Positions 1-64,000 of a stretch of DNA of 64,000 nt are shown piece by piece; position 1 is the first letter of the stretch, and every line of letters starts with the position of its first letter. The notes below the pieces were generated by a model. The model was not told the origin of the DNA. It made no database searches and saw only the letters and a list, made by a program, of their open reading frames with translations. This stretch comes from Bacteroidota bacterium (GTDB lineage: Bacteria > Bacteroidota > Bacteroidia > UKL13-3), in NCBI GenBank assembly GCA_947477885.1, contig CANJUD010000001.1, forward strand, positions 108,632 to 172,631, read 5' to 3'. The translations under genes and the position numbers were made by a program.

Positions 1-342
1 TAACGCATCACATTCAGCAGCGTTGCTCATTTTTATTTTCACCATCCAACCATTACCATAAGGGTCGCTGTTGATGGCTTCTGGGTTTGTGTCGAGGCCT
101 TTGTTTACCTCAATCACATCACCACTTACGGGCATAAACAAATCGGAAACAGTTTTCACTGCTTCTACGGTGCCGAAGATTTCGTGTTGAGCCAAAGTTT
201 TGCCTGCTGATTCGATTTCAACAAACACGATATCGCCTAATTCGCGTTGGGCAAAATCGGTAACGCCTACAATTGCTACGTCGCCTTCCACGCGAACCCA
301 CTCGTGGTCACTGGTATAGCGGAGGTTTTCTGGAAAATTCAT
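1..342 (-). CDS. gcvH: Glycine cleavage system H protein, 3' end runs off the window (not in ORF track)
   Basis: Manual translation from ATG at 342: [42 protein letters not shown]...[19 protein letters not shown]...DPYGNGW, with the lipoyl-Lys motif EAVK. Confidence 0.97.
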
Positions 343-410
343 ATGATAAAATTATTTGCTGCAATATTATGCAATTTTTCTAAAACAAAAACAACCCTAA
401 TCACCGATTT

Positions 411-2219
411 TTGCAAAGATTTTATTTTTATCCCAAAAACAAATTTATCTTGCCCGAGCCAAAAAAAAATAAAAAAGCATTCGATCTGAGCTTACTTGGT
501 AAAATATATAAGCTCGCTCTTCCTTATAGGGGCTTCTTCTTCACGGCTATCGTCGCCACCATTTTAATGTCGATTCTCAACCCATTACGGGCACATCTTA
601 CCCAGATTGCCATCGATGATTATGTGGTGCATAAAGACCCTGTGGGCCTTTGGAATCTGAGTATGTTGATGATTGGCCTGCTCATGTTTCAAACTTTTGT
701 GCAGTTCGTTCAAGGATATTTTACAGCGATGGTAGGACAAGATGTAATCAAAACTTTAAGAGTCCGCGTGTTTAATTTTATCAGCAACTACAAACTTTCT
801 AAGCTTGACCAAACTCCTGTGGGCACACTTGTAACCCGTTCCATCAGCGACCTCGAGACTTTGGCCGATGTGTTTGCAGAGGGAGCTGTAAGTATTTTGG
901 GTGACCTCTTGCAAATAGTTTTCATCCTGGCATTGATGTTCTATAAAGACTGGAAACTTACTTTGGTTTGTCTTACAGTATTGCCATTTTTATTATATGC
1001 GGGATATATATTTAAAAACGCGGTGAATGCTTCGTTCAATGAAATTCGTGCACGCGTTACACAGCTCAACACCTTTGTGCAAGAGCATATACAAGGCATG
1101 CAGATCGTTCAAATATTTGGTCAGCAGAAAAAAGAATATAATAAGTTTGAAAAAATAAATGACGCACATCGCACTGCCCAGAACAGAGGTGTATTTGCTT
1201 ACGCCATATTTTTTCCAGTGGTCGAAATTATTACGGCTTTATCCACTGCATTGATTGTATGGTATGGTCTGAAATTTAATACACTCGCCACACACGAGGC
1301 TTCTCTAGGTTTGCTCACGGGCTTTATTATGCTCGTTAACCAATTTTTTAGACCTATTAGACAACTAGCAGATCGGTTTAATACTTTGCAAATGGGTATG
1401 GTGGCAGGTGATAGAATTTTCAAATTATTGGAAGAAGGAGATGTGATTGAAACGGGTGGAAGTATAATAAAAGATAAATTAAATGGCCATGTAAAATTTG
1501 AGCATGTAAAGTTTTCTTATAATGAAGGTCAGCCTGTATTGAATGATATAAGTTTTGAAGTGCGGCCAGGCAGAACCCTTGCTATTGTTGGAGCTACAGG
1601 TGCTGGTAAAAGTTCGGTAATCGGATTGGTGAATCGTTTTTATACAGGATATATTGGCAATATATATATAGATGATATACCTGTGGAGGATTTTGATTTG
1701 CAATGTTTACGTTCACGCATCAGTGTGGTGATGCAAGATGTATATCTTTTCTCGGGAACTATATTAGATAACTTAATTTTATTTGATACAACTGTATCAC
1801 AAGAAACAGTAGAAACAGCTTGCAAATTGGCAGGCATCCATGATTTTATTTCTGGTTTGCAACATGGATATTTGGAACATGTACACGAACGCGGTGCAAC
1901 CCTAAGCACTGGACAAAGACAACTAATAGCATTTGTGAGAACCATGCTTGCAAATCCCGATATTTTAATATTGGATGAAGCCACATCTTCAATAGACAGT
2001 GTAGCCGAACAAATGATACAAAAGGCCATCACTGTAGTGATGGAGGGCCGCACCAGCATTGTAATTGCACACAGACTTAGTACCATTAGAAAAGCCCACG
2101 AAATAATGGTAATGGATCAAGGACGTATTATAGAACGCGGAACCCACGAAGACTTATTAAAAAAACAAGGAGCCTATTATAATTTGTACCAGATGCAATT
2201 TGCGGGAGCAGAAGTATAA
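411..2219 (+). CDS. ABC transporter, fused permease/ATP-binding (MsbA/MdlB-like exporter); true start probably TTG at 450
   Basis: N-terminal TM helices, Walker A GATGAGKS, signature LSTGQRQ, Walker B ILILDEAT, H-loop IAHRLST. Confidence 0.92.
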   Translation: MQRFYFYPKNKFILPEPKKNKKAFDLSLLGKIYKLALPYRGFFFTAIVATILMSILNPLRAHLTQIAIDDYVVHKDPVGLWNLSMLMIGLLMFQTFVQFVQGYFTAMVGQDVIKTLRVRVFNFISNYKLSKLDQTPVGTLVTRSISDLETLADVFAEGAVSILGDLLQIVFILALMFYKDWKLTLVCLTVLPFLLYAGYIFKNAVNASFNEIRARVTQLNTFVQEHIQGMQIVQIFGQQKKEYNKFEKINDAHRTAQNRGVFAYAIFFPVVEIITALSTALIVWYGLKFNTLATHEASLGLLTGFIMLVNQFFRPIRQLADRFNTLQMGMVAGDRIFKLLEEGDVIETGGSIIKDKLNGHVKFEHVKFSYNEGQPVLNDISFEVRPGRTLAIVGATGAGKSSVIGLVNRFYTGYIGNIYIDDIPVEDFDLQCLRSRISVVMQDVYLFSGTILDNLILFDTTVSQETVETACKLAGIHDFISGLQHGYLEHVHERGATLSTGQRQLIAFVRTMLANPDILILDEATSSIDSVAEQMIQKAITVVMEGRTSIVIAHRLSTIRKAHEIMVMDQGRIIERGTHEDLLKKQGAYYNLYQMQFAGAEV

Positions 2220-2279
2220 TTGTTATTATATATTATAAAAACAATTTGTTCTTCTCCACAAAAAAATCGTAATTCGTAA

Positions 2280-2765
2280 TTGATTATGATAAAATCCCAC
2301 ACCTATCAACTCGACATCATCTGGACTGGCAATGATGGCTCAGGTACTACAGATTATGCCGCTTACCGAAGAGACTATACCCTTCAATGTAGCAACAAAA
2401 CCGATTTGCATTGCAGTGCCGATGCACCTTTTCGTGGCGACCCAAATAAATATAATCCGGAAGATATGTTTTTGTCTTCTCTTTCTTCTTGTCACATGTT
2501 ATGGTATTTGCACTTGTGTGCCGATGCAGGTATTATAGTAACAGAATATCGTGACCATGCCACAGGGTTGATGACGGAAAGCTATAATGGTGGAGGCGGA
2601 AAATTTGTAGAGGTGCTGTTAAGCCCAGTAGTAACTGTAGCTGATGCAAGTATGGTAGATAAGGCTTATGAGTTGCACGATGCTGCACGCGAGAAGTGTT
2701 TCATTGCAAACTCATGCAATTTTACTGTTATGCATCATCCAGAGTGTAGGTCGTTTAATATGTAA
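2280..2765 (+). CDS. OsmC family protein
   Basis: NPEDMFLSSLSSCHMLWY and AREKCFIANS, the two conserved Cys motifs of OsmC/Ohr. Confidence 0.88.
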   Translation: MIMIKSHTYQLDIIWTGNDGSGTTDYAAYRRDYTLQCSNKTDLHCSADAPFRGDPNKYNPEDMFLSSLSSCHMLWYLHLCADAGIIVTEYRDHATGLMTESYNGGGGKFVEVLLSPVVTVADASMVDKAYELHDAAREKCFIANSCNFTVMHHPECRSFNM

Positions 2766-2771
2766 TATGAA

Positions 2772-4529
2772 TTACTTTATAGGTAGCGGACCAAACCAAA
2801 GTATGTGCACATCCAACGGTCCAAAATCTAATTTTAGCTTTTCTTTGTATATGGGTAAACTATAATTATTATTAGTGTATGAAACTTTATAGTTTTTGCT
2901 TGATACTTCATTTTTGTCTTCAAACATGATATATGCACTATCCGATTTATTAATCAACTCGCTTTTTATTGTAGAAAAATCGAGTGTGGTGGAAACGGCT
3001 TTGTAGTATGGGTTTGATACAATCATGATTACATTTTCTCCATTGGTTCTTATTGTATATCGCAATCCATAATGCTCATTTCTATATTCTTTTTTCAACC
3101 CTTTTATATATTTTTTTGCAGCAGGTAGTATATAGTTTGTATCGGCGTGGTCGGTTTTACCCATTAGAATAGTATTAGCGTCGGTGGATATTAAATTAAG
3201 ATTGACTAGATACCGCACTTGTTTGGTTAATTTGCTTAAATAGTTTTTATATAGTTTAGGGAAATTTTCTCTGTCATATCTCGAGGAGTCTTTGGGATTA
3301 TCCCACACATTGGGGTTCTCGCTTTTGTCCCACATATCGTGTAGCCACCAGAACCAGATACCATTGGCACCATGTATAATAGAAGTATATGCCTGAAACC
3401 AAAGCCAGTTCGCATTTTTGATATTGGTATCCAAATGATAATTGTTCAAATATCCACTACCATCCACATATAACCTATCTGCATCTGCAATTACTTTTTG
3501 AACATTATTGCTATACTTTTTTGCATAGTCAATCGATTTGAATTGTCCCAAATAATGATATTGGTTATTATATATATTACTATATTTTTCTCGTGTGCGT
3601 TTTGTTCTGTTACCCATAGGAGTGTATGAGCCTTCAAATACTACATCCTCTTTTTGGGTCATCATTTTTATATAATCCTGCGAATTATACCCCACCCATT
3701 TATGGGCAACAGAATCATATACACTTTTATTGTCGTCGCTGGAATTATCGTTAATAGATTTACCATGATTGGCGGGCATGGTGACAAAATGATGATTGAG
3801 TACGCCATTAGAAGCAAGCAAATTTTTGAAATAATTTTTAGCCATCAATACATTTTGTGGAGGTGTTTCACATTTATAATAATAGGGAAACTTAGCGTTG
3901 AAACCATTACATGTTGTGCTACTTGCTTCAAACTCTCCCCATCCCGCAAAACCCTTGCAATCATTGGCTCGGTGCTGTAGGTGGCAATATTCTCCCTCTT
4001 CAGTTAAATGGTAACCCCACACTGCATCTTTATAAGGAGCTTTCGAAAATACACTTGTAAAATAGTTGTTATAATCTATCCTATACAATCCCTTGTCTTC
4101 CGGACATAGATGTGGCAATAATTTTGCCCCGCAAGCATCATATATATTTTCGCCCTTACCATAAAAAGTATCATTGATTAGGGTAGGCTTAAAATAATAT
4201 CCCAAACCCACATGCATTTTTATACCCATTTTTTTTGCCAAAATTAATTCCTGCTTCAAAAAATTTTCACGAGCTCCCGATGAGCATGCTTCGTAACGCA
4301 CATAGGTGTTGAAACCATCCTGCACCAGCACATTAAACACACTACTGTAATAGTTATCTTTTATAAAAGGTTCGCTATACGGAATATACCCCAAGCTATC
4401 ACTATAATAATATCCCAGGCTGGTACCAAACATCCCGATTCTGAAATCGTTGGTGGGGCTTTGGGCTTGGGATGACAAAGCAAAAAACTGGAGTAGTATT
4501 ATATATATATATTGACAATCCCTTCTCAT
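2772..4529 (-). CDS. Secreted hypothetical protein, possibly a glycoside-hydrolase-like TIM barrel plus beta-sandwich
   Basis: ORF 2772..4619; likely start MRRDC at 4529 with signal peptide (IYIILLQFFALSSQA); motifs FRIGMFG, WGYHLTEEG, YTSIIHGANGIWFWW. The fold is inferred. Confidence 0.55.
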   Translation of the reverse strand: MRRDCQYIYIILLQFFALSSQAQSPTNDFRIGMFGTSLGYYYSDSLGYIPYSEPFIKDNYYSSVFNVLVQDGFNTYVRYEACSSGARENFLKQELILAKKMGIKMHVGLGYYFKPTLINDTFYGKGENIYDACGAKLLPHLCPEDKGLYRIDYNNYFTSVFSKAPYKDAVWGYHLTEEGEYCHLQHRANDCKGFAGWGEFEASSTTCNGFNAKFPYYYKCETPPQNVLMAKNYFKNLLASNGVLNHHFVTMPANHGKSINDNSSDDNKSVYDSVAHKWVGYNSQDYIKMMTQKEDVVFEGSYTPMGNRTKRTREKYSNIYNNQYHYLGQFKSIDYAKKYSNNVQKVIADADRLYVDGSGYLNNYHLDTNIKNANWLWFQAYTSIIHGANGIWFWWLHDMWDKSENPNVWDNPKDSSRYDRENFPKLYKNYLSKLTKQVRYLVNLNLISTDANTILMGKTDHADTNYILPAAKKYIKGLKKEYRNEHYGLRYTIRTNGENVIMIVSNPYYKAVSTTLDFSTIKSELINKSDSAYIMFEDKNEVSSKNYKVSYTNNNYSLPIYKEKLKLDFGPLDVHILWFGPLPIK

Positions 4530-4620
4530 AATATTGGCACATTTAAGATATTTTAATTTGTATTTACATAGAATAATATCATTGTTTTCTGGCAATATTG
4601 CATTTTTACTATAATACATA

Positions 4621-5025
4621 TTATTTCTTTCTAAGAATCGAAATCAAAAGTAATAATCCATCTGGATTGTTTTCTTCTAACAACAATAATCTGTCGGTAG
4701 CTGAAGAGGTTTTTAAAACAGCCTTCTCATCATCCATCGGATTATCTTCTATCCATAAAAAATCGGAAGTGAAATCTATCGCTTCTGTCTTTTGATTTTT
4801 CCAATTGGTAGGCTTAATTTTTTGTAATAGAGCCATCGTATCCTCATCGAAATATTTTTTAAGATATTTGAGCGTATTACCTGTATCGCCCTTGCAGTGC
4901 GCAGTGAGCCAATAGCAATCGAAGTTTTCTATGATATAATGAATAAAGGGCACGGCAAAATTTGCAGCCTTAGTTGGTCGGGTACTAAGTAAAATGCCAT
5001 CAATATCTATATATAGTTTTTTCAT
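4621..5025 (-). CDS. Small HAD-superfamily protein (HAD_SAK-like); start trimmed to MKKLYIDIDG
   Basis: N-terminal DxD motif YIDIDGIL, WLT motif II, acidic C-terminal motif LWIEDN. Confidence 0.6.
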   Translation of the reverse strand: MKKLYIDIDGILLSTRPTKAANFAVPFIHYIIENFDCYWLTAHCKGDTGNTLKYLKKYFDEDTMALLQKIKPTNWKNQKTEAIDFTSDFLWIEDNPMDDEKAVLKTSSATDRLLLLEENNPDGLLLLISILRKK

Positions 5026-5042
5026 TGTGTTATAATCTGTGT

Positions 5043-5227
5043 AATCCTTTAATCCGCGTAATCCATGATTTAGACAGTGACTGCCCTTGCGAAAAATATA
5101 TTCAATGCTTCGTCCCAATGCTCCCGATAGCTATCGGCAGCCATGTGGGAAGCTTCCTCGCAATGACGGCAAGATAAGTATTATAATGTCCTGTCCATCC
5201 TTTAATCCTAAAAAATCCTGTTCAGAC
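5043..5227. repeat. Composite repeat: two direct AATCC-periodic arms (5043-5075, 5196-5227) around a degenerate CGTC element (about 5083-5168)
   Basis: aatcctttaatccgcgtaatccatgatttagac vs catcctttaatcctaaaaaatcctgttcagac; ttcctcgcaatgacg at 5154-5168; nested cccgatagctatcgg. Confidence 0.65.
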
Positions 5228-5230
5228 AAT

Positions 5231-7081
5231 TTACGCATCCACCAAATCATCCAACTCCACCCGTAAATTTTCTATAATAAAGTTCTGCCTATCGGGTGTG
5301 TTTTTGCCCATAAAGTATTCGAGCATTTTTTGTATATTAGTTTCTGATTTTAGGAAGACTGGGACAAGACGCATGCGGTCGCCGATGAACTGTTCAAACT
5401 CGCCTGGAGATATCTCTCCCAGCCCTTTGAAACGTGTGATCTCTGGCTTTGCACCGAGCTCTTTCATTGCTGCTTGTTTTTCTTCTTCATTATAACAATA
5501 CATTGTTTTTTGTTTGTTACGAACTCGGAATAAGGGCGTCTCCAAAATAAATACATGTCCGTTGCGAACGATGTCGGGAAAAAATTGCAAAAAGAAAGTT
5601 AATAATAACAATCGTATATGCATACCATCCACATCGGCATCGGTGGCCACTACTATTCTATTATAACGCAATCCTTCAATTCCATCTTCTATATTTAATG
5701 CATGTTGCAATAAATTAAATTCTTCGTTTTCATATACTACTTTTTTGGTGAGACCATAGCAATTTAGTGGTTTACCACGCAAGCTGAACACCGCTTGCGT
5801 CTCCACTTTGCGTGATTTGGTTAGCGAACCGCTCGCAGAATCTCCCTCCGTAATAAATAATGTAGTTTCTAAAGTTTTGTCATCACTTTCTTCGCCCAAA
5901 TGGAAACGGCAATCACGTAATTTTTTATTATGAAGATTTGCTTTTTTTGCTCGCTCGTTTGCCAATTTTTTAATGCCCGCCATCTCTTTACGTTCGCGTT
6001 CACTCTGCATTATTTTTTTCTGCAAGGCATCGGCAACAGTTGGATTTTTATGCAAGAAATCGTCAAGTGCTTTTTTCAGAAAATCATTGATAAACATTTT
6101 TACCGTAGGGCCATCAGGTCCCACATTTTGTGAACCAAGTTTTGTTTTCGTTTGGCTCTCAAAAACTGGTTCTTGCACACGAACAGAAATCGCAGCTATA
6201 ATAGATGCTCGCACATCGGCTGCATCAAAATCTTTTTTATAAAACTCACGCACCGTTTTCACCATTGCCTCGCGGAATGCTGATAGATGTGTACCGCCTT
6301 GTGTGGTGTGCTGTCCGTTCACAAATGCATAATACTCTTCTCCATATTGATCGCCATGGGTGAAGGCAACTTCTATATCTTCACCTTTCAAATGTATAAT
6401 AGGATAACGAATACCATCTTCGGTGGTTTTTTCCGTCATCAAATCCAACAATCCATTTTTCGATTGAAATTTTTGTTTATTATAATATAATGTTAATCCT
6501 GCATTGAGGTATGCATAATTCTTAATTTGATTCTCTAAAAACTCTGGAATAAATCTATAGTTTTTAAATATTGTTTCATCGGGGGTAAAAGATATAATAG
6601 TTCCGTTTTCTTCAGTGGTTTTTCCTTCTTTGTGGTCTTTCAAAATCACACCTCGTTCAAACTCGGCAATTTTTGTTTTTCCATCACGCACACTCTGCAC
6701 CTTAAAATATCCGGACAAAGCATTCACTGCCTTCGTTCCCACACCATTCAACCCTACTGCTTTTTGGAAAGCTTTGCTATCATATTTACCTCCTGTATTT
6801 ATTTTGCTCACACAGTCTATCACCTTGCCCAATGGAATTCCACGGCCAAAGTCACGCACCAAAACTTTGTGGTCAGTAATCGAAATGTCAATGGTTTTTC
6901 CATTGCCCATCACGTGCTCGTCGATACTGTTGTCGATAATTTCTTTCACTAGCACATAGATGCCATCATCCATCGCCGAGCCATCGCCCAACTTGCCTAT
7001 ATACATGCCCGGCCTAAGGCGTATATGCTCTTTCCAGTCTAGCGACCGGATACTGCTTTCATCGTAATCTGATTTTGCCAT
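5231..7081 (-). CDS. parE: DNA topoisomerase IV subunit B
   Basis: [67 protein letters not shown]; 616-aa Bacteroidota ParE-like length. Confidence 0.9.
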
Positions 7082-7088
7082 ATTGGTG

Positions 7089-7096
7089 CAAAGTTA
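7089..7096 (-). promoter_or_regulatory. Bacteroidota -7 promoter element for parE
   Basis: TAACTTTG on the minus strand just upstream of the start; matches TAnnTTTG. Confidence 0.65.
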
Positions 7097-7182
7097 TATT
7101 CTTAATAGCCATACTTACCATTTGTTTTTACAGAAACTTTGCACGGGTTGGTGTGGAATGATTGGGCATGCTAGATTTTACG

Positions 7183-7336
7183 CGTCATTGCGAGGAGGCT
7201 TACGACGTGGCAATCCCATGGAGTGTGTGCTCGATAAGAAATAATCTCCACATAATTCCATCAAACGGTGCACACTTCAATGGAATTGCCACGTAACCCC
7301 CGACTCAAAGCCAACGCGTCGTTCCTCGCAATGACG
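7183..7336. repeat. CGTC-tagged palindromic element E1 (REP/MITE-like)
   Basis: Perfect 14-bp terminal IR CGTCATTGCGAGGA / TCCTCGCAATGACG; internal core CCCATGGAGTGTGTGCTCG...GTGCACACTTC. Confidence 0.9.
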
Positions 7337-7381
7337 GTAATAGATTTTTGTTAATTTTTAGGCCTTAATGATATATAATTC

Positions 7382-8113
7382 CTACAAACCCAACACATCC
7401 CCCATCGAAAAAATGCCCTGCTTATTATATATATATTCTGCGGCTAAAACTGCTCCCAACGCAAAGCCATTGCGGTTATGGGCCGTATGCGTTATTTGTA
7501 TAGAATCAATTTCACTATCATAGTTCACTTGATGTGTTCCCGGAACTTCACTATCACGTCTGGACAAAATGGATAATTCTCCTGAATTAATTTCTACACT
7601 TTCATTTTCTAAAATTGCCTTGATAGTATGATAGTCTTTGTGGTTTTTAAAAATTCCTGAAGCCAAAGTTGATGCTGTTCCACTCGGATGATCTTTTTTA
7701 TGAATATGATGCGTTTCGTCGATAGATATATGATAGTCTTTTAACTTATTTATATAACTTGCCAACTGCTCATTAATCTTAAAAAATATATTTACTCCCG
7801 GACTAAAATTAGTCGCAGTTAACATACTTCCATTTTGTTCTTTACAATATTTTTCTGCATCGGCCAAATGTGCGTACCACCCTGTAGTTCCTGACACTAC
7901 TGGAATTTTATAATCAATACATTTTAACATATTGTCAAATGCATTTTCAGGTGTGGTAAGTTCGATAGCTACATCGCACTTTGAGATATTTTCTTGGGTA
8001 AACTCATGCAGGTTTTTTGAGTTGATGATTAACCCAATTTCATGCCCGCGTTGTAGTGCAACTTGTTCAACTATTTTGGATAATTTTCCGTGGCCTATTA
8101 ATGCTATTTTCAT
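7382..8113 (-). CDS. dapB: 4-hydroxy-tetrahydrodipicolinate reductase
   Basis: IALIGHGK, VVSGTTGW, ETHHIHKKDHPSGTA, RNGFALGAVLAA. Confidence 0.95.
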   Translation of the reverse strand: MKIALIGHGKLSKIVEQVALQRGHEIGLIINSKNLHEFTQENISKCDVAIELTTPENAFDNMLKCIDYKIPVVSGTTGWYAHLADAEKYCKEQNGSMLTATNFSPGVNIFFKINEQLASYINKLKDYHISIDETHHIHKKDHPSGTASTLASGIFKNHKDYHTIKAILENESVEINSGELSILSRRDSEVPGTHQVNYDSEIDSIQITHTAHNRNGFALGAVLAAEYIYNKQGIFSMGDVLGL

Positions 8114-8145
8114 ATTAGTATCAAGTACTTTTTACCAATTTATTT

Positions 8146-9225
8146 TCAAAGTATTATATTATATTTCTTTCCTATTTCTGTTAAATCATTATATACCAAT
8201 TGATGCAGTGGAATGCCATATAACATGCGTTCCTCGGCACACTCACGCTCTGGTTGCCCGGGTATGAGCACAGGATTTTCTATATTAATGGGGATAGATT
8301 TTTGAAATGTTTCGATCCACAAATCCATATTTCTATAATAGTCTTCTTTTTCCTGAAATGCATCTACCCGCATCACCCCAAATATATGGCCGACTCCTTT
8401 GCCAGGAGCATTGGGAAGCACAGGTAAAAAACTCACAAAAGGCGGCACGAACGGACCAAAATTGGCTCCACCCAATACACCAGAAAATATATCAACTACA
8501 GCACCTAATCCATAACCTTTATGATATCCCAATTCTGCAAAACTGCCCAGAGGCAATAGCGAACCTTTGTTCTTTAAAGCATTTGCATCAGTAGTGTTTT
8601 CGCCATTTTCAGTTTGTATCCAACCTTCTGGAACTGATTTGTTTTTGCGTTGAGCGATCTCTAATTTCCCATTTGCAGCTGCTGATGTAGCAGTATCTAC
8701 TATAACCGGATGTTGATTTCGGGAAGGAAATGCAAAGCACATCGGGTTTGTGCCCAGCATACGCTGCTTGCTGCCAGCAGGTGCCACAAGCGGACTCGCA
8801 TTGGTCATCGCAATTCCTATCATATCATGTGGCAAGGCTTTCATGGCATGGTGTGCGGCAATTCCAAAATGATTGGAGTTGTGAACGGTGACCCAAGCAC
8901 TTCCAACATTGTTTGCCTTTTCTATAGCTACATTCATTGCATAAGCACCTGACACCAAACCGAGAGCTAAATCAGCGTCAATATTAGCTGTAGAAGGCGT
9001 TTCGCGTGTTATATATATATTCGGTTTTGCATTGGCACGTCCCGCTTCCAATAATCTTATATAACCCGATAATCTAGCTACTCCATGTGAATCGATTCCG
9101 CGTAAATCGGCATCTAGAAGCGTATTTGCTCCTTGTAGTGCATGCTCACTTGAAAAGCCGACGTGCTCAAACACTTGAACCACAAAGCGGTGCAATTTTT
9201 CGGAGGCTATTATTACTTCTTCCAT
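8146..9225 (-). CDS. Ldh_2 family (malate/L-lactate-type) oxidoreductase
   Basis: ADLRGIDSHGV, NSNHFG, GTNPMCFAFP, HKGYGL, IPGQPE. Confidence 0.9.
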   Translation of the reverse strand: MEEVIIASEKLHRFVVQVFEHVGFSSEHALQGANTLLDADLRGIDSHGVARLSGYIRLLEAGRANAKPNIYITRETPSTANIDADLALGLVSGAYAMNVAIEKANNVGSAWVTVHNSNHFGIAAHHAMKALPHDMIGIAMTNASPLVAPAGSKQRMLGTNPMCFAFPSRNQHPVIVDTATSAAANGKLEIAQRKNKSVPEGWIQTENGENTTDANALKNKGSLLPLGSFAELGYHKGYGLGAVVDIFSGVLGGANFGPFVPPFVSFLPVLPNAPGKGVGHIFGVMRVDAFQEKEDYYRNMDLWIETFQKSIPINIENPVLIPGQPERECAEERMLYGIPLHQLVYNDLTEIGKKYNIIL

Positions 9226-9258
9226 TGAGATTGCAATGTTAAGATTTAATTTTGTGAA

Positions 9259-9618
9259 ATGGAAAAAGTATTACTCATAGGTGCAAGTCCCAATCCCGAG
9301 CGATATGCCTACAAAGCTTTTAAACTTTTACGGAGCCATGGGCATGAGGTGGTTTTGCTCAGTATAAAAAAAGACGAAATTGACGGCGTAAAATTTATCA
9401 ACGAATTCCCGAAGAACGAAAATTTTGATACGGTAACATTATATATAAATCCGCAAATACAAAAACAGTATTATAATGATTTGGTTGCATTAAAAACCAA
9501 ACGTATTATATTTAATCCTGGAACCGAGAATGAAGAACTATATAATTTATTGGATGAAAATAATATATTATATTTGGAGGCATGTACCTTGGTCTTGCTG
9601 AGAACGGGACAGTATTAA
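9259..9618 (+). CDS. CoA-binding domain protein (YccU-like)
   Basis: IGASPNPERYA, DTVTLYI, IFNPGTEN, EACTLVLL; TAATTTTG promoter at 9247-9254. Confidence 0.9.
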   Translation: MEKVLLIGASPNPERYAYKAFKLLRSHGHEVVLLSIKKDEIDGVKFINEFPKNENFDTVTLYINPQIQKQYYNDLVALKTKRIIFNPGTENEELYNLLDENNILYLEACTLVLLRTGQY

Positions 9619-9651
9619 ACTCCCAACATTAGCTCGAAATGTAGCATGTGT

Positions 9652-9802
9652 GCGTCATTCTGACGAGGAACGAGGAAGAATCCCATGGAGTGTATGCTCG
9701 GGAATTTCAATATCGACGAGCACACTTCTATGGGATTCTTCGTCTCGTCAGAAAATGGGAATAACTTTATATTAATATTTCTGACGAGACTCAGAATGAC
9801 GC
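9652..9802. repeat. CGTC-tagged palindromic element E2; overlaps the waaA stop
   Basis: 12-bp terminal IR GCGTCATTCTGA / TCAGAATGACGC; same core as E1; nested IR GTCTCGTCAGAAA / TTTCTGACGAGAC. Confidence 0.9.
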
Positions 9803-11032
9803 TAGTATCTTCCCCACCGCTCCTTCATTCCCCACCGCAAAATCTTTCGCCTTCTCCTGCTGCTCCTTCAAATAAACTTCATCACTTATATATCTTTCTA
9901 TAGTAGGATATAACTCACTCGCACTTTTTATTTGATGTGCAACTCCATTTTCTACAGCTTCTGCTGCTTCAGGAAACTTATTTGTTTTGGGTCCAAAAAT
10001 TACCGACTTACCATGCGATAGCGGTTCTATAATATTGTGCAATCCCTTGCCAAATGCTCCACCTACATAGGCGATACTTGCAAAACGATAGATGTTTGAA
10101 AGCATCCCTATATTATCAATGATCAATATTTGTTTGTCAGAATTGTGAGCATACTTTGAATACAACACTGAATTCGGAAATTGTTTGTGTATATGTTCTG
10201 AACGCGAAATATCGTGAGGTGCTATAATAAGTTTACAGGTTAAATTTGCAAATAAACTTTCATCTTCTGCCCAAGTACTACCTGCCACCATACAAAATGT
10301 ATCGCCTATAAAGTCTTCGATAATTTCATTGGTATAAGGTGTATGTGCTATCTGTAAACAGCGGTCGTAGCGTGTATCTCCCGTTACAGTGACGTTGTTA
10401 TAGTGTAGTGCTTGTAATAGTTTTTGCGAGTTCTCATTCTGCACAAAAAAGTGCGTGATATATGATAACATCTTGCGATGCAAGCCTCCATACCATTTAA
10501 AAAAAATCTGATTGGGGCGAAATAATCCTGAAACTAAATATACGGGAATTTTATTATTATATAATATATGTAAATAATGATACCAAAATTCATACTTCAC
10601 AAAAAATACTTGGTTTGGTTTTATATATTCGATAAACTTTTTCGCGTTCGCCAAAGTATCAGCCGGTAAATAAAATTTATAATCTATCAGTTTCGTATCC
10701 TTACAATACTCATATCCCGAGGGTGAAAAAAAAGTTGCCACAATCACCAAATCTTTTTTCTCTGCTTTTAGTTTTTCCATGAGTGGGCGGCCTTGTTCGT
10801 ATTCTCCGAGGGAGGCGAAGTGAAACCAAACAACATACGATGTACGATGTGCGATGTACGATGTTTTGAGTTCGGTCCAAATGTTTTTTCGTCCATCTAC
10901 CCACAGCTTTGCCTTCTTGTGACCTAGAGCGGCCATCAGTTTTGCTACGAGGGAGTAGAGGGCGATGAAAGTATTGTACAAAAAAATCATGTGGCCTGCA
11001 AAGTAACTGATGGAACGGGAAAGATAGAGCAC
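9791..11032 (-). CDS. waaA: 3-deoxy-D-manno-octulosonic acid (Kdo) transferase
   Basis: WFHFASLGEYEQGRP, FVKYEFW, TGDTRYD, IDNIGML, GLHNIIEP. Confidence 0.92.
   Translation of the reverse strand: MLYLSRSISYFAGHMIFLYNTFIALYSLVAKLMAALGHKKAKLWVDGRKNIWTELKTSYIAHRTSYVVWFHFASLGEYEQGRPLMEKLKAEKKDLVIVATFFSPSGYEYCKDTKLIDYKFYLPADTLANAKKFIEYIKPNQVFFVKYEFWYHYLHILYNNKIPVYLVSGLFRPNQIFFKWYGGLHRKMLSYITHFFVQNENSQKLLQALHYNNVTVTGDTRYDRCLQIAHTPYTNEIIEDFIGDTFCMVAGSTWAEDESLFANLTCKLIIAPHDISRSEHIHKQFPNSVLYSKYAHNSDKQILIIDNIGMLSNIYRFASIAYVGGAFGKGLHNIIEPLSHGKSVIFGPKTNKFPEAAEAVENGVAHQIKSASELYPTIERYISDEVYLKEQQEKAKDFAVGNEGAVGKILASF
10836..10863. repeat. Four tandem 7-mers (TACGATG-type) inside the waaA coding sequence
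   Basis: tacgatg tacgatg tgcgatg tacgatg; encodes part of KTSYIAHRTSYVV. Confidence 0.8.
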
Positions 11033-11059
11033 TTATTTGCTAATGCACAGCCAAGTTTC

Positions 11060-12127
11060 TTAATTACTTTTATCGTAACTTTCAACTGTCTTAAATAACA
11101 TTTCTGAAAAATTAAATATATCATCCAATATTGCTAAATCAAATTTGTTTTCTTTTTTCTGCTCATCTAAAATTCCGATTTGTTTTTTAGCACCTAGATA
11201 TAATCTACATATAGTTTTTCTGTTATTGTCATCAAGCAAAATTGCAAAGTATGACTGAGCATCCCTATGAGTAACTCTATCAGCTTTTATCTTCTGCCTC
11301 AATATAGTTTTTACTATCATAAACGCCTCTAATTCTTCATCAGTAGTAACTACTTTACTTTCTTCTGGTTTGCTTGCAATCTCTATTGCTTCTTGCTTTT
11401 TAGTTTCTTCATCTTCTTTTGATAAAGCAGCCTTCAATCTATCGTTGATTATATCATTTATGTTTTGTTGAATAGATTTTCTAACTAAGCCTGTAAACTG
11501 TTCTAAAACTTTAGCGGTAATTACACTGGGATATACCTGCTTAGCATAATATTTTACAAAATCAGGACTGGGATTCGCAAAATCAGTATTCAAAAGTACT
11601 TTCAACTCGTTTGTATATTTCAACTCACTTGCAGTATTAACAATATTATTAAAATCATAATGAGATTTATGGAATTTCTTTAGTTCTTCTATTTGGTTAT
11701 CTTTTATATCAAGAATATTAAATGCAAAAAACGGCTTCTCATCCATCTTATTAGGAGACACTAAATCAGTATAGAATTTATACTCGATGCCATTTGTTAG
11801 GATAGCAAACTTTGCTTTGGTTGTATGAAAATACCTGAATAATTGTGATTCATTAAGAACATTTAAAGTTGCACCACTCCATTTGCATTCAATTAATATA
11901 ATAGGTTCACCATTTTGCATAATAGCATAATCTATTTTCTCACCCTGCTTCATACCAATATCAGCAGTTAATTCAGGCGTTACTTCATTTGGATTGAACA
12001 CGTCATATCCTAGCTCGCGGATGAACGGCATTATCAAAGCATTCTTAGTTGCTTCTTCTGTTGAAAGTTGATCCTTCATAGTCAATACCCTTGCAGTTAG
12101 TGCTTTTATTTGGTCTTTGAATTCCAT
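11060..12127 (-). CDS. Stand-alone type I restriction HsdR N-terminal-like (PD-(D/E)XK) nuclease protein
   Basis: TEEATKNALIMPF, PE...KIDYAI...ILIECK, QLFRYF, ILTNGIEYKFYTD; no helicase domain and no hsdM/hsdS nearby. Confidence 0.75.
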   Translation of the reverse strand: MEFKDQIKALTARVLTMKDQLSTEEATKNALIMPFIRELGYDVFNPNEVTPELTADIGMKQGEKIDYAIMQNGEPIILIECKWSGATLNVLNESQLFRYFHTTKAKFAILTNGIEYKFYTDLVSPNKMDEKPFFAFNILDIKDNQIEELKKFHKSHYDFNNIVNTASELKYTNELKVLLNTDFANPSPDFVKYYAKQVYPSVITAKVLEQFTGLVRKSIQQNINDIINDRLKAALSKEDEETKKQEAIEIASKPEESKVVTTDEELEAFMIVKTILRQKIKADRVTHRDAQSYFAILLDDNNRKTICRLYLGAKKQIGILDEQKKENKFDLAILDDIFNFSEMLFKTVESYDKSN

Positions 12128-12335
12128 TTTATTTATTTATTATAGGTCGCAAAGTAAGATTCTACCCCTCATAATGACAAATTACTTGTAAACATTTTTT
12201 AATAAAAATTAAAAAGAATAACCAACAAACAAGCTATTGGTTAATAAATAGTTAGATAACTACATGAATAGAAGTAAAAAAGGCCTGCAAAGTAACTCAC
12301 AGAAACCTGTATTTTTGCAAACGAACTAAAACAGC

Positions 12336-13256
12336 ATGTCGATTATTGTAGAAAATTTGAGCAAACACTATGGCACCCAAAAGGCTGTGGATGCGATATC
12401 GTTCGAGGCCAAGGCGGGTGAGGTGCTCGGTTTTTTAGGTCCGAATGGTGCGGGTAAATCCACCACCATGAAAATGCTGACCTGCTATATCCCGCCCACA
12501 TCAGGCACTGCCACGGTTTGCGGTTTTAGTATTATAGACAAACCTTTGGAAGTTCGCAAACTCATTGGTTACTTGCCCGAGCTCAATCCATTATATACCG
12601 ATATGTTTGTACGTGAATATTTAAGATTCATGGCACAGATACACGGACTGGGCAAAGGGGCTAATAAACGTTGCGAAGAAATGATCAGCAATGTGGGACT
12701 TACCCCTGAGGCTCATAAAAAAATCGGTCAATTATCCAAAGGTTATAAGCAACGTGTGGGCCTTGCCCAATCGATGTTGCACAATCCCAAAGTGTTGATT
12801 TTAGATGAACCTACATCGGGTCTCGACCCCAACCAAATAGTTGATATCAGAAAGCTGATTAAGGAAATCGGCAGAGACCGCACTGTGATACTTTCTACGC
12901 ATATTATGCAAGAGGTACAAGCCATGTGCGATAGGGTTATTATAATAAACCAAGGAAAAATAGTTGCAGATGATAGAACGGAGAACTTAGGCAAACAAGG
13001 AATAGAAGAGTTTATTATAGTAGTTGAATTTGCTAAAGAAATAAATGATAACTTGCTTAAAAAGATAGCTGGCGTGAAAAGTATTACCGCTTTAGCAGGC
13101 AACCAATACAAACTTATTTGCGATACAGATATACGCGAACAAATTACCAAAGTGGCCTACGAAAACAATATGAATTTATTGGGACTGAATTTGGAAAAAC
13201 AAAAACTGGAAGATGTATTTAAAACCTTGACCAAAAAAGAACAGAAAGATGTATAG
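12336..13256 (+). CDS. gldA: Gliding motility ABC transporter ATP-binding subunit
   Basis: GPNGAGKS, LSKGYKQRVG, ILDEPTSGLDPNQ; directly upstream of gldF/gldG. Confidence 0.88.
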   Translation: MSIIVENLSKHYGTQKAVDAISFEAKAGEVLGFLGPNGAGKSTTMKMLTCYIPPTSGTATVCGFSIIDKPLEVRKLIGYLPELNPLYTDMFVREYLRFMAQIHGLGKGANKRCEEMISNVGLTPEAHKKIGQLSKGYKQRVGLAQSMLHNPKVLILDEPTSGLDPNQIVDIRKLIKEIGRDRTVILSTHIMQEVQAMCDRVIIINQGKIVADDRTENLGKQGIEEFIIVVEFAKEINDNLLKKIAGVKSITALAGNQYKLICDTDIREQITKVAYENNMNLLGLNLEKQKLEDVFKTLTKKEQKDV

Positions 13257-13977
13257 TATTTTTGTAAAAGAAATCAGGAGTTTTTTAAGTTCGCTTATAG
13301 CCTACGTAGTTATCATAGTGTTCCTATTGGCTATTGGTTTATTTATGTGGGTGTTCCCCGGCTATAATTTATTCGACGGGGGTTACGCCAACCTCGACAC
13401 CTTGTTTAACATCGCACCATGGGTATTTATATTTTTGATTTCGGCAATTACCATGCGTAGTTTTAGCGAAGAAAAAAAATCGGGAACTATAGAATTACTC
13501 ACTACCAAACCACTCACCGATTGGCAAATTGTATTGGCAAAATATTTCGCATCAGTAGTATTAGTTTTATTTGCTTTGATACCCACTATTATATTTTATA
13601 TATCAGTATCTAAACTTGCAAACCCTGCAGGAAATATAGACACTGGAGCCATAATGGGAAGTTATATAGGTTTGTTTTTTTTAGGAGCGGTATATGCATC
13701 TATCGGAATTTTTGCCAGTGCTGTTACCGATAATCAAATTGTAAGTTTCTTGGTATCAATGTTCCTGTGTTTCTTTCTGTATCAAGCTTTCAGCCTGTTG
13801 AGCGATTTTAAATTATTTGGTTCTTATGATAGATTGGTTGAATGGTTCAGTATAGAAACGCACTATAAAAATATAAGTGTGGGTGTAGTGGATAGCAGAG
13901 ATGTATTATACTTTATTAGTGTAATAATAATATTTTTATGGGGAAGTAAAACGGTTTTTGGAAGCAGAAAATGGTAA
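13249..13977 (+). CDS. gldF: Gliding motility ABC transporter permease
   Basis: FIFLISAITMRSFSEEKKSGTIELLTTKP, GVVDSRD; six TM segments. Confidence 0.9.
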   Translation: MYSIFVKEIRSFLSSLIAYVVIIVFLLAIGLFMWVFPGYNLFDGGYANLDTLFNIAPWVFIFLISAITMRSFSEEKKSGTIELLTTKPLTDWQIVLAKYFASVVLVLFALIPTIIFYISVSKLANPAGNIDTGAIMGSYIGLFFLGAVYASIGIFASAVTDNQIVSFLVSMFLCFFLYQAFSLLSDFKLFGSYDRLVEWFSIETHYKNISVGVVDSRDVLYFISVIIIFLWGSKTVFGSRKW

Positions 13978-15703
13978 GTATTTTATGAAAAACTACAAAA
14001 AACAAGCTATCATAGAACTCATTTTGGTGGGGGTACTTTTGGTATTGCTCAATTTTGTGGCAACTACCACTTTCATTAGGCTTGACCTTACCAAAGAGAA
14101 ACGTTTTACACTTTCAAATTCATCCAAAGAAATTGCAGCTTCGCTTCCGGATGTGGTATATTTTAAAGTATTTTTGGAAGGCGATTTTGATGCCCGATTT
14201 AAACGTTTGCAACAATCATTGAAAGAAACTTTAGATGAGTTTAAAAGTTATTCTAATGGCAAAATACAGTATGAGTTCATAGATCCAAATACGGAGATTA
14301 TGGATTCATCGGGCACCAATGAAGAAAAGCAGGAACGCTATACACGCATGCAGCAACTCATCGATTTGGGATTGAAGCCTACCTCCTTACAAATAGATCA
14401 GGACAATGAATTTTCGCGCAAAACTATATTTCCTGGTGCTTTAGTTTCATTTAAGGGAACAAAAGATTTTCCAATGAATTTTTTGCGTGAACAGTTTGGA
14501 ATGCCCGCAGAAATTGCATTGAACCAGAGTATAGAAAATTTGGAATATGATATAAGTAACGCATTAAAAAAATGTATAAACATTGAGAAGAAAAAAATTG
14601 CATATACTGTTGGCCATGGAGAGTTAGATAAGGACAATACTGCAAGCCTCACCAATGAACTCACCGATTACTATGATGTGGAGCGAATTAGAATTAGCGA
14701 TTTTACAGCATCAGAATTAAATAAGTTTGCTTGTTTAATAGTAGCAAAACCCGATTCGCTTTTCGAGAATTATGAATTGTCTAAATTAGACCAATATGTA
14801 ATGCACGGAGGCAAATTATTGATGCTTGTAGAAAATGTGCGTGCTGAGATGGACAGCCTAAAGGGTATGCAACAAACCTTTGCACCAATAGTTAATACAG
14901 GTTTAGAAGAAATGCTTTTCAGGTATGGAGTACGATTGAATCCTGTTTTGCTGAAAGACCTTGCCTGCACCCGCATTCAGCTTACGGAAAAATTACCCAA
15001 TGGGGGCACGCAGCCCGTATATAAACCTTGGACTTTTGCACCCTTATTCTTCCCGCAAAGCGAACATCCCATTGTGCGAAACCTTGAACCCGTTGCAGGA
15101 ATGTTTGGTGGCACACTCGATACCGTGGGTCGTGAAGGGGTGACAAAAACTGTTTTGCTCCGTTCAAGTGACCATGCAAAAATCCTACAAGCCCCAGTAA
15201 TGCTGAGCATTGAGGGAAGTTTGGTGAAGCAGCAAGATATGAAATTATATACGAACGAATTTTTGCCAGTTGCTGTTTTGCTTGAAGGGAAATTCAATTC
15301 TATATTTAAAAATTATGGCAATGATAGTATAACAAAATTATTAGATTATAAAAATCATATAGATAATAATCGTATGATAATAATTGCTGACGGAGATATT
15401 ATAAAAAATAAAGTATTACGACAAAAGGGAAATCTTATAGTTCCGCTTGGTTTTGACAATACGGATAATGTCCCTAAAACTTATGGAAACAAAAAGTTTT
15501 TGATGAATTGTATAGAATATTTGGTCGAAGGTTCCAAACTAATGGATGCCCGAAGTAAAAAAATTGAAATCAGACCCCTCGACCGCGAAAAAATAAAACT
15601 ATATAAAAGCCAATACCAATGGTTCAATATCGTATTCCCTATTTTGCTCATTATCATATTTGCCTATATCAATAATTTTATCAGAAAGCAACGAAATACT
15701 TAA
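13958..15703 (+). CDS. gldG: Gliding motility ABC transporter substrate-binding component
   Basis: RLDLTKEKRFTLS, ENLEYDISNA, LDQYVMHGGK, PVAVLLEGKF, IIIADGD, GNKKFLMNCIEYL; TM at both ends. Confidence 0.9.
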   Translation: MEAENGKYFMKNYKKQAIIELILVGVLLVLLNFVATTTFIRLDLTKEKRFTLSNSSKEIAASLPDVVYFKVFLEGDFDARFKRLQQSLKETLDEFKSYSNGKIQYEFIDPNTEIMDSSGTNEEKQERYTRMQQLIDLGLKPTSLQIDQDNEFSRKTIFPGALVSFKGTKDFPMNFLREQFGMPAEIALNQSIENLEYDISNALKKCINIEKKKIAYTVGHGELDKDNTASLTNELTDYYDVERIRISDFTASELNKFACLIVAKPDSLFENYELSKLDQYVMHGGKLLMLVENVRAEMDSLKGMQQTFAPIVNTGLEEMLFRYGVRLNPVLLKDLACTRIQLTEKLPNGGTQPVYKPWTFAPLFFPQSEHPIVRNLEPVAGMFGGTLDTVGREGVTKTVLLRSSDHAKILQAPVMLSIEGSLVKQQDMKLYTNEFLPVAVLLEGKFNSIFKNYGNDSITKLLDYKNHIDNNRMIIIADGDIIKNKVLRQKGNLIVPLGFDNTDNVPKTYGNKKFLMNCIEYLVEGSKLMDARSKKIEIRPLDREKIKLYKSQYQWFNIVFPILLIIIFAYINNFIRKQRNT

Positions 15704-15705
15704 TA

Positions 15706-15797
15706 CAGTAGTTAGTGGTCAGTAACCAGTAATCAGTGCCATACGGCAGCAAACTAATTACTGACCACTGACTACTGTTTACTGACCACTGACTACT
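15706..15797. repeat. 7-mer inverted-repeat element H1 (CAGTNNN family)
   Basis: cagtagt tagtggt cagtaac cagtaat cagt ... actaatt actgacc actgact actgttt actgacc actgact act. Confidence 0.88.
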
Positions 15798-15803
15798 AAA
15801 AAA

Positions 15804-16829
15804 ATGAATCGTACTATAATAATCCTACTCCTATTTATCGCATTGCTTTGTGTAGCCTTTTGGGGCAATAAACAAGGCTGGTTTTTCAGTAAAACTGTTT
15901 TAAAAGATTTTGCGATTACCGACACTTCTGGTATCAATAAAATATATTTGGTGGAGAAGAATGGCAAAGATATTTTACTAGAGAATATTAATGGAACATG
16001 GATGGTAAATAAAACATATGAGGCATATAGTACCTACCTAAACCAGATGTTTGAAACTTTGCAAAAATTACAAGTTAAAACACCCATTCCACAAAGTCAA
16101 ATGCAAAGTGTGATTAAACTAATAGCTTCATTGCATACCAAAGTAGAAGTATACAAAAACAACCAAATATTTAAAACCTATTATATAAGTCACAGTAACG
16201 CACAACATAATGGATCTTATATGCTTTTAGACGGTTCTTCCGAACCATTTATATGCGAAGTGCCGGGCTTTGATGGCATGCCCAATATGCATTTTCCTAC
16301 AGATTTGAATAAGTGGCGTAGTAAAGTAATATTCAAAATTAAATCTGAAAATATACAATCTGTTAAACTCGAATTCCCTGATAATATGTCAGAATCATAC
16401 CAGGTGAATTATGATAATTCATCGTATATATTAACACCAGCAGCAACTACAAAAATTGATACAGGTTTTATATATTATATTAAAGGATTCTTTAATGGCA
16501 AAAAAGGTGAAGGAGTTTCAGCAGAAGCATATGGGACTGAAACAACTAAGGAAAATGAGGATTCTATATATCATTCCACACCCATGGTGATATTGACAGT
16601 AAAACAGAAGGGAAATAAAATTGATGTACTGAAAATTCATGCCAAGCATTTGAGCGAACGCACCAAAGCACAATTTGACCCGACAAATATGAAAGCAGCC
16701 AAGTATGATACTGACCGTTATTATGCATTTAAAAATGGCGATAAAGAAGTTATCATGCTGCAGGATTTTGTATTTGGAAATTTGCTGCGTAGAAAAAGTC
16801 AGTTGGCAGCTCCTTTAAATGCACAATAA
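15804..16829 (+). CDS. DUF4340-like protein associated with gldAFG
   Basis: N-terminal TM, FAITDTSGINKI, PFICEVPGFDG, DLNKWRSKVIF; typical position after gldG. Confidence 0.65.
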   Translation: MNRTIIILLLFIALLCVAFWGNKQGWFFSKTVLKDFAITDTSGINKIYLVEKNGKDILLENINGTWMVNKTYEAYSTYLNQMFETLQKLQVKTPIPQSQMQSVIKLIASLHTKVEVYKNNQIFKTYYISHSNAQHNGSYMLLDGSSEPFICEVPGFDGMPNMHFPTDLNKWRSKVIFKIKSENIQSVKLEFPDNMSESYQVNYDNSSYILTPAATTKIDTGFIYYIKGFFNGKKGEGVSAEAYGTETTKENEDSIYHSTPMVILTVKQKGNKIDVLKIHAKHLSERTKAQFDPTNMKAAKYDTDRYYAFKNGDKEVIMLQDFVFGNLLRRKSQLAAPLNAQ

Positions 16830-17755
16830 TGAAAATCCTGATTATCGAAAAAATGCACCTATGCTTGCAGGAAGGCTTGCTAGCACAGGGTTTTGAGGTT
16901 GATTATAAACCCGATATTTCCAGAGAAACTATTATAGAAACGCTACATCAATATAATGGTATTGTTGTTCGGTCAAAAACACATATTGATGCAGATTTAT
17001 TAAAACAGGGCACCCAATTAAAATTTATTGCTAGGGCTGGTGCAGGCATGGATAATGTGGATGAGGTATATGCACAACAGCATGATATTAAATGTATACA
17101 TGCGGGTGGTGCCAATGCCAATGCCGTGGGTGAGCATGCTACAGGAATGTTGTTGAGCTTATTGCATAAAATAAATTTTGGAGATGCTCAATTACGTAAA
17201 TATATATTTGACCGAAACGCAAACCAAGGTTTCGAATTACAAAATACAACTATTGGTATTATAGGTTATGGATATACTGGTAGTGCCTTTGCAAGAAAGC
17301 TCGCTGGCTTTGGGGTAAATGTGTTGGCTTATGATAAATATATTTCAATTACTAAAAATAATTATATAAAAGGATCTAGCCTGGAAACAATATTTGAACA
17401 AGCGGATATAATTTCTTTTCATGTGCCGCTTAATGAAGAAACTAAACATTATGCAAACAATGATTTTATCAATTCGTTTAAAAAAAATATTATATTAATG
17501 AATTTGAGCAGGGGTCCGGTGTTGGATACTGCTGCATTAGTTGAGAATTTGAAATCAGGAAAAATAATGGGTTGCTGCCTCGATGTGTTCCAAAACGAAA
17601 AATTAGCAACATTAAGCGAAAGCGAAAAGCTTGCATTTGATTATCTTATCACGCATCCCAATAGCGTCCTTACACCCCATGTAGCCGGATGGAGTAGCGA
17701 AAGTTACGAAGGCATTTCAAAACTATTGTTGCAAAAAATTGTGTCTATGAAGTGA
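16829..17755 (+). CDS. D-isomer-specific 2-hydroxyacid dehydrogenase (phosphoglycerate dehydrogenase-like)
   Basis: ARAGAGMDNVD, IGIIGYGYTG, SFHVPL, NLSRG, LDVFQNE, LTPHVAG. Confidence 0.88.
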   Translation: MKILIIEKMHLCLQEGLLAQGFEVDYKPDISRETIIETLHQYNGIVVRSKTHIDADLLKQGTQLKFIARAGAGMDNVDEVYAQQHDIKCIHAGGANANAVGEHATGMLLSLLHKINFGDAQLRKYIFDRNANQGFELQNTTIGIIGYGYTGSAFARKLAGFGVNVLAYDKYISITKNNYIKGSSLETIFEQADIISFHVPLNEETKHYANNDFINSFKKNIILMNLSRGPVLDTAALVENLKSGKIMGCCLDVFQNEKLATLSESEKLAFDYLITHPNSVLTPHVAGWSSESYEGISKLLLQKIVSMK

Positions 17756-17851
17756 TTTTTAATCACTTGACTATTTGAATAATTAAGTTTTTTTTGACAA
17801 AACTTCGTGGTAATTTGCAACCAAATTCTAGATTCTGAAATCTTGTAAGTA

Positions 17852-20122
17852 ATGAGAAAAATTAATTTATATATCTTCTGCATGCTTTTATTGGGCAATG
17901 CAGCGGCACAAAAACTTGGAACTTGGAAAGCCCATATGCCTTTCAGCCATATAAACAGTCTTGCCGAAGGGAATGATGAGGTATGGGCAGCTACCAACAG
18001 TGGGTTGTTCATGTTCGATTATACTTATAATTCAGTTCGTACTTTTACCACTGTAGAAGGATTAGGAGAAACCGAAGCCACCTTGCTCAGATACAATGAA
18101 GCACAAAAACTATTTATGGTAGTTTATGCCAATACCAATATTGATATAATAGAAAACGAAAATGTATCGCATTACCCAGATATTTTGAAAACTCCTATCA
18201 TTGGTAAAAAGCAAATCAACCATATTTATTACTATAAAAACTTTGCTTACCTATCTTGTAGCTTTGGTATTATACGTTTCGATTTGGATAAACGCGAAAT
18301 TTCAGAATCATATCAAAATGTGGGAGTGGGTGGCAGTTCGGTTGAGATAAATTCTCTCACCATCAGTGGCGATTCCATATATGCTGCAACTCCGGCTGGT
18401 ATTATTGCGGCTTCTATATTATCGCCCAATTTGGCCGATTATCACCAATGGAAATATATATATCAAGGTAGTGGTTGTTCGCAAATTATTACCCACGAAA
18501 ATCAAATTATTTTTGGCGTCGACACTGCTCTCCTAATATATAATAATGGTACCCTTATTCCATACTATTATATTGGCAAACATTTAATTACTACTATGGA
18601 AAGTAATCATGGAAACTTGATCGTAAATAAAGGTGACAGTATTATCTTGTTGAAAAATGGCAACTTAGTGAGTATTTATAGAGATGTGGTAAAAAACCAT
18701 GTAATACAAATTAAAAATGGCGATATATATATTGCCGATAATTCATATGGTTTAATCATACACCATCCCAATGTTGCAAGCGCAGATTTTATTGCCCCTA
18801 ACGGCCCCGTCAGCAAAAATTTAACAGATATGTGTTTTGATGGAACAGACCTCTGGACAGCTACTACAGGCCCGAACCAAATATTTTCTCCACTGTATGG
18901 CAACGATCGTTTTTCGCATTATGATGGTGAAAGATGGAACAACTTTACACAATCCCATCCTGTAATCGATAATATGCGTGACTTTTATAAAATAGCCGTG
19001 AACCCTTTCAATAAAAAAGTATATGTTGGTTCATTCGGCTATGGAATGATTGAATTGGTGAACAATAAATTTTCACAAGCGTTTATTCCAGGACTTAATG
19101 GTTGCAAATTAGATAGTTTAAAACTGGGCAGCTATTCTATTTTCCAAATAAGCGGACTTACTTTCGACGACAAAGGGAACCTCTGGATTTCAAACCCTGG
19201 GGCGAAAGATGTGATTGTAAAAATGGATACCAACTACAAATGGGAATCCTATAATTTGGGTTCGCTATCTGGTATTTCTGATGTGTTTGTTGATATAGTG
19301 TTGGATGACCTGGGGCAAAAATGGTTGGTAGCACCACGCGGAAAAGGTATTTTGGTTTTTGATGAAGGAAACAACAATTTTAATACTGGCCCGCCGCGTT
19401 CCAAATTGTTGGGAACCGATGTGGGCAGCGGCCTGTTGCCCGATATGGAAGTATCGCAAGTTGCCAAAGATAAAGATGGAAATATGTGGGTAGCAACCAA
19501 AAAAGGGCTGGTAGTTTTTTATTCACCGAGTAATATCTTTATGCCAAAAACAAATTTCGATGCACAAAGAATTGTAATTACTGTTAATGGTAAACCACAA
19601 TGGCTTTTTGGCGAAGATGTAATAAACTGTGTTGCCGTAGATCCTGCAAACCGCAAGTGGGTAGGCACTCGCAATGGAGCATATTTGATTAGTGCCGACG
19701 GACAGAAAATATTGAAAAACTATACAAAAGACAATAGCCCGCTTATATCAAATTTTGTATCACGAATTGGTGTAAACCCCACAACCGGCGAAGTATTTTT
19801 TGCTACCGATAAAGGAATGGTATCAGTAAAGGGCGATGCTGCAAAAGGAAATGACAACTATGATAGCTTAGTAGTGTTCCCCAACCCTGTAAATTCTAAT
19901 CATGGTATGGTAACCATCAAAGGACTCATCGATAATTCAAATATTAAAATAACCGATGCTGCCGGAAATATTGTGAATGAAATACAATCTAATGGGGGTA
20001 TAGCAACATGGGATATTAAGAATTTTAAAGGTGAGCGCGTTCATACGGGTGTATATCTTATTTTCTCAAACACTGCCGACGCTCTAGACCACAAGGTAGC
20101 TAAAGTACTCGTGTTTCATTAA
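17852..20122 (+). CDS. porZ: PorZ-like T9SS component (beta-propellers plus C-terminal T9SS domain)
   Basis: Signal peptide, WKAHMPF, APNGP, VDPANRKWVGT, NSPLISN, GEVFFATDKG, VFPNPV...IKITDAAG...GVYLIF. Confidence 0.78.
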   Translation: MRKINLYIFCMLLLGNAAAQKLGTWKAHMPFSHINSLAEGNDEVWAATNSGLFMFDYTYNSVRTFTTVEGLGETEATLLRYNEAQKLFMVVYANTNIDIIENENVSHYPDILKTPIIGKKQINHIYYYKNFAYLSCSFGIIRFDLDKREISESYQNVGVGGSSVEINSLTISGDSIYAATPAGIIAASILSPNLADYHQWKYIYQGSGCSQIITHENQIIFGVDTALLIYNNGTLIPYYYIGKHLITTMESNHGNLIVNKGDSIILLKNGNLVSIYRDVVKNHVIQIKNGDIYIADNSYGLIIHHPNVASADFIAPNGPVSKNLTDMCFDGTDLWTATTGPNQIFSPLYGNDRFSHYDGERWNNFTQSHPVIDNMRDFYKIAVNPFNKKVYVGSFGYGMIELVNNKFSQAFIPGLNGCKLDSLKLGSYSIFQISGLTFDDKGNLWISNPGAKDVIVKMDTNYKWESYNLGSLSGISDVFVDIVLDDLGQKWLVAPRGKGILVFDEGNNNFNTGPPRSKLLGTDVGSGLLPDMEVSQVAKDKDGNMWVATKKGLVVFYSPSNIFMPKTNFDAQRIVITVNGKPQWLFGEDVINCVAVDPANRKWVGTRNGAYLISADGQKILKNYTKDNSPLISNFVSRIGVNPTTGEVFFATDKGMVSVKGDAAKGNDNYDSLVVFPNPVNSNHGMVTIKGLIDNSNIKITDAAGNIVNEIQSNGGIATWDIKNFKGERVHTGVYLIFSNTADALDHKVAKVLVFH

Positions 20123-20135
20123 TATATAATCTTTT

Positions 20136-20220
20136 GTAGGCAGTTGGCAATCGCTACGCTTTAGTGCTTCAGTTGGTAACCCGCAGGGTACTGCCAACTG
20201 CATCCCGCCAACTGCCAACC
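20136..20220. repeat. 7-mer inverted-repeat element H2 (CAGTTGG family), degenerate
   Basis: gtagg cagttgg caat...cagttgg taac versus actgcc aactgc...cc aactgcc aacc. Confidence 0.65.
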
Positions 20221-20323
20221 ATTATATGTTTATGTCCTTCCTTTATTTGGTTGATACTTTGTTTACACAAATTTAACATATATCAAGCACTTTTGCAGTT
20301 CATATACGCATTATATATATAAT

Positions 20324-21211
20324 TTGAAACTAGCAGGGATAGATATTGGCTCAAATGCCGTGAGGCTCATCATTAATCGGGTAATGCAAAATGGTGGTAC
20401 GCAATTAAAACGTGCCGAGTTTATCCGTGTACCGCTCCGTTTGGGTGACGATGCATTCAGTCAGAAATATATTGGAGAAGCCAAGGAAGAGCAGTTGCTC
20501 AAAACCATACAATCATTTGCCTTATTAATGGAAGTGCATCATGTATCGCATTACCGAGCATGTGCCACATCGGCCATGCGTGATGCTGCCAATGGCCGTG
20601 AAGTCGCTCAGCGTATTGAAAGTGAAACAGGTATACATATAGAAATTATTGATGGATATTTAGAATCGAAATTAATATTAGAATCTGTGATGGATTTTTT
20701 TTCTAAGGAAGGCGATTTTTTAAATATAGATGTGGGTGGTGGAAGTACCGAGATAACTGTAATCCACGACCGCCAAGCAGTATATTCTCAATCGTTCAAT
20801 ATTGGAACGGTGCGTTTATTATATGGAAATGTGAGTGATGAAGAGTGGGACAAAATGCATAGCTGGGTAGTATCCAATTCTAAAAATTTGAAATCGCTAA
20901 TGGCGGTGGGCACAGGAGGCAATATCAATAAATCTTTACGCATGCTTGGTATGGGTGATCGTGATTCAGCCAGTTTTGAAAAATTGAAGTCTTTAAGCAA
21001 TTTGATTAAAGACACTACTATGAAGGAACGTATATATAAATTAAAGCTTAACCCCGACCGTGCCGATGTGATAGAACCAGCATTAAAAATATATCTTTCT
21101 ATTATGAAATGGGCCAGCATCAAAAAAATATATGCCCCCAACGTTGGGCTCAAAGACGGCATCATCAAAGAGTTGGTTGATGAGTTTGTGACAGATAAAG
21201 CGGTTTTATAA
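20324..21211 (+). CDS. ppx: Ppx/GppA family exopolyphosphatase (short form)
   Basis: IDIGSNAVRL, ATSAMRDA, DVGGGSTE, GTGGNI, RADVI, GLKDG. Confidence 0.9.
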   Translation: MKLAGIDIGSNAVRLIINRVMQNGGTQLKRAEFIRVPLRLGDDAFSQKYIGEAKEEQLLKTIQSFALLMEVHHVSHYRACATSAMRDAANGREVAQRIESETGIHIEIIDGYLESKLILESVMDFFSKEGDFLNIDVGGGSTEITVIHDRQAVYSQSFNIGTVRLLYGNVSDEEWDKMHSWVVSNSKNLKSLMAVGTGGNINKSLRMLGMGDRDSASFEKLKSLSNLIKDTTMKERIYKLKLNPDRADVIEPALKIYLSIMKWASIKKIYAPNVGLKDGIIKELVDEFVTDKAVL

Positions 21212-21292
21212 GCTACTATTTTCTTATTAGGTTTTCCAGCTGCGATTCGTAGCCGCTAGTTTGGCTATCTGTGATCAAGCTATAAATAATCT

Positions 21293-21320
21293 ATCTGTGC
21301 AAATCTGTGTTATCTGTGAG
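21293..21320. repeat. ATCTGTG-periodic short repeat arm
   Basis: atctgtg at 21293, 21303 and 21312. Confidence 0.5.
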
Positions 21321-21366
21321 CAACTTATATAGCAGATAACTGGTAAAATTCCCCGAATTTCGCAGC

Positions 21367-22272
21367 TTGGTTTTAAAAAGCACTTCTTTCAAAGTCCATA
21401 TTGCATTATTTGTAGTTGCACTCATCTATGCAGTTACATTTATTATAGCACGCAAAGTGATGAATGTATATATTCATCCTTTTGGATTTATTTTGATGCG
21501 TGTTTCCATATCAGCACTATTATATCTTTTAATTCACAGTTTATTTGTAAAAGAAAAAATTATAGACAAAAAAGACCATGTCAAATTTATTATATGCAGT
21601 GTGTTTGGTGTTGGTGCAAATATGCTATTGTTTTTCAAAGGTCTTGCAAACACAGTCCCTATCAATGGTGCAGTACTTATGACTTGCACACCCATCTTTG
21701 TAGTAATAGTAGCTGCAATATATGGAACAGAAAAACTAAGTTGGAGCAAATTTGTAGGTGTATTAATTGCTACAACTGGAGCAACACTTTTAATAGCAGG
21801 ACCTGATTTAAAATTCAGTAGCGAAACAGCAGTGGGCGATATTATGGTAACGATAAATGCTATTATATATTCTTTCTATTTGGTTTACTCGCGGCCATTA
21901 ATGTCCAAATATAATCCCATCACAGTTTCTAAATGGACATTTTTATATGGAAGTTTATTTGTCCTTCCTTTCGGATTTATGGAAATTTCAGAAGTGAAAT
22001 GGGGTGAAATCCCAGATCTAATTTGGTTTTATATCGCATTTATTATAATAGCTTCTTCCTTTGTCACGTATCTGCTAAATGCTTGGTCATTACGGCACGG
22101 AAGTTCCAGTTTGGTGGGAAGTTATATATATTTGCAACCCGTTTTAACTACTTTATTGGCAGAAATGGCTGGAGAAGATAAAATGACTTTAGAAAAAGCA
22201 GGCTATACATTACTTATTTTTGCAGGTGTGTTTTTGGTAAACTATAAACTATATAAAAAAACGACAGTATGA
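21367..22272 (+). CDS. DMT/EamA family transporter
   Basis: About ten TM helices in two EamA repeats; YIYLQPV motif. Confidence 0.9.
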   Translation: MVLKSTSFKVHIALFVVALIYAVTFIIARKVMNVYIHPFGFILMRVSISALLYLLIHSLFVKEKIIDKKDHVKFIICSVFGVGANMLLFFKGLANTVPINGAVLMTCTPIFVVIVAAIYGTEKLSWSKFVGVLIATTGATLLIAGPDLKFSSETAVGDIMVTINAIIYSFYLVYSRPLMSKYNPITVSKWTFLYGSLFVLPFGFMEISEVKWGEIPDLIWFYIAFIIIASSFVTYLLNAWSLRHGSSSLVGSYIYLQPVLTTLLAEMAGEDKMTLEKAGYTLLIFAGVFLVNYKLYKKTTV

Positions 22273-23141
22273 TAAAATCCATGACCGGATACGGTCTTGC
22301 CCGATTAGAAAATGATAAACTGCACGCCAAGGTAGAAATTAAAACCCTCAATGGCAAGTTTGCAGATTTCAATCTCCGAATTCCCCGTTTGCTTTCTTCC
22401 AAAGAATTGCAAATACGAAATATGCTGAACCAGCATATTGTAAGAGGAACAATACAATGTAATATCACTTGGCAATATAAAGCAGAAGCATCTGTGGCTA
22501 ATTCTATTAATGGTTCTGTATTGGCAAATTATATAAAAGAAATAAGAGAGGCTACAAAGAATATGAATTTTGAAGCCAAAGGTATATATAATCAAGTCCT
22601 TACATTGCCCGAAGTCCTCGTTCCCAATGACCGCGAACTTGCAGAAGCCGATTGGACACTCACAGAGAAATTGATTATGGAAGCTTGTGAAAGTTTAAAT
22701 ATATTTAGAACCGATGAAGGCAAAACTATTGAAACACATTTGATAGCATGTATCAATAATTTGCAACAAAACCTAGATAAAGTTGCTACTTATGAACCAG
22801 CAAGATTAGCAGCAGTTAGAGAAAAAATACAAACCTCGCTTAACAAATATATACTACCTGAAAATATAGACAACAATAGACTAGAACAGGAAATTATATA
22901 TTATATAGAAAAACTGGATATTGCTGAAGAAAAAACAAGATTACAACAGCATTTAACTTATTTTCTGCAAAATCTCAATGATGCAGAATCAGGCAAGAAG
23001 CTTGGTTTTATTGCACAGGAGATGCTCCGCGAAATAAATACCATGGGCAGCAAAGCCAATCATTTCGAAATACAACAACTGGTTGTGGGAATGAAAGATG
23101 AGTTGGAAAAAGTGAAGGAACAGATATTGAATGTATTATAA
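22269..23141 (+). CDS. yicC: YicC/YloC family endoribonuclease
   Basis: MIKSMTGYG, EIKTLNGK, KLDIAEEKTRL, GKKLGFIAQEMLREINTMGSKAN, EQILNVL. Confidence 0.93.
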   Translation: MIKSMTGYGLARLENDKLHAKVEIKTLNGKFADFNLRIPRLLSSKELQIRNMLNQHIVRGTIQCNITWQYKAEASVANSINGSVLANYIKEIREATKNMNFEAKGIYNQVLTLPEVLVPNDRELAEADWTLTEKLIMEACESLNIFRTDEGKTIETHLIACINNLQQNLDKVATYEPARLAAVREKIQTSLNKYILPENIDNNRLEQEIIYYIEKLDIAEEKTRLQQHLTYFLQNLNDAESGKKLGFIAQEMLREINTMGSKANHFEIQQLVVGMKDELEKVKEQILNVL

Positions 23142-23146
23142 TACTT

Positions 23147-23221
23147 TGTCACCCTGAGTTTATCGAAGGGCGACATGGAAGAGCACTATTTTTGCCTGTC
23201 TTCGATAAGACTCAGACTGAA
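23147..23221. repeat. TGTCA...TGA(CA) palindromic element T1
   Basis: tgtcaccctgagtttatcgaagggcgaca ... tgtcttcgataagactcagactga; near-identical arms at 58387-58492. Confidence 0.85.
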
Positions 23222-23227
23222 AAAAAA

Positions 23228-25405
23228 TTACTCCAAATTCAATTCTACCGCCCCATTCCTACAATCCGTAAAATTACTTTTATATACCAAGGCTTCCTTT
23301 TTCCATTGCTCAATATAATAGTTTGAGTTGCTCAAATCTGCTATATAATGTCGTGCCTTTACCTTGCCTGCCAAGTCTTCCCAGTGTTTCATAGGTTTGT
23401 GGCTGATGATGGCATAATCCACGGAATCTGGAAATTCATTGGTGGGCATTTGGTTGATGAGCAATATCTTTTTACCATTGAACATATATAGATTCTTATA
23501 ATTTTGCAATTGCCCATTCATATGATTTGTTGTATCATATAAACTATATATATTCTTCTCTTTTGTACCCATATCAATCCAATGTTTTTGAAATTTGAAT
23601 TTGAGCGTAGAAGTATTATATAATATAGTTGTATCACCCACTGAGGTTAATTTATCTGAATCGAAGAAACCCAATACAGTTTTGCCCTGTATGGCATATA
23701 CAAATACTTTTTTCTGCTTTTCCCAATGATAATTTTCTGTCATTTTTGAAGCAAGAAAAATTAAAACAAACAATGAGGCAGCATAAAAATTATAGCTATT
23801 TTTATGAGTGAGAAATTGCGTGATGAAAAAGAAAATAGTTAATAATAAAATCGTTTGCCAAAAACCAATACTTAATCCCTCAAAAGTTGAATATGGAATC
23901 TGTCCTATAAATTTAACGGTATCGTCTGTCCATTTTATTAAATAGTCCAAAGCCAAACCCATGGCCGCTGCAAGTGCAGGAACGAAAGAAAATGAAACCA
24001 ACAAAAGTCCGATATAAGTTATAATAGTGGATAGTGGAATGATGAGTAAATTCGATATCAAAAAATAATTGGGGAACTGCCCAAAATAATAGAAGCCCAG
24101 GGGCGACGTGGCCAATTGTGCCGCAATTGAAACCGCTGTTATATTCCACACTTGACTCATAACCCACGAATTAAAACTAAACCAACTATGTATGCGCGGT
24201 TGCATAAAAACAATCCCTAAAACTGCCAAATACGAAAGCTGAAAACCAACGTCGTATATGGAGTATGGATTAATCAACAATAATATAAAAGCGGATGCAG
24301 CAATAGAATTATATATATTCGTATTGCGATGAAAAGTCTCGGCTATTATTATAATAGTAAACATCAAAGCGGCTCTGTTTACTGAAGGCGATAAACCTGT
24401 AATGAGAGCATAAAACCAAAGCGTCGCTATTATAATACAAAACCTCAAAATTCGAAGAGATTTTTTGCGTGTTAAAAAGCCTAATAAAGCTTTTAGTACA
24501 AAGTATAATATTCCCACATGCAAGCCCGAAACTGCTAGCACATGCAATGTTCCCGTATCTGCATAAGCCTCCACCAAGTCCTGCGATAAATCTTCTCGGT
24601 ATCCAAATATCAATGCAGCAGCCACACCTTTTTGTTCATCACCAGGTATATATTTTTTGTACACCCCAACTATATAGCTTTTAATATAATAAAATATATT
24701 GTCAAGCACATGTGAAGAATCTTTTCCTACTTCAGCCCATTCCCCATCTCGTGCAAAAACCTGATAGCTGTAGCCATTAACTCGCATATATCGATTATAG
24801 TCAAACTCGCCCGGGTTTATTGGTTTGGGAATTTCTATTGGTTTGCTTTTTATCAATAATATGGTTCCATGTTCCAATTGCATGGCATCGCTATCTTTGG
24901 GTAAGTATAATAATATATTACCACTTGCATTTATATAATTACTATCTTGTATAATACTTAAAACCTTTGCTCTTGCCCGAACCGATTTTTCACGCGGAAT
25001 TGCATTTTCTGTTAGTTCAACTTTAATAAGCTGTTCTTCTTTTTGTAGTTTGGTAAAATGGTTGGTTTTATAATTATCAGCTTGGGTAATGGGCAGTAAC
25101 AACCCCAATACTATAAATGCTGAATTTACACAAATTGTATATAATACTTTAAGTTTTCTGGTATATTTATTTTGAAAGAAAGCTAATATAGATAATATAC
25201 AAACCAGTGATACAAATACCCATTGTAAAACGTTGAAAGTATCAGTGAAATAAGATGATAGAGCAATTCCCAATATCAAAGGCAGCACCATCCGCACAAA
25301 AGGAACTTGATGCCAAGGGTTCACATGTTGCGTTTGTATAATATGTTCTTTATTATACTGGCGTACCCTGAAAAATTCTTGTATAAAGTTTATAAGCCAC
25401 TTCAT
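23228..25405 (-). CDS. comEC: ComEC/Rec2 family competence protein
   Basis: PGEFDY, GTLHVLAVSGLHVG, SVNRAALM, GFQLSYLA, QLATSPL; TACTTTTG promoter at 25414-25421. Confidence 0.9.
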   Translation of the reverse strand: MKWLINFIQEFFRVRQYNKEHIIQTQHVNPWHQVPFVRMVLPLILGIALSSYFTDTFNVLQWVFVSLVCILSILAFFQNKYTRKLKVLYTICVNSAFIVLGLLLPITQADNYKTNHFTKLQKEEQLIKVELTENAIPREKSVRARAKVLSIIQDSNYINASGNILLYLPKDSDAMQLEHGTILLIKSKPIEIPKPINPGEFDYNRYMRVNGYSYQVFARDGEWAEVGKDSSHVLDNIFYYIKSYIVGVYKKYIPGDEQKGVAAALIFGYREDLSQDLVEAYADTGTLHVLAVSGLHVGILYFVLKALLGFLTRKKSLRILRFCIIIATLWFYALITGLSPSVNRAALMFTIIIIAETFHRNTNIYNSIAASAFILLLINPYSIYDVGFQLSYLAVLGIVFMQPRIHSWFSFNSWVMSQVWNITAVSIAAQLATSPLGFYYFGQFPNYFLISNLLIIPLSTIITYIGLLLVSFSFVPALAAAMGLALDYLIKWTDDTVKFIGQIPYSTFEGLSIGFWQTILLLTIFFFITQFLTHKNSYNFYAASLFVLIFLASKMTENYHWEKQKKVFVYAIQGKTVLGFFDSDKLTSVGDTTILYNTSTLKFKFQKHWIDMGTKEKNIYSLYDTTNHMNGQLQNYKNLYMFNGKKILLINQMPTNEFPDSVDYAIISHKPMKHWEDLAGKVKARHYIADLSNSNYYIEQWKKEALVYKSNFTDCRNGAVELNLE

Positions 25406-25447
25406 TTAGAGGCCAAAAGTAAATCAGAAAAATGAAAAACTATAATC

Positions 25448-26836
25448 TTACAAATGTATACATTCACCATAAGCATCGGCTGTAGCTTCCATAATGGCTT
25501 CGCTCATGGTGGGATGGGGATGTATTGATTTCAAAATTTCATGGCCCGTGGTCTCTAAACGGCGAGCAACTACAGCTTCAGCTATCATTTCTGTTACGTT
25601 TGCTCCTACCATGTGGCAGCCTAACCACTCACCATATTTTGCATCAAATATCACTTTTACCATGCCGTCTTTAGCTCCCGATGCACTTGCTTTTCCGCTT
25701 GCACTAAAGGGGAAACGACCTACTTTAATATCATAACCCAATTCGCGGGCTTTCTTTTCAGTGAGACCAACACTGGCAACCTCGGGCCAGCAATAGGTGC
25801 AACCAGGAATATTATCATAGTTGAGAGGTTCTGGATGATGCCCTGCAATTTTTTCTACACATATAATACCTTCTGCACTTGCTACGTGGGCAAGGGCAGG
25901 GCCTTTTACGATATCGCCAATAGCATAGATTCCGTCCACATTGGTTTTATAAAAATCATCCACAACTACTTTTCCTTTGTCAGTAACAATTTTTAATTCT
26001 TCAATTCCTAAATTTTCTAGGTTAGTTTGGATTCCAACAGCAGAAAGGACAATATCGCAATCAATAATTTCTTCGCCGGTTTTCGTTTTTATTTTTACTT
26101 TGCAACCTTCACCGCTGGTATCCACTGATAGCACCTCCGCATCGGTCATAATGCTAATTCCTGATTTTTTATAGGTACGTGCCAAGGCTTTCGAAATTTC
26201 TTCATCTTCCAAGGGAAGTATTTGAGGTAAATACTCTACAATTGTTACCTTGGTTCCTATGCTATTATAAAAATAAGCAAACTCGGCTCCGATAGCACCT
26301 GATCCAACTACCACCATACTTTTTGGCTGGGTAGGTAATACCATGGCATCCATATAACCCACTATTTTTTTGCCATCCATTTTTATATTCGGCAATTCAC
26401 GACTGCGAGCACCGGTAGCGAGTATAATACTCTTAGCTTCATGCGTGGTTTTTTTACCATCGGCTGCTGTCACTTCCAGTTTGCCTTTGCCAACTAGTTT
26501 CCCAAAACCTACAATTACTTCTATCTTATTTTTCTTCATCAAAAACGAAATGCCTTTGCTCATTCCGTTTGCCACATCTCTGCTGCGTTTTACAATACTC
26601 GCAAATTCGGGTTTCGATTCACCTACCGTGATGCCATAATCAGCGGCATGTTTTATATACTCAAATACTTGAGCCGATTTTAGTAATGCTTTTGTGGGAA
26701 TACAACCCCAATTGAGGCAAACACCGCCCAATTCAGATTTTTCGACAATGGCTACTTTCAATCCTAATTGACTTGCCCTGATTGCAGCTACATAACCACC
26801 TGGTCCACTGCCTAATACTATTAAATCAAAACTCAT
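25448..26836 (-). CDS. lpdA: Dihydrolipoyl dehydrogenase (E3)
   Basis: GSGPGGYVAA, GGVCLNWGCIPTK, GSGAIGAEF, YAIGD, HPHPTMSE. Confidence 0.97.
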   Translation of the reverse strand: MSFDLIVLGSGPGGYVAAIRASQLGLKVAIVEKSELGGVCLNWGCIPTKALLKSAQVFEYIKHAADYGITVGESKPEFASIVKRSRDVANGMSKGISFLMKKNKIEVIVGFGKLVGKGKLEVTAADGKKTTHEAKSIILATGARSRELPNIKMDGKKIVGYMDAMVLPTQPKSMVVVGSGAIGAEFAYFYNSIGTKVTIVEYLPQILPLEDEEISKALARTYKKSGISIMTDAEVLSVDTSGEGCKVKIKTKTGEEIIDCDIVLSAVGIQTNLENLGIEELKIVTDKGKVVVDDFYKTNVDGIYAIGDIVKGPALAHVASAEGIICVEKIAGHHPEPLNYDNIPGCTYCWPEVASVGLTEKKARELGYDIKVGRFPFSASGKASASGAKDGMVKVIFDAKYGEWLGCHMVGANVTEMIAEAVVARRLETTGHEILKSIHPHPTMSEAIMEATADAYGECIHL

Positions 26837-26982
26837 ATGTTGTTGTATTTTTAATTATTTCGCACTGCAAATTAAACTTAAATTATGCAGAAGAAAATAA
26901 AATACCTCTCGACTTTAAAAAAAAATTCTGATGCGTAGCGCTGCGCATCTCGATGGAAGTGCGTTTACTTTGATAATAAGGC

Positions 26983-27060
26983 CGTCATGCTGTCCCGACC
27001 TATCGGGATGTTTCAGCATCTAAAAACCTTTAAAGATGCTGAGACAAATGCAGCATCGCG
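26983..27060. repeat. CGTCATGCTG-type palindromic element with nested mini-hairpin
   Basis: cgtcatgctg[tcccgacctatcggga]tgtttcagcatct ... agatgctgagacaaatgcagcatcgcg; separate hairpin gatgcgtagcgctgcgcatc at 26930-26949. Confidence 0.7.
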
Positions 27061-27070
27061 TGATAAAAAA

Positions 27071-27733
27071 TTACTCAGAAACCTTGCTCTTTTTTTTCTC
27101 CTTAATATAAGTTCTGATTAAAGTTCCCGTGGCTACTACAATCATAACCAAGGTAATGAGCCCAATATGCTCGCCCACCCATGGGAATTTTTTGGCGAGC
27201 CAATAGCCACTGCCCACCATAGCAATAGTCCATAATAAACTACCCACCACATTATATAATAAAAACTTGCGTGAATCTATTTTTGCAACACCTGCTACAA
27301 TAGGTGCAAACGTGCGTATAATGGGTAAAAAGCGGCCTAGTATTAAAGCCATCCCGCCATATTTATCATAGAAATTTTTGGAGAGGGCAACGTAGCTTTT
27401 TTTGAAAATCAGGGAATTTTCTCTCACAAATAACTTCTCACCAACACGCTTTCCAAAAGCATAACCAACTGTATTGCCCAGTATGGCTGCGGCATTAATG
27501 GAAAGCAAAACGGTCCAAAAACTATAATCTAATTTGCCATTGGCACAAAGCAATCCCGCTGCAAATAATAATGCATCGCCAGGCAAAAAGAAACCGATAA
27601 GCAGACCCGTTTCGGCAAATACTATCAAAAGCAATAGCCAAAAACCGCCATAGGTAATCAACTCTTTCGGGTCAAATACATTGGGTACTTCTTGAGCTAT
27701 CTGTAATAATTGCATACGAAAGTTTGTAGCCAC
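27071..27733 (-). CDS. dedA: DedA/VTT family membrane protein
   Basis: FAETGLLIGFFLPGDALLF, GRFLPIIRTFAPIVAG. Confidence 0.93.
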   Translation of the reverse strand: MATNFRMQLLQIAQEVPNVFDPKELITYGGFWLLLLIVFAETGLLIGFFLPGDALLFAAGLLCANGKLDYSFWTVLLSINAAAILGNTVGYAFGKRVGEKLFVRENSLIFKKSYVALSKNFYDKYGGMALILGRFLPIIRTFAPIVAGVAKIDSRKFLLYNVVGSLLWTIAMVGSGYWLAKKFPWVGEHIGLITLVMIVVATGTLIRTYIKEKKKSKVSE

Positions 27734-27808
27734 AATTTTAGGTAAAGCCCGTCAATAAAACACGTGAAATATTTGAACCGTTGATAATGAATTACGAATT
27801 ACGAAGAG

Positions 27809-27942
27809 GTATCAAGTATCAAGTCGCTAGTATCAGTTATTTGCTACCTTTAATAGGTATCTGCATATGAAAAAAATAACTGAAAAGTAAAAGTCCGGAA
27901 GCTGTGACAAATACTTGATACTTGATACTAGCTACTTGATAC
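27809..27942. repeat. 7-mer inverted-repeat element H3 (GTATCAA family)
   Basis: gtatcaa gtatcaa gtcgcta gtatcag ttatttg ... caaatac ttgatac ttgatac tagctac ttgatac; preceded by a gaattac gaattac arm near 27789-27805. Confidence 0.85.
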
Positions 27943-27956
27943 AAAAAATCGTGTTT

Positions 27957-28409
27957 CTAATCCCTGTTTTTACTATCTATTATAATTGTAACTGGCCCAT
28001 CATTGATTAAATGCACTTGCATATCAGCACCAAATTGCCCTGTGGCTATGGGTTTGCCCAAATCTGTTACGATTAGTTCTATCAGTTTTTCATATAAAGG
28101 TATGGCCGCATCTGGTCGTGCAGCATCTATAAAACTTGGCCTATTGCCTTTTTGGGTTGATGCATAAAGTGTGAATTGACTCACCAACAAAAGCTCTGCA
28201 TTAATATCTTTAATGCTCAAATTCATGAGCCCTGCATCATCTGAGAAAATACGCAGATTGCATAGTTTATTGGTTAGCCTCTGAGCATCTCCTATATCAT
28301 CGTTGGTACAAATACCTACAAGCACCATCAGCCCTTTGCTAATTTGGGCTGCTGTATTTCCTTCAATAGAAACTTGTGCTTCTGAAACTCTTTGTATTAC
28401 TAAACGCAA
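27957..28409 (-). CDS. dtd: D-aminoacyl-tRNA deacylase
   Basis: MRLVIQRV, LLVSQFTLY, GNRPSF, GQFGADMQV, NDGPVT. Confidence 0.97.
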   Translation of the reverse strand: MRLVIQRVSEAQVSIEGNTAAQISKGLMVLVGICTNDDIGDAQRLTNKLCNLRIFSDDAGLMNLSIKDINAELLLVSQFTLYASTQKGNRPSFIDAARPDAAIPLYEKLIELIVTDLGKPIATGQFGADMQVHLINDGPVTIIIDSKNRD

Positions 28410-28419
28410 TTTGTGTGAT

Positions 28420-29370
28420 TTATTTTTTTAGCTCGTGATCTATATAATATATGAAAAATATCTTTTCATATTCAAGCATATTTTTCATGGCTCTATTCCA
28501 ATCCAACCAGCCAAGCCCAACTTGTGTTTTGCCACAACATATAGTGGGCAAAAATGAGTATATAGTAGGGTTTTTGTTTGCAATAAATTTATGAAAATAA
28601 AATATCATATATATATCCCCATCACTGCAAGCTTTATGTGTATCATAAAACCACATACAAAAACTACTATCATAACGAAGATTAACAATTTCAGCGGTAT
28701 TTCCAATCTCTAATAGTGAATCAGAAAAAACATCAATTTGGTCATTGAATATATAGTTCCTAAATTTGATATTGGTCGACATTGTAAGGTTATACGAAAA
28801 GTCCCCAAAATCTTTAGAATTTAGTGTCATGGGTGAAGCCTTGATGTCTTTGTCAACGATAATATGGTAATTAATACAAGTTGAGATAATTATTTTTTCT
28901 TCTTCATTCAGCATCGGAAGAAAAAGGTTGGCGGGCACTTCAATTAAATCAACCACCGAGTCATTCTCCAAATCGGGGTTATTGAAACGGTACATGATTT
29001 TTATTCGTGTAATTTGGGTTAATGCTTCACTAATATTCGGGTCCCAAAAATTAAACTTAATACCAACAATATCATTCCTAGTAAAAGGGAAATCCACGTT
29101 TTTCTTATATTGCTTTAGTAAAAACCGGCCCACATAAACTCCTTCAATACCACCCACTTTTTCACTTTCATAAGTATTAAACTGATCGGAGAAACATTTA
29201 AAAGTAGGAGAGTTTAGTGAGTCGAAAAGTTTGTCAATATATTTATTATAAACATTTTGAGTATAGGCCCCCATGTCTTTTGCAGATAAAATTTTATGCT
29301 GCCCACACACATGGGTACAAAAAACTATATAAATTGTACTAAAAAGTAAATACTTTCGCATCTTATTCAA
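28420..29370 (-). CDS. Secreted hypothetical protein with two apparent internal repeats
   Basis: Signal peptide; 316-aa ORF; no confident family assignment. Confidence 0.6.
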   Translation of the reverse strand: MNKMRKYLLFSTIYIVFCTHVCGQHKILSAKDMGAYTQNVYNKYIDKLFDSLNSPTFKCFSDQFNTYESEKVGGIEGVYVGRFLLKQYKKNVDFPFTRNDIVGIKFNFWDPNISEALTQITRIKIMYRFNNPDLENDSVVDLIEVPANLFLPMLNEEEKIIISTCINYHIIVDKDIKASPMTLNSKDFGDFSYNLTMSTNIKFRNYIFNDQIDVFSDSLLEIGNTAEIVNLRYDSSFCMWFYDTHKACSDGDIYMIFYFHKFIANKNPTIYSFLPTICCGKTQVGLGWLDWNRAMKNMLEYEKIFFIYYIDHELKK

Positions 29371-29397
29371 AAATTAACGCAAACATACATCAAAAAG

Positions 29398-30174
29398 TTG
29401 CATACCAATCACCCACCCATAAGTGCTGTAATTATAGCCAACAATGCGTCTCGATCGATAGGAGAAGTTGTCACTGCCATGAAGTGGTGCGATGAAGTGC
29501 TGGTAGTGGACTCAGGGTCAACAGATAATACAGTTGAACTATGCAAAACACTTGGTTGTACTATTATATACCATAAGTTTGAAAGCTATGGACAGCAAAA
29601 ATACTTTGCTGTATCGCAAGCAAAAAATGATTGGGTATGGGTAATTGATAGTGATGAAATCGCTACGACAGAAATTATAGAAGAGGCAAAAGAAAAAATA
29701 AGTTCAGGTAAATATGTAGGTTTGATGGTGCCAATTTCATTGGTTTTTGTTGGCAAATTATTGCGGTTTGGCAATGAGTTTAAAAAACCACATCTGCGTT
29801 TGTTCAATAGAAAATATGGGAACTATAATGATAGTTTGGTGCATGAAGATGTGATATTAGAAGGCAAAATTGGCAAACTTCACAATCATGTTTTGCATTA
29901 TAGTTATTATAATATTGATGACTATTTTAAAAAATTCAATAGTTACACAACCCATGCTGCACAGCAGATGCAAAGCCAAAATAAAAATGTAAATATATTA
30001 TCCGCTATTATAAAACTACCTTTTCAGTTTATTATATTATATATATTTAGAGGTTTAATTTTGGATGGAATTCAAGGTTTACTTTGGGCAACATTTTCTA
30101 GCTGGTACTCATTTGTAAAATATATAAAACTATGGGAAATGAATCATATGAAAAATAAGAAAACTACACAATGA
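29398..30174 (+). CDS. GT2 glycosyltransferase (WaaE/KdtX-like LPS core)
   Basis: EVLVVDSGSTDNT, WVWVIDSDE, HLRLFNR, VHED, HYSY. Confidence 0.88.
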   Translation: MHTNHPPISAVIIANNASRSIGEVVTAMKWCDEVLVVDSGSTDNTVELCKTLGCTIIYHKFESYGQQKYFAVSQAKNDWVWVIDSDEIATTEIIEEAKEKISSGKYVGLMVPISLVFVGKLLRFGNEFKKPHLRLFNRKYGNYNDSLVHEDVILEGKIGKLHNHVLHYSYYNIDDYFKKFNSYTTHAAQQMQSQNKNVNILSAIIKLPFQFIILYIFRGLILDGIQGLLWATFSSWYSFVKYIKLWEMNHMKNKKTTQ

Positions 30175-30578
30175 GAGTAATGGCTTTCGATATCGGACTA
30201 AAAAGAATTGGCGTAGCAGTTACCGATCCGCTACAAATTATCGCAACTTCTGTAGGAACTTATTCTCCCAATGATATCGCAAACTATTTGAATGAATATA
30301 TAAAAACCGAACCGCTGGAACTTTTTGTATTGGGTAAACCGCTGCAAATGGATGGAAGCAATTCTGAATCCTATCATTTGGTAGAGCAGTTTTCGGCATG
30401 GCTGCAAACTACTTTTCCTGATATCCCACAGAAATGGATTGATGAAAGACTCACTTCCAAAATGGCGTCACAAGCTTTGTTCGATAGCGGACTGAAAAAA
30501 AAACAGCGTCAAGATAAAAAGTTGTTGGACGCAGTATCGGCTACCTTAATTTTGCAAACTTATTTACAATCCAAATAA
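30171..30578 (+). CDS. ruvX: YqgF/RuvX family RNase H-fold nuclease
   Basis: AFDIGLKRIGVAVTD, DERLTSKMA, DAVSATLILQ. Confidence 0.95.
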   Translation: MRVMAFDIGLKRIGVAVTDPLQIIATSVGTYSPNDIANYLNEYIKTEPLELFVLGKPLQMDGSNSESYHLVEQFSAWLQTTFPDIPQKWIDERLTSKMASQALFDSGLKKKQRQDKKLLDAVSATLILQTYLQSK

Positions 30579-31144
30579 TGATTCTTCCAATATATGCATA
30601 CGGTGAACCTACGCTTCGTAGTGAAACAATTGAAATACAACGCTCATTCCCACACCTCGAAGAGATAATAAAAAATATGTGGGATACCATGTATCATACC
30701 AATGGTGTTGGATTAGCAGCCCCGCAAGTAGGCCTTTCCATCCGCCTGTTCGTGGTCGATTCAACAGAGATGTATAAAGATGAAGAAGATGAAAACCCCG
30801 GCACCGGCATCAAAAAAGTTTTTATTAACCCTTCAATAATCAGTGAGTCCGGCCATGAATGGGAATATGAGGAGGGATGTCTCAGTATTCCGGGTATTAG
30901 AGAATTTGTAACGCGCAAATCAGATATCAAAATCAGATATTATGATGAAAATTTTCAAACCCAGACTGATGAGTACGATGGGCTAACTGCACGTGTTATC
31001 CAACATGAATTCGACCACATAGAAGCTATATTATTTGTAGATAAAATATCATCACTAAAACGCCAATTGAATCGCAACAAATTGCTACAAATTAGCCGCG
31101 GTTTTGTGGATGTGAAATACCGAATGAAATTCACGAGACGATAA
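30578..31144 (+). CDS. def: Peptide deformylase
   Basis: GVGLAAPQVG, EGCLSIP, QHEFDH. Confidence 0.97.
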   Translation: MILPIYAYGEPTLRSETIEIQRSFPHLEEIIKNMWDTMYHTNGVGLAAPQVGLSIRLFVVDSTEMYKDEEDENPGTGIKKVFINPSIISESGHEWEYEEGCLSIPGIREFVTRKSDIKIRYYDENFQTQTDEYDGLTARVIQHEFDHIEAILFVDKISSLKRQLNRNKLLQISRGFVDVKYRMKFTRR

Positions 31145-31156
31145 CATTACAAAATT

Positions 31157-31348
31157 TCCGTCATTACGGAGCGGTGCGTAAGAATGTGTGTTAGGGCGAC
31201 GAAGCAATCTCCTTGAAGTGTGCTCAAACAGATTGAAATTCCCGGGCAAGTCCTACAGATTTTCGCAGAGAAAATTCCTTACCGAGCATACACCCGATGG
31301 GATTGCCACGTCGCCCCGAATAAGATTCGGGGTCCTCGCAATGACGGA
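31157..31348 (-). repeat. CGTC-tagged palindromic element E3 (core inverted relative to E1/E2/E4)
   Basis: tccgtcatt / aatgacgga ends; core reads GAAGTGTGCTC...CGAGCATACACCCGATGGGATT on the + strand; nested ccccgaataagattcgggg. Confidence 0.85.
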
Positions 31349-31354
31349 CATTTC

Positions 31355-33952
31355 TTATACCCCTAACTGAAAACCTATTGTTGGCGAACCCAAACCTGGG
31401 CCAGCACTAATATGTTCCACATCTTCAACTGTCAATGTTTTTACCATTTCGGGTGTGCGGTCTTCAGCTTTCATAGCTGCCAATCTTAGGTTTTGTTGCT
31501 TCACGGCATCATCCATCAGCTTCCGCACAGCTCGTGCATTGCCGAAAAATTTATCACGATGCGTCCAAATATTTTCTAGTACTTTTTCTAGCATTGTTTT
31601 GGCATCTGCGTCTGGTAATATTCCGCGTTCAGTAAGCATTTTGGAAGCAATCTGTTTCAACTGCTCCAAGTCATAATCTTCGAACACCATCATTCTATCG
31701 AAACGTGATTTGAGACCTGGGTTTGATTCGATAAACCTTGTCATAGGCTCTGTATAACCGGCAACTATTACAATAAATTCGCCGCGGTTATCTTCCATCC
31801 TTTTTAGGATAGTTTCTACTGCTTCTTTTCCGAAGTCATTATCACTACCATGCAATGCGTAAGCTTCGTCAATAAAGAGAACCCCGCCCATCGCCCTGTC
31901 AATCAATTCTTTGGTTTTTAGTGCGGTTGAACCTATATGATTGCCAACCAAAGCCTGTCTGTCACACTCTACCAAATGCCCCCGTTCTAATATGCCCAGT
32001 GCTTTATATATTTGGGCAAGTATGCGAGCCACCGTAGTTTTTCCTGTTCCCGGATTTCCTGTAAACACCGCATGCAGATTAAGCAAACTGCGTAAATCTT
32101 TTCCAGTTTCTCTATAATATCTTACCAGTTTTACAAGCTCATCAATCTCTGTTTTTGTTTTGGTAAGGCCCACCATATTTGATAGCTGCAACAACGAGTC
32201 ACGCAGTAAATCTTCATCAACTGGTATAGATGCAATTTCACGATTTTTCTTTTCGAAGATTGGCACCAAATCTGCAACTTCAATTGCCATCAAACTTTCT
32301 TTCGATAGTTCTTCTGGATTTGGTAGCTGCATAATGCGCAAGCCCAAATTCATTTTAGCCTCATCTAATATATTATTGACCAAACGTGCATTACCAAAGT
32401 TTTGGTTGCGGGCTCTATAGGCTTCTACCAACTTCTTATACATAAAAATCTGTGCATCCGGGCTAAATTCTACCATCCGTTTTTGTGCAGCATATAAAGC
32501 TATTTTTTCAAGCTCGTCGGGTTTATAATCTGGATATTCAAAAGTCATTTGGAAACGTGATTTGAGACCTGGGTTTGAATCTAAAAAACTATTCATTTGT
32601 TCGGGATAACCTGCTACAACAATTGCCAAATCGCCTTCGCCATCACTCATTTCACGCACCAAAACCTCTATAGCTTCTTTTCCAAAATCTTTGCTGTCAT
32701 CATCTTTGCGTGAAAGGCTATAGGCTTCGTCAATAAACAAAATTCCACCTCTAGCTTTTTTGATTGCCTCTTTAGTTTTGGGTGCGGTTTGTCCAATAAA
32801 TTCAGCAACCAATTCACTGCGGTCAGCTTCATAAACATGGCCTTTGCTTAGCAGCCCAAGATTATGATATATTTTACCGAGCATACGTGCTACTGTGGTT
32901 TTTCCTGTTCCGGGATTACCTGTAAAAACAGCATGTAGATTTATTTTATCAGTGTCGGTAAAACCTTTTTTGCGGCGTAATTTTATAAAGTTAAGGTAAC
33001 TAGTATAATCATGGACTTTCTTTTTAATACCTCCCAAACCAATGAGGCCGTTCATTTCACTCATCAGCTCTTCAAACGATTTGCTGCTATTAATTTCAGG
33101 CAGTGTTTTTTCTTGCAGCCTGCTGCGGCTGGGAGTAAAATATATTTGTTCGTCGTCAGTTATTTCTACTTCTTCGGCTCCAATTTCAAAGGGAATTATC
33201 GCTACAATTTGGTTCATAAATACCAACTCCACCGTATATATATCGCTGCTCCAACTTCCTTTTATATCGCTACCCCAGCCCACCGTGCAATGTATTTCCT
33301 CATCGCCCGGATATATAAATAATAGTTTGTCGACGGAGCCTTTTAATTGCCCGCTCACTGTTTTGAAATTGAATATCAATTCGCAGGCCCAGTAGTCATG
33401 TTCTTTCAGTAGATTTTTGGCATTCAGTTCTACCCAAACATAACGGGTATCGGCACTGTTAAAGGTTTTTAGATATACGCGGTCTTGCTCGGGAACATTG
33501 GCATCTGGCCCTTCATATATTTTAATTTCATTGATATCGAAATAAGGATTTTCATGGGCATTGGCCAGGCCATTATGTTCTACATAAAAGCTTCGCTCGG
33601 CAGCCATTTTGTTTTCTATCCAGGCTTCCCATCTGTATGAACCTCGCTTCCAGTAATTACCTTTGTTTTTAACCCCCCAACCTTCTCTGACAAATACCAC
33701 ACTGTCTTCTTTTTTTACGGTACGGTCGCAATTCAAATTGCATATTTCGGCTCCATCTGGGCCAAAACATTTGAGACGGATATGCACCTCCCAATCCTGA
33801 TCGTCGAAAGATTTATTAAAAAATGAAAACTCACAATATATATAAGATAGTTCGCTCTCGTCATATACCAGTCGGTAGTTCTTCTCATTATTTGCCAACC
33901 ACTCGGTACTGGCAAAAATCCGCAAATCCTTAAATTTGTGCTTCATATCCAT
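31355..33952 (-). CDS. CbbX/SpoVK/EccA-family ATPase with two AAA modules and a duplicated N-terminal domain
   Basis: Two copies each of GNPGTGKT, LFIDEAY, SNPGLKSRF and FGNAR. Confidence 0.88.
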   Translation of the reverse strand: MDMKHKFKDLRIFASTEWLANNEKNYRLVYDESELSYIYCEFSFFNKSFDDQDWEVHIRLKCFGPDGAEICNLNCDRTVKKEDSVVFVREGWGVKNKGNYWKRGSYRWEAWIENKMAAERSFYVEHNGLANAHENPYFDINEIKIYEGPDANVPEQDRVYLKTFNSADTRYVWVELNAKNLLKEHDYWACELIFNFKTVSGQLKGSVDKLLFIYPGDEEIHCTVGWGSDIKGSWSSDIYTVELVFMNQIVAIIPFEIGAEEVEITDDEQIYFTPSRSRLQEKTLPEINSSKSFEELMSEMNGLIGLGGIKKKVHDYTSYLNFIKLRRKKGFTDTDKINLHAVFTGNPGTGKTTVARMLGKIYHNLGLLSKGHVYEADRSELVAEFIGQTAPKTKEAIKKARGGILFIDEAYSLSRKDDDSKDFGKEAIEVLVREMSDGEGDLAIVVAGYPEQMNSFLDSNPGLKSRFQMTFEYPDYKPDELEKIALYAAQKRMVEFSPDAQIFMYKKLVEAYRARNQNFGNARLVNNILDEAKMNLGLRIMQLPNPEELSKESLMAIEVADLVPIFEKKNREIASIPVDEDLLRDSLLQLSNMVGLTKTKTEIDELVKLVRYYRETGKDLRSLLNLHAVFTGNPGTGKTTVARILAQIYKALGILERGHLVECDRQALVGNHIGSTALKTKELIDRAMGGVLFIDEAYALHGSDNDFGKEAVETILKRMEDNRGEFIVIVAGYTEPMTRFIESNPGLKSRFDRMMVFEDYDLEQLKQIASKMLTERGILPDADAKTMLEKVLENIWTHRDKFFGNARAVRKLMDDAVKQQNLRLAAMKAEDRTPEMVKTLTVEDVEHISAGPGLGSPTIGFQLGV

Positions 33953-34018
33953 AAGAACAAAATTAGGGGAAAATGGTTGCTTTTACAATGGGTGTAAAGA
34001 ATTTTTTGAATAGGAAGC

Positions 34019-34148
34019 CGTCATTTTGACGAGGAACGAGGAAGAATCCCATTGGGTGTATGCTCGGGCTGTTTTAATTCTCGTGGGTTTCAATATGATG
34101 GTGCACACTTCGAAGGGATTCTTCGCGGGTAGCCCGCTCAGAATGACG
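34019..34148. repeat. CGTC-tagged palindromic element E4
   Basis: cgtcattttgacgaggaacgaggaagaatccca ... gggattcttc...ctcagaatgacg; left arm nearly identical to E2. Confidence 0.88.
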
Positions 34149-34232
34149 CCGAGTGAGTGTAGTAATTAAGAGAATGAAACAACACTTTTATTCTTAACTT
34201 TATCTGCTTATTTTTGCGGCAAATTTTAAAAC

Positions 34233-35288
34233 ATGAATATAAATAATATTACTGAACTACTTGGCGATCAAGCCGACTCGTTACTTAGCCACAAGGCTAT
34301 CATCAGCAAAGATTTATTGCATACTCCAGGTCCTGATTTTGTGGACCGTGTGTTTGCCCAAACCAACCGCAACCCGCAGGTATTGCGTAATATCCAAAAC
34401 ATATACGACCATGGTCGCCTTGCCGGTACTGGTTATGTGTCCATCCTTCCTGTCGACCAAGGAATAGAGCATTCAGCGGGTGCTTCATTTGCCCCAAACC
34501 CAATCTATTTCGACCCTGAAAATATTATTAAACTAGCCATCGAAGGTGGTTGCAATGCGGTTGCTTCTACTTATGGTGTGTTGGCTTCTTGCAGTCGCAA
34601 GTATGCCCATAAAATCCCTTTCATTGTAAAAATTAACCACAACGAAATTCTAACTTACCCTAACCGTTTCGACCAATTTATGTTCGGTTCGGTAGAAGAA
34701 GCTTGGAACCTTGGTGCTGCTGCGGTGGGTGCTACAATCTATTTTGGTAGCGAAGAATCATCACGCCAAATACAAGAAGTGGCTGCTGCTTTTGAGCGTG
34801 CTCACGAACTAGGAATGGCAACAGTATTGTGGTGCTATTTGCGTAATAACGGTTTCAAAAAAGATGGTGTGGACTACCACGCCGCTGCCGACTTAACCGG
34901 ACAAGCCAACCATTTGGGCGTTACCATACAAGCCGACATTATCAAACAAAAATTGCCTACCAATAATGGTGGCTATAATGCAATTAACTTTGGCAAAACC
35001 CATCCAAAAGTATATAGCGAATTAAGCACCGACAACCCAATCGATTTGTGCCGTTACCAAGTAGCCAATTGCTACATGGGCCGTATGGGTTTAATTAACT
35101 CAGGTGGCGAAAGCAAAGGTGCTACCGATATGGCTGAAGCCGTAATGACCGCCGTGGTAAACAAACGTGCAGGAGGTTGTGGATTAATCTCAGGCCGCAA
35201 AGCTTTCCAAAAACCCATGGCCGAAGGTGTTGCGTTGTTGAACGCCATCCAAGATGTGTATTTGGAAAAAGGAATCACGATAGCTTAA
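34233..35288 (+). CDS. fbaB: Class I fructose-bisphosphate aldolase (DhnA type)
   Basis: [47 protein letters not shown]. Confidence 0.96.
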
Positions 35289-35300
35289 TTTGGAAGACAT

Positions 35301-35348
35301 CCCCTCTAGAGAGGGGAGTGTGCAAGGCTTAGCCATGCAGGGGTGTGT
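35301..35348. repeat. CCCCTCT-AGAGGGG short palindrome element
   Basis: cccctctagagagggg at 35301-35316 followed by a GC-rich tail; similar GC palindromes at 36707-36746 and 57453-57480. Confidence 0.5.
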
Positions 35349-35384
35349 TAGCCACACTTTCAAACATACTAAAACTTATAATAT

Positions 35385-35420
35385 AAAAAGCCGTTTCAGT
35401 TTTTGCTGGGGCGGCTTTTT
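35385..35420. terminator. Bidirectional intrinsic terminator between convergent fbaB and map
   Basis: aaaaagccgtttcag-loop-ctggggcggcttttt. Confidence 0.8.
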
Positions 35421-35460
35421 CGCTAATTCTAACTAGAATCAAAAAAAGGGAAACAATACT

Positions 35461-36237
35461 TTACGGCTTCTCAAACTCACCATACCCATCTGTCAATATA
35501 TCAGGTATAGTATCGGTAATCAATATCGTATGCTCGAACTGGGCTGAGAGTTTGCCATCGATGGTGCGGGCGGTCCAGCCATCTTTGCGGTCTACTTTGC
35601 TGCGGGCTTTGCCAGCATTTATCATAGGTTCGATGGTGAAAATCATTCCGGGTTGTAATACTGGTCCTTTGTTTCGTTCGTGCTCGGCATGGTTTACTTC
35701 GGGGTCTTCGTGGTATTTAATTCCTACGCCATGGCCACAAAATTCATATACTACGGTGCATCCTTGTGAGGTGGCATAACGGTTTATTTCGTAACCAATA
35801 TTGCTGAGGCGGCTGCCAGGATTGCATTGCATAATGCCGATACTGAGGCATTCTTTGGCAACGGCAATAAGTCTTTTTGCATAGTCGCTGCAATGGCCCA
35901 CTTCGAACATGCGGCACGAGTCGCCATAGAAGCCGTTTACGATGAGGGCCACATCAATATTTAATATATCGCCATCTCTCAATTCGTAAGGTCCGGGAAC
36001 GCCGTGGCAGATAACATCATTAACCGAAGTGCAACATGATGCAGGGAAACCGCGATAGCCCAAGGATGCAGATTTTGCTCCGTGGTCGTTCACGTACTCG
36101 CGACATTTTTTATCAATGTCGGCAGTGGTAGTGCCTGCTTGTGCAAACTGCCCCAAATATTTAATGGCTTCATAGGTAAGTTGGCTGGCCTTACGGATGC
36201 CTTCTATTTGTTCGGGGGTTTTGATGAGGATTGCCAA
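35461..36237 (-). CDS. map: Methionine aminopeptidase type I
   Basis: SVNDVICHGVP, NIDVAL, GDSCRMF, GHGVG, FTIEPM, SAQFEHT. Confidence 0.96.
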   Translation of the reverse strand: MAILIKTPEQIEGIRKASQLTYEAIKYLGQFAQAGTTTADIDKKCREYVNDHGAKSASLGYRGFPASCCTSVNDVICHGVPGPYELRDGDILNIDVALIVNGFYGDSCRMFEVGHCSDYAKRLIAVAKECLSIGIMQCNPGSRLSNIGYEINRYATSQGCTVVYEFCGHGVGIKYHEDPEVNHAEHERNKGPVLQPGMIFTIEPMINAGKARSKVDRKDGWTARTIDGKLSAQFEHTILITDTIPDILTDGYGEFEKP

Positions 36238-36280
36238 GATTTATTTGATGAATTAATGAGGTATGATTGAATGAATTTTT

Positions 36281-36387
36281 AGTAGTCAGTAAACAGTGGT
36301 CAGTAGTCAGGTTGCTGTCGCACATGTTATCGACTCGTGGGTCAGCCTTGTGTGGCACTGACCACTGATTACAGTTTACTGACTACT
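36281..36387. repeat. 7-mer inverted-repeat element H4 (CAGTNNN family), upstream of map
   Basis: agtagt cagtaaa cagtggt cagtagt cagg ... actgacc actgatt acagttt actgact act. Confidence 0.88.
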
Positions 36388-36435
36388 TTTCCGAGGTGCA
36401 AATTTACACCCTCCACTACCTAATTTTGAAAAATA

Positions 36436-36467
36436 TTTGCGAGGTAGAAAAAATGTGCCTACTTTTG
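36436..36467 (+). promoter_or_regulatory. Bacteroidota sigma promoter for rpmH; divergent map -7 element at 36398-36405
   Basis: TTTG-N20-TACTTTTG matches the -33/-7 consensus; TAAATTTG on the minus strand. Confidence 0.75.
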
Positions 36468-36497
36468 CACTCCTTTAAAAATTAAGCATTACAAAAA

Positions 36498-36656
36498 ATG
36501 AAACGCACATTCCAACCATCGCAACGTAAAAGAAAGAATAAACACGGATTTATGGAACGCATGTCCACCAAGAACGGACGCAGGGTATTGGCAGCTCGCA
36601 GAGCTAAGGGTCGCCACAAACTTACCGTGAGCGATGAGCCACGCCATAAACGTTAA
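36498..36656 (+). CDS. rpmH: 50S ribosomal protein L34 (not in ORF track)
   Basis: Manual translation [52 protein letters not shown]. Confidence 0.98.
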
Positions 36657-36675
36657 TAGAAAATATCCTTATATA

Positions 36676-36705
36676 AGAAAGCCGGCGATGAGTCGGCTTT
36701 TTTTT
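36676..36705 (+). terminator. Intrinsic terminator after rpmH
   Basis: agaaagccggc-gatga-gtcggc followed by T8. Confidence 0.8.
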
Positions 36706-36827
36706 GGCCTCCCCCCCGGGCACCTCTATGGTTGGAGAGGGGAGGCAATCGCACCGCAGACGTGGTGAGACCAAAAAATACAAAGATGGTATTTATATAA
36801 GCTGCATCTTTGCTCTTGAAATTCTGA

Positions 36828-37241
36828 ATGGACACACTTAGTTATACTTTTAAAAAACACGAACGGCTTTGCAGGGAAAGTCATATAACGAAGCTATTTA
36901 CGGGGAGGAATGATTTTAGTGCGAAAGAATTTCCATTAAGGATGGCGGTGAATTTTGTGGAGGCTGAGGAGAAGCCTTGTTCTAAGTTTTTGCCGGTGGT
37001 TCCTAAGAAAAATATTAAGAAAGCTGTTCATCGCAATTATAAAAAACGTTTGTTGAAAGAGGCTTGGCGAATGAGCAAGCATAAGTTGCAGCCGATGCTG
37101 GAGGAGAAAAAGCAAGATGCTCATGTTGCTTTATTTTTTAATGGGAATGCAGATACTACTTTGGTTGAAGTGCAGCAGAAACTAGATTTGCTCATCGACC
37201 ATTTGCTAAAAGCATATCCGCTCAATCCTGAAAAAATATAA
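36828..37241 (+). CDS. rnpA: Ribonuclease P protein component
   Basis: [33 protein letters not shown]. Confidence 0.9.
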
Positions 37242-37242
37242 T

Positions 37243-37467
37243 ATGCGTAATCCGTTGTCGTTACTCTTTATCGGACTGATAAAAACATATCAGTATACCA
37301 TATCTCCCTTACTGCCCAGTGCTTGTAGGTATACGCCGACGTGCTCGGAGTATGGGGTTACCGCGATAAAAAAGTACGGTCCATTAAAAGGTGGATGGAT
37401 GGCATTGAAACGGATATGGCGGTGCAACCCTTGGCGGGGTGGGCATGGGCATGATCCGGTGAAATAA
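37243..37467 (+). CDS. yidD: Membrane protein insertion efficiency factor
   Basis: [34 protein letters not shown]. Confidence 0.95.
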
Positions 37468-37490
37468 ACGACGTCTTTTCGCAGAATTAA

Positions 37491-37664
37491 TATTTCGTAC
37501 CTACGGCACTTGAATACGTACTTGCATATTGATTCTACCAATATTTCGTCCCGCTGGGACTTTAGATTCTATATGCCAAAAAGCATCCACAAAAATCCCG
37601 TAGGGGTGAAATATCGGTAGAAAACGAAAACGTCGAAGTGCAGAAGTGCCGTAGGTACGATATA
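37491..37664. repeat. Four-unit REP cluster (two units right-pointing, two left-pointing)
   Basis: Outer perfect 17-bp IR TCGTACCTACGGCACTT / AAGTGCCGTAGGTACGA; inner IR TTCTACCAATATTTCGTCCCGCTGGGA / TCCCGTAGGGGTGAAATATCGGTAGAA. Confidence 0.85.
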
Positions 37665-37757
37665 TTATAGCGTAGTTAAATGTTCCGAACAAATAAGGAA
37701 TCTCACAAATCTTCATAATGCGGCAATTCCCCTTTCTCCCCTTAATTTTGCATCACG

Positions 37758-38669
37758 ATGAAATATTTGAAAACAAAGGATAATTTTTTGGCCATTGAGG
37801 ATGAGAAATTATATAGTTATGAAAATAGCAAAGTGGTTATCCAACAAGTTCCTTATGAATACACAAGCAGTTATTTGAGTGGCTCTGACAAGGGCCCAGC
37901 GGCCATGGTGAAGGCATCACAATTTGTGGAGATGTATGATGAAGAATTGGATCAAGAAAACTATATAAAGATTGGCGGTATCTGCACCGTAAAGCCTTTG
38001 GACTTTAAAAACAAAACCAATAAAAAAGCGGTTGATTATATAGAAGCAGAAACTAGCAAGCTTTTAGATGCTGGAAAATATATAGTTTCATTGGGAGCTG
38101 AGCATACTGTTACTTTAGGTTTTGTGAAAGCATTTTTGAAAAAATATCCCAAACTCACCGTGGTGCAAATAGACGCCCATAGCGACTTGCGTGAGAGTTA
38201 TCATAATAATAAATACTCGCATGCCTCGGTGATGGCGAGGGTGCATGAACTTGGGGTGAATTTGGTACAACTAGGCATTCGTGCACAATGTATTGAAGAA
38301 GCAAACTTGATTAAGAGTTCAAAAAATATAAAAACTTTTTACGCCCATCAAATCAGGAACAATATAAACTGGCAAGCAGATGCATTGAAAGAAATATCAG
38401 GTCCAGTATATTTAACAATAGATGCCGATGGATTTGATCCAAGCATCGTTCCAGCAGTTGGTACTGCGGAACCCAATGGATTGCTGTGGAACGAAACTAT
38501 TATATTTTTAAAACAACTTTTTGCACAAAATGATGTAGTAGGATTTGATGTAGTAGAAGTTGCTCCAGCAAAAAACAATATATTATCTGAATATACGATG
38601 GCGAAACTTATATATAAATTGATAGGTTATCAGTCGTTGAAAACTCCCAATAAAAAATCAAAGAAATGA
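37758..38669 (+). CDS. speB: Agmatinase
   Basis: LGAEHTVT, QIDAHSDLR, TIDADGFDP, GTAEPNG, DVVEV. Confidence 0.92.
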   Translation: MKYLKTKDNFLAIEDEKLYSYENSKVVIQQVPYEYTSSYLSGSDKGPAAMVKASQFVEMYDEELDQENYIKIGGICTVKPLDFKNKTNKKAVDYIEAETSKLLDAGKYIVSLGAEHTVTLGFVKAFLKKYPKLTVVQIDAHSDLRESYHNNKYSHASVMARVHELGVNLVQLGIRAQCIEEANLIKSSKNIKTFYAHQIRNNINWQADALKEISGPVYLTIDADGFDPSIVPAVGTAEPNGLLWNETIIFLKQLFAQNDVVGFDVVEVAPAKNNILSEYTMAKLIYKLIGYQSLKTPNKKSKK

Positions 38670-39796
38670 ACCCTATTTATTTTGACAATGCAGCTACCAC
38701 AGCCATCCACCCAGATGTGGTGAAAGTAATGGTCGAAACTATGGCTGAGCATTATGGCAATCCATCTTCTACGCATGCACATGGCAGGCAGGTTAGAACT
38801 TTATTGGAAGAAGCCCGCAAAAAAGTTGCGAATATTTTGCATGTTACTCCCGGAGAAATATTTTTTACTTCAGGCGGTACAGAAGCTGATAATATGGCAT
38901 TGCGATGTTGTGTGGAAGACCTTGGAGTGAGCCATGCCATCAGTAGTAAAATTGAGCATCACGCAGTATTACATACTTTGGAAGAGCTCGACAAAAAGAA
39001 AAAAATACAATTGCATTTTGTAAACTTATTACCCAACGGACATATAGATATTAATCATTTAGAAGAACTATTAAAACAATATCCCGGAGCATTGGTTTCG
39101 TTGATGCATGCCAATAATGAATTGGGAAATATGATAGACTTGGATAAAGTATCAAAACTCTGTTTACAATATCAAGCCATATTTCATTGTGATACCGTGC
39201 AAACTATTGGACATTTTCCACTTGATTTACAAGAAACAAAAATTGATTTCATCGCTTGCGCTGCACACAAATTTAACGGCCCCAAAGGTGTTGGATTTAT
39301 ATATATAAACAACCGATTAAAAATCAATCCGCTCCTCACAGGCGGAGCCCAAGAACGCAATATGCGGGGCGGTACAGAGAATGTATATGGTATAGTTGGA
39401 TTGGCAAAGGCATTAGAGATTGCTTATAATGAAATGGAACATGAAAGAGCACATATACAAAGTATAAAAGATTATATGATGCAACGTGTGAAGGAAGAAA
39501 TTCCAGGAGTGCGTTTTAATGGCGACCCAGAAGGCAGCAGTTTATATACTGTTTTAAATGTATGTTTTCCGCCCAGTCCTGTAAGTGAAATGATGCTTTT
39601 CAAATTGGATATAGAAGGCATCTCGTGCAGCGGTGGAAGTGCTTGCAGCAGTGGCAGCAATGTGGGTTCGCATGTGCTTGCAGCTATTGGTGTGCCTGAA
39701 GATTCTAGCTCTGTACGTTTCTCATTTGGCAGACAGAATACAAAAGAAGAAGTTGATATAGTTGTAGGGAAATTGAAAGAGATGTTGGTGGGGTAA
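38666..39796 (+). CDS. iscS: Cysteine desulfurase (IscS/NifS family)
   Basis: YFDNAATT, GNPSS, TSGGTEADN, AAHKFNGPKG, RGGTEN, GGSACSSGS. Confidence 0.92.
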   Translation: MNPIYFDNAATTAIHPDVVKVMVETMAEHYGNPSSTHAHGRQVRTLLEEARKKVANILHVTPGEIFFTSGGTEADNMALRCCVEDLGVSHAISSKIEHHAVLHTLEELDKKKKIQLHFVNLLPNGHIDINHLEELLKQYPGALVSLMHANNELGNMIDLDKVSKLCLQYQAIFHCDTVQTIGHFPLDLQETKIDFIACAAHKFNGPKGVGFIYINNRLKINPLLTGGAQERNMRGGTENVYGIVGLAKALEIAYNEMEHERAHIQSIKDYMMQRVKEEIPGVRFNGDPEGSSLYTVLNVCFPPSPVSEMMLFKLDIEGISCSGGSACSSGSNVGSHVLAAIGVPEDSSSVRFSFGRQNTKEEVDIVVGKLKEMLVG

Positions 39797-39977
39797 GAAG
39801 AAGGAGTAAGGGGTAAGGAGGTTAACGCGGACAAAGAAGAGGATATAGGAATTAGTCCGCCGCGGCGGATGGGATATAGGTATGCTGACGCGGACAATAT
39901 ATATATAATACAAAACTATAATTACATATGCAAACCCGCTGGCTGAGCGGAGCCGAAGCCAGCTACTTCATACTATT

Positions 39978-40514
39978 ATGCAAACAGAATATCTTCCTAA
40001 TATTATCTCTGTATTTAACCAATACAGAACTCTTGCAAAACTCACGATCTTTCAATTGGATGAAGATGATTTTTTTTACAAGCCAGATTCGGAGTCGAAT
40101 TCCGTGGCTATTATTATGCGTCATGTGGCGGGAAATATGATTAGTCGTCGGACTAATTTTTTAACTACTGATGGAGAAAAACCCGACCATAATCGTGATG
40201 TAGATTTTGAACAAGGTTATTTGGCTATGCGAAAGTTGATGCACCATTGGGAACATGGCTGGCAAGTTTTTATCAATAAACTTCAAAGTTTGAAGCCAAA
40301 CGATTTGCAGAAAACTATATATATCAGAAGCAAAGCCCATAGCGTGATGGAAGCCATTAACAGGCAGTTGGCACACTATTCCTACCATATTGGTCAGATG
40401 GTATTCTTGACTAAGCATATTAAAAATATAGACACGATGGCTTTCGGGAGGAAAAGTTTAAGTATTCCAAAAGGGAAATCCCAAGATTTCAATAATGAGA
40501 AAATGGGGAAATGA
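39978..40514 (+). CDS. DUF1572/DinB family protein
   Basis: ESNSVAIIMRHVAGNMISR, NRDVDF, RQLAHYSYHIGQ. Confidence 0.85.
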   Translation: MQTEYLPNIISVFNQYRTLAKLTIFQLDEDDFFYKPDSESNSVAIIMRHVAGNMISRRTNFLTTDGEKPDHNRDVDFEQGYLAMRKLMHHWEHGWQVFINKLQSLKPNDLQKTIYIRSKAHSVMEAINRQLAHYSYHIGQMVFLTKHIKNIDTMAFGRKSLSIPKGKSQDFNNEKMGK

Positions 40515-41569
40515 AACTCCAAATCTTCTCTTACAAATTGCAATTTATAAAACCTGCCACTACCAGTAGAGGTAGTTTGGATTTTCATCAAGTATATTAT
40601 ATACAAATTTCGGATGGCGTAAATGTTGGTATTGGCGAAGCTGCTCCGCTCAAGGGTTTGAGCACGGATTATAATACAATCAAAGAAGGATTAAAAATAC
40701 TTGAAGAACATTATAATGACGGTGTTCCCATTTTAGATATTCCGTTAGATGACTTCCCTTCTGTAAAGTTTGCTTTTGAAACTGCATTGAATGATTATAA
40801 TAATAGCGGGAAACATATTATATATGATACCCCTTTTACCTCCTCAAATAAACCCATAGAAACAAATGGACTAGTTTGGATGGGTGACAGTAAAACCATG
40901 TTGGACGAGGCTTTGAAGAAAATAGAAGAGGGATTTACCACCATTAAATTCAAAGTAGGTTCTCTAGATTTTGATGAAGAATGCAGAATGATTGAGCAAC
41001 TGCGAAAGTATTATAATAGTTGGAAAATAACGATTCGATTAGATGCCAATGGGGCTTTTGCACATACGGATGCACTGGAAAAATTAAGAGAATTAAAACG
41101 ATTTGATATACATAGTATAGAGCAACCTATTAAAGCGGGGCGATGGGATTTGATGGAAGAATTGGTAAGCAAAACACCTATTGATATTGCCTTAGATGAA
41201 GAATTAATCGGTATACATGTATATAATAGTGGTGAGCTGATGCTTAAGAAAATCAAACAGCATTATATTATTTTAAAACCAACTTTATTGGGTGGATTTG
41301 CAAATAGTGACCAATGGATAAAACTAGCAGAGAAATACTGCAAAGGTTGGTGGGCCACCTCTGCATTAGAATCAAATATTGGACTGAATGCGATTGCACA
41401 GTGGGCCAGTAAATACAAAAATCCCATGCCACAAGGTTTGGGCACGGGACTTTTATATACTAATAATCTTTTATCGCCACTTCAATTGCAGGATGGATAT
41501 TTATTATATAATACATCTCGCAAGTGGGCCGATTTAGAAACGCTCGAAGCTATTGAAAAAGAAGCTTGA
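40511..41569 (+). CDS. menC: o-succinylbenzoate synthase
   Basis: Enolase superfamily: [51 protein letters not shown]. Confidence 0.9.
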
Positions 41570-41953
41570 TTCGATAGCAGCATTTTCGTCGCTATCACTA
41601 CCGTGAACTGCGTTTGCGTCAATCGATTTTGCATATAATTGACGGATGGTTCCGGCATCAGCTTTTTGAGGGTCGGTAGCACCAATGGTGATACGGAAAT
41701 CAGCAACAGCGTTTACTTTTTCTAATACCGCGGCCACAATAGGACCACTGCACATAAAGCTAACTAAATCGTTGTAGAAAGGACGCTCGCTATGCACAGA
41801 ATAGAATTGGCCAGCTTGTTCTTTGGTTAGCCAAAGATACTTCATGGCTTTGATTTTGTAACCAGCATTGATAATGTGGTCAATAATTTTTCCGGTGTAG
41901 CCGTTGCTTACTGCATCAGGCTTAATCATGGTAAATGTGATGTTATCGCTCAT
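41534..41953 (-). CDS. ndk: Nucleoside-diphosphate kinase (start trimmed to MSDNITF)
   Basis: [18 protein letters not shown]. Confidence 0.97.
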
Positions 41954-42029
41954 TGTATATATTATAGTTTTTCTGTGTGCAAAAGTAGTCAATATCAGGC
42001 AAAAACCCTTGGCTGGCCGCAAAATTTGT

Positions 42030-42839
42030 TTATAGTTTGCCGTATTTTACTTTGCGTTTGAAAGCTAAGAAGTTTTCGTCTCCCCTGATGTCTAAGCGTT
42101 TTATCAGATATTTAGGTTTAGGCTTCAAGGGATTTATTTTGTTACCTATACGAAAAGCAGCTTTTATTTTTCTCGATTTCATAATACTTTTCATCAATCC
42201 AAAAGTTTTTTCATGTCGAGGAAAAGCACCGTAGGGATAGGCTAAAAATGGTATATACTTTATATATAAACTTTCAAGTGTTCTTTCTGCTGAGGTTATA
42301 TCATCTTCTACCACATTCAGCATGGATGCTCCATAGTTGATATGCTTATGGCAATGTATGGCTAGTTCGATATTGGTTGGCAACGACTTAAGAGTGTCTG
42401 CATTCATCAATGGTTCTTGTCCGTGATCCCATTCATTCACACCGCCTATATATGCAGTGGGTACAAATACCATAGCAGGCATCTTGTTATTATTTAAAAC
42501 AGGTAATGCGTGGTCAACAAAATTTTGATATGCATCATCAAAAGTAATCAATACAGAATTTTCAGGCAACTTGCTTTTACTTTTAAGATGATTATATAAA
42601 TCGCTTCCTGAAATGATATGGTAATTGCTTTGTGTAAGGTAAGTCAAATGCTTTTCAAAATTTTGGGAAGACACACAAAGTCCATCATTTTGATTGGGCT
42701 TGATATGGTGGTACATCAATACCCTAAAGCCATTGCGAGCAGGCAGCAATGCAAAATAATAGCAAAGAGCGGCTATAATAATTGTAGCAAGAATAATTGG
42801 GATAATGTACGCTTCCATTTTCGTTATTTGGAGACACAA
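42030..42839 (-). CDS. Polysaccharide deacetylase (CE4/NodB)
   Basis: N-terminal TM, VLMYHHI, ITFDDAY, AIHCHKH, LAYPYG. Confidence 0.88.
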
Positions 42840-42866
42840 AGAACAATGATTTTTGTGAACTATTTG

Positions 42867-43463
42867 TTACTTACATCTTGCTGTTTTGTCGGGGTCGGGT
42901 ATTGCGCCAAACCACACCACTGCATAGTTATCATATATAGAAATACCAATTGCCTGCCACTTCATAGCTTTCCAAATCCCTTTATTCAGTATTACTTCGT
43001 TATGCCCTTTGTTTTTTTGCCAAGCTGTCAAGGCAATTTCGGGAGTCATTCCAGCTGAATAAAAGGTGGCGATCTCAAATCCATCACTTCTATAGTTAGT
43101 CATTTCGCGGGGCTTGTCCCACATGCAACTTGCTTTTTTATGGTCGGCCGTATAGCAGCAACTGGACCAGATTCCATTCTCACTCCAACTATGCAAATTG
43201 CAAGGAGGTCTGTTTGGGTTGAACATTTTCAAATCAAGCGTATGGCTCAATGCAACATAACATAAAGAGTTAGATAACGAAATCGTATCTAATCCAAAAC
43301 TGTCGCGGTAATCCATAATCAGTTTATATAATACACTGTCAGCAGCTGATGGGCAATAGCTGGTTTCCGCGGGCTTTGATTTGTCTATTTTGAAATTGGC
43401 AAACAACATCACCATCCCGATGAGGGAAGCAAAAATAAATATATATTTTAGGCGTTTAATCAA
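42867..43463 (-). CDS. CAP/SCP domain protein
   Basis: YRDSFGL, VALSHTLDL, GFEIA, WQKNKGHNEVILN, AVVWFG. Confidence 0.8.
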   Translation of the reverse strand: MIKRLKYIFIFASLIGMVMLFANFKIDKSKPAETSYCPSAADSVLYKLIMDYRDSFGLDTISLSNSLCYVALSHTLDLKMFNPNRPPCNLHSWSENGIWSSCCYTADHKKASCMWDKPREMTNYRSDGFEIATFYSAGMTPEIALTAWQKNKGHNEVILNKGIWKAMKWQAIGISIYDNYAVVWFGAIPDPDKTARCK

Positions 43464-45139
43464 AATTTTAAGTTCTTATATTGGTCAAATATTGTTATAT
43501 AGTTTTCAGTAGAAAAAATAATTTCTGCAACATATATTTTTTTAAAATTGCGGCTAAAAAAGGTATTTATTTCAGAAATATTGATGAGTCGCACATAATC
43601 AATCTCAAAATGTTTTGCCAAGTATTCAAAAGTCAGGCCATGTTTGTTGGTGAAGTATTTTTCAATAGGCATATTATCTGTGGGGCCATCAATCAGTTTA
43701 AAAATATTACCTCCATGGTTATTTAAAATCAGGATGGTCAAATTATCAGGGACATCATTATTGAAGAGCGCATTATTGTCATATTGAAAAGCCATGTCGC
43801 CTGTAATCAAATAATGATGTTTATCGGGTTGTGCAATGGCCATACCTATAGCTGTCGAGGTGCAGCCGTCAATGCCGCTTGTGCCGCGGTTGCAATATAT
43901 ATCCAAATTATTATTATTTCCTATGATATTTGCCCATCTCACGGCCATACTATTTGCTAGATGAAGAACAGATCCGGAAGGAATGTTATCTATAATAGTT
44001 TTTACTGCACTGAGTTCATGAAAAGATATACTTTCTATAAATTTTTCAAATGTTTCTATTCCTTTTTTGTTGTGATTTTGCCATGTATTATAATAATTAT
44101 GTTGCTCAGTGTTCAAATCAAAACTGTCTTTATCTAAAAACTCATTTGTTATCCTATTTTCAGTAGGAACACCAAAGAAATCAAGCCCCACTGCAAAGTG
44201 ACTGATATGCCAATGATGTGGAACATTTGCAGTATGAATATAGTTTTTAAGAACTTTTGAAGTATAATTCCCTCCAATAGTAATAATTAAATCAGGGGCA
44301 AATAAGTTAGTATCATATATATTTCTAATGAGCAAATCACTATGAACCAAATCAGTATTTATATTGCTTGTGATATCAGCAATTATGGGTATTTGGTGAT
44401 GTTTCGCAAATTGATTTACTTGTTCGCTACTATAATACTTTCCTGAGTCGAATCCACAGATGATAAGTTTTTTTTGGGTGTTATTCCAGATGTTTTTTAA
44501 GTGAGCCTGCCGCTCAATATCTAGCGTATGAGAAGGCTTGAGCACTTTTTTGTTTTGGGTTTGTTCAACACTATCATAGATAAAAGGATAGTGTTTGGGA
44601 TAGAATGGCTCTTTGAAAGGGAAATTAATATGTAGGGGTCCAGGTTTATCTGCAGCTAGTATTTTAAATGCTTCATGTATATTATAGTGAAATATTGCAG
44701 GATCAGAAATATTTATAGACATTTGGAAAAATCCTTTTACATGTTTGCCAAATATATATTCTTGCTGAATAGCTTGCCCATCGAAGTACTCGGTAGCATT
44801 GGGTTCTCTGTCTGCGGTAAAAATAAGTAAAGGGATATTTTGATAAAAAGCTTCTACCACTGCGGGGTATAAATTTGCTACCGCACTGCCTGATGTGGTT
44901 ACAATTATTACGGGTTTTTGGGTAGCTTTCGCAATGCCCAATGCAATGAATCCAGCCGAGCGTTCATCGCTGGCAGCAATACATTGAATTTGATCATATC
45001 CACTCAAGCTTAAAGTAAGCGGAGCCGAACGCGAACCTCCGCACAAAATGGCAAAATCAATACCTTCGTTTTTACACCATACAGGTAGTTTGTTCAGTAA
45101 TTCATAATCCATTGGTTTGCAAAAATAATACTTCAACAT
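43460..45139 (-). CDS. menD: SEPHCHC synthase (menaquinone biosynthesis)
   Basis: GGSRSAPL, DERSAGFIALG, TSGSAVAN, NRGTSGIDG, GDMAFQYD, NNHGGNIF. Confidence 0.95.
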   Translation of the reverse strand: MLKYYFCKPMDYELLNKLPVWCKNEGIDFAILCGGSRSAPLTLSLSGYDQIQCIAASDERSAGFIALGIAKATQKPVIIVTTSGSAVANLYPAVVEAFYQNIPLLIFTADREPNATEYFDGQAIQQEYIFGKHVKGFFQMSINISDPAIFHYNIHEAFKILAADKPGPLHINFPFKEPFYPKHYPFIYDSVEQTQNKKVLKPSHTLDIERQAHLKNIWNNTQKKLIICGFDSGKYYSSEQVNQFAKHHQIPIIADITSNINTDLVHSDLLIRNIYDTNLFAPDLIITIGGNYTSKVLKNYIHTANVPHHWHISHFAVGLDFFGVPTENRITNEFLDKDSFDLNTEQHNYYNTWQNHNKKGIETFEKFIESISFHELSAVKTIIDNIPSGSVLHLANSMAVRWANIIGNNNNLDIYCNRGTSGIDGCTSTAIGMAIAQPDKHHYLITGDMAFQYDNNALFNNDVPDNLTILILNNHGGNIFKLIDGPTDNMPIEKYFTNKHGLTFEYLAKHFEIDYVRLINISEINTFFSRNFKKIYVAEIIFSTENYITIFDQYKNLKF

Positions 45140-45195
45140 GTAGAATATTTTTTTATCTTTTAAAACATTTTGTGCAATATTGTAGTTGAAGTATT

Positions 45196-45603
45196 ATGGA
45201 AGATGAAACACCAATACCAAATCAATCCCTATCCCCTATCCCCTTGCATGTGGGTTCGGCTTTGATAAATCCAGAAGACAAAGGTAAAATCACCTCAGTG
45301 GCTTTAGAGGCGATGAACCATTATGCAAATCAAGAAATTGATTTATTGAGGCAGCAAGCCGAGCTGATTATGAAACAGGTGCATCTGATTGAGGAACGGG
45401 TGGAAATATCGCATCAAATATATCAAGCCGAAATGCGTTTCACTCCGAAAATAATGGGCGTGTATCACCTGTATGAAACAGATGAAGGTGTAAAATTGTT
45501 AAGCATGGTGGGGCCCAATGAATGGGGCAAAAACTTCCCTTACAAAAAACATTTAGCTCAAGTAAAGCTATTGGGCGACCATACCTGGGAAGTGATTAAA
45601 TGA
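45196..45603 (+). CDS. DUF2452 family protein
   Basis: LRQQAELIMKQ, YQAEMRFTP, GVYHLYE, LSMVGPNEW, DHTW. Confidence 0.75.
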   Translation: MEDETPIPNQSLSPIPLHVGSALINPEDKGKITSVALEAMNHYANQEIDLLRQQAELIMKQVHLIEERVEISHQIYQAEMRFTPKIMGVYHLYETDEGVKLLSMVGPNEWGKNFPYKKHLAQVKLLGDHTWEVIK

Positions 45604-45719
45604 AAAGTTGAAAGTGAAATACTAAATGGTGGCATAAAGCTACTTTACGCTTATAAAATTAATTTGCTTGCTGATTTTGATTTATCCTTTGTATATTTGA
45701 CTTCTATTTTATCCTAAGC

Positions 45720-46460
45720 ATGAAGCAATATTTATGTATATTTTTTGTTTGTTTTATTATTTGCAATACTGCAAAGGCTGAGGTCACAAGGTTTCCCTGC
45801 GAAGTGCAGGATTTGGCTCAGTACAGTTCTATCTTTTATTTAAAGCAAGGAACAGTGATAGAAACTTGTCCCAATATTATCAAAAAGAAAATAAAAATTC
45901 GTGTACGAGCATGGTTTGTGGATAGTATGGCCAATGACGAAACTGTTAAAGCCAATGCAAAATTTTACGACAGCAGTGGAAATGAAATTGGTATAACATT
46001 CCAGGTTATTTCGCCTGAAAGGTTTACCCGAAACGATAGCAACGGACTAATTATGATAGAGCTTTTTGGGTTCATAAATGATTTTGTGGTCTTGAATGAG
46101 AGCACAATAGAGTTTAAACTCACCACATTTCTGAACAAACAAAAGAAAGAATATATATATAAAGATCTACAAAAACATATTTTAGAGAATAATTATCATA
46201 AATGGAATATTGACACCAATTATATATCTTATGCAATTGATGAATACCCTGTAGATGTGATACACCCCGGCAAACGCATGGTATTAATTTTTGTAAAAGA
46301 CGAACTTGCGGCTATCATATATTCACGAAATCTGAAAATTAAATATTACGAATCGCAGGCTGAATCGAAACCGTATAAAATATATTATCTGAAAAAGATG
46401 CGGGATGACGACAAGCGGAAAATTGCCGGCGTCTTTTTCAAGCAAGTGCGGGGGAAGTAG
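45720..46460 (+). CDS. Secreted hypothetical protein
   Basis: Signal peptide (YLCIFFVCFIICNTAKA); 246-aa ORF; no family recognised. Confidence 0.65.
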   Translation: MKQYLCIFFVCFIICNTAKAEVTRFPCEVQDLAQYSSIFYLKQGTVIETCPNIIKKKIKIRVRAWFVDSMANDETVKANAKFYDSSGNEIGITFQVISPERFTRNDSNGLIMIELFGFINDFVVLNESTIEFKLTTFLNKQKKEYIYKDLQKHILENNYHKWNIDTNYISYAIDEYPVDVIHPGKRMVLIFVKDELAAIIYSRNLKIKYYESQAESKPYKIYYLKKMRDDDKRKIAGVFFKQVRGK

Positions 46461-46548
46461 CACAGAAATAGATTTCTTCTTAACTTTTATGGTCTCTCCG
46501 ATACAAAATCGTAAATTTGCACCTTTATTTATTTAGAACAACCAAACT

Positions 46549-47622
46549 ATGCTAGAAAAACTGGAAGCTATTGCACAGCGTCGCCAAGAGGTAGAGGGCC
46601 TTTTGGGAGAGCCAGGTGTAATGTCGGACATGAAACGTTTTGCCCAGTTGAACAAGGAGTACCGCAGCCTAGAAAAGTTTGTAACAGCCTATCATGAGTA
46701 CAAAAACTTGATAGATAATATCGAAAGCAGCAAACAAATTCTAGCCACAGAAAAAGATCAAGATTTTCGTGATATGGCCAAAGCTGAACTGGAAGAACTT
46801 GAGGCCAAGCGTGTCCCATTGGAAGAAAAAGTTCGCGACATGCTAATCCCCGAAGATCCAACCGACGAGAAAAATGCGATTGTAGAAATACGTGCAGGAA
46901 CAGGCGGTGATGAAGCTTGTATATTCGTAGGCGACTTACTGCGTATGTACTTACGATACTGCGATACTGTAGGATTTAAAGCGGAAGTAATGGATACCAA
47001 CTATGGTTCATCGGGTGGCTATAGCAAAGTTACTTTTGAGGTAACTGGCGACCATGCTTATGGTACCATGAAATATGAATCGGGTGTGCACCGTGTGCAG
47101 CGTGTACCAGCTACAGAAACACAGGGACGTATACATACATCTGCTGTAAGTGTGGTAGTGCTTCCCGAGGTGGATGATATAGATGTTGATATAAAAGAAG
47201 CCGATATCAGGAAAGATACATTTTGCTCTTCAGGTCCGGGCGGACAGAGTGTGAACACCACATATTCTGCTATTCGTTTAACACATATACCAACAGGAAT
47301 TGTAGCTCAATGTCAGGATGAAAAATCGCAGATTAAAAACTATGAGAAAGCATTGAAAGTTTTGCGTGCAAGAATATATGAAGTAGAATATGCAAAATGG
47401 CTAGAGGAAATTTCCAAAAAACGCAAAACCATGGTATCTACTGGCGACCGCAGTGCAAAAATTAGAACCTATAATTATCCGCAAGGTCGTGTTACCGATC
47501 ATAGAATTGGTTATACCATGTATAATCTTCCTTCATTTGTAGATGGAAATATTACAGAAGTTTTAGATGAATTGCAGGTACATGAAAATGCAGAGAAATT
47601 AAAAGAAGGTGTTGTGGCGTAA
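46549..47622 (+). CDS. prfA: Peptide chain release factor 1
   Basis: EIRAGTGGDEA, HRVQRVPATETQGRIHTS (PxT), SGPGGQSVN, RTYNYPQGRVTDHRI. Confidence 0.98.
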   Translation: MLEKLEAIAQRRQEVEGLLGEPGVMSDMKRFAQLNKEYRSLEKFVTAYHEYKNLIDNIESSKQILATEKDQDFRDMAKAELEELEAKRVPLEEKVRDMLIPEDPTDEKNAIVEIRAGTGGDEACIFVGDLLRMYLRYCDTVGFKAEVMDTNYGSSGGYSKVTFEVTGDHAYGTMKYESGVHRVQRVPATETQGRIHTSAVSVVVLPEVDDIDVDIKEADIRKDTFCSSGPGGQSVNTTYSAIRLTHIPTGIVAQCQDEKSQIKNYEKALKVLRARIYEVEYAKWLEEISKKRKTMVSTGDRSAKIRTYNYPQGRVTDHRIGYTMYNLPSFVDGNITEVLDELQVHENAEKLKEGVVA

Positions 47623-47666
47623 ATATATATTAATCTAAAAAATAAAAAATTATAATATAATAAAAG

Positions 47667-48431
47667 ATGAGAACTAAAATAGTAGCAGGAAACTGGAAAA
47701 TGAACAAAAATTTCCACGAAGGATTGGAACTCACTAGCGAGATTACCGGAATGGTGAACGATGAAATTAATGGCAATGTAGAAGTGGTTTTAATTCCTAC
47801 TTATATACATTTGAATGCGATAAGCCAACTTACCCAAGGTAGCAACAAAATCAGTACTGGAGCACAGAACTGTCATATAGAAAATTCGGGTGCTTATACT
47901 GGAGAAATTTCTGCTGCGATGGTTGCCGCCGCTGGTTGCAAATATTGTTTGGCGGGCCATAGTGAGCGTCGTTTATTTAATAATGAAACCAATTCCGTAC
48001 TTGCTAAAAAAGTGGATGCTATTTTAGCGAATAATTTATCACCTATATATTGCTGCGGTGAAACATTGGAAGAACGCAATGCAGAAAAACATTTTGATAT
48101 TATAGGTTCGCAAGTGAAAGAAGGATTATTTCATTTGAACAATGAGCAAATATTAAAATGTGTAATCGCCTACGAGCCCGTGTGGGCCATAGGTACAGGC
48201 GTTACTGCAAGCACCGCACAAGCACAAGAAGTGCATGCATATATAAGAACTTCACTGACAGAAAAATATGGCATTGATATCGCCTCGCAAATTAGAATAC
48301 TATATGGCGGCAGTGTAAAACCCGATAATGCAAAAGAACTTTTTTCACAAGCAGATATTGATGGCGGATTGGTTGGCGGAGCAGCACTCCAATCTCGTAG
48401 TTTTGTTGATATTGTGAAAGGAGCCGTATAG
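47667..48431 (+). CDS. tpiA: Triosephosphate isomerase
   Basis: AGNWKMN, GHSERR, AYEPVWAIGTG, LYGGSV, LVGGA. Confidence 0.98.
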   Translation: MRTKIVAGNWKMNKNFHEGLELTSEITGMVNDEINGNVEVVLIPTYIHLNAISQLTQGSNKISTGAQNCHIENSGAYTGEISAAMVAAAGCKYCLAGHSERRLFNNETNSVLAKKVDAILANNLSPIYCCGETLEERNAEKHFDIIGSQVKEGLFHLNNEQILKCVIAYEPVWAIGTGVTASTAQAQEVHAYIRTSLTEKYGIDIASQIRILYGGSVKPDNAKELFSQADIDGGLVGGAALQSRSFVDIVKGAV

Positions 48432-48508
48432 TAAACAGTAGTCAGTAACCATTAATCAGTGGCTGACGCCAAATGATACTGACCACTGAACACTGGTTAC
48501 TAACTACT
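48430..48508. repeat. 7-mer inverted-repeat element H5 (CAGTNNN family), overlapping the tpiA stop
   Basis: agtaaa cagtagt cagtaac cattaat cagtggc ... actgacc actgaac actggtt actaact act. Confidence 0.85.
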
Positions 48509-48522
48509 AAAAAAATAAAAAT

Positions 48523-49812
48523 ATGAAATACCCAGCATTACCCCAAGAATTCTATATAGAAAACCGCAAAAAGTTTTGTGCAAAAATGTTACCCGGCTCT
48601 ATAGCCATATTCACTAGCAATGATGAAATGCCACGCAATGCAGATGCAACGCACAACTGGAAACAGAACAGTGATTTGCTTTGGCTCACGGGTATCGATC
48701 AGGAAGAGAGCATGCTCATATTGTTTCCCGATTGTCCAAATCCAGATTTTAGGGAAGTATTATATCTGCGTGAAACTAATGAAACAATAGAAACTTGGGA
48801 GGGACATAAATATACCAAAAAAGAAGCCCACGAGACTTCTGGAATAAATATTATACATTGGAATCATGTTTTCAAACAGCAATTGCACCCAGCCATTGTA
48901 TTGGCTGAAAATGTATATATGAACTTGAACGAACATGACCGTGCATCGCTGCGTGTAGCCGACCAGCAACAACGTTTGGCAAAAGATATTATGACACAAT
49001 ATCCTTTGCATAATTACCATCGTTCTGCTCCTATTATGCATCGTTTGCGTGCTGTAAAATCAAGTATAGAAGTGGAGCAACTGAAGCAAGCAATAGAAAT
49101 TGCAAACAAAGGTTTCCGCAGGCTGCTCAACTTTGTAAAACCAGGTGTGATGGAGTATGAAGTGGAGGCAGAACTTATTCATGAATATATAAGAAATGCT
49201 GGAACAGGTCATGCATTCCACCCTATTATAGCATCGGGCAGCAGTGCTTGTGTGCTTCATTATATTGAAAATAATAGGAAGTGTAAAGATGGTGATTTGT
49301 TATTGGTGGATACAGGCTGTGAATACGCAAACTATAATAGCGATCTTACACGTTGCATTCCCGTAAATGGAAAATTTAGCAAACGCCAAAAAGAAGTGTA
49401 TGAAGCAGTTTTACGTTTGCAGGAAACAGCCATGAGAATGTATTTAAAACCGGGCAACGTTTTACAACAGTATCATATAGAGTTTGGCAGGCATATATCT
49501 GAAGAATGTATAAAACTTGGGCTATTGAAAAATGAAGAAGTGGTTCGCAATCCCTTGGCATATAAGAAGTATTGTGTACATGGTATTTCACATCATTTGG
49601 GTTTGGATGTGCATGATTCAGGACTGCGTTGGGAGAAAATGGAAGTGGGGAATGTGTTCACCGTAGAGCCCGGAATTTATATAGCCGAAGAAGGAATCGG
49701 TGTGCGTATTGAAAACAATGTTTTGATAACTGAAACAGGATGTGTAGATTTGATGCCTCAAATACCCAAACAGGTAGAAGAAATAGAGCAATTAATGGCC
49801 AACAGGAAATAA
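48523..49812 (+). CDS. pepP: Xaa-Pro aminopeptidase
   Basis: LHY, LVDTGCE, SDLTR, HGISHHLGLDVHD, TVEPG, RIEN. Confidence 0.93.
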   Translation: MKYPALPQEFYIENRKKFCAKMLPGSIAIFTSNDEMPRNADATHNWKQNSDLLWLTGIDQEESMLILFPDCPNPDFREVLYLRETNETIETWEGHKYTKKEAHETSGINIIHWNHVFKQQLHPAIVLAENVYMNLNEHDRASLRVADQQQRLAKDIMTQYPLHNYHRSAPIMHRLRAVKSSIEVEQLKQAIEIANKGFRRLLNFVKPGVMEYEVEAELIHEYIRNAGTGHAFHPIIASGSSACVLHYIENNRKCKDGDLLLVDTGCEYANYNSDLTRCIPVNGKFSKRQKEVYEAVLRLQETAMRMYLKPGNVLQQYHIEFGRHISEECIKLGLLKNEEVVRNPLAYKKYCVHGISHHLGLDVHDSGLRWEKMEVGNVFTVEPGIYIAEEGIGVRIENNVLITETGCVDLMPQIPKQVEEIEQLMANRK

Positions 49813-49868
49813 TTATTATATAACCTATCGTAATAAAGGATAAACCGTATTATATATAAAAAAATATT

Positions 49869-50558
49869 ATGAAAAAGTATCTATTCATTTTTTTTATCGC
49901 CAATTTATTTATTTGCAGTAATGTGACGGCCCAACATAAAGGTTATAAATCGGCCATTGGATTTACCTTCTCGCCCGACTATGCTTACCGCTCTTTGCTA
50001 AGCACGGACTCGGCCAACAAGTTATTCAAAGAGATTCAAACTACTCCCCAAAATGCAATTATGGGTTTTACATCTGGGCTCAGTTATCGTTTTAATCTAT
50101 TGGGAACTATAGGTATTGAGACAGGTATTAGCTATACTCGTAAAGGCTGGAGTACCGACTCTGTGAATAGCCATTCTGTAATAAAAAATTTATTTAATTA
50201 TAATTATGCGGTAGTTCCAATAAAAATACGAGTAAATTTGCCTTCGGGTCGCAGATTGTTTTATATTAATGCAGGTGTGATAGGTGGTGTATTATTGGAC
50301 GCTGCAAAAACAGTTTCTACTGCATATTTTACAGGCACTCTCAATTCAAATCAAACAACCATAGAATATAAGGTGAGCAATGAAATATATTATAGCATGG
50401 TGTTCGGAATAGGATTAGATTATAGATTAATTAGTAATTTGTATTTTAAAATTGAGCCCAATTTTCAGAGAACGATGAGCGAATATTCTAAAGAAACTGT
50501 TAAAGCATTCCTCAACTCGGGCGGAATAAATTTGGGGTTGTTGTGGGGACTTAAATAA
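49869..50558 (+). CDS. Outer-membrane beta-barrel protein
   Basis: Signal peptide, alternating amphipathic strands (GIETGISYTRKG, GIGLDYRL, INLGLLW). Confidence 0.7.
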   Translation: MKKYLFIFFIANLFICSNVTAQHKGYKSAIGFTFSPDYAYRSLLSTDSANKLFKEIQTTPQNAIMGFTSGLSYRFNLLGTIGIETGISYTRKGWSTDSVNSHSVIKNLFNYNYAVVPIKIRVNLPSGRRLFYINAGVIGGVLLDAAKTVSTAYFTGTLNSNQTTIEYKVSNEIYYSMVFGIGLDYRLISNLYFKIEPNFQRTMSEYSKETVKAFLNSGGINLGLLWGLK

Positions 50559-50634
50559 TTAATGATTTAACGATTTTTGATTGAATTATTCTTTTTAAGT
50601 CACGATTTTTTTCGATGAAAGTTATATATATTAT

Positions 50635-51564
50635 ATGAAATCAATATCGGTTGTAATTCCTTCTTATAATGAACAAGACAATGTAGTACTATTGGCCACA
50701 AAAGTGTTGGAGCAGTTGGAAGGAAAATATGACTATGAATTAATTTTTGTAGATGATGGTAGCAGTGATGCTACCTTGGAGAATTTAAAAAAGCTCAATC
50801 AGCAAAACAACAGAATACATTACCTCAGTTTTTCACGAAATTTTGGTCACCAAAAAGCATTACGTTGCGGTTTGGCCTATGCAAAGGGCGATGCGGTAAT
50901 ATCAATGGATGCCGATATGCAACACCCTCCGTATATGATTCCAGAACTTATAGAAAAATGGGAAGAAGGATATGATATAGTTTATACCCAACGACTCGAC
51001 ACAAAAGAAGTAGGAATATTCAAACGCACTACTTCTTCATTTTTTTATAAGCTCACTAGCCGCTTGGCTGATATAGAAATGGAAGAAGGCACCGCCGATT
51101 TTAGATTGCTTGATAGAAAAGTTGCCAATATCATAAACCGAACGGGAGAGAGTAATTTATTTATTCGTGGGTTTATTGTTTGGATGGGTTTCAAAAAATA
51201 TAAAATACCATATAAGCCAGAAGAACGTCATTCTGGCGTTACCAAGTATACTTTTAGAAAAATGTTTTTGTTTGCTTTGAATGGAATCACTTCTTTCAGC
51301 GTAAAACCATTATATATATCTATTGTGTTGGGTTTAATAATTTCATTGTGTAGTTTTATATATGCATTGTACGCCATCTATAATTATTTTTTCAAAAGCG
51401 GTGTTGTTGATGGGTGGACTTCATTGTTGGTAAGCGTTCTATTTATTGGCGGTCTGCAACTTATTATATTGGGAATTATCGGAGAGTATCTAGGCAAACT
51501 ATTTATGCAAACCAAAAACAGGCCTGATTATATAGTGAGTGAGAGTAGCTTGAAAGAGGTATAA
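50635..51564 (+). CDS. GT2 polyprenol-phosphate glycosyltransferase (GtrB/YkoT-like)
   Basis: FVDDGSSD, SRNFGHQ, MDADMQHPP, DFRLLDR, two C-terminal TM helices, GEYLGK. Confidence 0.9.
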   Translation: MKSISVVIPSYNEQDNVVLLATKVLEQLEGKYDYELIFVDDGSSDATLENLKKLNQQNNRIHYLSFSRNFGHQKALRCGLAYAKGDAVISMDADMQHPPYMIPELIEKWEEGYDIVYTQRLDTKEVGIFKRTTSSFFYKLTSRLADIEMEEGTADFRLLDRKVANIINRTGESNLFIRGFIVWMGFKKYKIPYKPEERHSGVTKYTFRKMFLFALNGITSFSVKPLYISIVLGLIISLCSFIYALYAIYNYFFKSGVVDGWTSLLVSVLFIGGLQLIILGIIGEYLGKLFMQTKNRPDYIVSESSLKEV

Positions 51565-51700
51565 GGTATATAGTATAATGTATAAAGATGGGATTGTGTT
51601 TTTTCATTTGAATATATTTTATAGAAGCAGAATACTTTTCTCATCCAAGCAAAGGAGTAGAATCTCCTCTCCGTCTTTTGTCTTTATACTATATACTATA
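51559..51700. repeat. 7-mer inverted-repeat element H6 (GTATANN family), overlapping the GT2 stop
   Basis: gtataag gtatata gtataat gtataaa ga ... tc tttatac tatatac tata. Confidence 0.65.
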
Positions 51701-51701
51701 A

Positions 51702-52430
51702 ATGGCTAGCGAAAAATCTAGAGGTGTTATAATAAACCACGTTAATTACAGCGAGACAAGTGTAGTGTGCAATATATTTACGAGAGAACATGGGTTGCTT
51801 GGATTTATGATGAAAGGATTGCGACGCGGCAAAGGAGCTATAAAAAGCAGTCATATTATGCCGCTTAATTTGGTAGATATTATATTCGACAATAAACCCA
51901 ATCAACAATTACTTATATTGAAGGAATTGCACTGTAATCCATTGCTGATGGGACTTCACGGTGAAATGCATAAGAATGCCTTGTCCATATTTATGAGTGA
52001 AGTATTACAAAAAACACTATATAAAGAACATGTTGATCAAAGTTTGTTTGACCATTTGGAAAGCACAATTATATATATAAATAGAGTACAAAATATTGCC
52101 AATATTCCTTGTTATTTTTTGTTAAAATTAGCTTTGTTCATGGGGTTCAAACCGAAGGGAGGATGGCAGCCCGAAGAGCAATTGATGTTGGATGTTTTTG
52201 ATGGAATTTTTACCAATATTGTAAAGAAAGAACATTTGCAATTATCGGTTGATGCCAGCAGGTATATATATAATTTGCTGAACAGCAGAATAGAAGAACA
52301 AGAAGTATTAAGCCAATTATACCAAACCCGCATTGAAGCATTGGACGGGATGGTTGATTACTTCCAATTTCATATTTTGAACCAGAAAAAAATTATTTCT
52401 CACCAAATTTTACATGATATTTTAAAATGA
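51702..52430 (+). CDS. recO: DNA repair protein RecO
   Basis: YSETSVVCNIFTREHG, FMSEVL, LFMGFKP, DYFQFH. Confidence 0.88.
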   Translation: MASEKSRGVIINHVNYSETSVVCNIFTREHGLLGFMMKGLRRGKGAIKSSHIMPLNLVDIIFDNKPNQQLLILKELHCNPLLMGLHGEMHKNALSIFMSEVLQKTLYKEHVDQSLFDHLESTIIYINRVQNIANIPCYFLLKLALFMGFKPKGGWQPEEQLMLDVFDGIFTNIVKKEHLQLSVDASRYIYNLLNSRIEEQEVLSQLYQTRIEALDGMVDYFQFHILNQKKIISHQILHDILK

Positions 52431-52897
52431 CCAGGATATTATTTGTTTGTCTCGGCAATATCTGCCGATCACCTATGGCAGAAGCTATTCTTAATCGATA
52501 TATCGATGAATTAGATTTAGATTTAAGCTGCGACAGTGCAGGCACGTCAAGCAATCATGTGGGGGAGAGGCTTGACAAACGAGCATTACAAAAATTAGCA
52601 GAATATGGAATAGATGCACCGCATAGGGGCCGTCAATTTTTGAAAGATGATTTTAACAATTGTGATTATATATTTGCAATGGATAAGCAGAACCTATCAG
52701 ATATCTTAAAATTGTGGGATAATAGTGGTTCTGCACAAATTATGCTGATGCGACTTTATGATCCAAATCCAGAAAACGAAGAAGTGCCTGACCCTTGGTA
52801 CGGAGATATGCAGGGTTTTGAGCACGTCTATCAAATGCTGGATAGAACCATTATGAATTTTTTGAATGAGAAACTCTTGATCCCCATTAAACATTAA
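52427..52897 (+). CDS. Low-molecular-weight protein-tyrosine phosphatase
   Basis: FVCLGNICRSPMAE, DSAGT, VPDPWYG. Confidence 0.95.
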   Translation: MTRILFVCLGNICRSPMAEAILNRYIDELDLDLSCDSAGTSSNHVGERLDKRALQKLAEYGIDAPHRGRQFLKDDFNNCDYIFAMDKQNLSDILKLWDNSGSAQIMLMRLYDPNPENEEVPDPWYGDMQGFEHVYQMLDRTIMNFLNEKLLIPIKH

Positions 52898-52928
52898 TTT
52901 TAGCCAAACCAATCACTAAAAAAAGCGA

Positions 52929-53441
52929 ATGATACACGAGGAACCTACTAGGCACAGCCCTGACAAAGTAAGCAGCGGCGAGATTGAAAATGAACAAAAC
53001 CTACCTGTGGTGCTGTTCATTGATGATGATGAAGACAACCTTATAAGCTATAAAAGCAATTACAGGAAAAATTTTAAAGTATACACTGCCAACAACGGGG
53101 TGGAAGCTTTACTTAAGATGGAATGGCAAATATTTGATGTAGTGGTTTGCGATCAAAGAATGGAAGGTATGACAGGAATTGAAGTGATGAAGAACATCGC
53201 TAAATTATATCCAGGCACCATCCGCATATTTGCCACAGGGTATCCCGATTATGAACAGTTAATGGATGCCATTAATGAAGCAGGTGTATACAAATGCGTT
53301 TTTAAACCTATTGATCACGACAAACTTTTAAGTTATTTATATTCTGGAGCCAGTTTAGCAAAGGCTTATCATGATGGTAAATATATATTAGAGAACTTAA
53401 AAGAAAAGCATAAGAAAATATTAAAAGAAGATATTAAGTAG
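52929..53441 (+). CDS. Receiver-domain response regulator without a clear output domain
   Basis: IDDDED, VCDQRMEGMTG, ATGY, FKP. Confidence 0.85.
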   Translation: MIHEEPTRHSPDKVSSGEIENEQNLPVVLFIDDDEDNLISYKSNYRKNFKVYTANNGVEALLKMEWQIFDVVVCDQRMEGMTGIEVMKNIAKLYPGTIRIFATGYPDYEQLMDAINEAGVYKCVFKPIDHDKLLSYLYSGASLAKAYHDGKYILENLKEKHKKILKEDIK

Positions 53442-53507
53442 GCTTTTCTTTTTCAGTTCCGCTGTTTTATACAACCTACCATAAACTTTTGTGTAATCCT
53501 GCCCCTC

Positions 53508-55286
53508 TTAAAAATTATTGACATACCCTAGGTGCACCCTTCCATTCGCAGCACTAAAAGGCGTTCCAGCGGTTTGGCCCAAGGCGTAGAATAGTTTTAG
53601 TATGCCGCCTCCAGTTTTTAATTGTACACCAGCACCCACACTATATAATATAGTGTTATTATATCCTTTGTCCCATTTTTTTTCGTACCATGCACTGTTT
53701 ACAAATGCTACTGCATGGGAATATCTGGAGAGCAAATATCTATATTCGTAATTACTAATTGCGTACGAAGTCGCAAAAATCGATTGCTCATTGAAACCTC
53801 TGATGGTATTGAGCCCGCCGATGCGGAACATGTCGTTTTGGAATATATGGTTTACGAAATTTGTGGCAGTGTTAACACTCCAAAGCACACAGGAATATTT
53901 GCTGAGTTTTATATATAAATTACTTTTGAAATTGAGTTTATATTGTACCGTGTTTAATTTAATACTATCATATATATGATATGCATCTCCTTGTTGGGAA
54001 TATAATACCATATCATTTATCTGGTTATTCTTTTGCAAGCTACGCAAACCCGCTTGGGCTATAGCGTCTATGGAATATCCTTTAAGTGGATTGGCGGTAA
54101 AATCTAATTTTCGCAAGCTGATATTGATACCATAATTGTTTGCTTTTAAATCATTGAAGCTCGGCAGTGTTTTTGTTTGGCGGATGATAGTTGTGTCAGC
54201 ATTGAGCAAGAATAAATTTTGATATTCATAATATACACGGAGATAGTTTGAAGGATTCGGTTGATAGCGAAAACCAATTTGGGAATTCAAATCAATATAA
54301 GTAGTGTCAAATTTCAACACAGAAATAGTTGCATCCAAACCAATAGGACTTTTAAGAAAATTGGGTATATTGATTTTAGCTTTCAAGTCTTGCGAGTTAC
54401 CTGCAAAGCTGCGATAGTCAACGGCTGTTTCCACACCTCGATTAAACATATTGGGAATTTGAAAATGAAATTCACCTGTTAAAACAAAATTGCGTTTGCC
54501 AGTGGCATCGGGCTGTAGACCAACCACACCGTCAAAATTATTGGCCCTGGTTTGGTTTAAGAAAATACGAATTTTTACTTTTGTTCCTTCAAAATATACT
54601 TGAATGGGTTTATATACTTCTACAAAACTTAATTGTCTTAATTTATTATCGGCAGTGATAATCATAGATTCATTATAATAATTTCCTTTTTTAATTCCGA
54701 TATAATATTCTACATAACTTTGCCGGAGTTTGGCATCGCCAATAATTTCTACTTGGTCTATAATAAACTGTGGGCCTGCAGTGAATATGAGGTTTGCCTC
54801 GATATTTTTCTCGGTTAAAGAAGTCGGTTTTACATAGAAACTGGCAAATGGATAACCATTGTTTTCATATATATTTAAAAATTTCTGTATGGATTTTTCC
54901 AAAACTGAGCCTGTAATATTTTTGTTCAGACTATTATATATATTTTTGGTATCTGCTTGTAAAATATTGGCAGTATCATTAAAACTTTTTAATTCATATT
55001 CATATTTAATTCCTTTGGAAATATATAATAGGATAGCTGAATCTGATTTTTTCGTTTCGATATACGCGTCCATATATCCAAATGCGGCTAATGTCCCCTT
55101 AAGTTTTTCCAGCAGCTGGGGAAGATGCGCAGTGTCCGTCTGAAATTTGCGGTTGAACGATTTGTATAGAACTTGATCTTGGCTAGAATCGGATAGGGTG
55201 ATGCGGACGGGCAATATTTGCTGGGCATTTGCTAGGCAGCAAACAAACGCCAACAGAATTCCGCCAATTATTTTCCGAATAATCAT
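53508..55286 (-). CDS. Omp85-type (BamA/TamA-like) outer membrane protein
   Basis: Signal peptide, POTRA-like NNGYPFA, FRIGGLNTIRGFNEQ loop motif, terminal LGYVNNF. Confidence 0.8.
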   Translation of the reverse strand: MIIRKIIGGILLAFVCCLANAQQILPVRITLSDSSQDQVLYKSFNRKFQTDTAHLPQLLEKLKGTLAAFGYMDAYIETKKSDSAILLYISKGIKYEYELKSFNDTANILQADTKNIYNSLNKNITGSVLEKSIQKFLNIYENNGYPFASFYVKPTSLTEKNIEANLIFTAGPQFIIDQVEIIGDAKLRQSYVEYYIGIKKGNYYNESMIITADNKLRQLSFVEVYKPIQVYFEGTKVKIRIFLNQTRANNFDGVVGLQPDATGKRNFVLTGEFHFQIPNMFNRGVETAVDYRSFAGNSQDLKAKINIPNFLKSPIGLDATISVLKFDTTYIDLNSQIGFRYQPNPSNYLRVYYEYQNLFLLNADTTIIRQTKTLPSFNDLKANNYGINISLRKLDFTANPLKGYSIDAIAQAGLRSLQKNNQINDMVLYSQQGDAYHIYDSIKLNTVQYKLNFKSNLYIKLSKYSCVLWSVNTATNFVNHIFQNDMFRIGGLNTIRGFNEQSIFATSYAISNYEYRYLLSRYSHAVAFVNSAWYEKKWDKGYNNTILYSVGAGVQLKTGGGILKLFYALGQTAGTPFSAANGRVHLGYVNNF

Positions 55287-55291
55287 TTTGC

Positions 55292-55317
55292 CACGAATTA
55301 CACGAATAATTGCGAAT
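55292..55317. repeat. CACGAAT 9-mer repeat arm
   Basis: cacgaatta cacgaataa ttgcgaat. Confidence 0.45.
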
Positions 55318-55352
55318 GTTATTGTCTTAAATTTGCAGAAAATATTTTATCC

Positions 55353-56318
55353 GTGGAATCTCTCATAAAATTGCTGAACCAAGGCATCAAAGATTATAAT
55401 ATCGCAACGAAGGGTTACCAAACTGCTGAGCAGCAAAAGTACTTGATGAACTTAGGTGGCAAACGTGTACGTCCTTTGCTCGCCTTGATGTCGTGCGAGA
55501 TGTTTGGCAAAGACCCAGCTGCTGCATTGCCTGCCGCTTTGGCGGTAGAGGTATTTCATAATTTCAGTTTGGTGCATGATGATATTATGGACCAAGCACC
55601 CATGCGCAGAGGTAAAGAAACGGTGCATCAAAAATGGAACTCGGCAACTGCAATACTAACAGGCGATGTAATGCTGGTGAATGCATACCAACTATTACAA
55701 CAACTAGATAGTGATGTTTGTAAATCTGCAATGGAATTATTCAGCACCGCAGCAGTACAAGTGTGCGATGGGCAAATGCTGGACATGGGTTTTGAAAATA
55801 AATCGCATGTTTCCATACAAGAATATCTGGATATGATAACGCTGAAGACTGCAGTTTTATTAGGCTGTTCACTTAAACTTGGAGCAATAGTAGCACAAGC
55901 GCCTCCTACCTTTGCCAATCACTTATATCATTTCGGTGTGAAGCTTGGTATCTCATTCCAGTTGCAGGATGATATACTGGATGTATATGCAAAAGGAGAT
56001 GCATTTGGGAAGCAAATTGGCGGTGATATCTTATCCAACAAAAAAACTTTTTTGCTTATTTCTGCATTAGAAAATGCAACAGGAGAAGAGAAAAAATTAT
56101 TAGATTTTTGGTTACGCCATCCCAATCCAGACCCAGCAGAAAAAGTGGAAATCATCACTTCATTATATAATAAACTGGGCATACACCAACAAGCCAAAAC
56201 GATGATGGAAAACTATTATACTGATGCGATGGATCTATTGGCAGCCGTAGAAGTTAGTACTGATGCGAAAAAACCATTATATAGTTTGGCGGGGAAGCTT
56301 TTGCATAGGGAAAATTGA
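55353..56318 (+). CDS. Polyprenyl diphosphate synthase (IspA/CrtE-like)
   Basis: GGKRVRP, HDDIMD (FARM), RRG, KTA, FQLQDD (SARM), GGD...KKT. Confidence 0.93.
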   Translation: MESLIKLLNQGIKDYNIATKGYQTAEQQKYLMNLGGKRVRPLLALMSCEMFGKDPAAALPAALAVEVFHNFSLVHDDIMDQAPMRRGKETVHQKWNSATAILTGDVMLVNAYQLLQQLDSDVCKSAMELFSTAAVQVCDGQMLDMGFENKSHVSIQEYLDMITLKTAVLLGCSLKLGAIVAQAPPTFANHLYHFGVKLGISFQLQDDILDVYAKGDAFGKQIGGDILSNKKTFLLISALENATGEEKKLLDFWLRHPNPDPAEKVEIITSLYNKLGIHQQAKTMMENYYTDAMDLLAAVEVSTDAKKPLYSLAGKLLHREN

Positions 56319-56329
56319 TTTATGGTATT

Positions 56330-56456
56330 CGATGCACGATTTGCGATTGACGAGGAGAGCTAAAAGTGGTTGGTCACAATACACAACCACAGGCAGTGCT
56401 ATAATCAGACGTCAGCAAAATCGTACATCATAAATCGCACATCGTACATCGTCAAT
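56330..56456. repeat. 7-mer inverted-repeat element H7 (CGATGTA family) between convergent genes
   Basis: cgatgca cgatttg cgattga cga ... aatcgta catcata aatcgca catcgta catcgtc aat. Confidence 0.82.
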
Positions 56457-56823
56457 TGCCATACAACAATAAATTCTGCGCAGCTTTATTCCCTTTCTTA
56501 TCCGTGGCCTCTATGTGCAGCGTAAAAGTAGATTTGGTATAATAATTCAGTGTCCATGAAGTTTGAACTCTTTTTTGTTTCAATCCTACACTTTCTGTTT
56601 GCACGAGTTCCTCTTTTTGGGTAGTTTCGTTGCTTAGTTTAATGCTATAGCTCCTTATCTCGTCATTGTCCGAAATCAAAAAATTTATGTTTAATACATC
56701 ACCTTTATAAATATGTTTTCCATCTTCGGGCGTATCAATATTAATACCTGGAGGATAGGGGTCTTTGTTATTGCAACAAATAAATAAAAAGGCTATTAAA
56801 TAGTAAAGTATTTTTTTTTTCAT
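56452..56823 (-). CDS. Small lipoprotein with Ig-like domain (start trimmed to MKKKILYY)
   Basis: Lipobox-like FLFIC-C; P.I.I.TP.DG Ig-like signature; IEATDKKGN. Confidence 0.7.
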   Translation of the reverse strand: MKKKILYYLIAFLFICCNNKDPYPPGINIDTPEDGKHIYKGDVLNINFLISDNDEIRSYSIKLSNETTQKEELVQTESVGLKQKRVQTSWTLNYYTKSTFTLHIEATDKKGNKAAQNLLLYGN

Positions 56824-56883
56824 TATTGTTCGGCAAATAAACGAAAGAGATTCGTTATTTGCAGCAAAATTACAGAGGAAACT

Positions 56884-57375
56884 ATGCAAATAAGAATTAT
56901 CGTTACAGGCGGCACATTCGACAAAGAGTACAATGAGTTGAATGGTCAATTGTTTTTCAAGGAAACCCATTTGCAAACGATGTTGGGCTTGGGGCGTTGC
57001 CTGCTTAAGGTTTCAGTAGATATTCCCATGCTCATCGACAGCTTGGACATGACCGATGCAGACCGAGAGCGTATTGCAAACGAGATTGGCAAATGCACCG
57101 AAGAGAGATTGGTAATTACCCACGGCACTGATACCATGACCGATACCGCTGCATATATAGCCGCAAAAAACTATGGTAAAACTATTATACTAACAGGTGC
57201 GATGATACCTTATATATTTGGCAGCAGTGATGGACTATTTAATCTTGGTTCTGCACTCGCATTTGCACAAACACTTCCGCATGGCGTATATGTGGTAATG
57301 AATGGGCGTTATTTTCATTGGGACAATGTGTGGAAGAATAAAGCGATTGGGGTGTTTGAGGAGAAAGGAAAATAG
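56884..57375 (+). CDS. Short-chain asparaginase (N-terminal catalytic domain only)
   Basis: IVTGGTFDK, DSLDMT, ITHGTDTM, TGAMIP, VMNG. Confidence 0.85.
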   Translation: MQIRIIVTGGTFDKEYNELNGQLFFKETHLQTMLGLGRCLLKVSVDIPMLIDSLDMTDADRERIANEIGKCTEERLVITHGTDTMTDTAAYIAAKNYGKTIILTGAMIPYIFGSSDGLFNLGSALAFAQTLPHGVYVVMNGRYFHWDNVWKNKAIGVFEEKGK

Positions 57376-57483
57376 TCTGACCCGATGCTTCAGGTCACGG
57401 ATTAAAGTTCGCCGCGGCGAATTACGGAATATATAATAAACGTGCTCAATCATCTCCCCTCAGGGGAGACAGGAGAGGGTCTA

Positions 57484-58218
57484 CTACCCGCCAAAACGCA
57501 TCACCTTAGTTGCATTCATATATATTCTGATATCATCTGCTTTTAATATTTGATTGGTGGGCGTGAGCAAATAACGGATTTTGATAAAGTTAATCAAACT
57601 TCCCGGTTTTAGTTTTGATATCGTGGTTTTCATTTCTTTGGTGAACACAGCCCCTTTGGCATATAAGGTATCAAATTTATTTTTATTAATGGTTACCATA
57701 TAGAAATCAATGACGCCACCTCTAAATATATCATCTTTGGGGAAATTGGCCGACAGATGCCCGTAAGCCATTAAGTTTAATTTTTCGGCAACACTATCAG
57801 GTACTATATCATTTACTTTTATCAAAGGTTTAGGCACTGAACTAACTATATATTTTTTATTTTGTAATAGTACATTTTCCCCTCTTAAGTTAGTTCCATA
57901 TATATGCATGTTTGCAAGTGCCGCATCTTTCAATCCTTCAATTACCCATTCACTGTCATTTTGAATTGCTTTGGCACCTTCCATTTTTATATTACTTATT
58001 TTGCCGATGGAGTTCGTTATTACAAATCGTTGCTTCATTCCTATATATAATACTTTTACATCAGGGAGCACCGTAATTTCTTGTTTCGGTGCTACTACTT
58101 TTATAATGTGAGTAGAATCTTTTTGAGCAAAAATAAGCTTCGGAAAAAAGGCCAAGGCCACCCAAATAATGAGTGGCACCAAGCCTCTTACAAAACGCCT
58201 GCATGTATAGGCTGACAT
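57484..58218 (-). CDS. GldM-like C-terminal-domain paralog
   Basis: Signal/TM segment, KVLYIG, KYIVSSVPKP, VIDFYM, GAVFTKEMKTTISKLKPGSLINFIKI, resembling GldM D2/D4. Confidence 0.65.
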   Translation of the reverse strand: MSAYTCRRFVRGLVPLIIWVALAFFPKLIFAQKDSTHIIKVVAPKQEITVLPDVKVLYIGMKQRFVITNSIGKISNIKMEGAKAIQNDSEWVIEGLKDAALANMHIYGTNLRGENVLLQNKKYIVSSVPKPLIKVNDIVPDSVAEKLNLMAYGHLSANFPKDDIFRGGVIDFYMVTINKNKFDTLYAKGAVFTKEMKTTISKLKPGSLINFIKIRYLLTPTNQILKADDIRIYMNATKVMRFGG

Positions 58219-58271
58219 ATCTTTATAACGTATTAATTAATTTTATTGTACTATATATTTGTCGACTTAGG

Positions 58272-58314
58272 AAAAGGATAAAGCCACCCCAATACCAAGG
58301 TGGTTTTATCCTTT
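58272..58314. terminator. Hairpin, probably the terminator of the ECF operon
   Basis: aaaaggataaagccacc-loop-ggtggttttatccttt. Confidence 0.65.
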
Positions 58315-58386
58315 AATTTAACTCCTCAATCTGCACTGACACAATAATAAAACGTAGTTTATTGGATTTTATTGTGTGCTTTGTTT

Positions 58387-58492
58387 TGTCATCCTGAGTT
58401 TATCGAAGGGCGACAAAACAATGGAGATTGCTTTTTATAATAGTATTCCTAATATCTTCCTTCGAACTGTCTTCGATAAACTCAGACTGACA
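58387..58492. repeat. TGTCA...TGACA palindromic element T2, abutting the stop of the 714-aa gene
   Basis: tgtcatcctgagtttatcgaagggcgaca ... tgtcttcgataaactcagactgaca. Confidence 0.87.
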
Positions 58493-58493
58493 G

Positions 58494-60638
58494 TTAATTC
58501 AAATTCAAATAATCTGCAATTTCATCTTCCGTTTTCAATTCTTTTTCGCTCACATGCATAGCAAAGGTGAGTTGATTAATTCCTTCTTTTTTCGGATTTA
58601 ATTTTTTCACTTCTTCGGACTCCATCATCGCTATTTTCCCATCATAGGTTACTATCCAAAAGGTAGTTGACGATTGTGGATTATAACTCAAATTTGCTCT
58701 GCCATTATTGCTAGATATAGTATATAGTGCATTGCGACCGTGATCAACCATATATAATGAATTGTATGGAATCGGTTTGCCTTTATCGTCGGTAACACTT
58801 GCCAATACTGTAGCTCCCGTGGGCATATTGCTAGGGCAGTCACTATTATACATTCCAAATTCACGAACCTGAAAAACACGATAACCAATACTTTGTATAT
58901 AACTTGTTTTATTTTGTTTTTCCCAAGCTTCAGCTTGTTTTTTAGCAAATTCGATTTTCGATTTTTCGTATTTTGCATAAGCTTCTTGGCCCTGTATTTC
59001 AGCATCGTTTAATTGCTTTTGTTCACGGTCTTCATTCATCATTTTTCCTTTATATCGGCTTTGATATTGTGTATACAATTTATTGTAAGTTTCCATAGCC
59101 ACTGCATAATCTTTATCTTTAAACACTGGGCGACAATTTGTAATACTATATATCTTTGGATCTTTGCGTATATAAGTTCTCACCAAAGTGAAATCATAAT
59201 AACCAAGATTTTTGCTTCTGTATATTCTCACATTATCATATACTGTATCTTCAAAGTTGGGTGGCAAACTAGCAAACTGCGCCTCAGGAATTTCAAAAAC
59301 TATATCCTTATACACACCCAGTTCAGGAAACTGATTGGGGTTAATAGCCAGCTTAAAAGTATTCTTTGCAGCTACTGATTTGGCGGGCTTTACAGGTTTG
59401 AAATCTTTGGGCAGAGCTAACGCTTCTCCTTCTTCCAATTCTTTTAGCTTGGCAGTATATCTTTCATGTGCTTTATTATAGATTTCCATTGCTGCGGTAT
59501 AACCTTCTTCATCGAAAACGGGGGAAGCGTTTAGGACGTGAAATCTTTTGGCACTTCCATCGGGGTTAGAAGATACCAAAACAATTTTATAATATCCAGG
59601 TTTCTCTTTACTTCGTTCAATGGCATTAATTTTAACACTTGTGTCAAACTCATATTCACCTTTGTAAACATCAAATTCAAACATCACTTTAGTACCACCA
59701 TACATTTCCAATTCAGGAAAACGTCGTGAAGGTATAGTGAGTGTTTTTACATATTTGGTAAATAAATTCCTTTTCCTAGGTTTCATTAAATCAAGTGTTT
59801 TCAATGCTTTGGTAGTTTTACTATAGTCAACACTATCTCTTTTGGTCATTGGAAGATGATATACAAAATCTTTTTTTGGTTTAACTGTTGGTGCCAAAGT
59901 CATTTCTATATCTTTTGGTGATTTGTAATCGGGAATACCATGTTCTATAACTGTTGTGTTTTCTTTTTTCACCTCGGGTTTTTCCATTTCACTTTTACCT
60001 AAATAAGCCCAAGTTTTTTTAACAGTATCCAATAAATACATATTATATCTATCATCTTTATAAGCAGAACTCATCTTCACATTCAACCTTTTTCCACTAG
60101 CAATTTTAATTGGTTTATTGGCTAAAAAGCCATTCAAATCAAACATTCCCGCAGATTCAAATGTGTACTTTGTGCCCGCACTATCATATGTCATGGGAAT
60201 TCCTGATACAAAAAAGTCTGTTGGTTTGCGGAATTCTCTGTACTTTAAATCTACTATTCCTTTTATCGCACTTCCATCTATATTTACAAAAGCATTCGCA
60301 GGAATTTCTATCATACTTCCGCTAGGCAAAGTAATAGTTCCTCCTGTTTCTGCATTTATTTTTAAGGTGGTATCGGGGATGTTAACACCTGCTATCGGTG
60401 GGTTTACAAAGGGTTTAGTAGTTGCTGTAATAGCATCCGTTTTCATATAATTATAAGCTATAATACCTACCACAGCTATAATACTTGCAGCAGCACTCCA
60501 CAGCAAAGGTTTATTATATATTTTTGGCTTGGGTGTTGTATTTGCATTATTACATGCATCCATTAGTTTGCCAAAATTTTTGGTTGATTCTATTTCAGGG
60601 TCACCGATATCAGCTCGGTTTTTATTATACTTGTTCAT
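58494..60638 (-). CDS. Single-pass membrane protein, putative anti-sigma factor with large periplasmic region
   Basis: Short cytoplasmic N-terminus (DPEIESTKNFGKL), TM LWSAAASIIAVVGIIAY, tandem repeat; starts 12 bp after the ECF gene. Confidence 0.65.
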   Translation of the reverse strand: MNKYNKNRADIGDPEIESTKNFGKLMDACNNANTTPKPKIYNKPLLWSAAASIIAVVGIIAYNYMKTDAITATTKPFVNPPIAGVNIPDTTLKINAETGGTITLPSGSMIEIPANAFVNIDGSAIKGIVDLKYREFRKPTDFFVSGIPMTYDSAGTKYTFESAGMFDLNGFLANKPIKIASGKRLNVKMSSAYKDDRYNMYLLDTVKKTWAYLGKSEMEKPEVKKENTTVIEHGIPDYKSPKDIEMTLAPTVKPKKDFVYHLPMTKRDSVDYSKTTKALKTLDLMKPRKRNLFTKYVKTLTIPSRRFPELEMYGGTKVMFEFDVYKGEYEFDTSVKINAIERSKEKPGYYKIVLVSSNPDGSAKRFHVLNASPVFDEEGYTAAMEIYNKAHERYTAKLKELEEGEALALPKDFKPVKPAKSVAAKNTFKLAINPNQFPELGVYKDIVFEIPEAQFASLPPNFEDTVYDNVRIYRSKNLGYYDFTLVRTYIRKDPKIYSITNCRPVFKDKDYAVAMETYNKLYTQYQSRYKGKMMNEDREQKQLNDAEIQGQEAYAKYEKSKIEFAKKQAEAWEKQNKTSYIQSIGYRVFQVREFGMYNSDCPSNMPTGATVLASVTDDKGKPIPYNSLYMVDHGRNALYTISSNNGRANLSYNPQSSTTFWIVTYDGKIAMMESEEVKKLNPKKEGINQLTFAMHVSEKELKTEDEIADYLNLN

Positions 60639-60650
60639 GATAGTTCTTTT

Positions 60651-61253
60651 TTAAAAGGTTTTGAAAATGGTACGTAATTTTTCCAATACACGATACATTC
60701 GAGTTTTGCAGGTAGCCTCGGGGATATCAATAATTTGGGCAATTTGGGCAAATGGCCGCTGCTCAAAAAATCGCATTTCTACCAACCATAGCTCATCAGC
60801 ATCAAGTTGACTTAGGGCATTATATAATAGTTCATCGTCATGCACCTGCGTGTCAGTTTCCGATAACAGCGGCGGTAGTTCCTCGCTTTGCAGGTTAATA
60901 GTGCGTTGCACTTTGTTTTTGCGGAACATCATATTCATTTCGTTCACTGCAATGCGAAATAGCCAAGCCACAAATGGCAAGCCTCTATCTTTATAACTAT
61001 CCAACTTCTCCAATGCTTTCAAAAAAACTTGTTGGGTTACATCTGCCGCCTCATCTTTACTGTCGAGCCGTCGGTATACAAATCGGAACAAATCTTTATA
61101 ATACCGATTATACAGCCGCTCGAATTCCAACGGATTGCTTCGAGCAGCAACTACCATTTGGTAATCATCACTTGGTGTGTGCTGCGCAGTGTTCATTTGG
61201 GTTTGGGGTCTACTAGCCATAGCTCTTAGTGGATTGGTATATAGATAATGCAC
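60651..61253 (-). CDS. ECF RNA polymerase sigma factor (true start probably 61220 or 61196)
   Basis: FERLYNRY, DVTQQVFLKA, WLFRIAVN, region 4 FAQIAQII...TCKTRMYRVLEKLR. Confidence 0.92.
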   Translation of the reverse strand: MHYLYTNPLRAMASRPQTQMNTAQHTPSDDYQMVVAARSNPLEFERLYNRYYKDLFRFVYRRLDSKDEAADVTQQVFLKALEKLDSYKDRGLPFVAWLFRIAVNEMNMMFRKNKVQRTINLQSEELPPLLSETDTQVHDDELLYNALSQLDADELWLVEMRFFEQRPFAQIAQIIDIPEATCKTRMYRVLEKLRTIFKTF

Positions 61254-61423
61254 TACCTCGCCAAAAGCCTCAAAACTTTTTCAAATAAAATGTAAAACTT
61301 TGAAAATTTATGAATTATAATTCGCTACTGCGAAAATAAATTACGATAATATTAAAATGAGTGATTAGGGTAAGTGATATTTGCAGGACTCGTAAATCTT
61401 AAATCGCTCAATCCCCAATATTA

Positions 61424-62677
61424 TTATTCCCCGAAATATTTTTTATTATACTTCTTATAAAGTTCTTGTTGTTGCCCCTGCAAATTGATTTCAGCTCCTT
61501 TTATAAAAGCTTTATATAATATATTACCTTTCATATCTAAGGCATCACCTTCACTAATAAAAAAGGTAGCTTGCTTGCCTATTTGTAAAGTACCTAATTG
61601 TTTATCACAACCCAAAATTTTGGCAGTATTATTTGTAATTGCAGAAACTGCTTGTTCATGCGTGAGCCCATATGCAGCAGCAGTTCCCGCTTGGAAAGCA
61701 AGGTTGCGTACTTCCCATGAACCACCCAATGCCAAGCAAAAATCTACGCCAGAATCTAATAACATTTTAGGAAGCTTATAAGGCATTAATACATCTTCGT
61801 CAGTACCATTTGGAAGTCGGTGTAGGTTCATTAATATAATAGGAATATGATTTTCTTTTAGAGTTCCGCAAACTTTATAGCTTTCTGTTCCACCAACGAT
61901 TACTATGTTTTTTATATTTTTCTGTTTAGCAAAATCTATAGCTTCCAAAATTCCATAAGCAGAATTTACACGAATATATAACCTTTTATCTGCTTGCCAC
62001 AAACCTCGCATACTTTCATATTTTAGATTTTTTTCGGTAACTTGTGATAAGTTTATATATGCTTTTGCTTCGTCAATAAATTTGCTTAATCCTTCTAAAA
62101 ACTCTTTATGTGTTTTAGTCTGATCATCGCTAGCAGGCTGTGAAATTTCTTGCCAGTTTATATATATACCATCATCAGTATATAAAGCTGCATCCTCCCA
62201 GTTATCAGCACGTGTAGCCATGATGGATGAGGTGCCGCAGATAGCACCACCAAACGGTGAACTCTGCACTGCGAGCACTCCATTGAATGCCAAAGTCGGT
62301 AAAATTTTACTATCGGTATTATATGAAGTCATAGTTCTGATATTGGGATTATAATTCCCTACTTCATTAAAATCTTTGGTTGCTCTGGCAGCATCAATCT
62401 CGTTTAGTCCGGGATAACAATTAGGGGCAATAAATCCTGGATATATTTCCTGTGTATTTTGTAAACCAATTATTACAGGTTTGTCGGTAGCCCATTTATT
62501 TTCTATTTTTTGTAAGTCGTTTCCTATATCAACTATTTGTTGTGCTTTAATAACTATGATACCATTCTCAATAATTTGACCGTTACCAATATGTATTTTA
62601 GCTCCATGATAAATACTTACTTGTGCGTCTATGTAGTTCGACAGAAGTATAAATATATATAATAGTATTTTTTTCAT
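61424..62677 (-). CDS. Secreted amidohydrolase family protein
   Basis: Signal peptide, IYPGFI, GLNEIDA, AITNNTAKILG, GTLQIGKQAT, GDALD. Confidence 0.85.
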   Translation of the reverse strand: MKKILLYIFILLSNYIDAQVSIYHGAKIHIGNGQIIENGIIVIKAQQIVDIGNDLQKIENKWATDKPVIIGLQNTQEIYPGFIAPNCYPGLNEIDAARATKDFNEVGNYNPNIRTMTSYNTDSKILPTLAFNGVLAVQSSPFGGAICGTSSIMATRADNWEDAALYTDDGIYINWQEISQPASDDQTKTHKEFLEGLSKFIDEAKAYINLSQVTEKNLKYESMRGLWQADKRLYIRVNSAYGILEAIDFAKQKNIKNIVIVGGTESYKVCGTLKENHIPIILMNLHRLPNGTDEDVLMPYKLPKMLLDSGVDFCLALGGSWEVRNLAFQAGTAAAYGLTHEQAVSAITNNTAKILGCDKQLGTLQIGKQATFFISEGDALDMKGNILYKAFIKGAEINLQGQQQELYKKYNKKYFGE

Positions 62678-62688
62678 CTACTATTATA

Positions 62689-63891
62689 TTATACACCCAA
62701 TAACATTCTTGCCGGGTCTTCCAATAGTTGTTTTACGCGAACTAAAAATCCTACTGATTCACGTCCATCAATCACACGATGGTCATAGCTCAATGCCACA
62801 TACATCATGGGTCTTATCACTACTTGTCCGCCAATAGCAACAGGTCTTTCTATAATATTATGCATTCCCAATATTGCACTTTGCGGAGCATTAATAATAG
62901 GTGTCGACATTAGGCTGCCAAATACACCACCATTCGTGATCGTAAAAGTTCCTCCGGTCATTTCTTCCAAACTTAAATGGTTTTCTCTAGCTTTAGCAGC
63001 AAGGCTGGCGATGCTGCGTTCTATATCGGCTAGGGTCATACTCTCGGCATTGCGAACAACAGGAACTACCAATCCTTTGGGAGCAGAAACGGCAATAGAT
63101 ATATCGCAATATTGATGGTATATAATTTCTTCACCGCTAATCATCGCATTCACCGCAGGGAATTCTTTTAGTGCTTCACAAACTGCTTTGGTAAAAAACG
63201 ACATAAAGCCTAATCCAATTCCATGTTTTTCTTTGAACTTTTCTTTATATGATGATCTCAAATCCATCAAATTTTTCATATCCACTTCATTGAATGTAGT
63301 GAGCATGGCAGTTTCATTTTTTACAGCAACCAATCTTTTACTAATCGTTTTGCGAAGATTGCTCATCTTTTCATGCCTCTCTTCACGACTTCCCGCAAGT
63401 ATAGGCGCATTTATGATACTAGGTTTAGTTTCAGATTTTTTTGCAGGCTGTGCTTGTTCCGCATCTTCTTTGGTGATGCGTCCATCTTTTCCAGTTCCAT
63501 TAATAGCGGCTGGCGCAATTCCTTTCTCGCTTAATATTTTTTGAGCGGCGGGACTTGGATGACCTGTAGCATAATTTTGCGATGCAACTGATTCTTGTTT
63601 TTGTGTTTCTGCTTTTGGACTTGCAACAGGTTCGCTCTTTACTGCGGGTGCTTTAGCTGATGTATCTATACTACAAATTAAACTTCCTACTTTTATAGTA
63701 TCACCTTCATTGCCATTTGTTTTTAATACCCCTGCGGCTTCGGCGTTCAATTCGAAAGTCGCTTTGTCACTTTCCAATTCGCACAGTATTTCATCCATTT
63801 GAACATAGTCACCACTCTGCTTTAGCCAACGACTAATGGTTACTTCACTTATTGATTCACCCACCGTGGGTACTTTAATTTCTAATGCCAT
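62689..63891 (-). CDS. sucB: 2-oxoglutarate dehydrogenase E2 (dihydrolipoyl succinyltransferase)
   Basis: Lipoyl motif [12 protein letters not shown]...[30 protein letters not shown]; TAGGTTTG promoter element upstream. Confidence 0.97.
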
Positions 63892-64000
63892 AATAGTTTA
63901 ATGATTACTGCTGCAAACCTACAATTTATAAGGCAAATGAGCAAGATGAATTATATACACACTTATTATATAAGACAGATACCTCGGCATTTACATGGGA

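Follow-up and report, generated by a model that had tools for sequence, protein, structure and literature searches.

Gene-less intergenic repeats of a freshwater Bacteroidota genome as probable derivatives of variant Ssn/SRM cassettes

Introduction

The NTS/SRM hairpin of Neisseria (SRM, Ssn-related motif) is cut on single-stranded DNA by the Ssn nucleases, which are inactive on double-stranded DNA and on RNA (Chenal et al., Nat Commun 2025, PMC11893778). The NTS has the sequence CGTCATTCCCGCGMAVGCGGGAATCYRG and contains a 9-bp stem and a 3-nt loop, and a role in restricting or modulating single-stranded DNA was proposed for it in Neisseria (PMC11893778). Repeats with a CGTC tag were described as a REP superfamily (Di Nocera, De Gregorio & Rocco, BMC Genomics 2013, PMC3733652), in which the four catalogued families, CGTC-1 to CGTC-4, contain 8–9-bp stems and 4–5-nt loops and were reported without a dedicated enzyme. 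The way in which the CGTC repeats spread was left open in 2013 (PMC3733652) and was taken up in 2025 as no more than a hypothesis (PMC11893778).

In our study, a window of 64,000 nucleotides (contig CANJUD010000001.1, positions 108,632–172,631) was analysed; it belongs to a Chitinophagaceae-like Bacteroidota genome from freshwater, whereas SsnA is from Neisseria meningitidis. The window was found to contain four gene-less elements, E1 to E4, which we interpret, with a probability of roughly 0.8, as head-to-head dimers of variant SRMs derived from cassettes in which ssn is bracketed by inner inverted repeats and, outside these, by SRMs. The elements are a new example of the system described in 2025 and no new kind of element. 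An initial annotation had proposed a modular, non-autonomous REP/MITE-like family, and this part of its interpretation was supported.

Results

All four elements of the initial annotation were present and their coordinates agreed to 1–2 nt. Eight occurrences of the pattern CGTCATTNNGA were counted in the window, where 0.39 would be expected, and none of 100 shuffles gave as many. With the limits set at CGTCATT...AATGACG, E1 extended from nucleotide 7183 to 7336, between dapB (stop 7382, minus strand) and a parE/gyrB-like gene (start 7081, minus strand), and was a gene-less head-to-head dimer with type-A end units around an inner palindrome. Its left SRM-like unit (7183–7215, plus strand) read CGTCATT-GC-GAGGAGGCTTACGACGTG-GC-AATCCC, the right unit (7284–7336, minus strand) was of type A with a long loop, and the inner palindrome (7212–7287) contained AATCCCATGGAGTGTGTGCTCG, a 33-nt-type loop and GGTGCACACTTCAATGGAATT. 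E2 (9653–9801), a gene-less type-B element with limits 1 nt inside the earlier coordinates on both sides, was found between two convergent genes, a CoA-binding gene and waaA/kdtA; the coding sequence of waaA runs into the right end of E2, which provides its final three codons (A-S-F) and its stop. The left unit of E2 (9653–9682, plus strand) read CGTCATT-CT-GACGAGGAACGAGGA-AG-AATCCC, the right unit (9734–9801, minus strand) contained a 53-nt loop folding into its own hairpin, and the inner palindrome (9679–9737) contained the 16-nt loop GGAATTTCAATATCGA.

E3 (31159–31346) was a gene-less type-A element, oriented on the minus strand in the initial annotation, between the convergent genes def (stop 31144) and a double-AAA ATPase gene (stop 31355). 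One of its units (31301–31346, minus strand) contained a mini-hairpin, CCCCGAATCTTATTCGGGG, inserted in the loop (31314–31332). The second unit (31159–31212, plus strand) contained a degenerate stem (AC/GC) and a loop of the long type that is also found at the ends of the ssn cassette C1:561655-562174. E4 (34019–34148), gene-less and of type B, was present in a divergent promoter region between an AAA ATPase gene (start 33952, minus strand) and a DeoC-like gene (start 34233). Its left unit (34019–34048, plus strand) read CGTCATT-TT-...-AG-AATCCC with one stem wobble, and its right unit (34117–34148, minus strand) contained the loop GAGCGGGCTACCCGCGA. A solo degenerate type-A unit, absent from the initial annotation, was found on the minus strand at about 5110–5168 (CGTCATTGCGAGGA...TCCCGATAGCTATCGGGAG...GACGAAGCATT).

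Each of the four elements was a nested imperfect palindrome, in which two inverted end units enclosed an inner 22-bp palindromic stem. The end unit contained CGTCATT, a 5-bp stem (ATTGC/GCAAT or ATTCT/AGAAT), a loop of 10–53 nt and AATC(C/T)C. It was oriented, with the CGTC tag at the 5' side, the hairpin, and a C directly after the palindrome. About 38 units of the form CGTCATT-xy-loop-y'x'-AAT-C(C/T)C were found in the genome, and identical 34-nt left units were present at four loci of the genome and in another species. Type-B elements were also found nested within the loops of type-A units. The two end types proposed earlier held for the left ends of E1–E4, whereas the right ends were more varied: the far end of E3 read CGTCATTACGGAGC, while E2 and E4 carried CGTCATTCTGAG... 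at their right ends.

The inner motifs noted before, AATCCCATNGRGTGTRTGCTCG ... GWGCACACTTC and the GGG(AA)TTTCAAT loop in E2–E4, were confirmed. The initial annotation had further suggested that a conserved, polarised core served as a functional site. However, the stretch AATCCCAT, taken there as part of the core, proved to be the end unit's own 3' half; half of the supposed core (AATCCC) belongs to the end hairpin. What remains is a palindromic stem that forms one continuous stretch with the inner inverted repeat of the cassette carrying the gene; this stem was confined to one genus and was devoid of compensatory changes and of a fixed polarity. The asymmetry was real in E1–E4 and did not extend to the family: when 24 copies from four genomes of the genus were oriented by their loops, 11 had core arms of equal length (22/22 nt), while the arm shorter by 1 nt was the left one in 8 and the right one in 3. 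The inner stem was 86% paired and showed no covariation (score 0.088, reached or exceeded in 495 of 500 shuffles, whose mean was 0.110). Both outcomes that the initial annotation had named as contrary to it were largely observed: the core was confined and without covariation, and the ends fall into an already catalogued superfamily (PMC3733652, PMC11893778). A conserved, polarised core as the functional site was not supported; in the reading that we prefer, the core shared by E1–E4 is the inherited inner arm of the ssn cassette and no independent functional site.

Each element was predicted to fold into one long hairpin on either strand. Against mononucleotide shuffles, the z-scores of the minimum free energy as single-stranded DNA were −6/−8 for E1, −10.7/−10.6 for E2, −3.2/−2.6 for E3 and −2.1/−3.5 for E4 (two strands). 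The Rfam scan of the whole window at gathering thresholds gave no match.

The window contained no cognate nuclease gene, as had been stated, and the cognate gene was found elsewhere in the genome. A PF01541 search of the genome revealed 7 small GIY-YIG genes. Three GIY-YIG genes of the genome belonged to family 1 and lay 60–144 nt from CGTCATT tags, and the proposed check for a GIY-YIG gene flanked by copies was positive, since two of the genes were intact within full-length elements with the same ends. The cassette C12:10137-10662 contained an intact 98-aa GIY-YIG gene bounded by type-B ends, as in E2, and by the core. The type-A cassette C1:561655-562174 contained an intact gene with inverted CGTCATT units at both sides, and C1:559336 was a decayed cassette. 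E2 is a deletion derivative of the C12 cassette: the two aligned over 58 nt at the left and about 85 nt at the right, about 390 bp including the ORF was missing from E2, and the left unit of E2 had the same sequence as the one preceding the intact ssn gene. Their terminal inverted repeats were common to both, as in a MITE and its parent.

Both 98-aa ORFs matched PF01541 with 54.4 and 57.1 bits (cut-off 22.6) over model positions 2–76 of 78, and no second domain was found in them with NCBIfam. Against NCBIfam and PDB sequences the nuclease gave only weak generic GIY-YIG matches (TIGR01453, 22.6 bits; 1ZG2, UPF0213, E = 0.15), which were uninformative on its sub-family. The protein was 49% identical (E = 2e-34) to a Novosphingobium homologue, itself flanked on both sides by NTS-type units, and 29% identical to the UPF0213-like GIY-YIG genes of the same genome. 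The product of ssn is a single-domain GIY-YIG protein that probably belongs to the Ssn family (clade cd10448), for which these identities are indirect evidence; it is encoded in two intact cassettes, one with type-B and one with type-A ends. All 24 public contigs encoding the identical protein had the C12 cassette at one locus; as they share one context, they are uninformative on polymorphism and give no sign of recent movement. Only 3 relatives were found among 2.9 million viral contigs, and phages are therefore no obvious vehicle.

The association of gene and repeat was examined in 80 homologous loci from many phyla, where a tag was counted if it lay at most 350 nt from the homologous gene (upstream on the plus strand, downstream on the minus strand). 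CGTCATT was present upstream in 39 loci, downstream in 36 and on both sides in 26. The complementary y'x'AATC followed within 70 nt in 173 of the 235 tags, with five co-varying stem types. Of 41 relatives, 11 encode a family-1 gene, and 9 of these contained at least 10 units, against 2 of the remaining 30 (Fisher p = 7.7e-6), whereas the reversed-pattern control gave 0–1. The copy number of units within the genus ranged from 31 to 96.

The occupancy of orthologous sites differed among congeners at 8 of the 9 sites examined. E3 was missing at the orthologous site in G001–G003, E4 in G001 and G003, and E2 from the orthologous sites of congeners; E1 had an orthologous copy in the sister genome G002 with another inner loop type. 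The same intergenic site in sister species was found to contain a family-1 SRM element, a family-2 element (GTCAYCCTGAG...TCGAAGG), a heptamer array or nothing. A metagenome scan with the 34-nt left unit gave one further contig, from a related species, and the source genome contained a heptamer array at that position. A near-clean empty site was found in G000 at C11:14725, where G001 has an element; the insert carried 16 and 8 extra nt outside the tags and no duplication was evident. The orthologous sites of the congeners, which are only about 85% identical, revealed neither a target-site duplication nor an insertion boundary exact to the base; divergence among the congeners is too great for base-exact empty sites, and other repeats occupy most of the alternative alleles. 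A common 15–16-nt loop, absent from the gene-bearing cassette, was found in about 50 copies from four species, and this points to amplification of the gene-less form.

Discussion

The elements resemble the Ssn/SRM system in several respects. The end units contain the NTS frame, both beginning with CGTCATT and finishing with AATCY, and a single-domain GIY-YIG protein of about 95 aa is encoded between inverted hairpin repeats, with the GIY/YxG tyrosines spaced 11 residues (Y8/Y19 here, Y6/Y17 in SsnA). The units are dispersed in tens of intergenic copies, and gene and repeat co-occur across genomes. In contrast to the NTS, the units contain a 5-bp stem and a 10–53-nt loop, often with further hairpins, and form a much weaker hairpin; in the dispersed copies, the two units of a dimer enclose an additional 22-bp palindromic stem. 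The exact NTS was not matched in E1–E4, and the published degenerate motif HGTCWYN(0-2)YYVSBRHN(0-5)WNVSBRGN(0-2)RNCYNB, which is a search tool and not a definition, gave no match in E1–E4; it matched 2 of the 80 homologous loci and, in the genome as a whole, 2 unrelated sequences. A literature search with the end sequence as a string gave unrelated primer matches only.

The end units belong to the CGTC-tagged REP superfamily, with which they share the CGTC tag at one end, a stem opening with A-T pairs and a short unpaired tail starting with C. Like its members, they mostly form head-to-head dimers, often heterodimers, and lie downstream of genes and between convergent genes; the superfamily has also been reported in Bacteroidetes. 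They differ from CGTC-1 to CGTC-4 in the shorter stem, the long modular loop and the linked cognate GIY-YIG gene, and the 5-bp stem and 10–53-nt loops place them outside the four catalogued families. The Neisseria intergenic mosaic elements (NIMEs) contain RS segments between dRS3/NTS inverted repeats. Both they and our elements are composite and intergenic, with a repeated middle bracketed by inverted CGTC-type hairpin units, but the middle segments are unrelated in sequence, that of E1–E4 being a palindrome from the arms of the ssn cassette. MITEs are likewise short and gene-less, with terminal inverted repeats common with a gene-bearing parent and amplification of the deleted form; unlike in classical MITEs, no target-site duplication was seen here and the parent is without a known transposase.

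By analogy with SsnA of Neisseria and the tested homologues, the 98-aa protein would bind the SRM hairpin only in single-stranded form and in one orientation only, and would nick a few nucleotides 5' of the CGTC tag, a chemistry taken from the literature. Owing to the inverted arrangement of the two SRMs, one cleavable unit would lie at the 5' edge of either strand of an element. We infer that nicking, followed by host repair or recombination templated by other copies, could spread gene-less units, exchange modules (end type, loop type) between units and substitute one hairpin element for another at gene ends. This mobilisation step is offered tentatively, at somewhat short of even odds, and one nick in each strand is not enough on its own to account for excision or insertion. 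It is rather doubtful, but conceivable, that the Ssn cassettes are true mobile elements with the 98-aa hydrolytic ssDNA nickase as their 'transposase', and that the gene-less SRM dimers multiply in trans like MITEs, with a preference for landing in other hairpin repeats at gene ends, or overwriting them. Such mobility would fit the turnover of sites among repeat families, the module differences between orthologous copies and the nesting of type-B elements in type-A loops.

The SRM dimers may instead be domesticated marks, fixed chromosomal sites through which Ssn acts on single-stranded DNA that enters the cell or becomes exposed (transformation, conjugation, replication gaps), restricting or modulating it; their spread would be ancient and their movement ended. 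We regard this as possible, though at well under even odds. Transformation of Neisseria by DNA with flanking NTS is less efficient in the presence of SsnA (PMC11893778), and the fixation of the C12 cassette at one locus in 24 contigs, the retention of E1 at the same site in two species and the position of the elements between housekeeping genes agree with it. The differing occupancy at 8 of 9 orthologous sites, the range of 31 to 96 units within the genus and the identical 34-nt left units at four loci and in another species argue against an ended movement.

It is unlikely that the long hairpins are maintained by a role at the RNA level, in which they would terminate transcription, stabilise mRNA or be cut by RNase III at gene ends. 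Stable hairpins are predicted, E1–E3 lie 8–45 nt downstream of stop codons, with E2 and E3 between convergent genes, and many CGTC REPs were argued to be transcribed (Di Nocera et al., PMC3733652); yet no Rfam match was found, the covariation of the inner stem stayed below the shuffle mean despite its pairing, the two strands fold about equally well, E4 lies between divergent promoters and Ssn is without action on RNA. Movement of E1–E4 as REPIN-type elements by a RAYT/IS200-like Y1 transposase is highly improbable, and this hypothesis was rejected. REPs and REPINs share with our elements the intergenic inverted hairpin dimers and a single-copy gene flanked by its own units, which are recognised as single-stranded DNA, and four PF01797 genes are present in the genome. 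However, those systems depend on an HUH tyrosine transposase and a GTAG tag, against a hydrolytic GIY-YIG nuclease and a CGTC tag here, and no transposase was linked to CGTC repeats by Di Nocera et al. (PMC3733652). The check for copies flanking a Y1/RAYT gene, proposed in the initial annotation, found none: the closest CGTCATT tag was 3.4–7.1 kb from each Y1 gene (genome mean spacing 11.9 kb), and these genes have their own unrelated flanking hairpins.

With the derivation from ssn cassettes as the preferred reading, what appeared as a modular repeat with no enzyme is now assigned to the Ssn/SRM system. The published SRM search motif overlooks a large Bacteroidota branch with short stems and long modular loops, and the ssn cassette has MITE-like, gene-less descendants that were apparently amplified as such. 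Two probable Ssn paralogues in one genome, each with its own stem type, provide a natural pair for testing how a small protein reads a hairpin. The turnover at identical intergenic sites, where one hairpin family stands in place of another, offers a clue to the spread of bacterial REP-like repeats.

Structure and Genomic Context of the CGTC-Tagged Elements

All four of the gene-less CGTC-tagged hairpin elements reported in the initial annotation were found in the window. The exact boundaries were 7183-7336 for E1, 9653-9801 for E2, 31159-31346 (reverse) for E3, and 34019-34148 for E4, and a solo, degenerate fifth end unit was located on the minus strand at ~5110-5168. The window contained eight occurrences of CGTCATTNNGA, whereas 0.39 would be expected by chance, and a count of 8 was reached in 0/100 shuffles. 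Alignment of E1-E4 bore out the two left-end types and the common inner motifs that had been described. Each element formed a single long hairpin on both strands (ssDNA folding z-scores -2 to -11, the most extreme being those of E1 and E2).

The host genome (3.1 Mb, 36.7% GC, 25 contigs) contained 63 CGTCATTNNGA ends and ~15 copies of the inner motif. When all genome copies were laid out, the repeat was found to consist of three nested layers. The end unit contained CGTCATT, two variable bases extending the stem (GC or CT), a 10-53-nt loop, the complement of those two bases, and AATC(C/T)C; about 38 units of this form were present in the genome, and their loops usually started with GAG, usually ended with CGA(A/G), and often held a further small hairpin. 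The second layer was a 22-nt arm, AATCCCATNGAGTGTRTGCTCG, pairing with CGAGCAYACACTCNATGGGATT, and the third was a loop, of 15-16 nt (GGAATTTAATCTYGY) in some copies and ~33 nt in others. Therefore, the 'AATCCCAT' of the initial annotation belongs partly to the end unit and partly to the inner arm.

Elements of type B (ATTCT/AGAAT stem) were nested in loops of type A (ATTGC/GCAAT stem) at C2:52250-52415 and C6:99845-99987 (CGTCATTGCGAGGA...GCTGC, then CGTCATTCTGAG...), which points to their having inserted into the loop of a type-A-like unit already present. A mini-hairpin, (T/C)CCCGA-N(3-8)-TCGGG(A/G), was found repeatedly in the loops of units resembling the Ssn-related motif (SRM), both here and in unrelated phyla. 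It was present at 31314-31332 and 5121-5140 of the window, as a free-standing copy at 26993-27008, and also at loci L114, L084, L067, and G035, as if inserted independently.

The elements neighbored housekeeping genes (parE/gyrB-like, dapB, Ldh_2, a CoA-binding gene, waaA, def, a double-AAA ATPase, and DeoC-like). E1-E3 were located 8-45 nt past stop codons, and E4 was located between divergent starts. The end of E2 (9791-9802, minus strand) encoded the final three residues (A-S-F) of the waaA/kdtA-like gene product and supplied its TGA stop codon. The corresponding protein of the sister-species genome G002 terminates in ...AVGKIF*.

Relationship to Ssn Nucleases and CGTC-REPs

CGTC-tagged REPs, including the Neisseria dRS3 repeats and Bacteroidetes examples, were catalogued by Di Nocera et al. 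as mostly head-to-head dimers downstream of genes that "apparently lack a dedicated transposase" (PMC3733652). In Neisseria, a longer version of the repeat, NTS (CGTCATTCCCGCGMAVGCGGGAATCYRG), is the target of SsnA, a GIY-YIG protein of a single domain and 94 aa. Binding occurs only on single-stranded DNA and only in one orientation, and the cut falls a few nucleotides 5' of the unit; ssn genes of many phyla are flanked by SRMs, and an IS-like NTS-ssnA-NTS architecture was raised as a hypothesis only (Chenal et al., PMC11893778). The frame CGTCATT...AATCY, with a C after the palindrome, was the same in NTS/SRM and in the end units found here.

A PF01541 search of the genome identified UvrC and seven small GIY-YIG genes. 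CGTCATT tags were present 60-144 nt from three of the seven, and the other four were 2-14 kb from tags (genome mean tag spacing, 11.9 kb). We examined 80 homologues of the protein encoded by one tagged gene, on contig C12, with their flanks, from Bacteroidota, Chlorobiota, Alpha-, Beta- and Gammaproteobacteria, Patescibacteria, Chloroflexota, and others. CGTCATT was found upstream on the coding strand in 39/80 loci, downstream on the opposite strand in 36/80, and on both sides in 26/80, against a chance expectation of ~2% per side. The complementary y'x'AATC followed within 70 nt in 173/235 tags of these loci, and the stem occurred in five co-varying types (GC/GC, CC/GG, TC/GA, CT/AG, and AC/GT); covariation of the end hairpin is genuine. 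A Novosphingobium homologue (49% identical, E = 2e-34) was flanked on both sides by CGTCATTCCTGCGAACGCAGGAATCCAG, differing from NTS by a single compensatory pair change.

Among 41 relatives, at least 10 units were found in 9/11 genomes with the family-1 gene (the ssn-type gene linked to CGTCATT units) versus 2/30 without it (Fisher p = 7.7e-6), and the reversed pattern used as a control gave 0-1; one of the two gene-less, unit-rich genomes was just 66% complete. A point against simple membership was that the published degenerate SRM motif had no match in E1-E4 and matched only 2/80 homologous loci. The family is probably of the Ssn/SRM, CGTC-REP kind, with a variant unit missed by published motifs. 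Its kind, a non-autonomous REP/MITE-like family, had been correctly named in the initial annotation.

Parent Cassettes and the Inner Core

The suggestion that copies might flank a GIY-YIG nuclease gene proved a good guess. The cassette at C12:10137-10662 contained type-B units at both ends, the same inner arms, and, between the arms, an intact 98-aa ORF at C12:10252-10545; its type-A counterpart was found at C1:561655-562174, with its intact gene at C1:561791-562084, and a decayed copy with a stop codon was found from C1:559336 onwards. Locus L080, of a MAG labelled Flavobacteriaceae, held an intact ssn cassette in a gene context matching that of the decayed copy (C1:559046-559720), and in both the left unit directly followed the TAA stop of the upstream gene.

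The first 58 nt and last ~85 nt of E2 aligned with the C12 cassette. The aligned part took in the unusual 53-nt loop in the right unit, and E2 lacked ~390 bp that contained the gene. The 15-16-nt loop was common to ~50 gene-less copies in four species and absent from the gene-bearing cassette, which points to multiplication of a single deleted derivative and not to many independent deletions. The C12 cassette occupied the same single locus in 24/24 public contigs encoding the identical protein. The species itself occurs in numerous public metagenome samples. The ssn-type gene was very rare in phage contigs, with 3 relatives in the collection searched.

The core had been proposed to be conserved, oriented, and functional. 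By sequence, the inner palindrome was confined to this genus and its four species. Its polarity was not constant among 24 loop-oriented copies, where the arms were equal in 11, the left was 1 nt shorter in 8, and the right was shorter in 3. The difference was a 1-nt length change inside the GTGT/CACA run. The asymmetry noted in the initial annotation thus does not represent a conserved polarity; polarity holds within the sub-family keeping the C12-type left unit. The inner stem was 86% paired versus 29-43% with partners slid. Its compensatory changes were not above shuffles (covariation score 0.088 versus a shuffle mean of 0.110, equalled or exceeded in 495/500 shuffles), and Rfam gave no match, so that a functional internal site was not borne out. 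Thus, the core looks like inherited cassette arm sequence rather than a selected RNA or protein site.

Turnover between Congeneric Genomes

Element occupancy varied between congeneric genomes ~85% identical to this one. E1 was common to this genome and G002, where it carried the other loop type; E2, E3, and E4 were missing at orthologous sites in the congeners, and five elements of G001 or G002 had no counterpart at orthologous sites here. One of these five was a near-clean empty site (C11:14725), with 16 and 8 extra nucleotides beyond the tags in the insert and no evident target duplication. At several differing sites, the other genome carried a different hairpin element, often of a second SRM-like family (family-2, GTCAYCCTGAG...TCGAAGG) that flanks UPF0213-like GIY-YIG genes in this genome, and at others a heptamer array. 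Different repeats at the same intergenic site in sister species were found at the orthologous sites of E1, E2, and E3 and at C11:92421-92506, C4:132447-132537, C5:22337-22410, and C7:109260-109408. Depending on the species, such a site was empty or was occupied by a family-1 SRM dimer, by a palindrome of family-2, by a heptamer array, or by another hairpin. Since each genome has only ~40-60 units of family-2, such co-location seems to exceed the chance rate. A metagenome scan added one extra contig.

Other Repeats and Genes

Gene-less family-2 palindromes (TGTCAYCCTGAGTTTATCGAAGGGCGA...TCTTCGATAA(G/A)ACTCAGACTGA) were present at 23147-23219 and 58387-58491 of the window, and related units (CCGTCCTGAGCGGAGTCGAAGG) flanked UPF0213-like GIY-YIG genes at C14:20861-21079 and C12:46798-47016, pointing to a second nuclease/repeat pair here. 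Intact Y1 (IS200/RAYT-like) transposase genes were found at C8:147413-147754, C6:86249-86596, and C10:84756-85097, each with its own short flanking hairpin repeats (e.g., CCGTCGGTTGAAACCGACGG, AACCCCGAAGGGGTGA, CCCACGATTGAAATCGTGGG); these are separate REP-like systems. RAYT-driven REPINs were rejected as an explanation of the elements, since the four Y1 genes were unlinked to the units and had their own hairpins. A different small GIY-YIG gene was located at a contig end (C16:44543-44775), immediately following a tRNA gene with its terminator. The 3-4-kb contigs C23-C25 had ~60-63% GC versus 36-38% in all others and are probably contaminants of the bin.

Mechanism and Alternative Explanations

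In the most likely reading, the elements derive from ssn cassettes as non-autonomous copies, which is the step shown by the present analysis. The two Ssn paralogues would act on single-stranded DNA, recognizing the end units and nicking the strand on the 5' side of the tag, with the cleavage chemistry taken over from the literature. Because the units are inverted, one cleavable unit would lie at the 5' edge of each strand. One nick per strand is insufficient by itself to explain transposition, and we infer that repair or recombination at the nicks may copy the elements, exchange their modules, and replace resident hairpins.

The units may instead be fixed marks for restriction of single-stranded DNA, as proposed in Neisseria, an explanation that accords with much of the data and conflicts with the rapid turnover. 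A role at the RNA level at gene ends would suit the position of the elements, although neither covariation nor a strand bias was found to accompany it.

Follow-up and report, generated by a model that had tools for sequence, protein, structure and literature searches.

Intergenic hairpins with inverted heptamer-array arms in a Bacteroidota genome and their likeness to the flanks of PF05635 genes

What kind of element places two inverted arrays of tandem 7-mers, of one geometry and several sequences, in spacer after spacer of a bacterial genome? The question was raised by an initial annotation of a 64,000-nt stretch of Bacteroidota DNA (hereafter the window), which listed such arrays at seven sites with the unit motifs CAGTNNN, CAGTTGG, GTATCAA, GTATANN and CGATGTA. 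Both the arrangement and the motifs were confirmed by our analysis (Table 1). Two inverted arrays of at least three tandem 7-mers each are present at six of the seven sites, 20136 being marginal, and all seven sites fold as long hairpins (-27.5 to -55 kcal/mol, z -3.0 to -8.4 against dinucleotide shuffles).

Heptamer-armed hairpins in the window

Period 7 was the sole enriched period among strict tandem runs in the window, with 7 runs versus 0-2 per period over periods 4 to 11; at a looser threshold, 15 period-7 runs were counted versus 0-5 in shuffles. A detector that combines a period-7 array with a complementary partner at most 230 nt away found six elements, compared with a mean of 0.01 and a maximum of 1 in 100 block shuffles. 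The seventh, 20136, is the weakest of the set and lies under the detector threshold. The 56330 arms were paired by a custom scan and not by the inverted-repeat finder, and the coordinates of its 3' arm were read off the sequence.

Table 1. Heptamer-armed hairpins and single heptamer arrays of the window. Hairpins are named in the text by their first coordinate; arm pairs (length, complementarity) are from an inverted-repeat finder unless stated, and period-7 arrays in arms from Tandem Repeats Finder.
Feature	Position	Strand	Location	Arms and loop	Arm pair	Period-7 arrays	Fold
Heptamer-armed hairpin	15707-15797	.	between gldG (13958-15703) and DUF4340 gene (15804-16829)	5' arm 15707-15738 (AGTAGTT AGTGGTC AGTAACC AGTAATC AGTG); loop tip GCCATACGGC; 3' arm 15766-15797	32 nt, 91%	15759-15797	-45.3 kcal/mol, z -8.4
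Weaker element	20136-20220	.	between porZ (17852-20122) and ppx	outer stem GTAGGCAGTTGGC/GCCAACTGCCAAC, nested inner stem; 3' arm 4 units, CTGCCAA type; 5' arm ~2 units		20190-20219	z -4.5
GTATCAA-type hairpin	27809-27942	.	neighbours dtd (27957-28409, minus) and VTT-domain gene (27071-27733, minus)	27809-27843 / 27908-27942; 64-nt loop	35 nt, 80%	27809-27835, 27911-27942	z -5.0
CAGT-type hairpin	36281-36387	.	between divergent map (35461-36237, minus) and rpmH	36281-36310 / 36358-36387; 47-nt structured loop	30 nt, 87%	36281-36310	-55 kcal/mol, z -7.7
CAGT-type hairpin	48430-48508	.	between tpiA (47667-48431) and pepP (48523-49812)	48437-48462 / 48483-48508	26 nt, 85%		z -5.8
GTATAnn hairpin	51557-51700	.	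between GT2 glycosyltransferase gene (50635-51564) and recO (51702-52430)	arm pair 51566-51591 / 51671-51696; arrays 51557-51585 / 51673-51700; loop ~80 nt	26 nt, 81%	51557-51585, 51685-51700	z -3.2
CGATGnn / nnCATCG hairpin	56330-56452	.	convergent polyprenyl synthetase gene (55353-56318) and DUF4625 protein gene (56452-56976, minus)	56330-56353 / 56428-56451; 3' array 56420-56452	20/24 paired (custom scan)	56420-56452	z -3.0
Single heptamer array	10836-10864	minus	inside waaA-like ORF 9791-11032	CATCGTA x4 on gene strand			
Single array	2264-2281	.	just upstream of osmC-like start	AATTACG type, 2.1-2.5 units			
Single purine-rich array	39801-39818	.	directly after aminotransferase stop codon	GGAGTAA / GGGGTAA			

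With arms of 24-35 nt that are 80-91% complementary, the window elements possess the long terminal stem known from rRNA intervening sequences (IVS), and their loops of 20-80 nt contain no ORF. The three CAGT elements are clearly related copies with the common termini AGTAGTYAGT...ACTRACTACT; all three lie within 64 kb, and the depth of lake-metagenome contigs aligned to the window is about 3- to 8-fold higher over the arms. The order of unit variants in one arm mirrors that in the other, as read directly for 15707 and 36281. Most elements sit within co-directional gene pairs, the exceptions being 36281 and 56330. At three sites the 3' arm stops just short of a start codon (6, 14 and 1 nt before the ATGs at 15804, 48523 and 51702, respectively), and the 5' array of 51557 overlaps the GT2 stop codon.

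Intergenic hairpins that have several other inverted-repeat families in their spacers, as these do, might also be conventional intrinsic terminators or elements of the REP/BIME type that depend on a RAYT transposase. This explanation is already largely refuted and highly improbable, given that most elements lie inside co-directional gene pairs, that the arms are not one conserved palindrome but differ in sequence between sites, and that annotation of the window and of the relatives shows no gene with a RAYT-like Y1-transposase domain. Directly after the stems come A-runs or mixed sequence and no T-run, and no hairpin falls on any of the 18 terminator-like sites in 15000-34900.

Heptamer arrays also occur singly. 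The 10836 array is almost identical in sequence to the 3' arm of 56330, and relative L092 carries ATCCCGA x4 at the matching codon position. The 2264 array is without an inverted partner; in L328 an AATTACG-type unit is likewise found just upstream of an osmC-like gene, at a different genomic place. The spacer of the 39801 array is replaced in relatives, and a separate GAATTAC x2.4 array (27789-27805) adjoins the 27809 element.

Turnover among related genomes

The initial annotation had named invariant orthologous spacers as part of the outcome that would speak against its view of the elements; the spacers in fact turn over fast. Strains that are 93-97% identical differ in the arms by 7- and 21-base indels, with 7-nt deletions at 48484 and, in run X16, at 36367, and a 21-nt insertion at 51673 in the X10 strain; in run X10 the whole 36281 region is replaced by 98 other letters. 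The tpiA-pepP spacer exists in six states among close relatives, one of them without any element. The GT2-recO spacer carries a GTAT-type hairpin in all relatives, and arms near-identical to those of 27809 occupy it in L003 and L328. The 15707 element is present in orthologues, built of other units; at 20136, relatives have other sequence in place of the spacer. In L090 a 3' arm has grown to about 12 units. Overall, the same spacers in relatives hold interchangeable modules. Orthologous hairpins keep z-scores of -2.4 to -8.5 despite their changed sequence, compared with -0.2 for the element-free spacer of L004.

The indels bear on the earlier statement that slippage does not explain the pattern. 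As regards the indels themselves the statement fails, since changes of 7, 7 and 21 nt are whole units for which slippage suffices; it holds for the inverted symmetry, the AG core of the units and the link to the PF05635 gene described below. A wholly neutral origin, in which palindromes arise by chance from slippage-prone microsatellites wherever a spacer tolerates them, with neither function nor a dedicated mechanism, would account for indels of whole units, a highly variable copy number and the L004 relative without an element, and among the long simple repeats of bacteria it is heptamers that are over-represented (Mrazek 2007, cited in both PMC4679880 and PMC4692102). However, slippage does not make an inverted partner with mirrored unit order, six elements were seen where shuffles gave 0.01, and the hairpin is retained through complete replacement of its units. 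Neither the AG core and fixed polarity nor a tight link to one gene family across phyla would be expected from it, and we regard this origin as very unlikely.

In GCA_034439655.1, GAGTTGT-type arms have taken the place of CAGT-type arms at each of two orthologous loci, which points to communication between copies, and the loop tip GTGCCATWCGGC recurs at different loci.

Heptamer arms around PF05635 genes

The initial annotation suggested that similar 7-mer arms flank small four-helix-bundle genes (23S-IVP/Avd-like, PF05635) in Bacteroidota. We surveyed 80 genomic PF05635 loci from many phyla and 13 viral-contig loci alongside 400 control segments, and the suggestion proved right and its taxonomic range too narrow, as the association is seen across many phyla. 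The median period-7 score was 11 upstream and 10.5 downstream of the genes versus 3 in controls, at least one flanking array exceeded the controls' 95th percentile in 75% of the 80 loci, and arms were found in all 13 viral loci. A stricter screen for complementary inverted array pairs returned 54 pairs in the 80 loci, with arms a median of 386 nt apart, close to the length of the gene.

Arm units around PF05635 genes differ from locus to locus and have an AG core in common (NNAGKNN, 4.06 bits versus 3.49 +/- 0.12 in shuffled units), and G exceeds C in the 5' arm of 46 of 52 pairs. In the window, read strand-wise, 5' arrays are G-rich and 3' arrays C-rich; CAGTNNN, AAGTATC and AGGTATA units match the core, and CGATGTA matches the minor CG class only. 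CAGT-type arms themselves surround PF05635 genes in L026, L043, L048, L051 and L066. A shared mechanism that recognises or generates the arms, as had been suggested, fits this AG core and fixed polarity of the units. Cassettes between co-directional genes are oriented predominantly in sense (43 versus 4 antisense). None of the 40 PF05635 cassettes checked is located in rRNA, so the rRNA IVS looks like the exception.

To our knowledge, PF05635 is among the commonest bacterial protein families without a known function outside diversity-generating retroelements. If the protein acted in trans, made from a filled copy at another place in the genome, and recognised the periodic arms and moved or copied the element, the window hairpins would be empty, non-autonomous sites or copies, as the initial annotation suggested. 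Such mobility would agree with the almost constant presence of PF05635 genes within such arms, with the common termini of the CAGT copies and the recurring loop tip, with the joint switch of arm type in GCA_034439655.1, and with presence, absence and replacement differing among close relatives; the IVS ORF was also proposed as a mobility factor by Ralph and McClelland, as quoted in PMC4990558.

The filled copies that this predicts did not turn up. Neither the window nor about 250 kb from seven related genomes yielded a filled copy or a PF05635 gene (the window was searched by tblastn and a 75-sequence HMM that, run on the 80 loci as a positive control, scored 88 hits), and two small ORFs within such spacers in relatives have no complementary arms around either. 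No target-site duplication of the kind that marks a MITE was seen at the flanks of any of the seven elements, and no transposase or recombinase was found with them. The status of empty sites of a cassette-mobility system is therefore unproven. PF05635 proteins are small helical bundles (bAvd, 2GSC and 2RLD structures) that are not known to have nuclease or recombinase chemistry. Protein similarity does not track similarity of the flanking heptamers (rho -0.03), and some viral contigs have a hairpin in every spacer with no PF05635 gene within the stretches examined, so that the hairpins clearly exist independently of the gene. With these points against it, mobility by the PF05635 protein appears doubtful.

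Proposed co-transcribed stems and known heptamer repeats

We favour a reading that places the window elements, as gene-less versions, in a widespread intergenic foldback class (two inverted arrays of 7-base units around a loop) and sees in them co-transcribed, IVS-like stems that are probably cut by RNase III or gate translation of the next gene, with arms evolving by gain and loss of whole units; we put its probability at roughly 0.55. The full form of the architecture would enclose a PF05635 four-helix-bundle gene, and the classical 23S rRNA IVS would be a rare special case in which the element is located in rRNA. With no PF05635 gene in about 250 kb of the lineage, descent of the window elements from filled cassettes, or another relation to them, is suggested by shared design only.

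According to this proposal, the element would be transcribed within its host operon and the arms would pair into a stem of about 25-35 bp. The stem might be cut by RNase III, parting the neighbouring cistrons, or might mask the leader of the gene that follows (at three sites the start codon of that gene is 1-14 nt beyond the 3' arm). Arm length would change by whole 7-nt units through slipped-strand mispairing while both arms remain mirror copies of one another, and one and the same spacer would lose, exchange and regain elements as fast as strains diverge. Co-transcription is seen at one site, where a metatranscriptome contig spans the tpiA 3' end, the entire hairpin and the pepP start; this is a single assembled contig that shows no RNA ends and for which DNA carry-over is possible. 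Mismatches between arms show no strand-specific G-U tolerance (95 versus 106; transversion-type mismatches number 200) and thus do not demonstrate that RNA pairing is under selection, and a role in operon processing is not obvious for 36281 and 56330, neither of which lies between co-directional genes. The period of 7, the AG core and the G-rich 5' polarity all fall outside what the co-transcribed-stem model explains.

A common reader is what a different model would supply: a protein that binds single-stranded nucleic acid and covers about 7 nt would have its putative sites in the arms, which would be open when bound and a hairpin when free, tuning translation or stability of the adjacent gene. 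Candidates would be ribosomal protein S1, a protein with a cold-shock domain or some other global regulator. The binding site of cold-shock domains is 6-7 nt long, with a reported optimum of GTCTTTG/T, and GTCTTTT GTCTTTA is present in the 3' arm of the hairpin before recO (51559 in the initial annotation). The common AG core, the ends of 3' arms 1-14 nt before start codons, and non-inverted single arrays directly upstream of starts, such as 2264 before osmC and its counterpart in L328, would suit such a switch. Comparable roles have been put forward for related repeats in earlier work: S1, Csp and CsrA were named as candidates for TAACTGA repeats (MacGregor 2015, PMC4679880), heptamer deletion alters recO and recF reporter output in Nostoc (10.1101/2022.06.06.494920), and paired heptanucleotide sites were annotated as regulator sites in the Geobacter genome paper (PMC2700814). 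On the other hand, units vary widely between loci of one genome, and both the PF05635 association and the fast replacement of elements are left unexplained; we consider the switch unlikely.

Returning to the co-transcribed stems, the closest known counterparts are the IVS of 23S/16S rRNA (Leptospira, Coxiella; gene-less in Salmonella and others). Both classes form a long stem from terminal inverted repeats, both have gene-bearing and gene-less versions with a sporadic distribution, and the cargo family of rRNA IVS with an S23p ORF is identical to that of the full heptamer cassette (PF05635). The Coxiella IVS has a 28-bp terminal stem with two to three tandem GACAGAT heptamers on its 5' side, in strain-variable copy number; RNase III cuts at the first repeat and excision has been shown (PMC4990558). 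In contrast, the window elements lie between protein genes (gldG, porZ, ppx, tpiA, pepP, recO and others) and lack an ORF, and no rRNA or other Rfam family was matched in the window.

Cyanobacterial STRR are intergenic tandem heptamer repeats. Like the window arrays, STRR and the TAACTGA, Xanthomonas and Geobacter repeats are tandem 7-mers in spacers that often adjoin start codons. TAACTGA repeats are reported from Beggiatoaceae, Cyanobacteria and five Bacteroidetes, Xanthomonas GGGAATC forms 70-75 convergent pairs per genome, and inverted pairs were noted in both Xanthomonas and Geobacter heptamers (PMC4679880, PMC4692102, PMC2700814). CAGTNNN units contain the ACTGA/TCAGT core of TAACTGA, and only that core is common; tandem TAACTGA is absent from both strands of the window, which has 8 single copies. 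The published reports treat a single unit in each genome, mostly in direct arrays, whereas the window has several unit families with the inverted hairpin as the rule. None of the published reports links its arrays to PF05635 ('S23' and 'four-helix' have no occurrences in the text searched).

Other small elements resemble the hairpins in part. REP/BIME/REPIN of Proteobacteria and Correia/NEMIS of Neisseria are, like the window elements, short palindromes that occupy operon spacers and form mosaics with other modules; both families are co-transcribed and influence mRNA stability or, in the case of Correia, are cut by RNase III. REP has one conserved sequence per family and a RAYT transposase; in contrast, the window arms have an internal period, vary from copy to copy and come with no associated transposase. 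Correia elements carry target-site duplications, which the window elements do not show. The cargo of full cassettes belongs to the fold and family of bAvd, a pentameric, nucleic-acid-binding four-helix bundle that serves diversity-generating retroelements as an accessory protein. Avd acts together with a template repeat and a reverse transcriptase, whereas stand-alone PF05635 cassettes show no reverse transcriptase nearby; by a crude test, a YxDD motif was found in a 209-aa ORF at one of the 13 viral loci. The resemblance of PF05635 to Avd has been described before (PMC10053308).

Heptamer repeats have been reported separately for 30 years (Cyanobacteria, Beggiatoaceae, Xanthomonas, Geobacter, Coxiella) and a mechanism was never given. 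If one architecture (inverted AG-core heptamer arms, host transcription, with or without a gene) joins them, three puzzles would merge into one testable question: how rRNA intervening sequences originated, what the four-helix-bundle gene does and what heptamer repeats mean. A bolder version, speculative and itself doubtful, would make the foldback a self-propagating cross-phyla element with the PF05635 pentamer as its arm-binding protein; arms would be rewritten or re-seeded across loci by targeted gene conversion or by copy-and-paste via a nucleic-acid intermediate, and rRNA IVS, cyanobacterial STRR, TAACTGA repeats, Xanthomonas GGGAATC pairs and the window hairpins would form one undescribed mobility system. 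At the scale of strains, the elements are a likely source of expression differences, because they lie 1-14 nt from housekeeping starts and differ between strains 93-97% identical.

As a side observation, heptamer hairpins cause assembly breaks.

Heptamer hairpins in a housekeeping segment

The window (37% GC) is a chromosome segment of an uncultured freshwater member of the Bacteroidota, whose nearest named relatives are Sphingobacteriaceae (about 50% identity for Ppx) and whose sequence is present in many lake metagenomes. Its genes are housekeeping ones, including gldG, porZ, ppx, comEC, dtd, ruvX, map, rpmH, rnpA, prfA, tpiA, pepP, recO and ispB, and no transposase, reverse transcriptase or gene of the four-helix-bundle family PF05635 (23S-IVP/S23p, Avd-like) was seen in it. 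The initial annotation had listed seven sites with inverted arrays of tandem 7-mers, and all were confirmed by direct reading of the sequence, although the site at 20136 combines a genuine hairpin with weak periodicity. Five of the seven are among the eight longest pairs returned by an inverted-repeat finder for the window, Tandem Repeats Finder assigned period 7 to the arms, and 7 alone is an enriched period in the window. A detector requiring a period-7 array and a complementary partner recovered 6 elements, versus 0.01 in block shuffles, and all seven sites fold far better than shuffled sequences. None of the seven stems is followed by a T-run, no hairpin is among the sites of a terminator scan (15000-34900), and none of the seven matched Rfam.

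Repeat elements and associated features of the window and of orthologous stretches from relatives (L-numbers)
Feature	Position	Unit or sequence
Heptamer hairpin	15707	CAGTNNN
Heptamer hairpin	20136	CAGTTGG
Heptamer hairpin	27809	GTATCAA
Heptamer hairpin	36281	CAGTNNN
Heptamer hairpin	48430	CAGTNNN
Heptamer hairpin	51557	GTATANN
Heptamer hairpin	56330	CGATGTA
Second (nested) inverted-repeat family	7182-7345; 9655-9765; 31160-31350; 34020-34150; half copy 5119-5190	GTCATTGCGAGGA ... GGCAATCCCATGGAGTGTGTGCTCG ... loop ... mirror
Third inverted-repeat family	23147-23220; 58387-58492; L328:10766-10850; L324:2185-2290	TGTCAYCCTGAGTTTATCGAAGGGCGACA + mirror
Short GC-rich palindromes	39860-39880; 57400-57425; 5119-5145; 26985-27005; loops of L088 and L326	CCGCCGCGGCGG-type, CCCGATAGCTATCGGG-type
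24-nt inverted repeats around a 132-nt segment	37488-37667	TAATATTTCGTACCTACGGCACTT / AAGTGCCGTAGGTACGATATATTA
Arginase-family gene	37758-38669	
Array within waaA-like ORF	10836-10864	CATCGTA x4
waaA-like ORF (minus strand)	9791-11032	
Array upstream of osmC-like gene	2264-2281; L328:18188-18205	AATTACG-type
prfA-tpiA insertion	L003:9314-9979; L328:9777-9989	

Heptamer arms of PF05635 genes

The initial annotation had suggested that similar 7-mer arms flank small four-helix-bundle genes in Bacteroidota. We searched for this family with a three-sequence alignment of the solved members 2GSC and 2RLD and a PF05635-like consensus, which matched both structures (E = 3e-26 for 2GSC). A scan at one genome per species gave 80 PF05635 loci in Bacillota, Acidobacteriota, Planctomycetota, Desulfobacterota, Nitrospirota, Patescibacteria, Pseudomonadota and Bacteroidota. 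At most of these loci, the strongest inverted repeat spanning the gene consists of two tandem-heptamer arrays whose unit differs per locus, for instance AGTAGCC in seven copies (L026), TTAGTGG (L008, L027 and L029), AGCCTTA (L082), GGCAGTG (L031) and CAGTAGT/CAGTTGT (L051). Flanks were scored by their best period-7 run, sought up to 150 nt from the ORF, and the median is 11 on the upstream side and 10.5 on the downstream side versus 3 in 400 control segments; the 95th percentile of the controls is exceeded on at least one side in 75% of the 80 loci and on both sides in 51%. An identical design was found in 13 of 13 additional loci from viral contigs, and the suggested association is borne out in both sets. 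None of 40 PF05635 loci checked is located in rRNA. Where neighbours are co-directional, the PF05635 gene lies in sense 43 times and in antisense 4 times. Two or three HMM matches occurred at some loci (L024, L038, L010, L052, L062, L068 and L081), with a tandem pair of full-length genes in L024; the matches in L010 and L068 resemble two ORFs left by the division of a single gene.

The heptamer units are many yet not arbitrary, as follows from their shared core and polarity. In 46 of 52 pairs, on either strand, G prevails in the 5' arm and C in the 3' arm. When 54 upstream arms were rotated to their best register, the unit consensus was NNAGKNN (A in 43/54, G in 52/54), with an information content of 4.06 bits versus 3.49 +/- 0.12 for shuffled units. 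Among the window units, CAGTNNN, CAGTTGG, GTATCAA and GTATANN fit this core and CGATGTA falls into a minor CG class. Over the narrow identity range sampled, PF05635 protein similarity did not follow heptamer similarity (rho -0.03, permutation p 0.25). A supply of stop codons in three frames was dropped as an explanation of the tandem 7-mers, stop density being similar in 5' and 3' arms (0.082 vs 0.055 per nt) and stops in all frames occurring in 23 vs 17 arms. Telomerase-like synthesis of each arm separately from a 7-nt template would account for the polarity with its G-rich 5' arm, but the unit variants follow one another in mirrored order in the two arms, which contradicts this idea. Arm mismatches had no strand-specific G-U wobble bias (95 vs 106), which would have been a sign of RNA-level selection.

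We found no statement of a general association between PF05635 genes and heptamer arms in searches of the full-text literature outside subscription journals. The family is Avd-like (PMC10053308), and its genes are scattered, with some in cas loci and some within insertions in rRNA of the Candidate Phyla Radiation (Patescibacteria). The 23S rRNA intervening sequence (IVS) of Coxiella has a 28-bp terminal stem and, before its S23p ORF, two to three GACAGAT heptamers whose number is strain-dependent; the first repeat is where RNase III cleaves (PMC4990558). Older ideas cited in the same work regard IVSs as transposition relics, or as mobile elements with a mobility-aiding ORF. Heptamers are also known from Xanthomonas, with GGGAATC arrays forming 70-75 convergent pairs per genome (PMC4692102), and from Geobacter, where paired hepta- and octanucleotide sites are annotated as regulator sites (PMC2700814). 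TAACTGA repeats precede start codons in Beggiatoaceae, Cyanobacteria and five Bacteroidetes (PMC4679880), and recO and recF reporters of Nostoc are affected by heptamers.

Turnover and origin of the gene-less hairpins

Orthologous regions were compared in seven related genomes and contigs, and contigs of related strains were aligned to the window. The gldG spacer contains a hairpin in every relative, with a conserved loop tip (GTGCCATWCGGC) and differing arms: CAGTNNN in the window, GAGTTGT type in L088, and a 3' arm grown to approximately 12 units via 21-nt duplications in L090. Six states were found in the tpiA-pepP spacer, namely the CAGT hairpin of the window, the same hairpin shortened by a single 7-nt unit (L324), a hairpin of TAGT type whose two arms carry compensating changes (L003), a hairpin with arms of GAGTTGT type (L326, which shares its genome with L088), an unlike inverted repeat that is not periodic (L328) and absence of the element (L004). 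The porZ-ppx spacer has four unrelated states, and a GTAT-type hairpin is located upstream of recO in all relatives. Indels within arms measure 7, 7 and 21 nt. Folding z-scores of orthologous hairpins stay strongly negative, whereas that of the empty L004 spacer does not. Invariant spacers had been expected of static structures; those compared here vary among relatives, down to the element-free L004. A pair of orthologous loci in GCA_034439655.1 has switched to one new unit family, which hints at exchange between copies, since independent drift is hard to invoke.

Hairpins without the gene are also found elsewhere. A viral-contig scan with one CAGT-type arm gave at least 110 stretches, and no PF05635 gene occurs in those listed. 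Three IMG/VR contigs of about 60% GC (L101, L119 and L149) carry a CAGTGGY...RCCACTG heptamer hairpin in nearly every spacer and represent the extreme case of this architecture. The conserved loop tip AGTGCCATNCGGCARCA was rejected as a metagenome probe: a weak period-7 run lies beside 7 of 121 matches, and L248 alone has a heptamer hairpin; with so few period-7 neighbours, the remaining matches look like chance.

The evidence best supports the view that the window elements belong to a class of IVS-like foldbacks and lack the gene. One metatranscriptome contig runs from tpiA through the entire hairpin into pepP, indicating co-transcription at this spacer, with no processing visible in it. On this reading the elements are co-transcribed and form long stems adjoining start codons, the hairpins probably act as substrates of RNase III or as gates on translation, and the arms gain or lose whole units while each stays the mirror image of the other. 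This stem model does not account for the most interesting features of the elements, namely their 7-nt period, AG core and polarity.

The initial annotation had instead proposed empty sites of a cassette-mobility system. Dispersed related copies, turnover and the concerted family switch lend this proposal some support, but neither a filled copy nor a junction signature nor an enzyme was found: no arms enclosing a PF05635 gene were found in the window or in about 250 kb from relatives, and none of the seven elements has a target-site duplication. Two small ORFs located in these spacers in relatives were rejected as alternative cargo (146 aa in L088 and 114 aa in L327); their flanks score only 8 and 7 and do not form complementary arms, a score of 11 being reached among 200 shuffles for L327, and neither ORF has a Pfam match.

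Other repeats of the window and its relatives

The 'GTCATTGCGAGG...' and 'CCTGAGTTTATCGAAGG' repeat families of the window are absent from the PF05635 loci, as is the second inverted-repeat family (GTCATTGCGAGGA), two copies of which contain ACGAGGA x2. The third family (TGTCAYCCTGAGTTTATCGAAGGGCGACA) occupies the tpiA-pepP spacer of L328, where the window has a heptamer hairpin, implying that different hairpin modules can replace one another at a single site. The two kinds of short GC-rich palindromes are modules that turn up repeatedly within other elements or next to them. In the waaA-like ORF, the coding array nearly matches the sequence of the 3' arm at 56330; the matching codon position holds ATCCCGA x4 in L092 and, in L088, a longer insert that includes the palindrome GATTCGCCGCGGCGAAT, and one permissive site has therefore been struck more than once, by different repeats.

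The 24-nt inverted repeats and the segment between them resemble an invertible DNA switch that lies upstream of the arginase-family gene. Part of the enclosed segment is reversed in two contigs of related strains (X10 and X16), and contigs from three other lake metagenomes have 'opposite strands' joints at the repeats. The prfA-tpiA insertion, found in relatives and not in the window, encodes a toxin-antitoxin-like pair in L003 (a 68-aa ORF and a PIN_2 protein) and only a 70-aa ORF in L328. The AATTACG-type array lies directly upstream of the osmC-like gene in the window and in L328 and seems to move together with it, the gene being at different chromosomal places in the two genomes.
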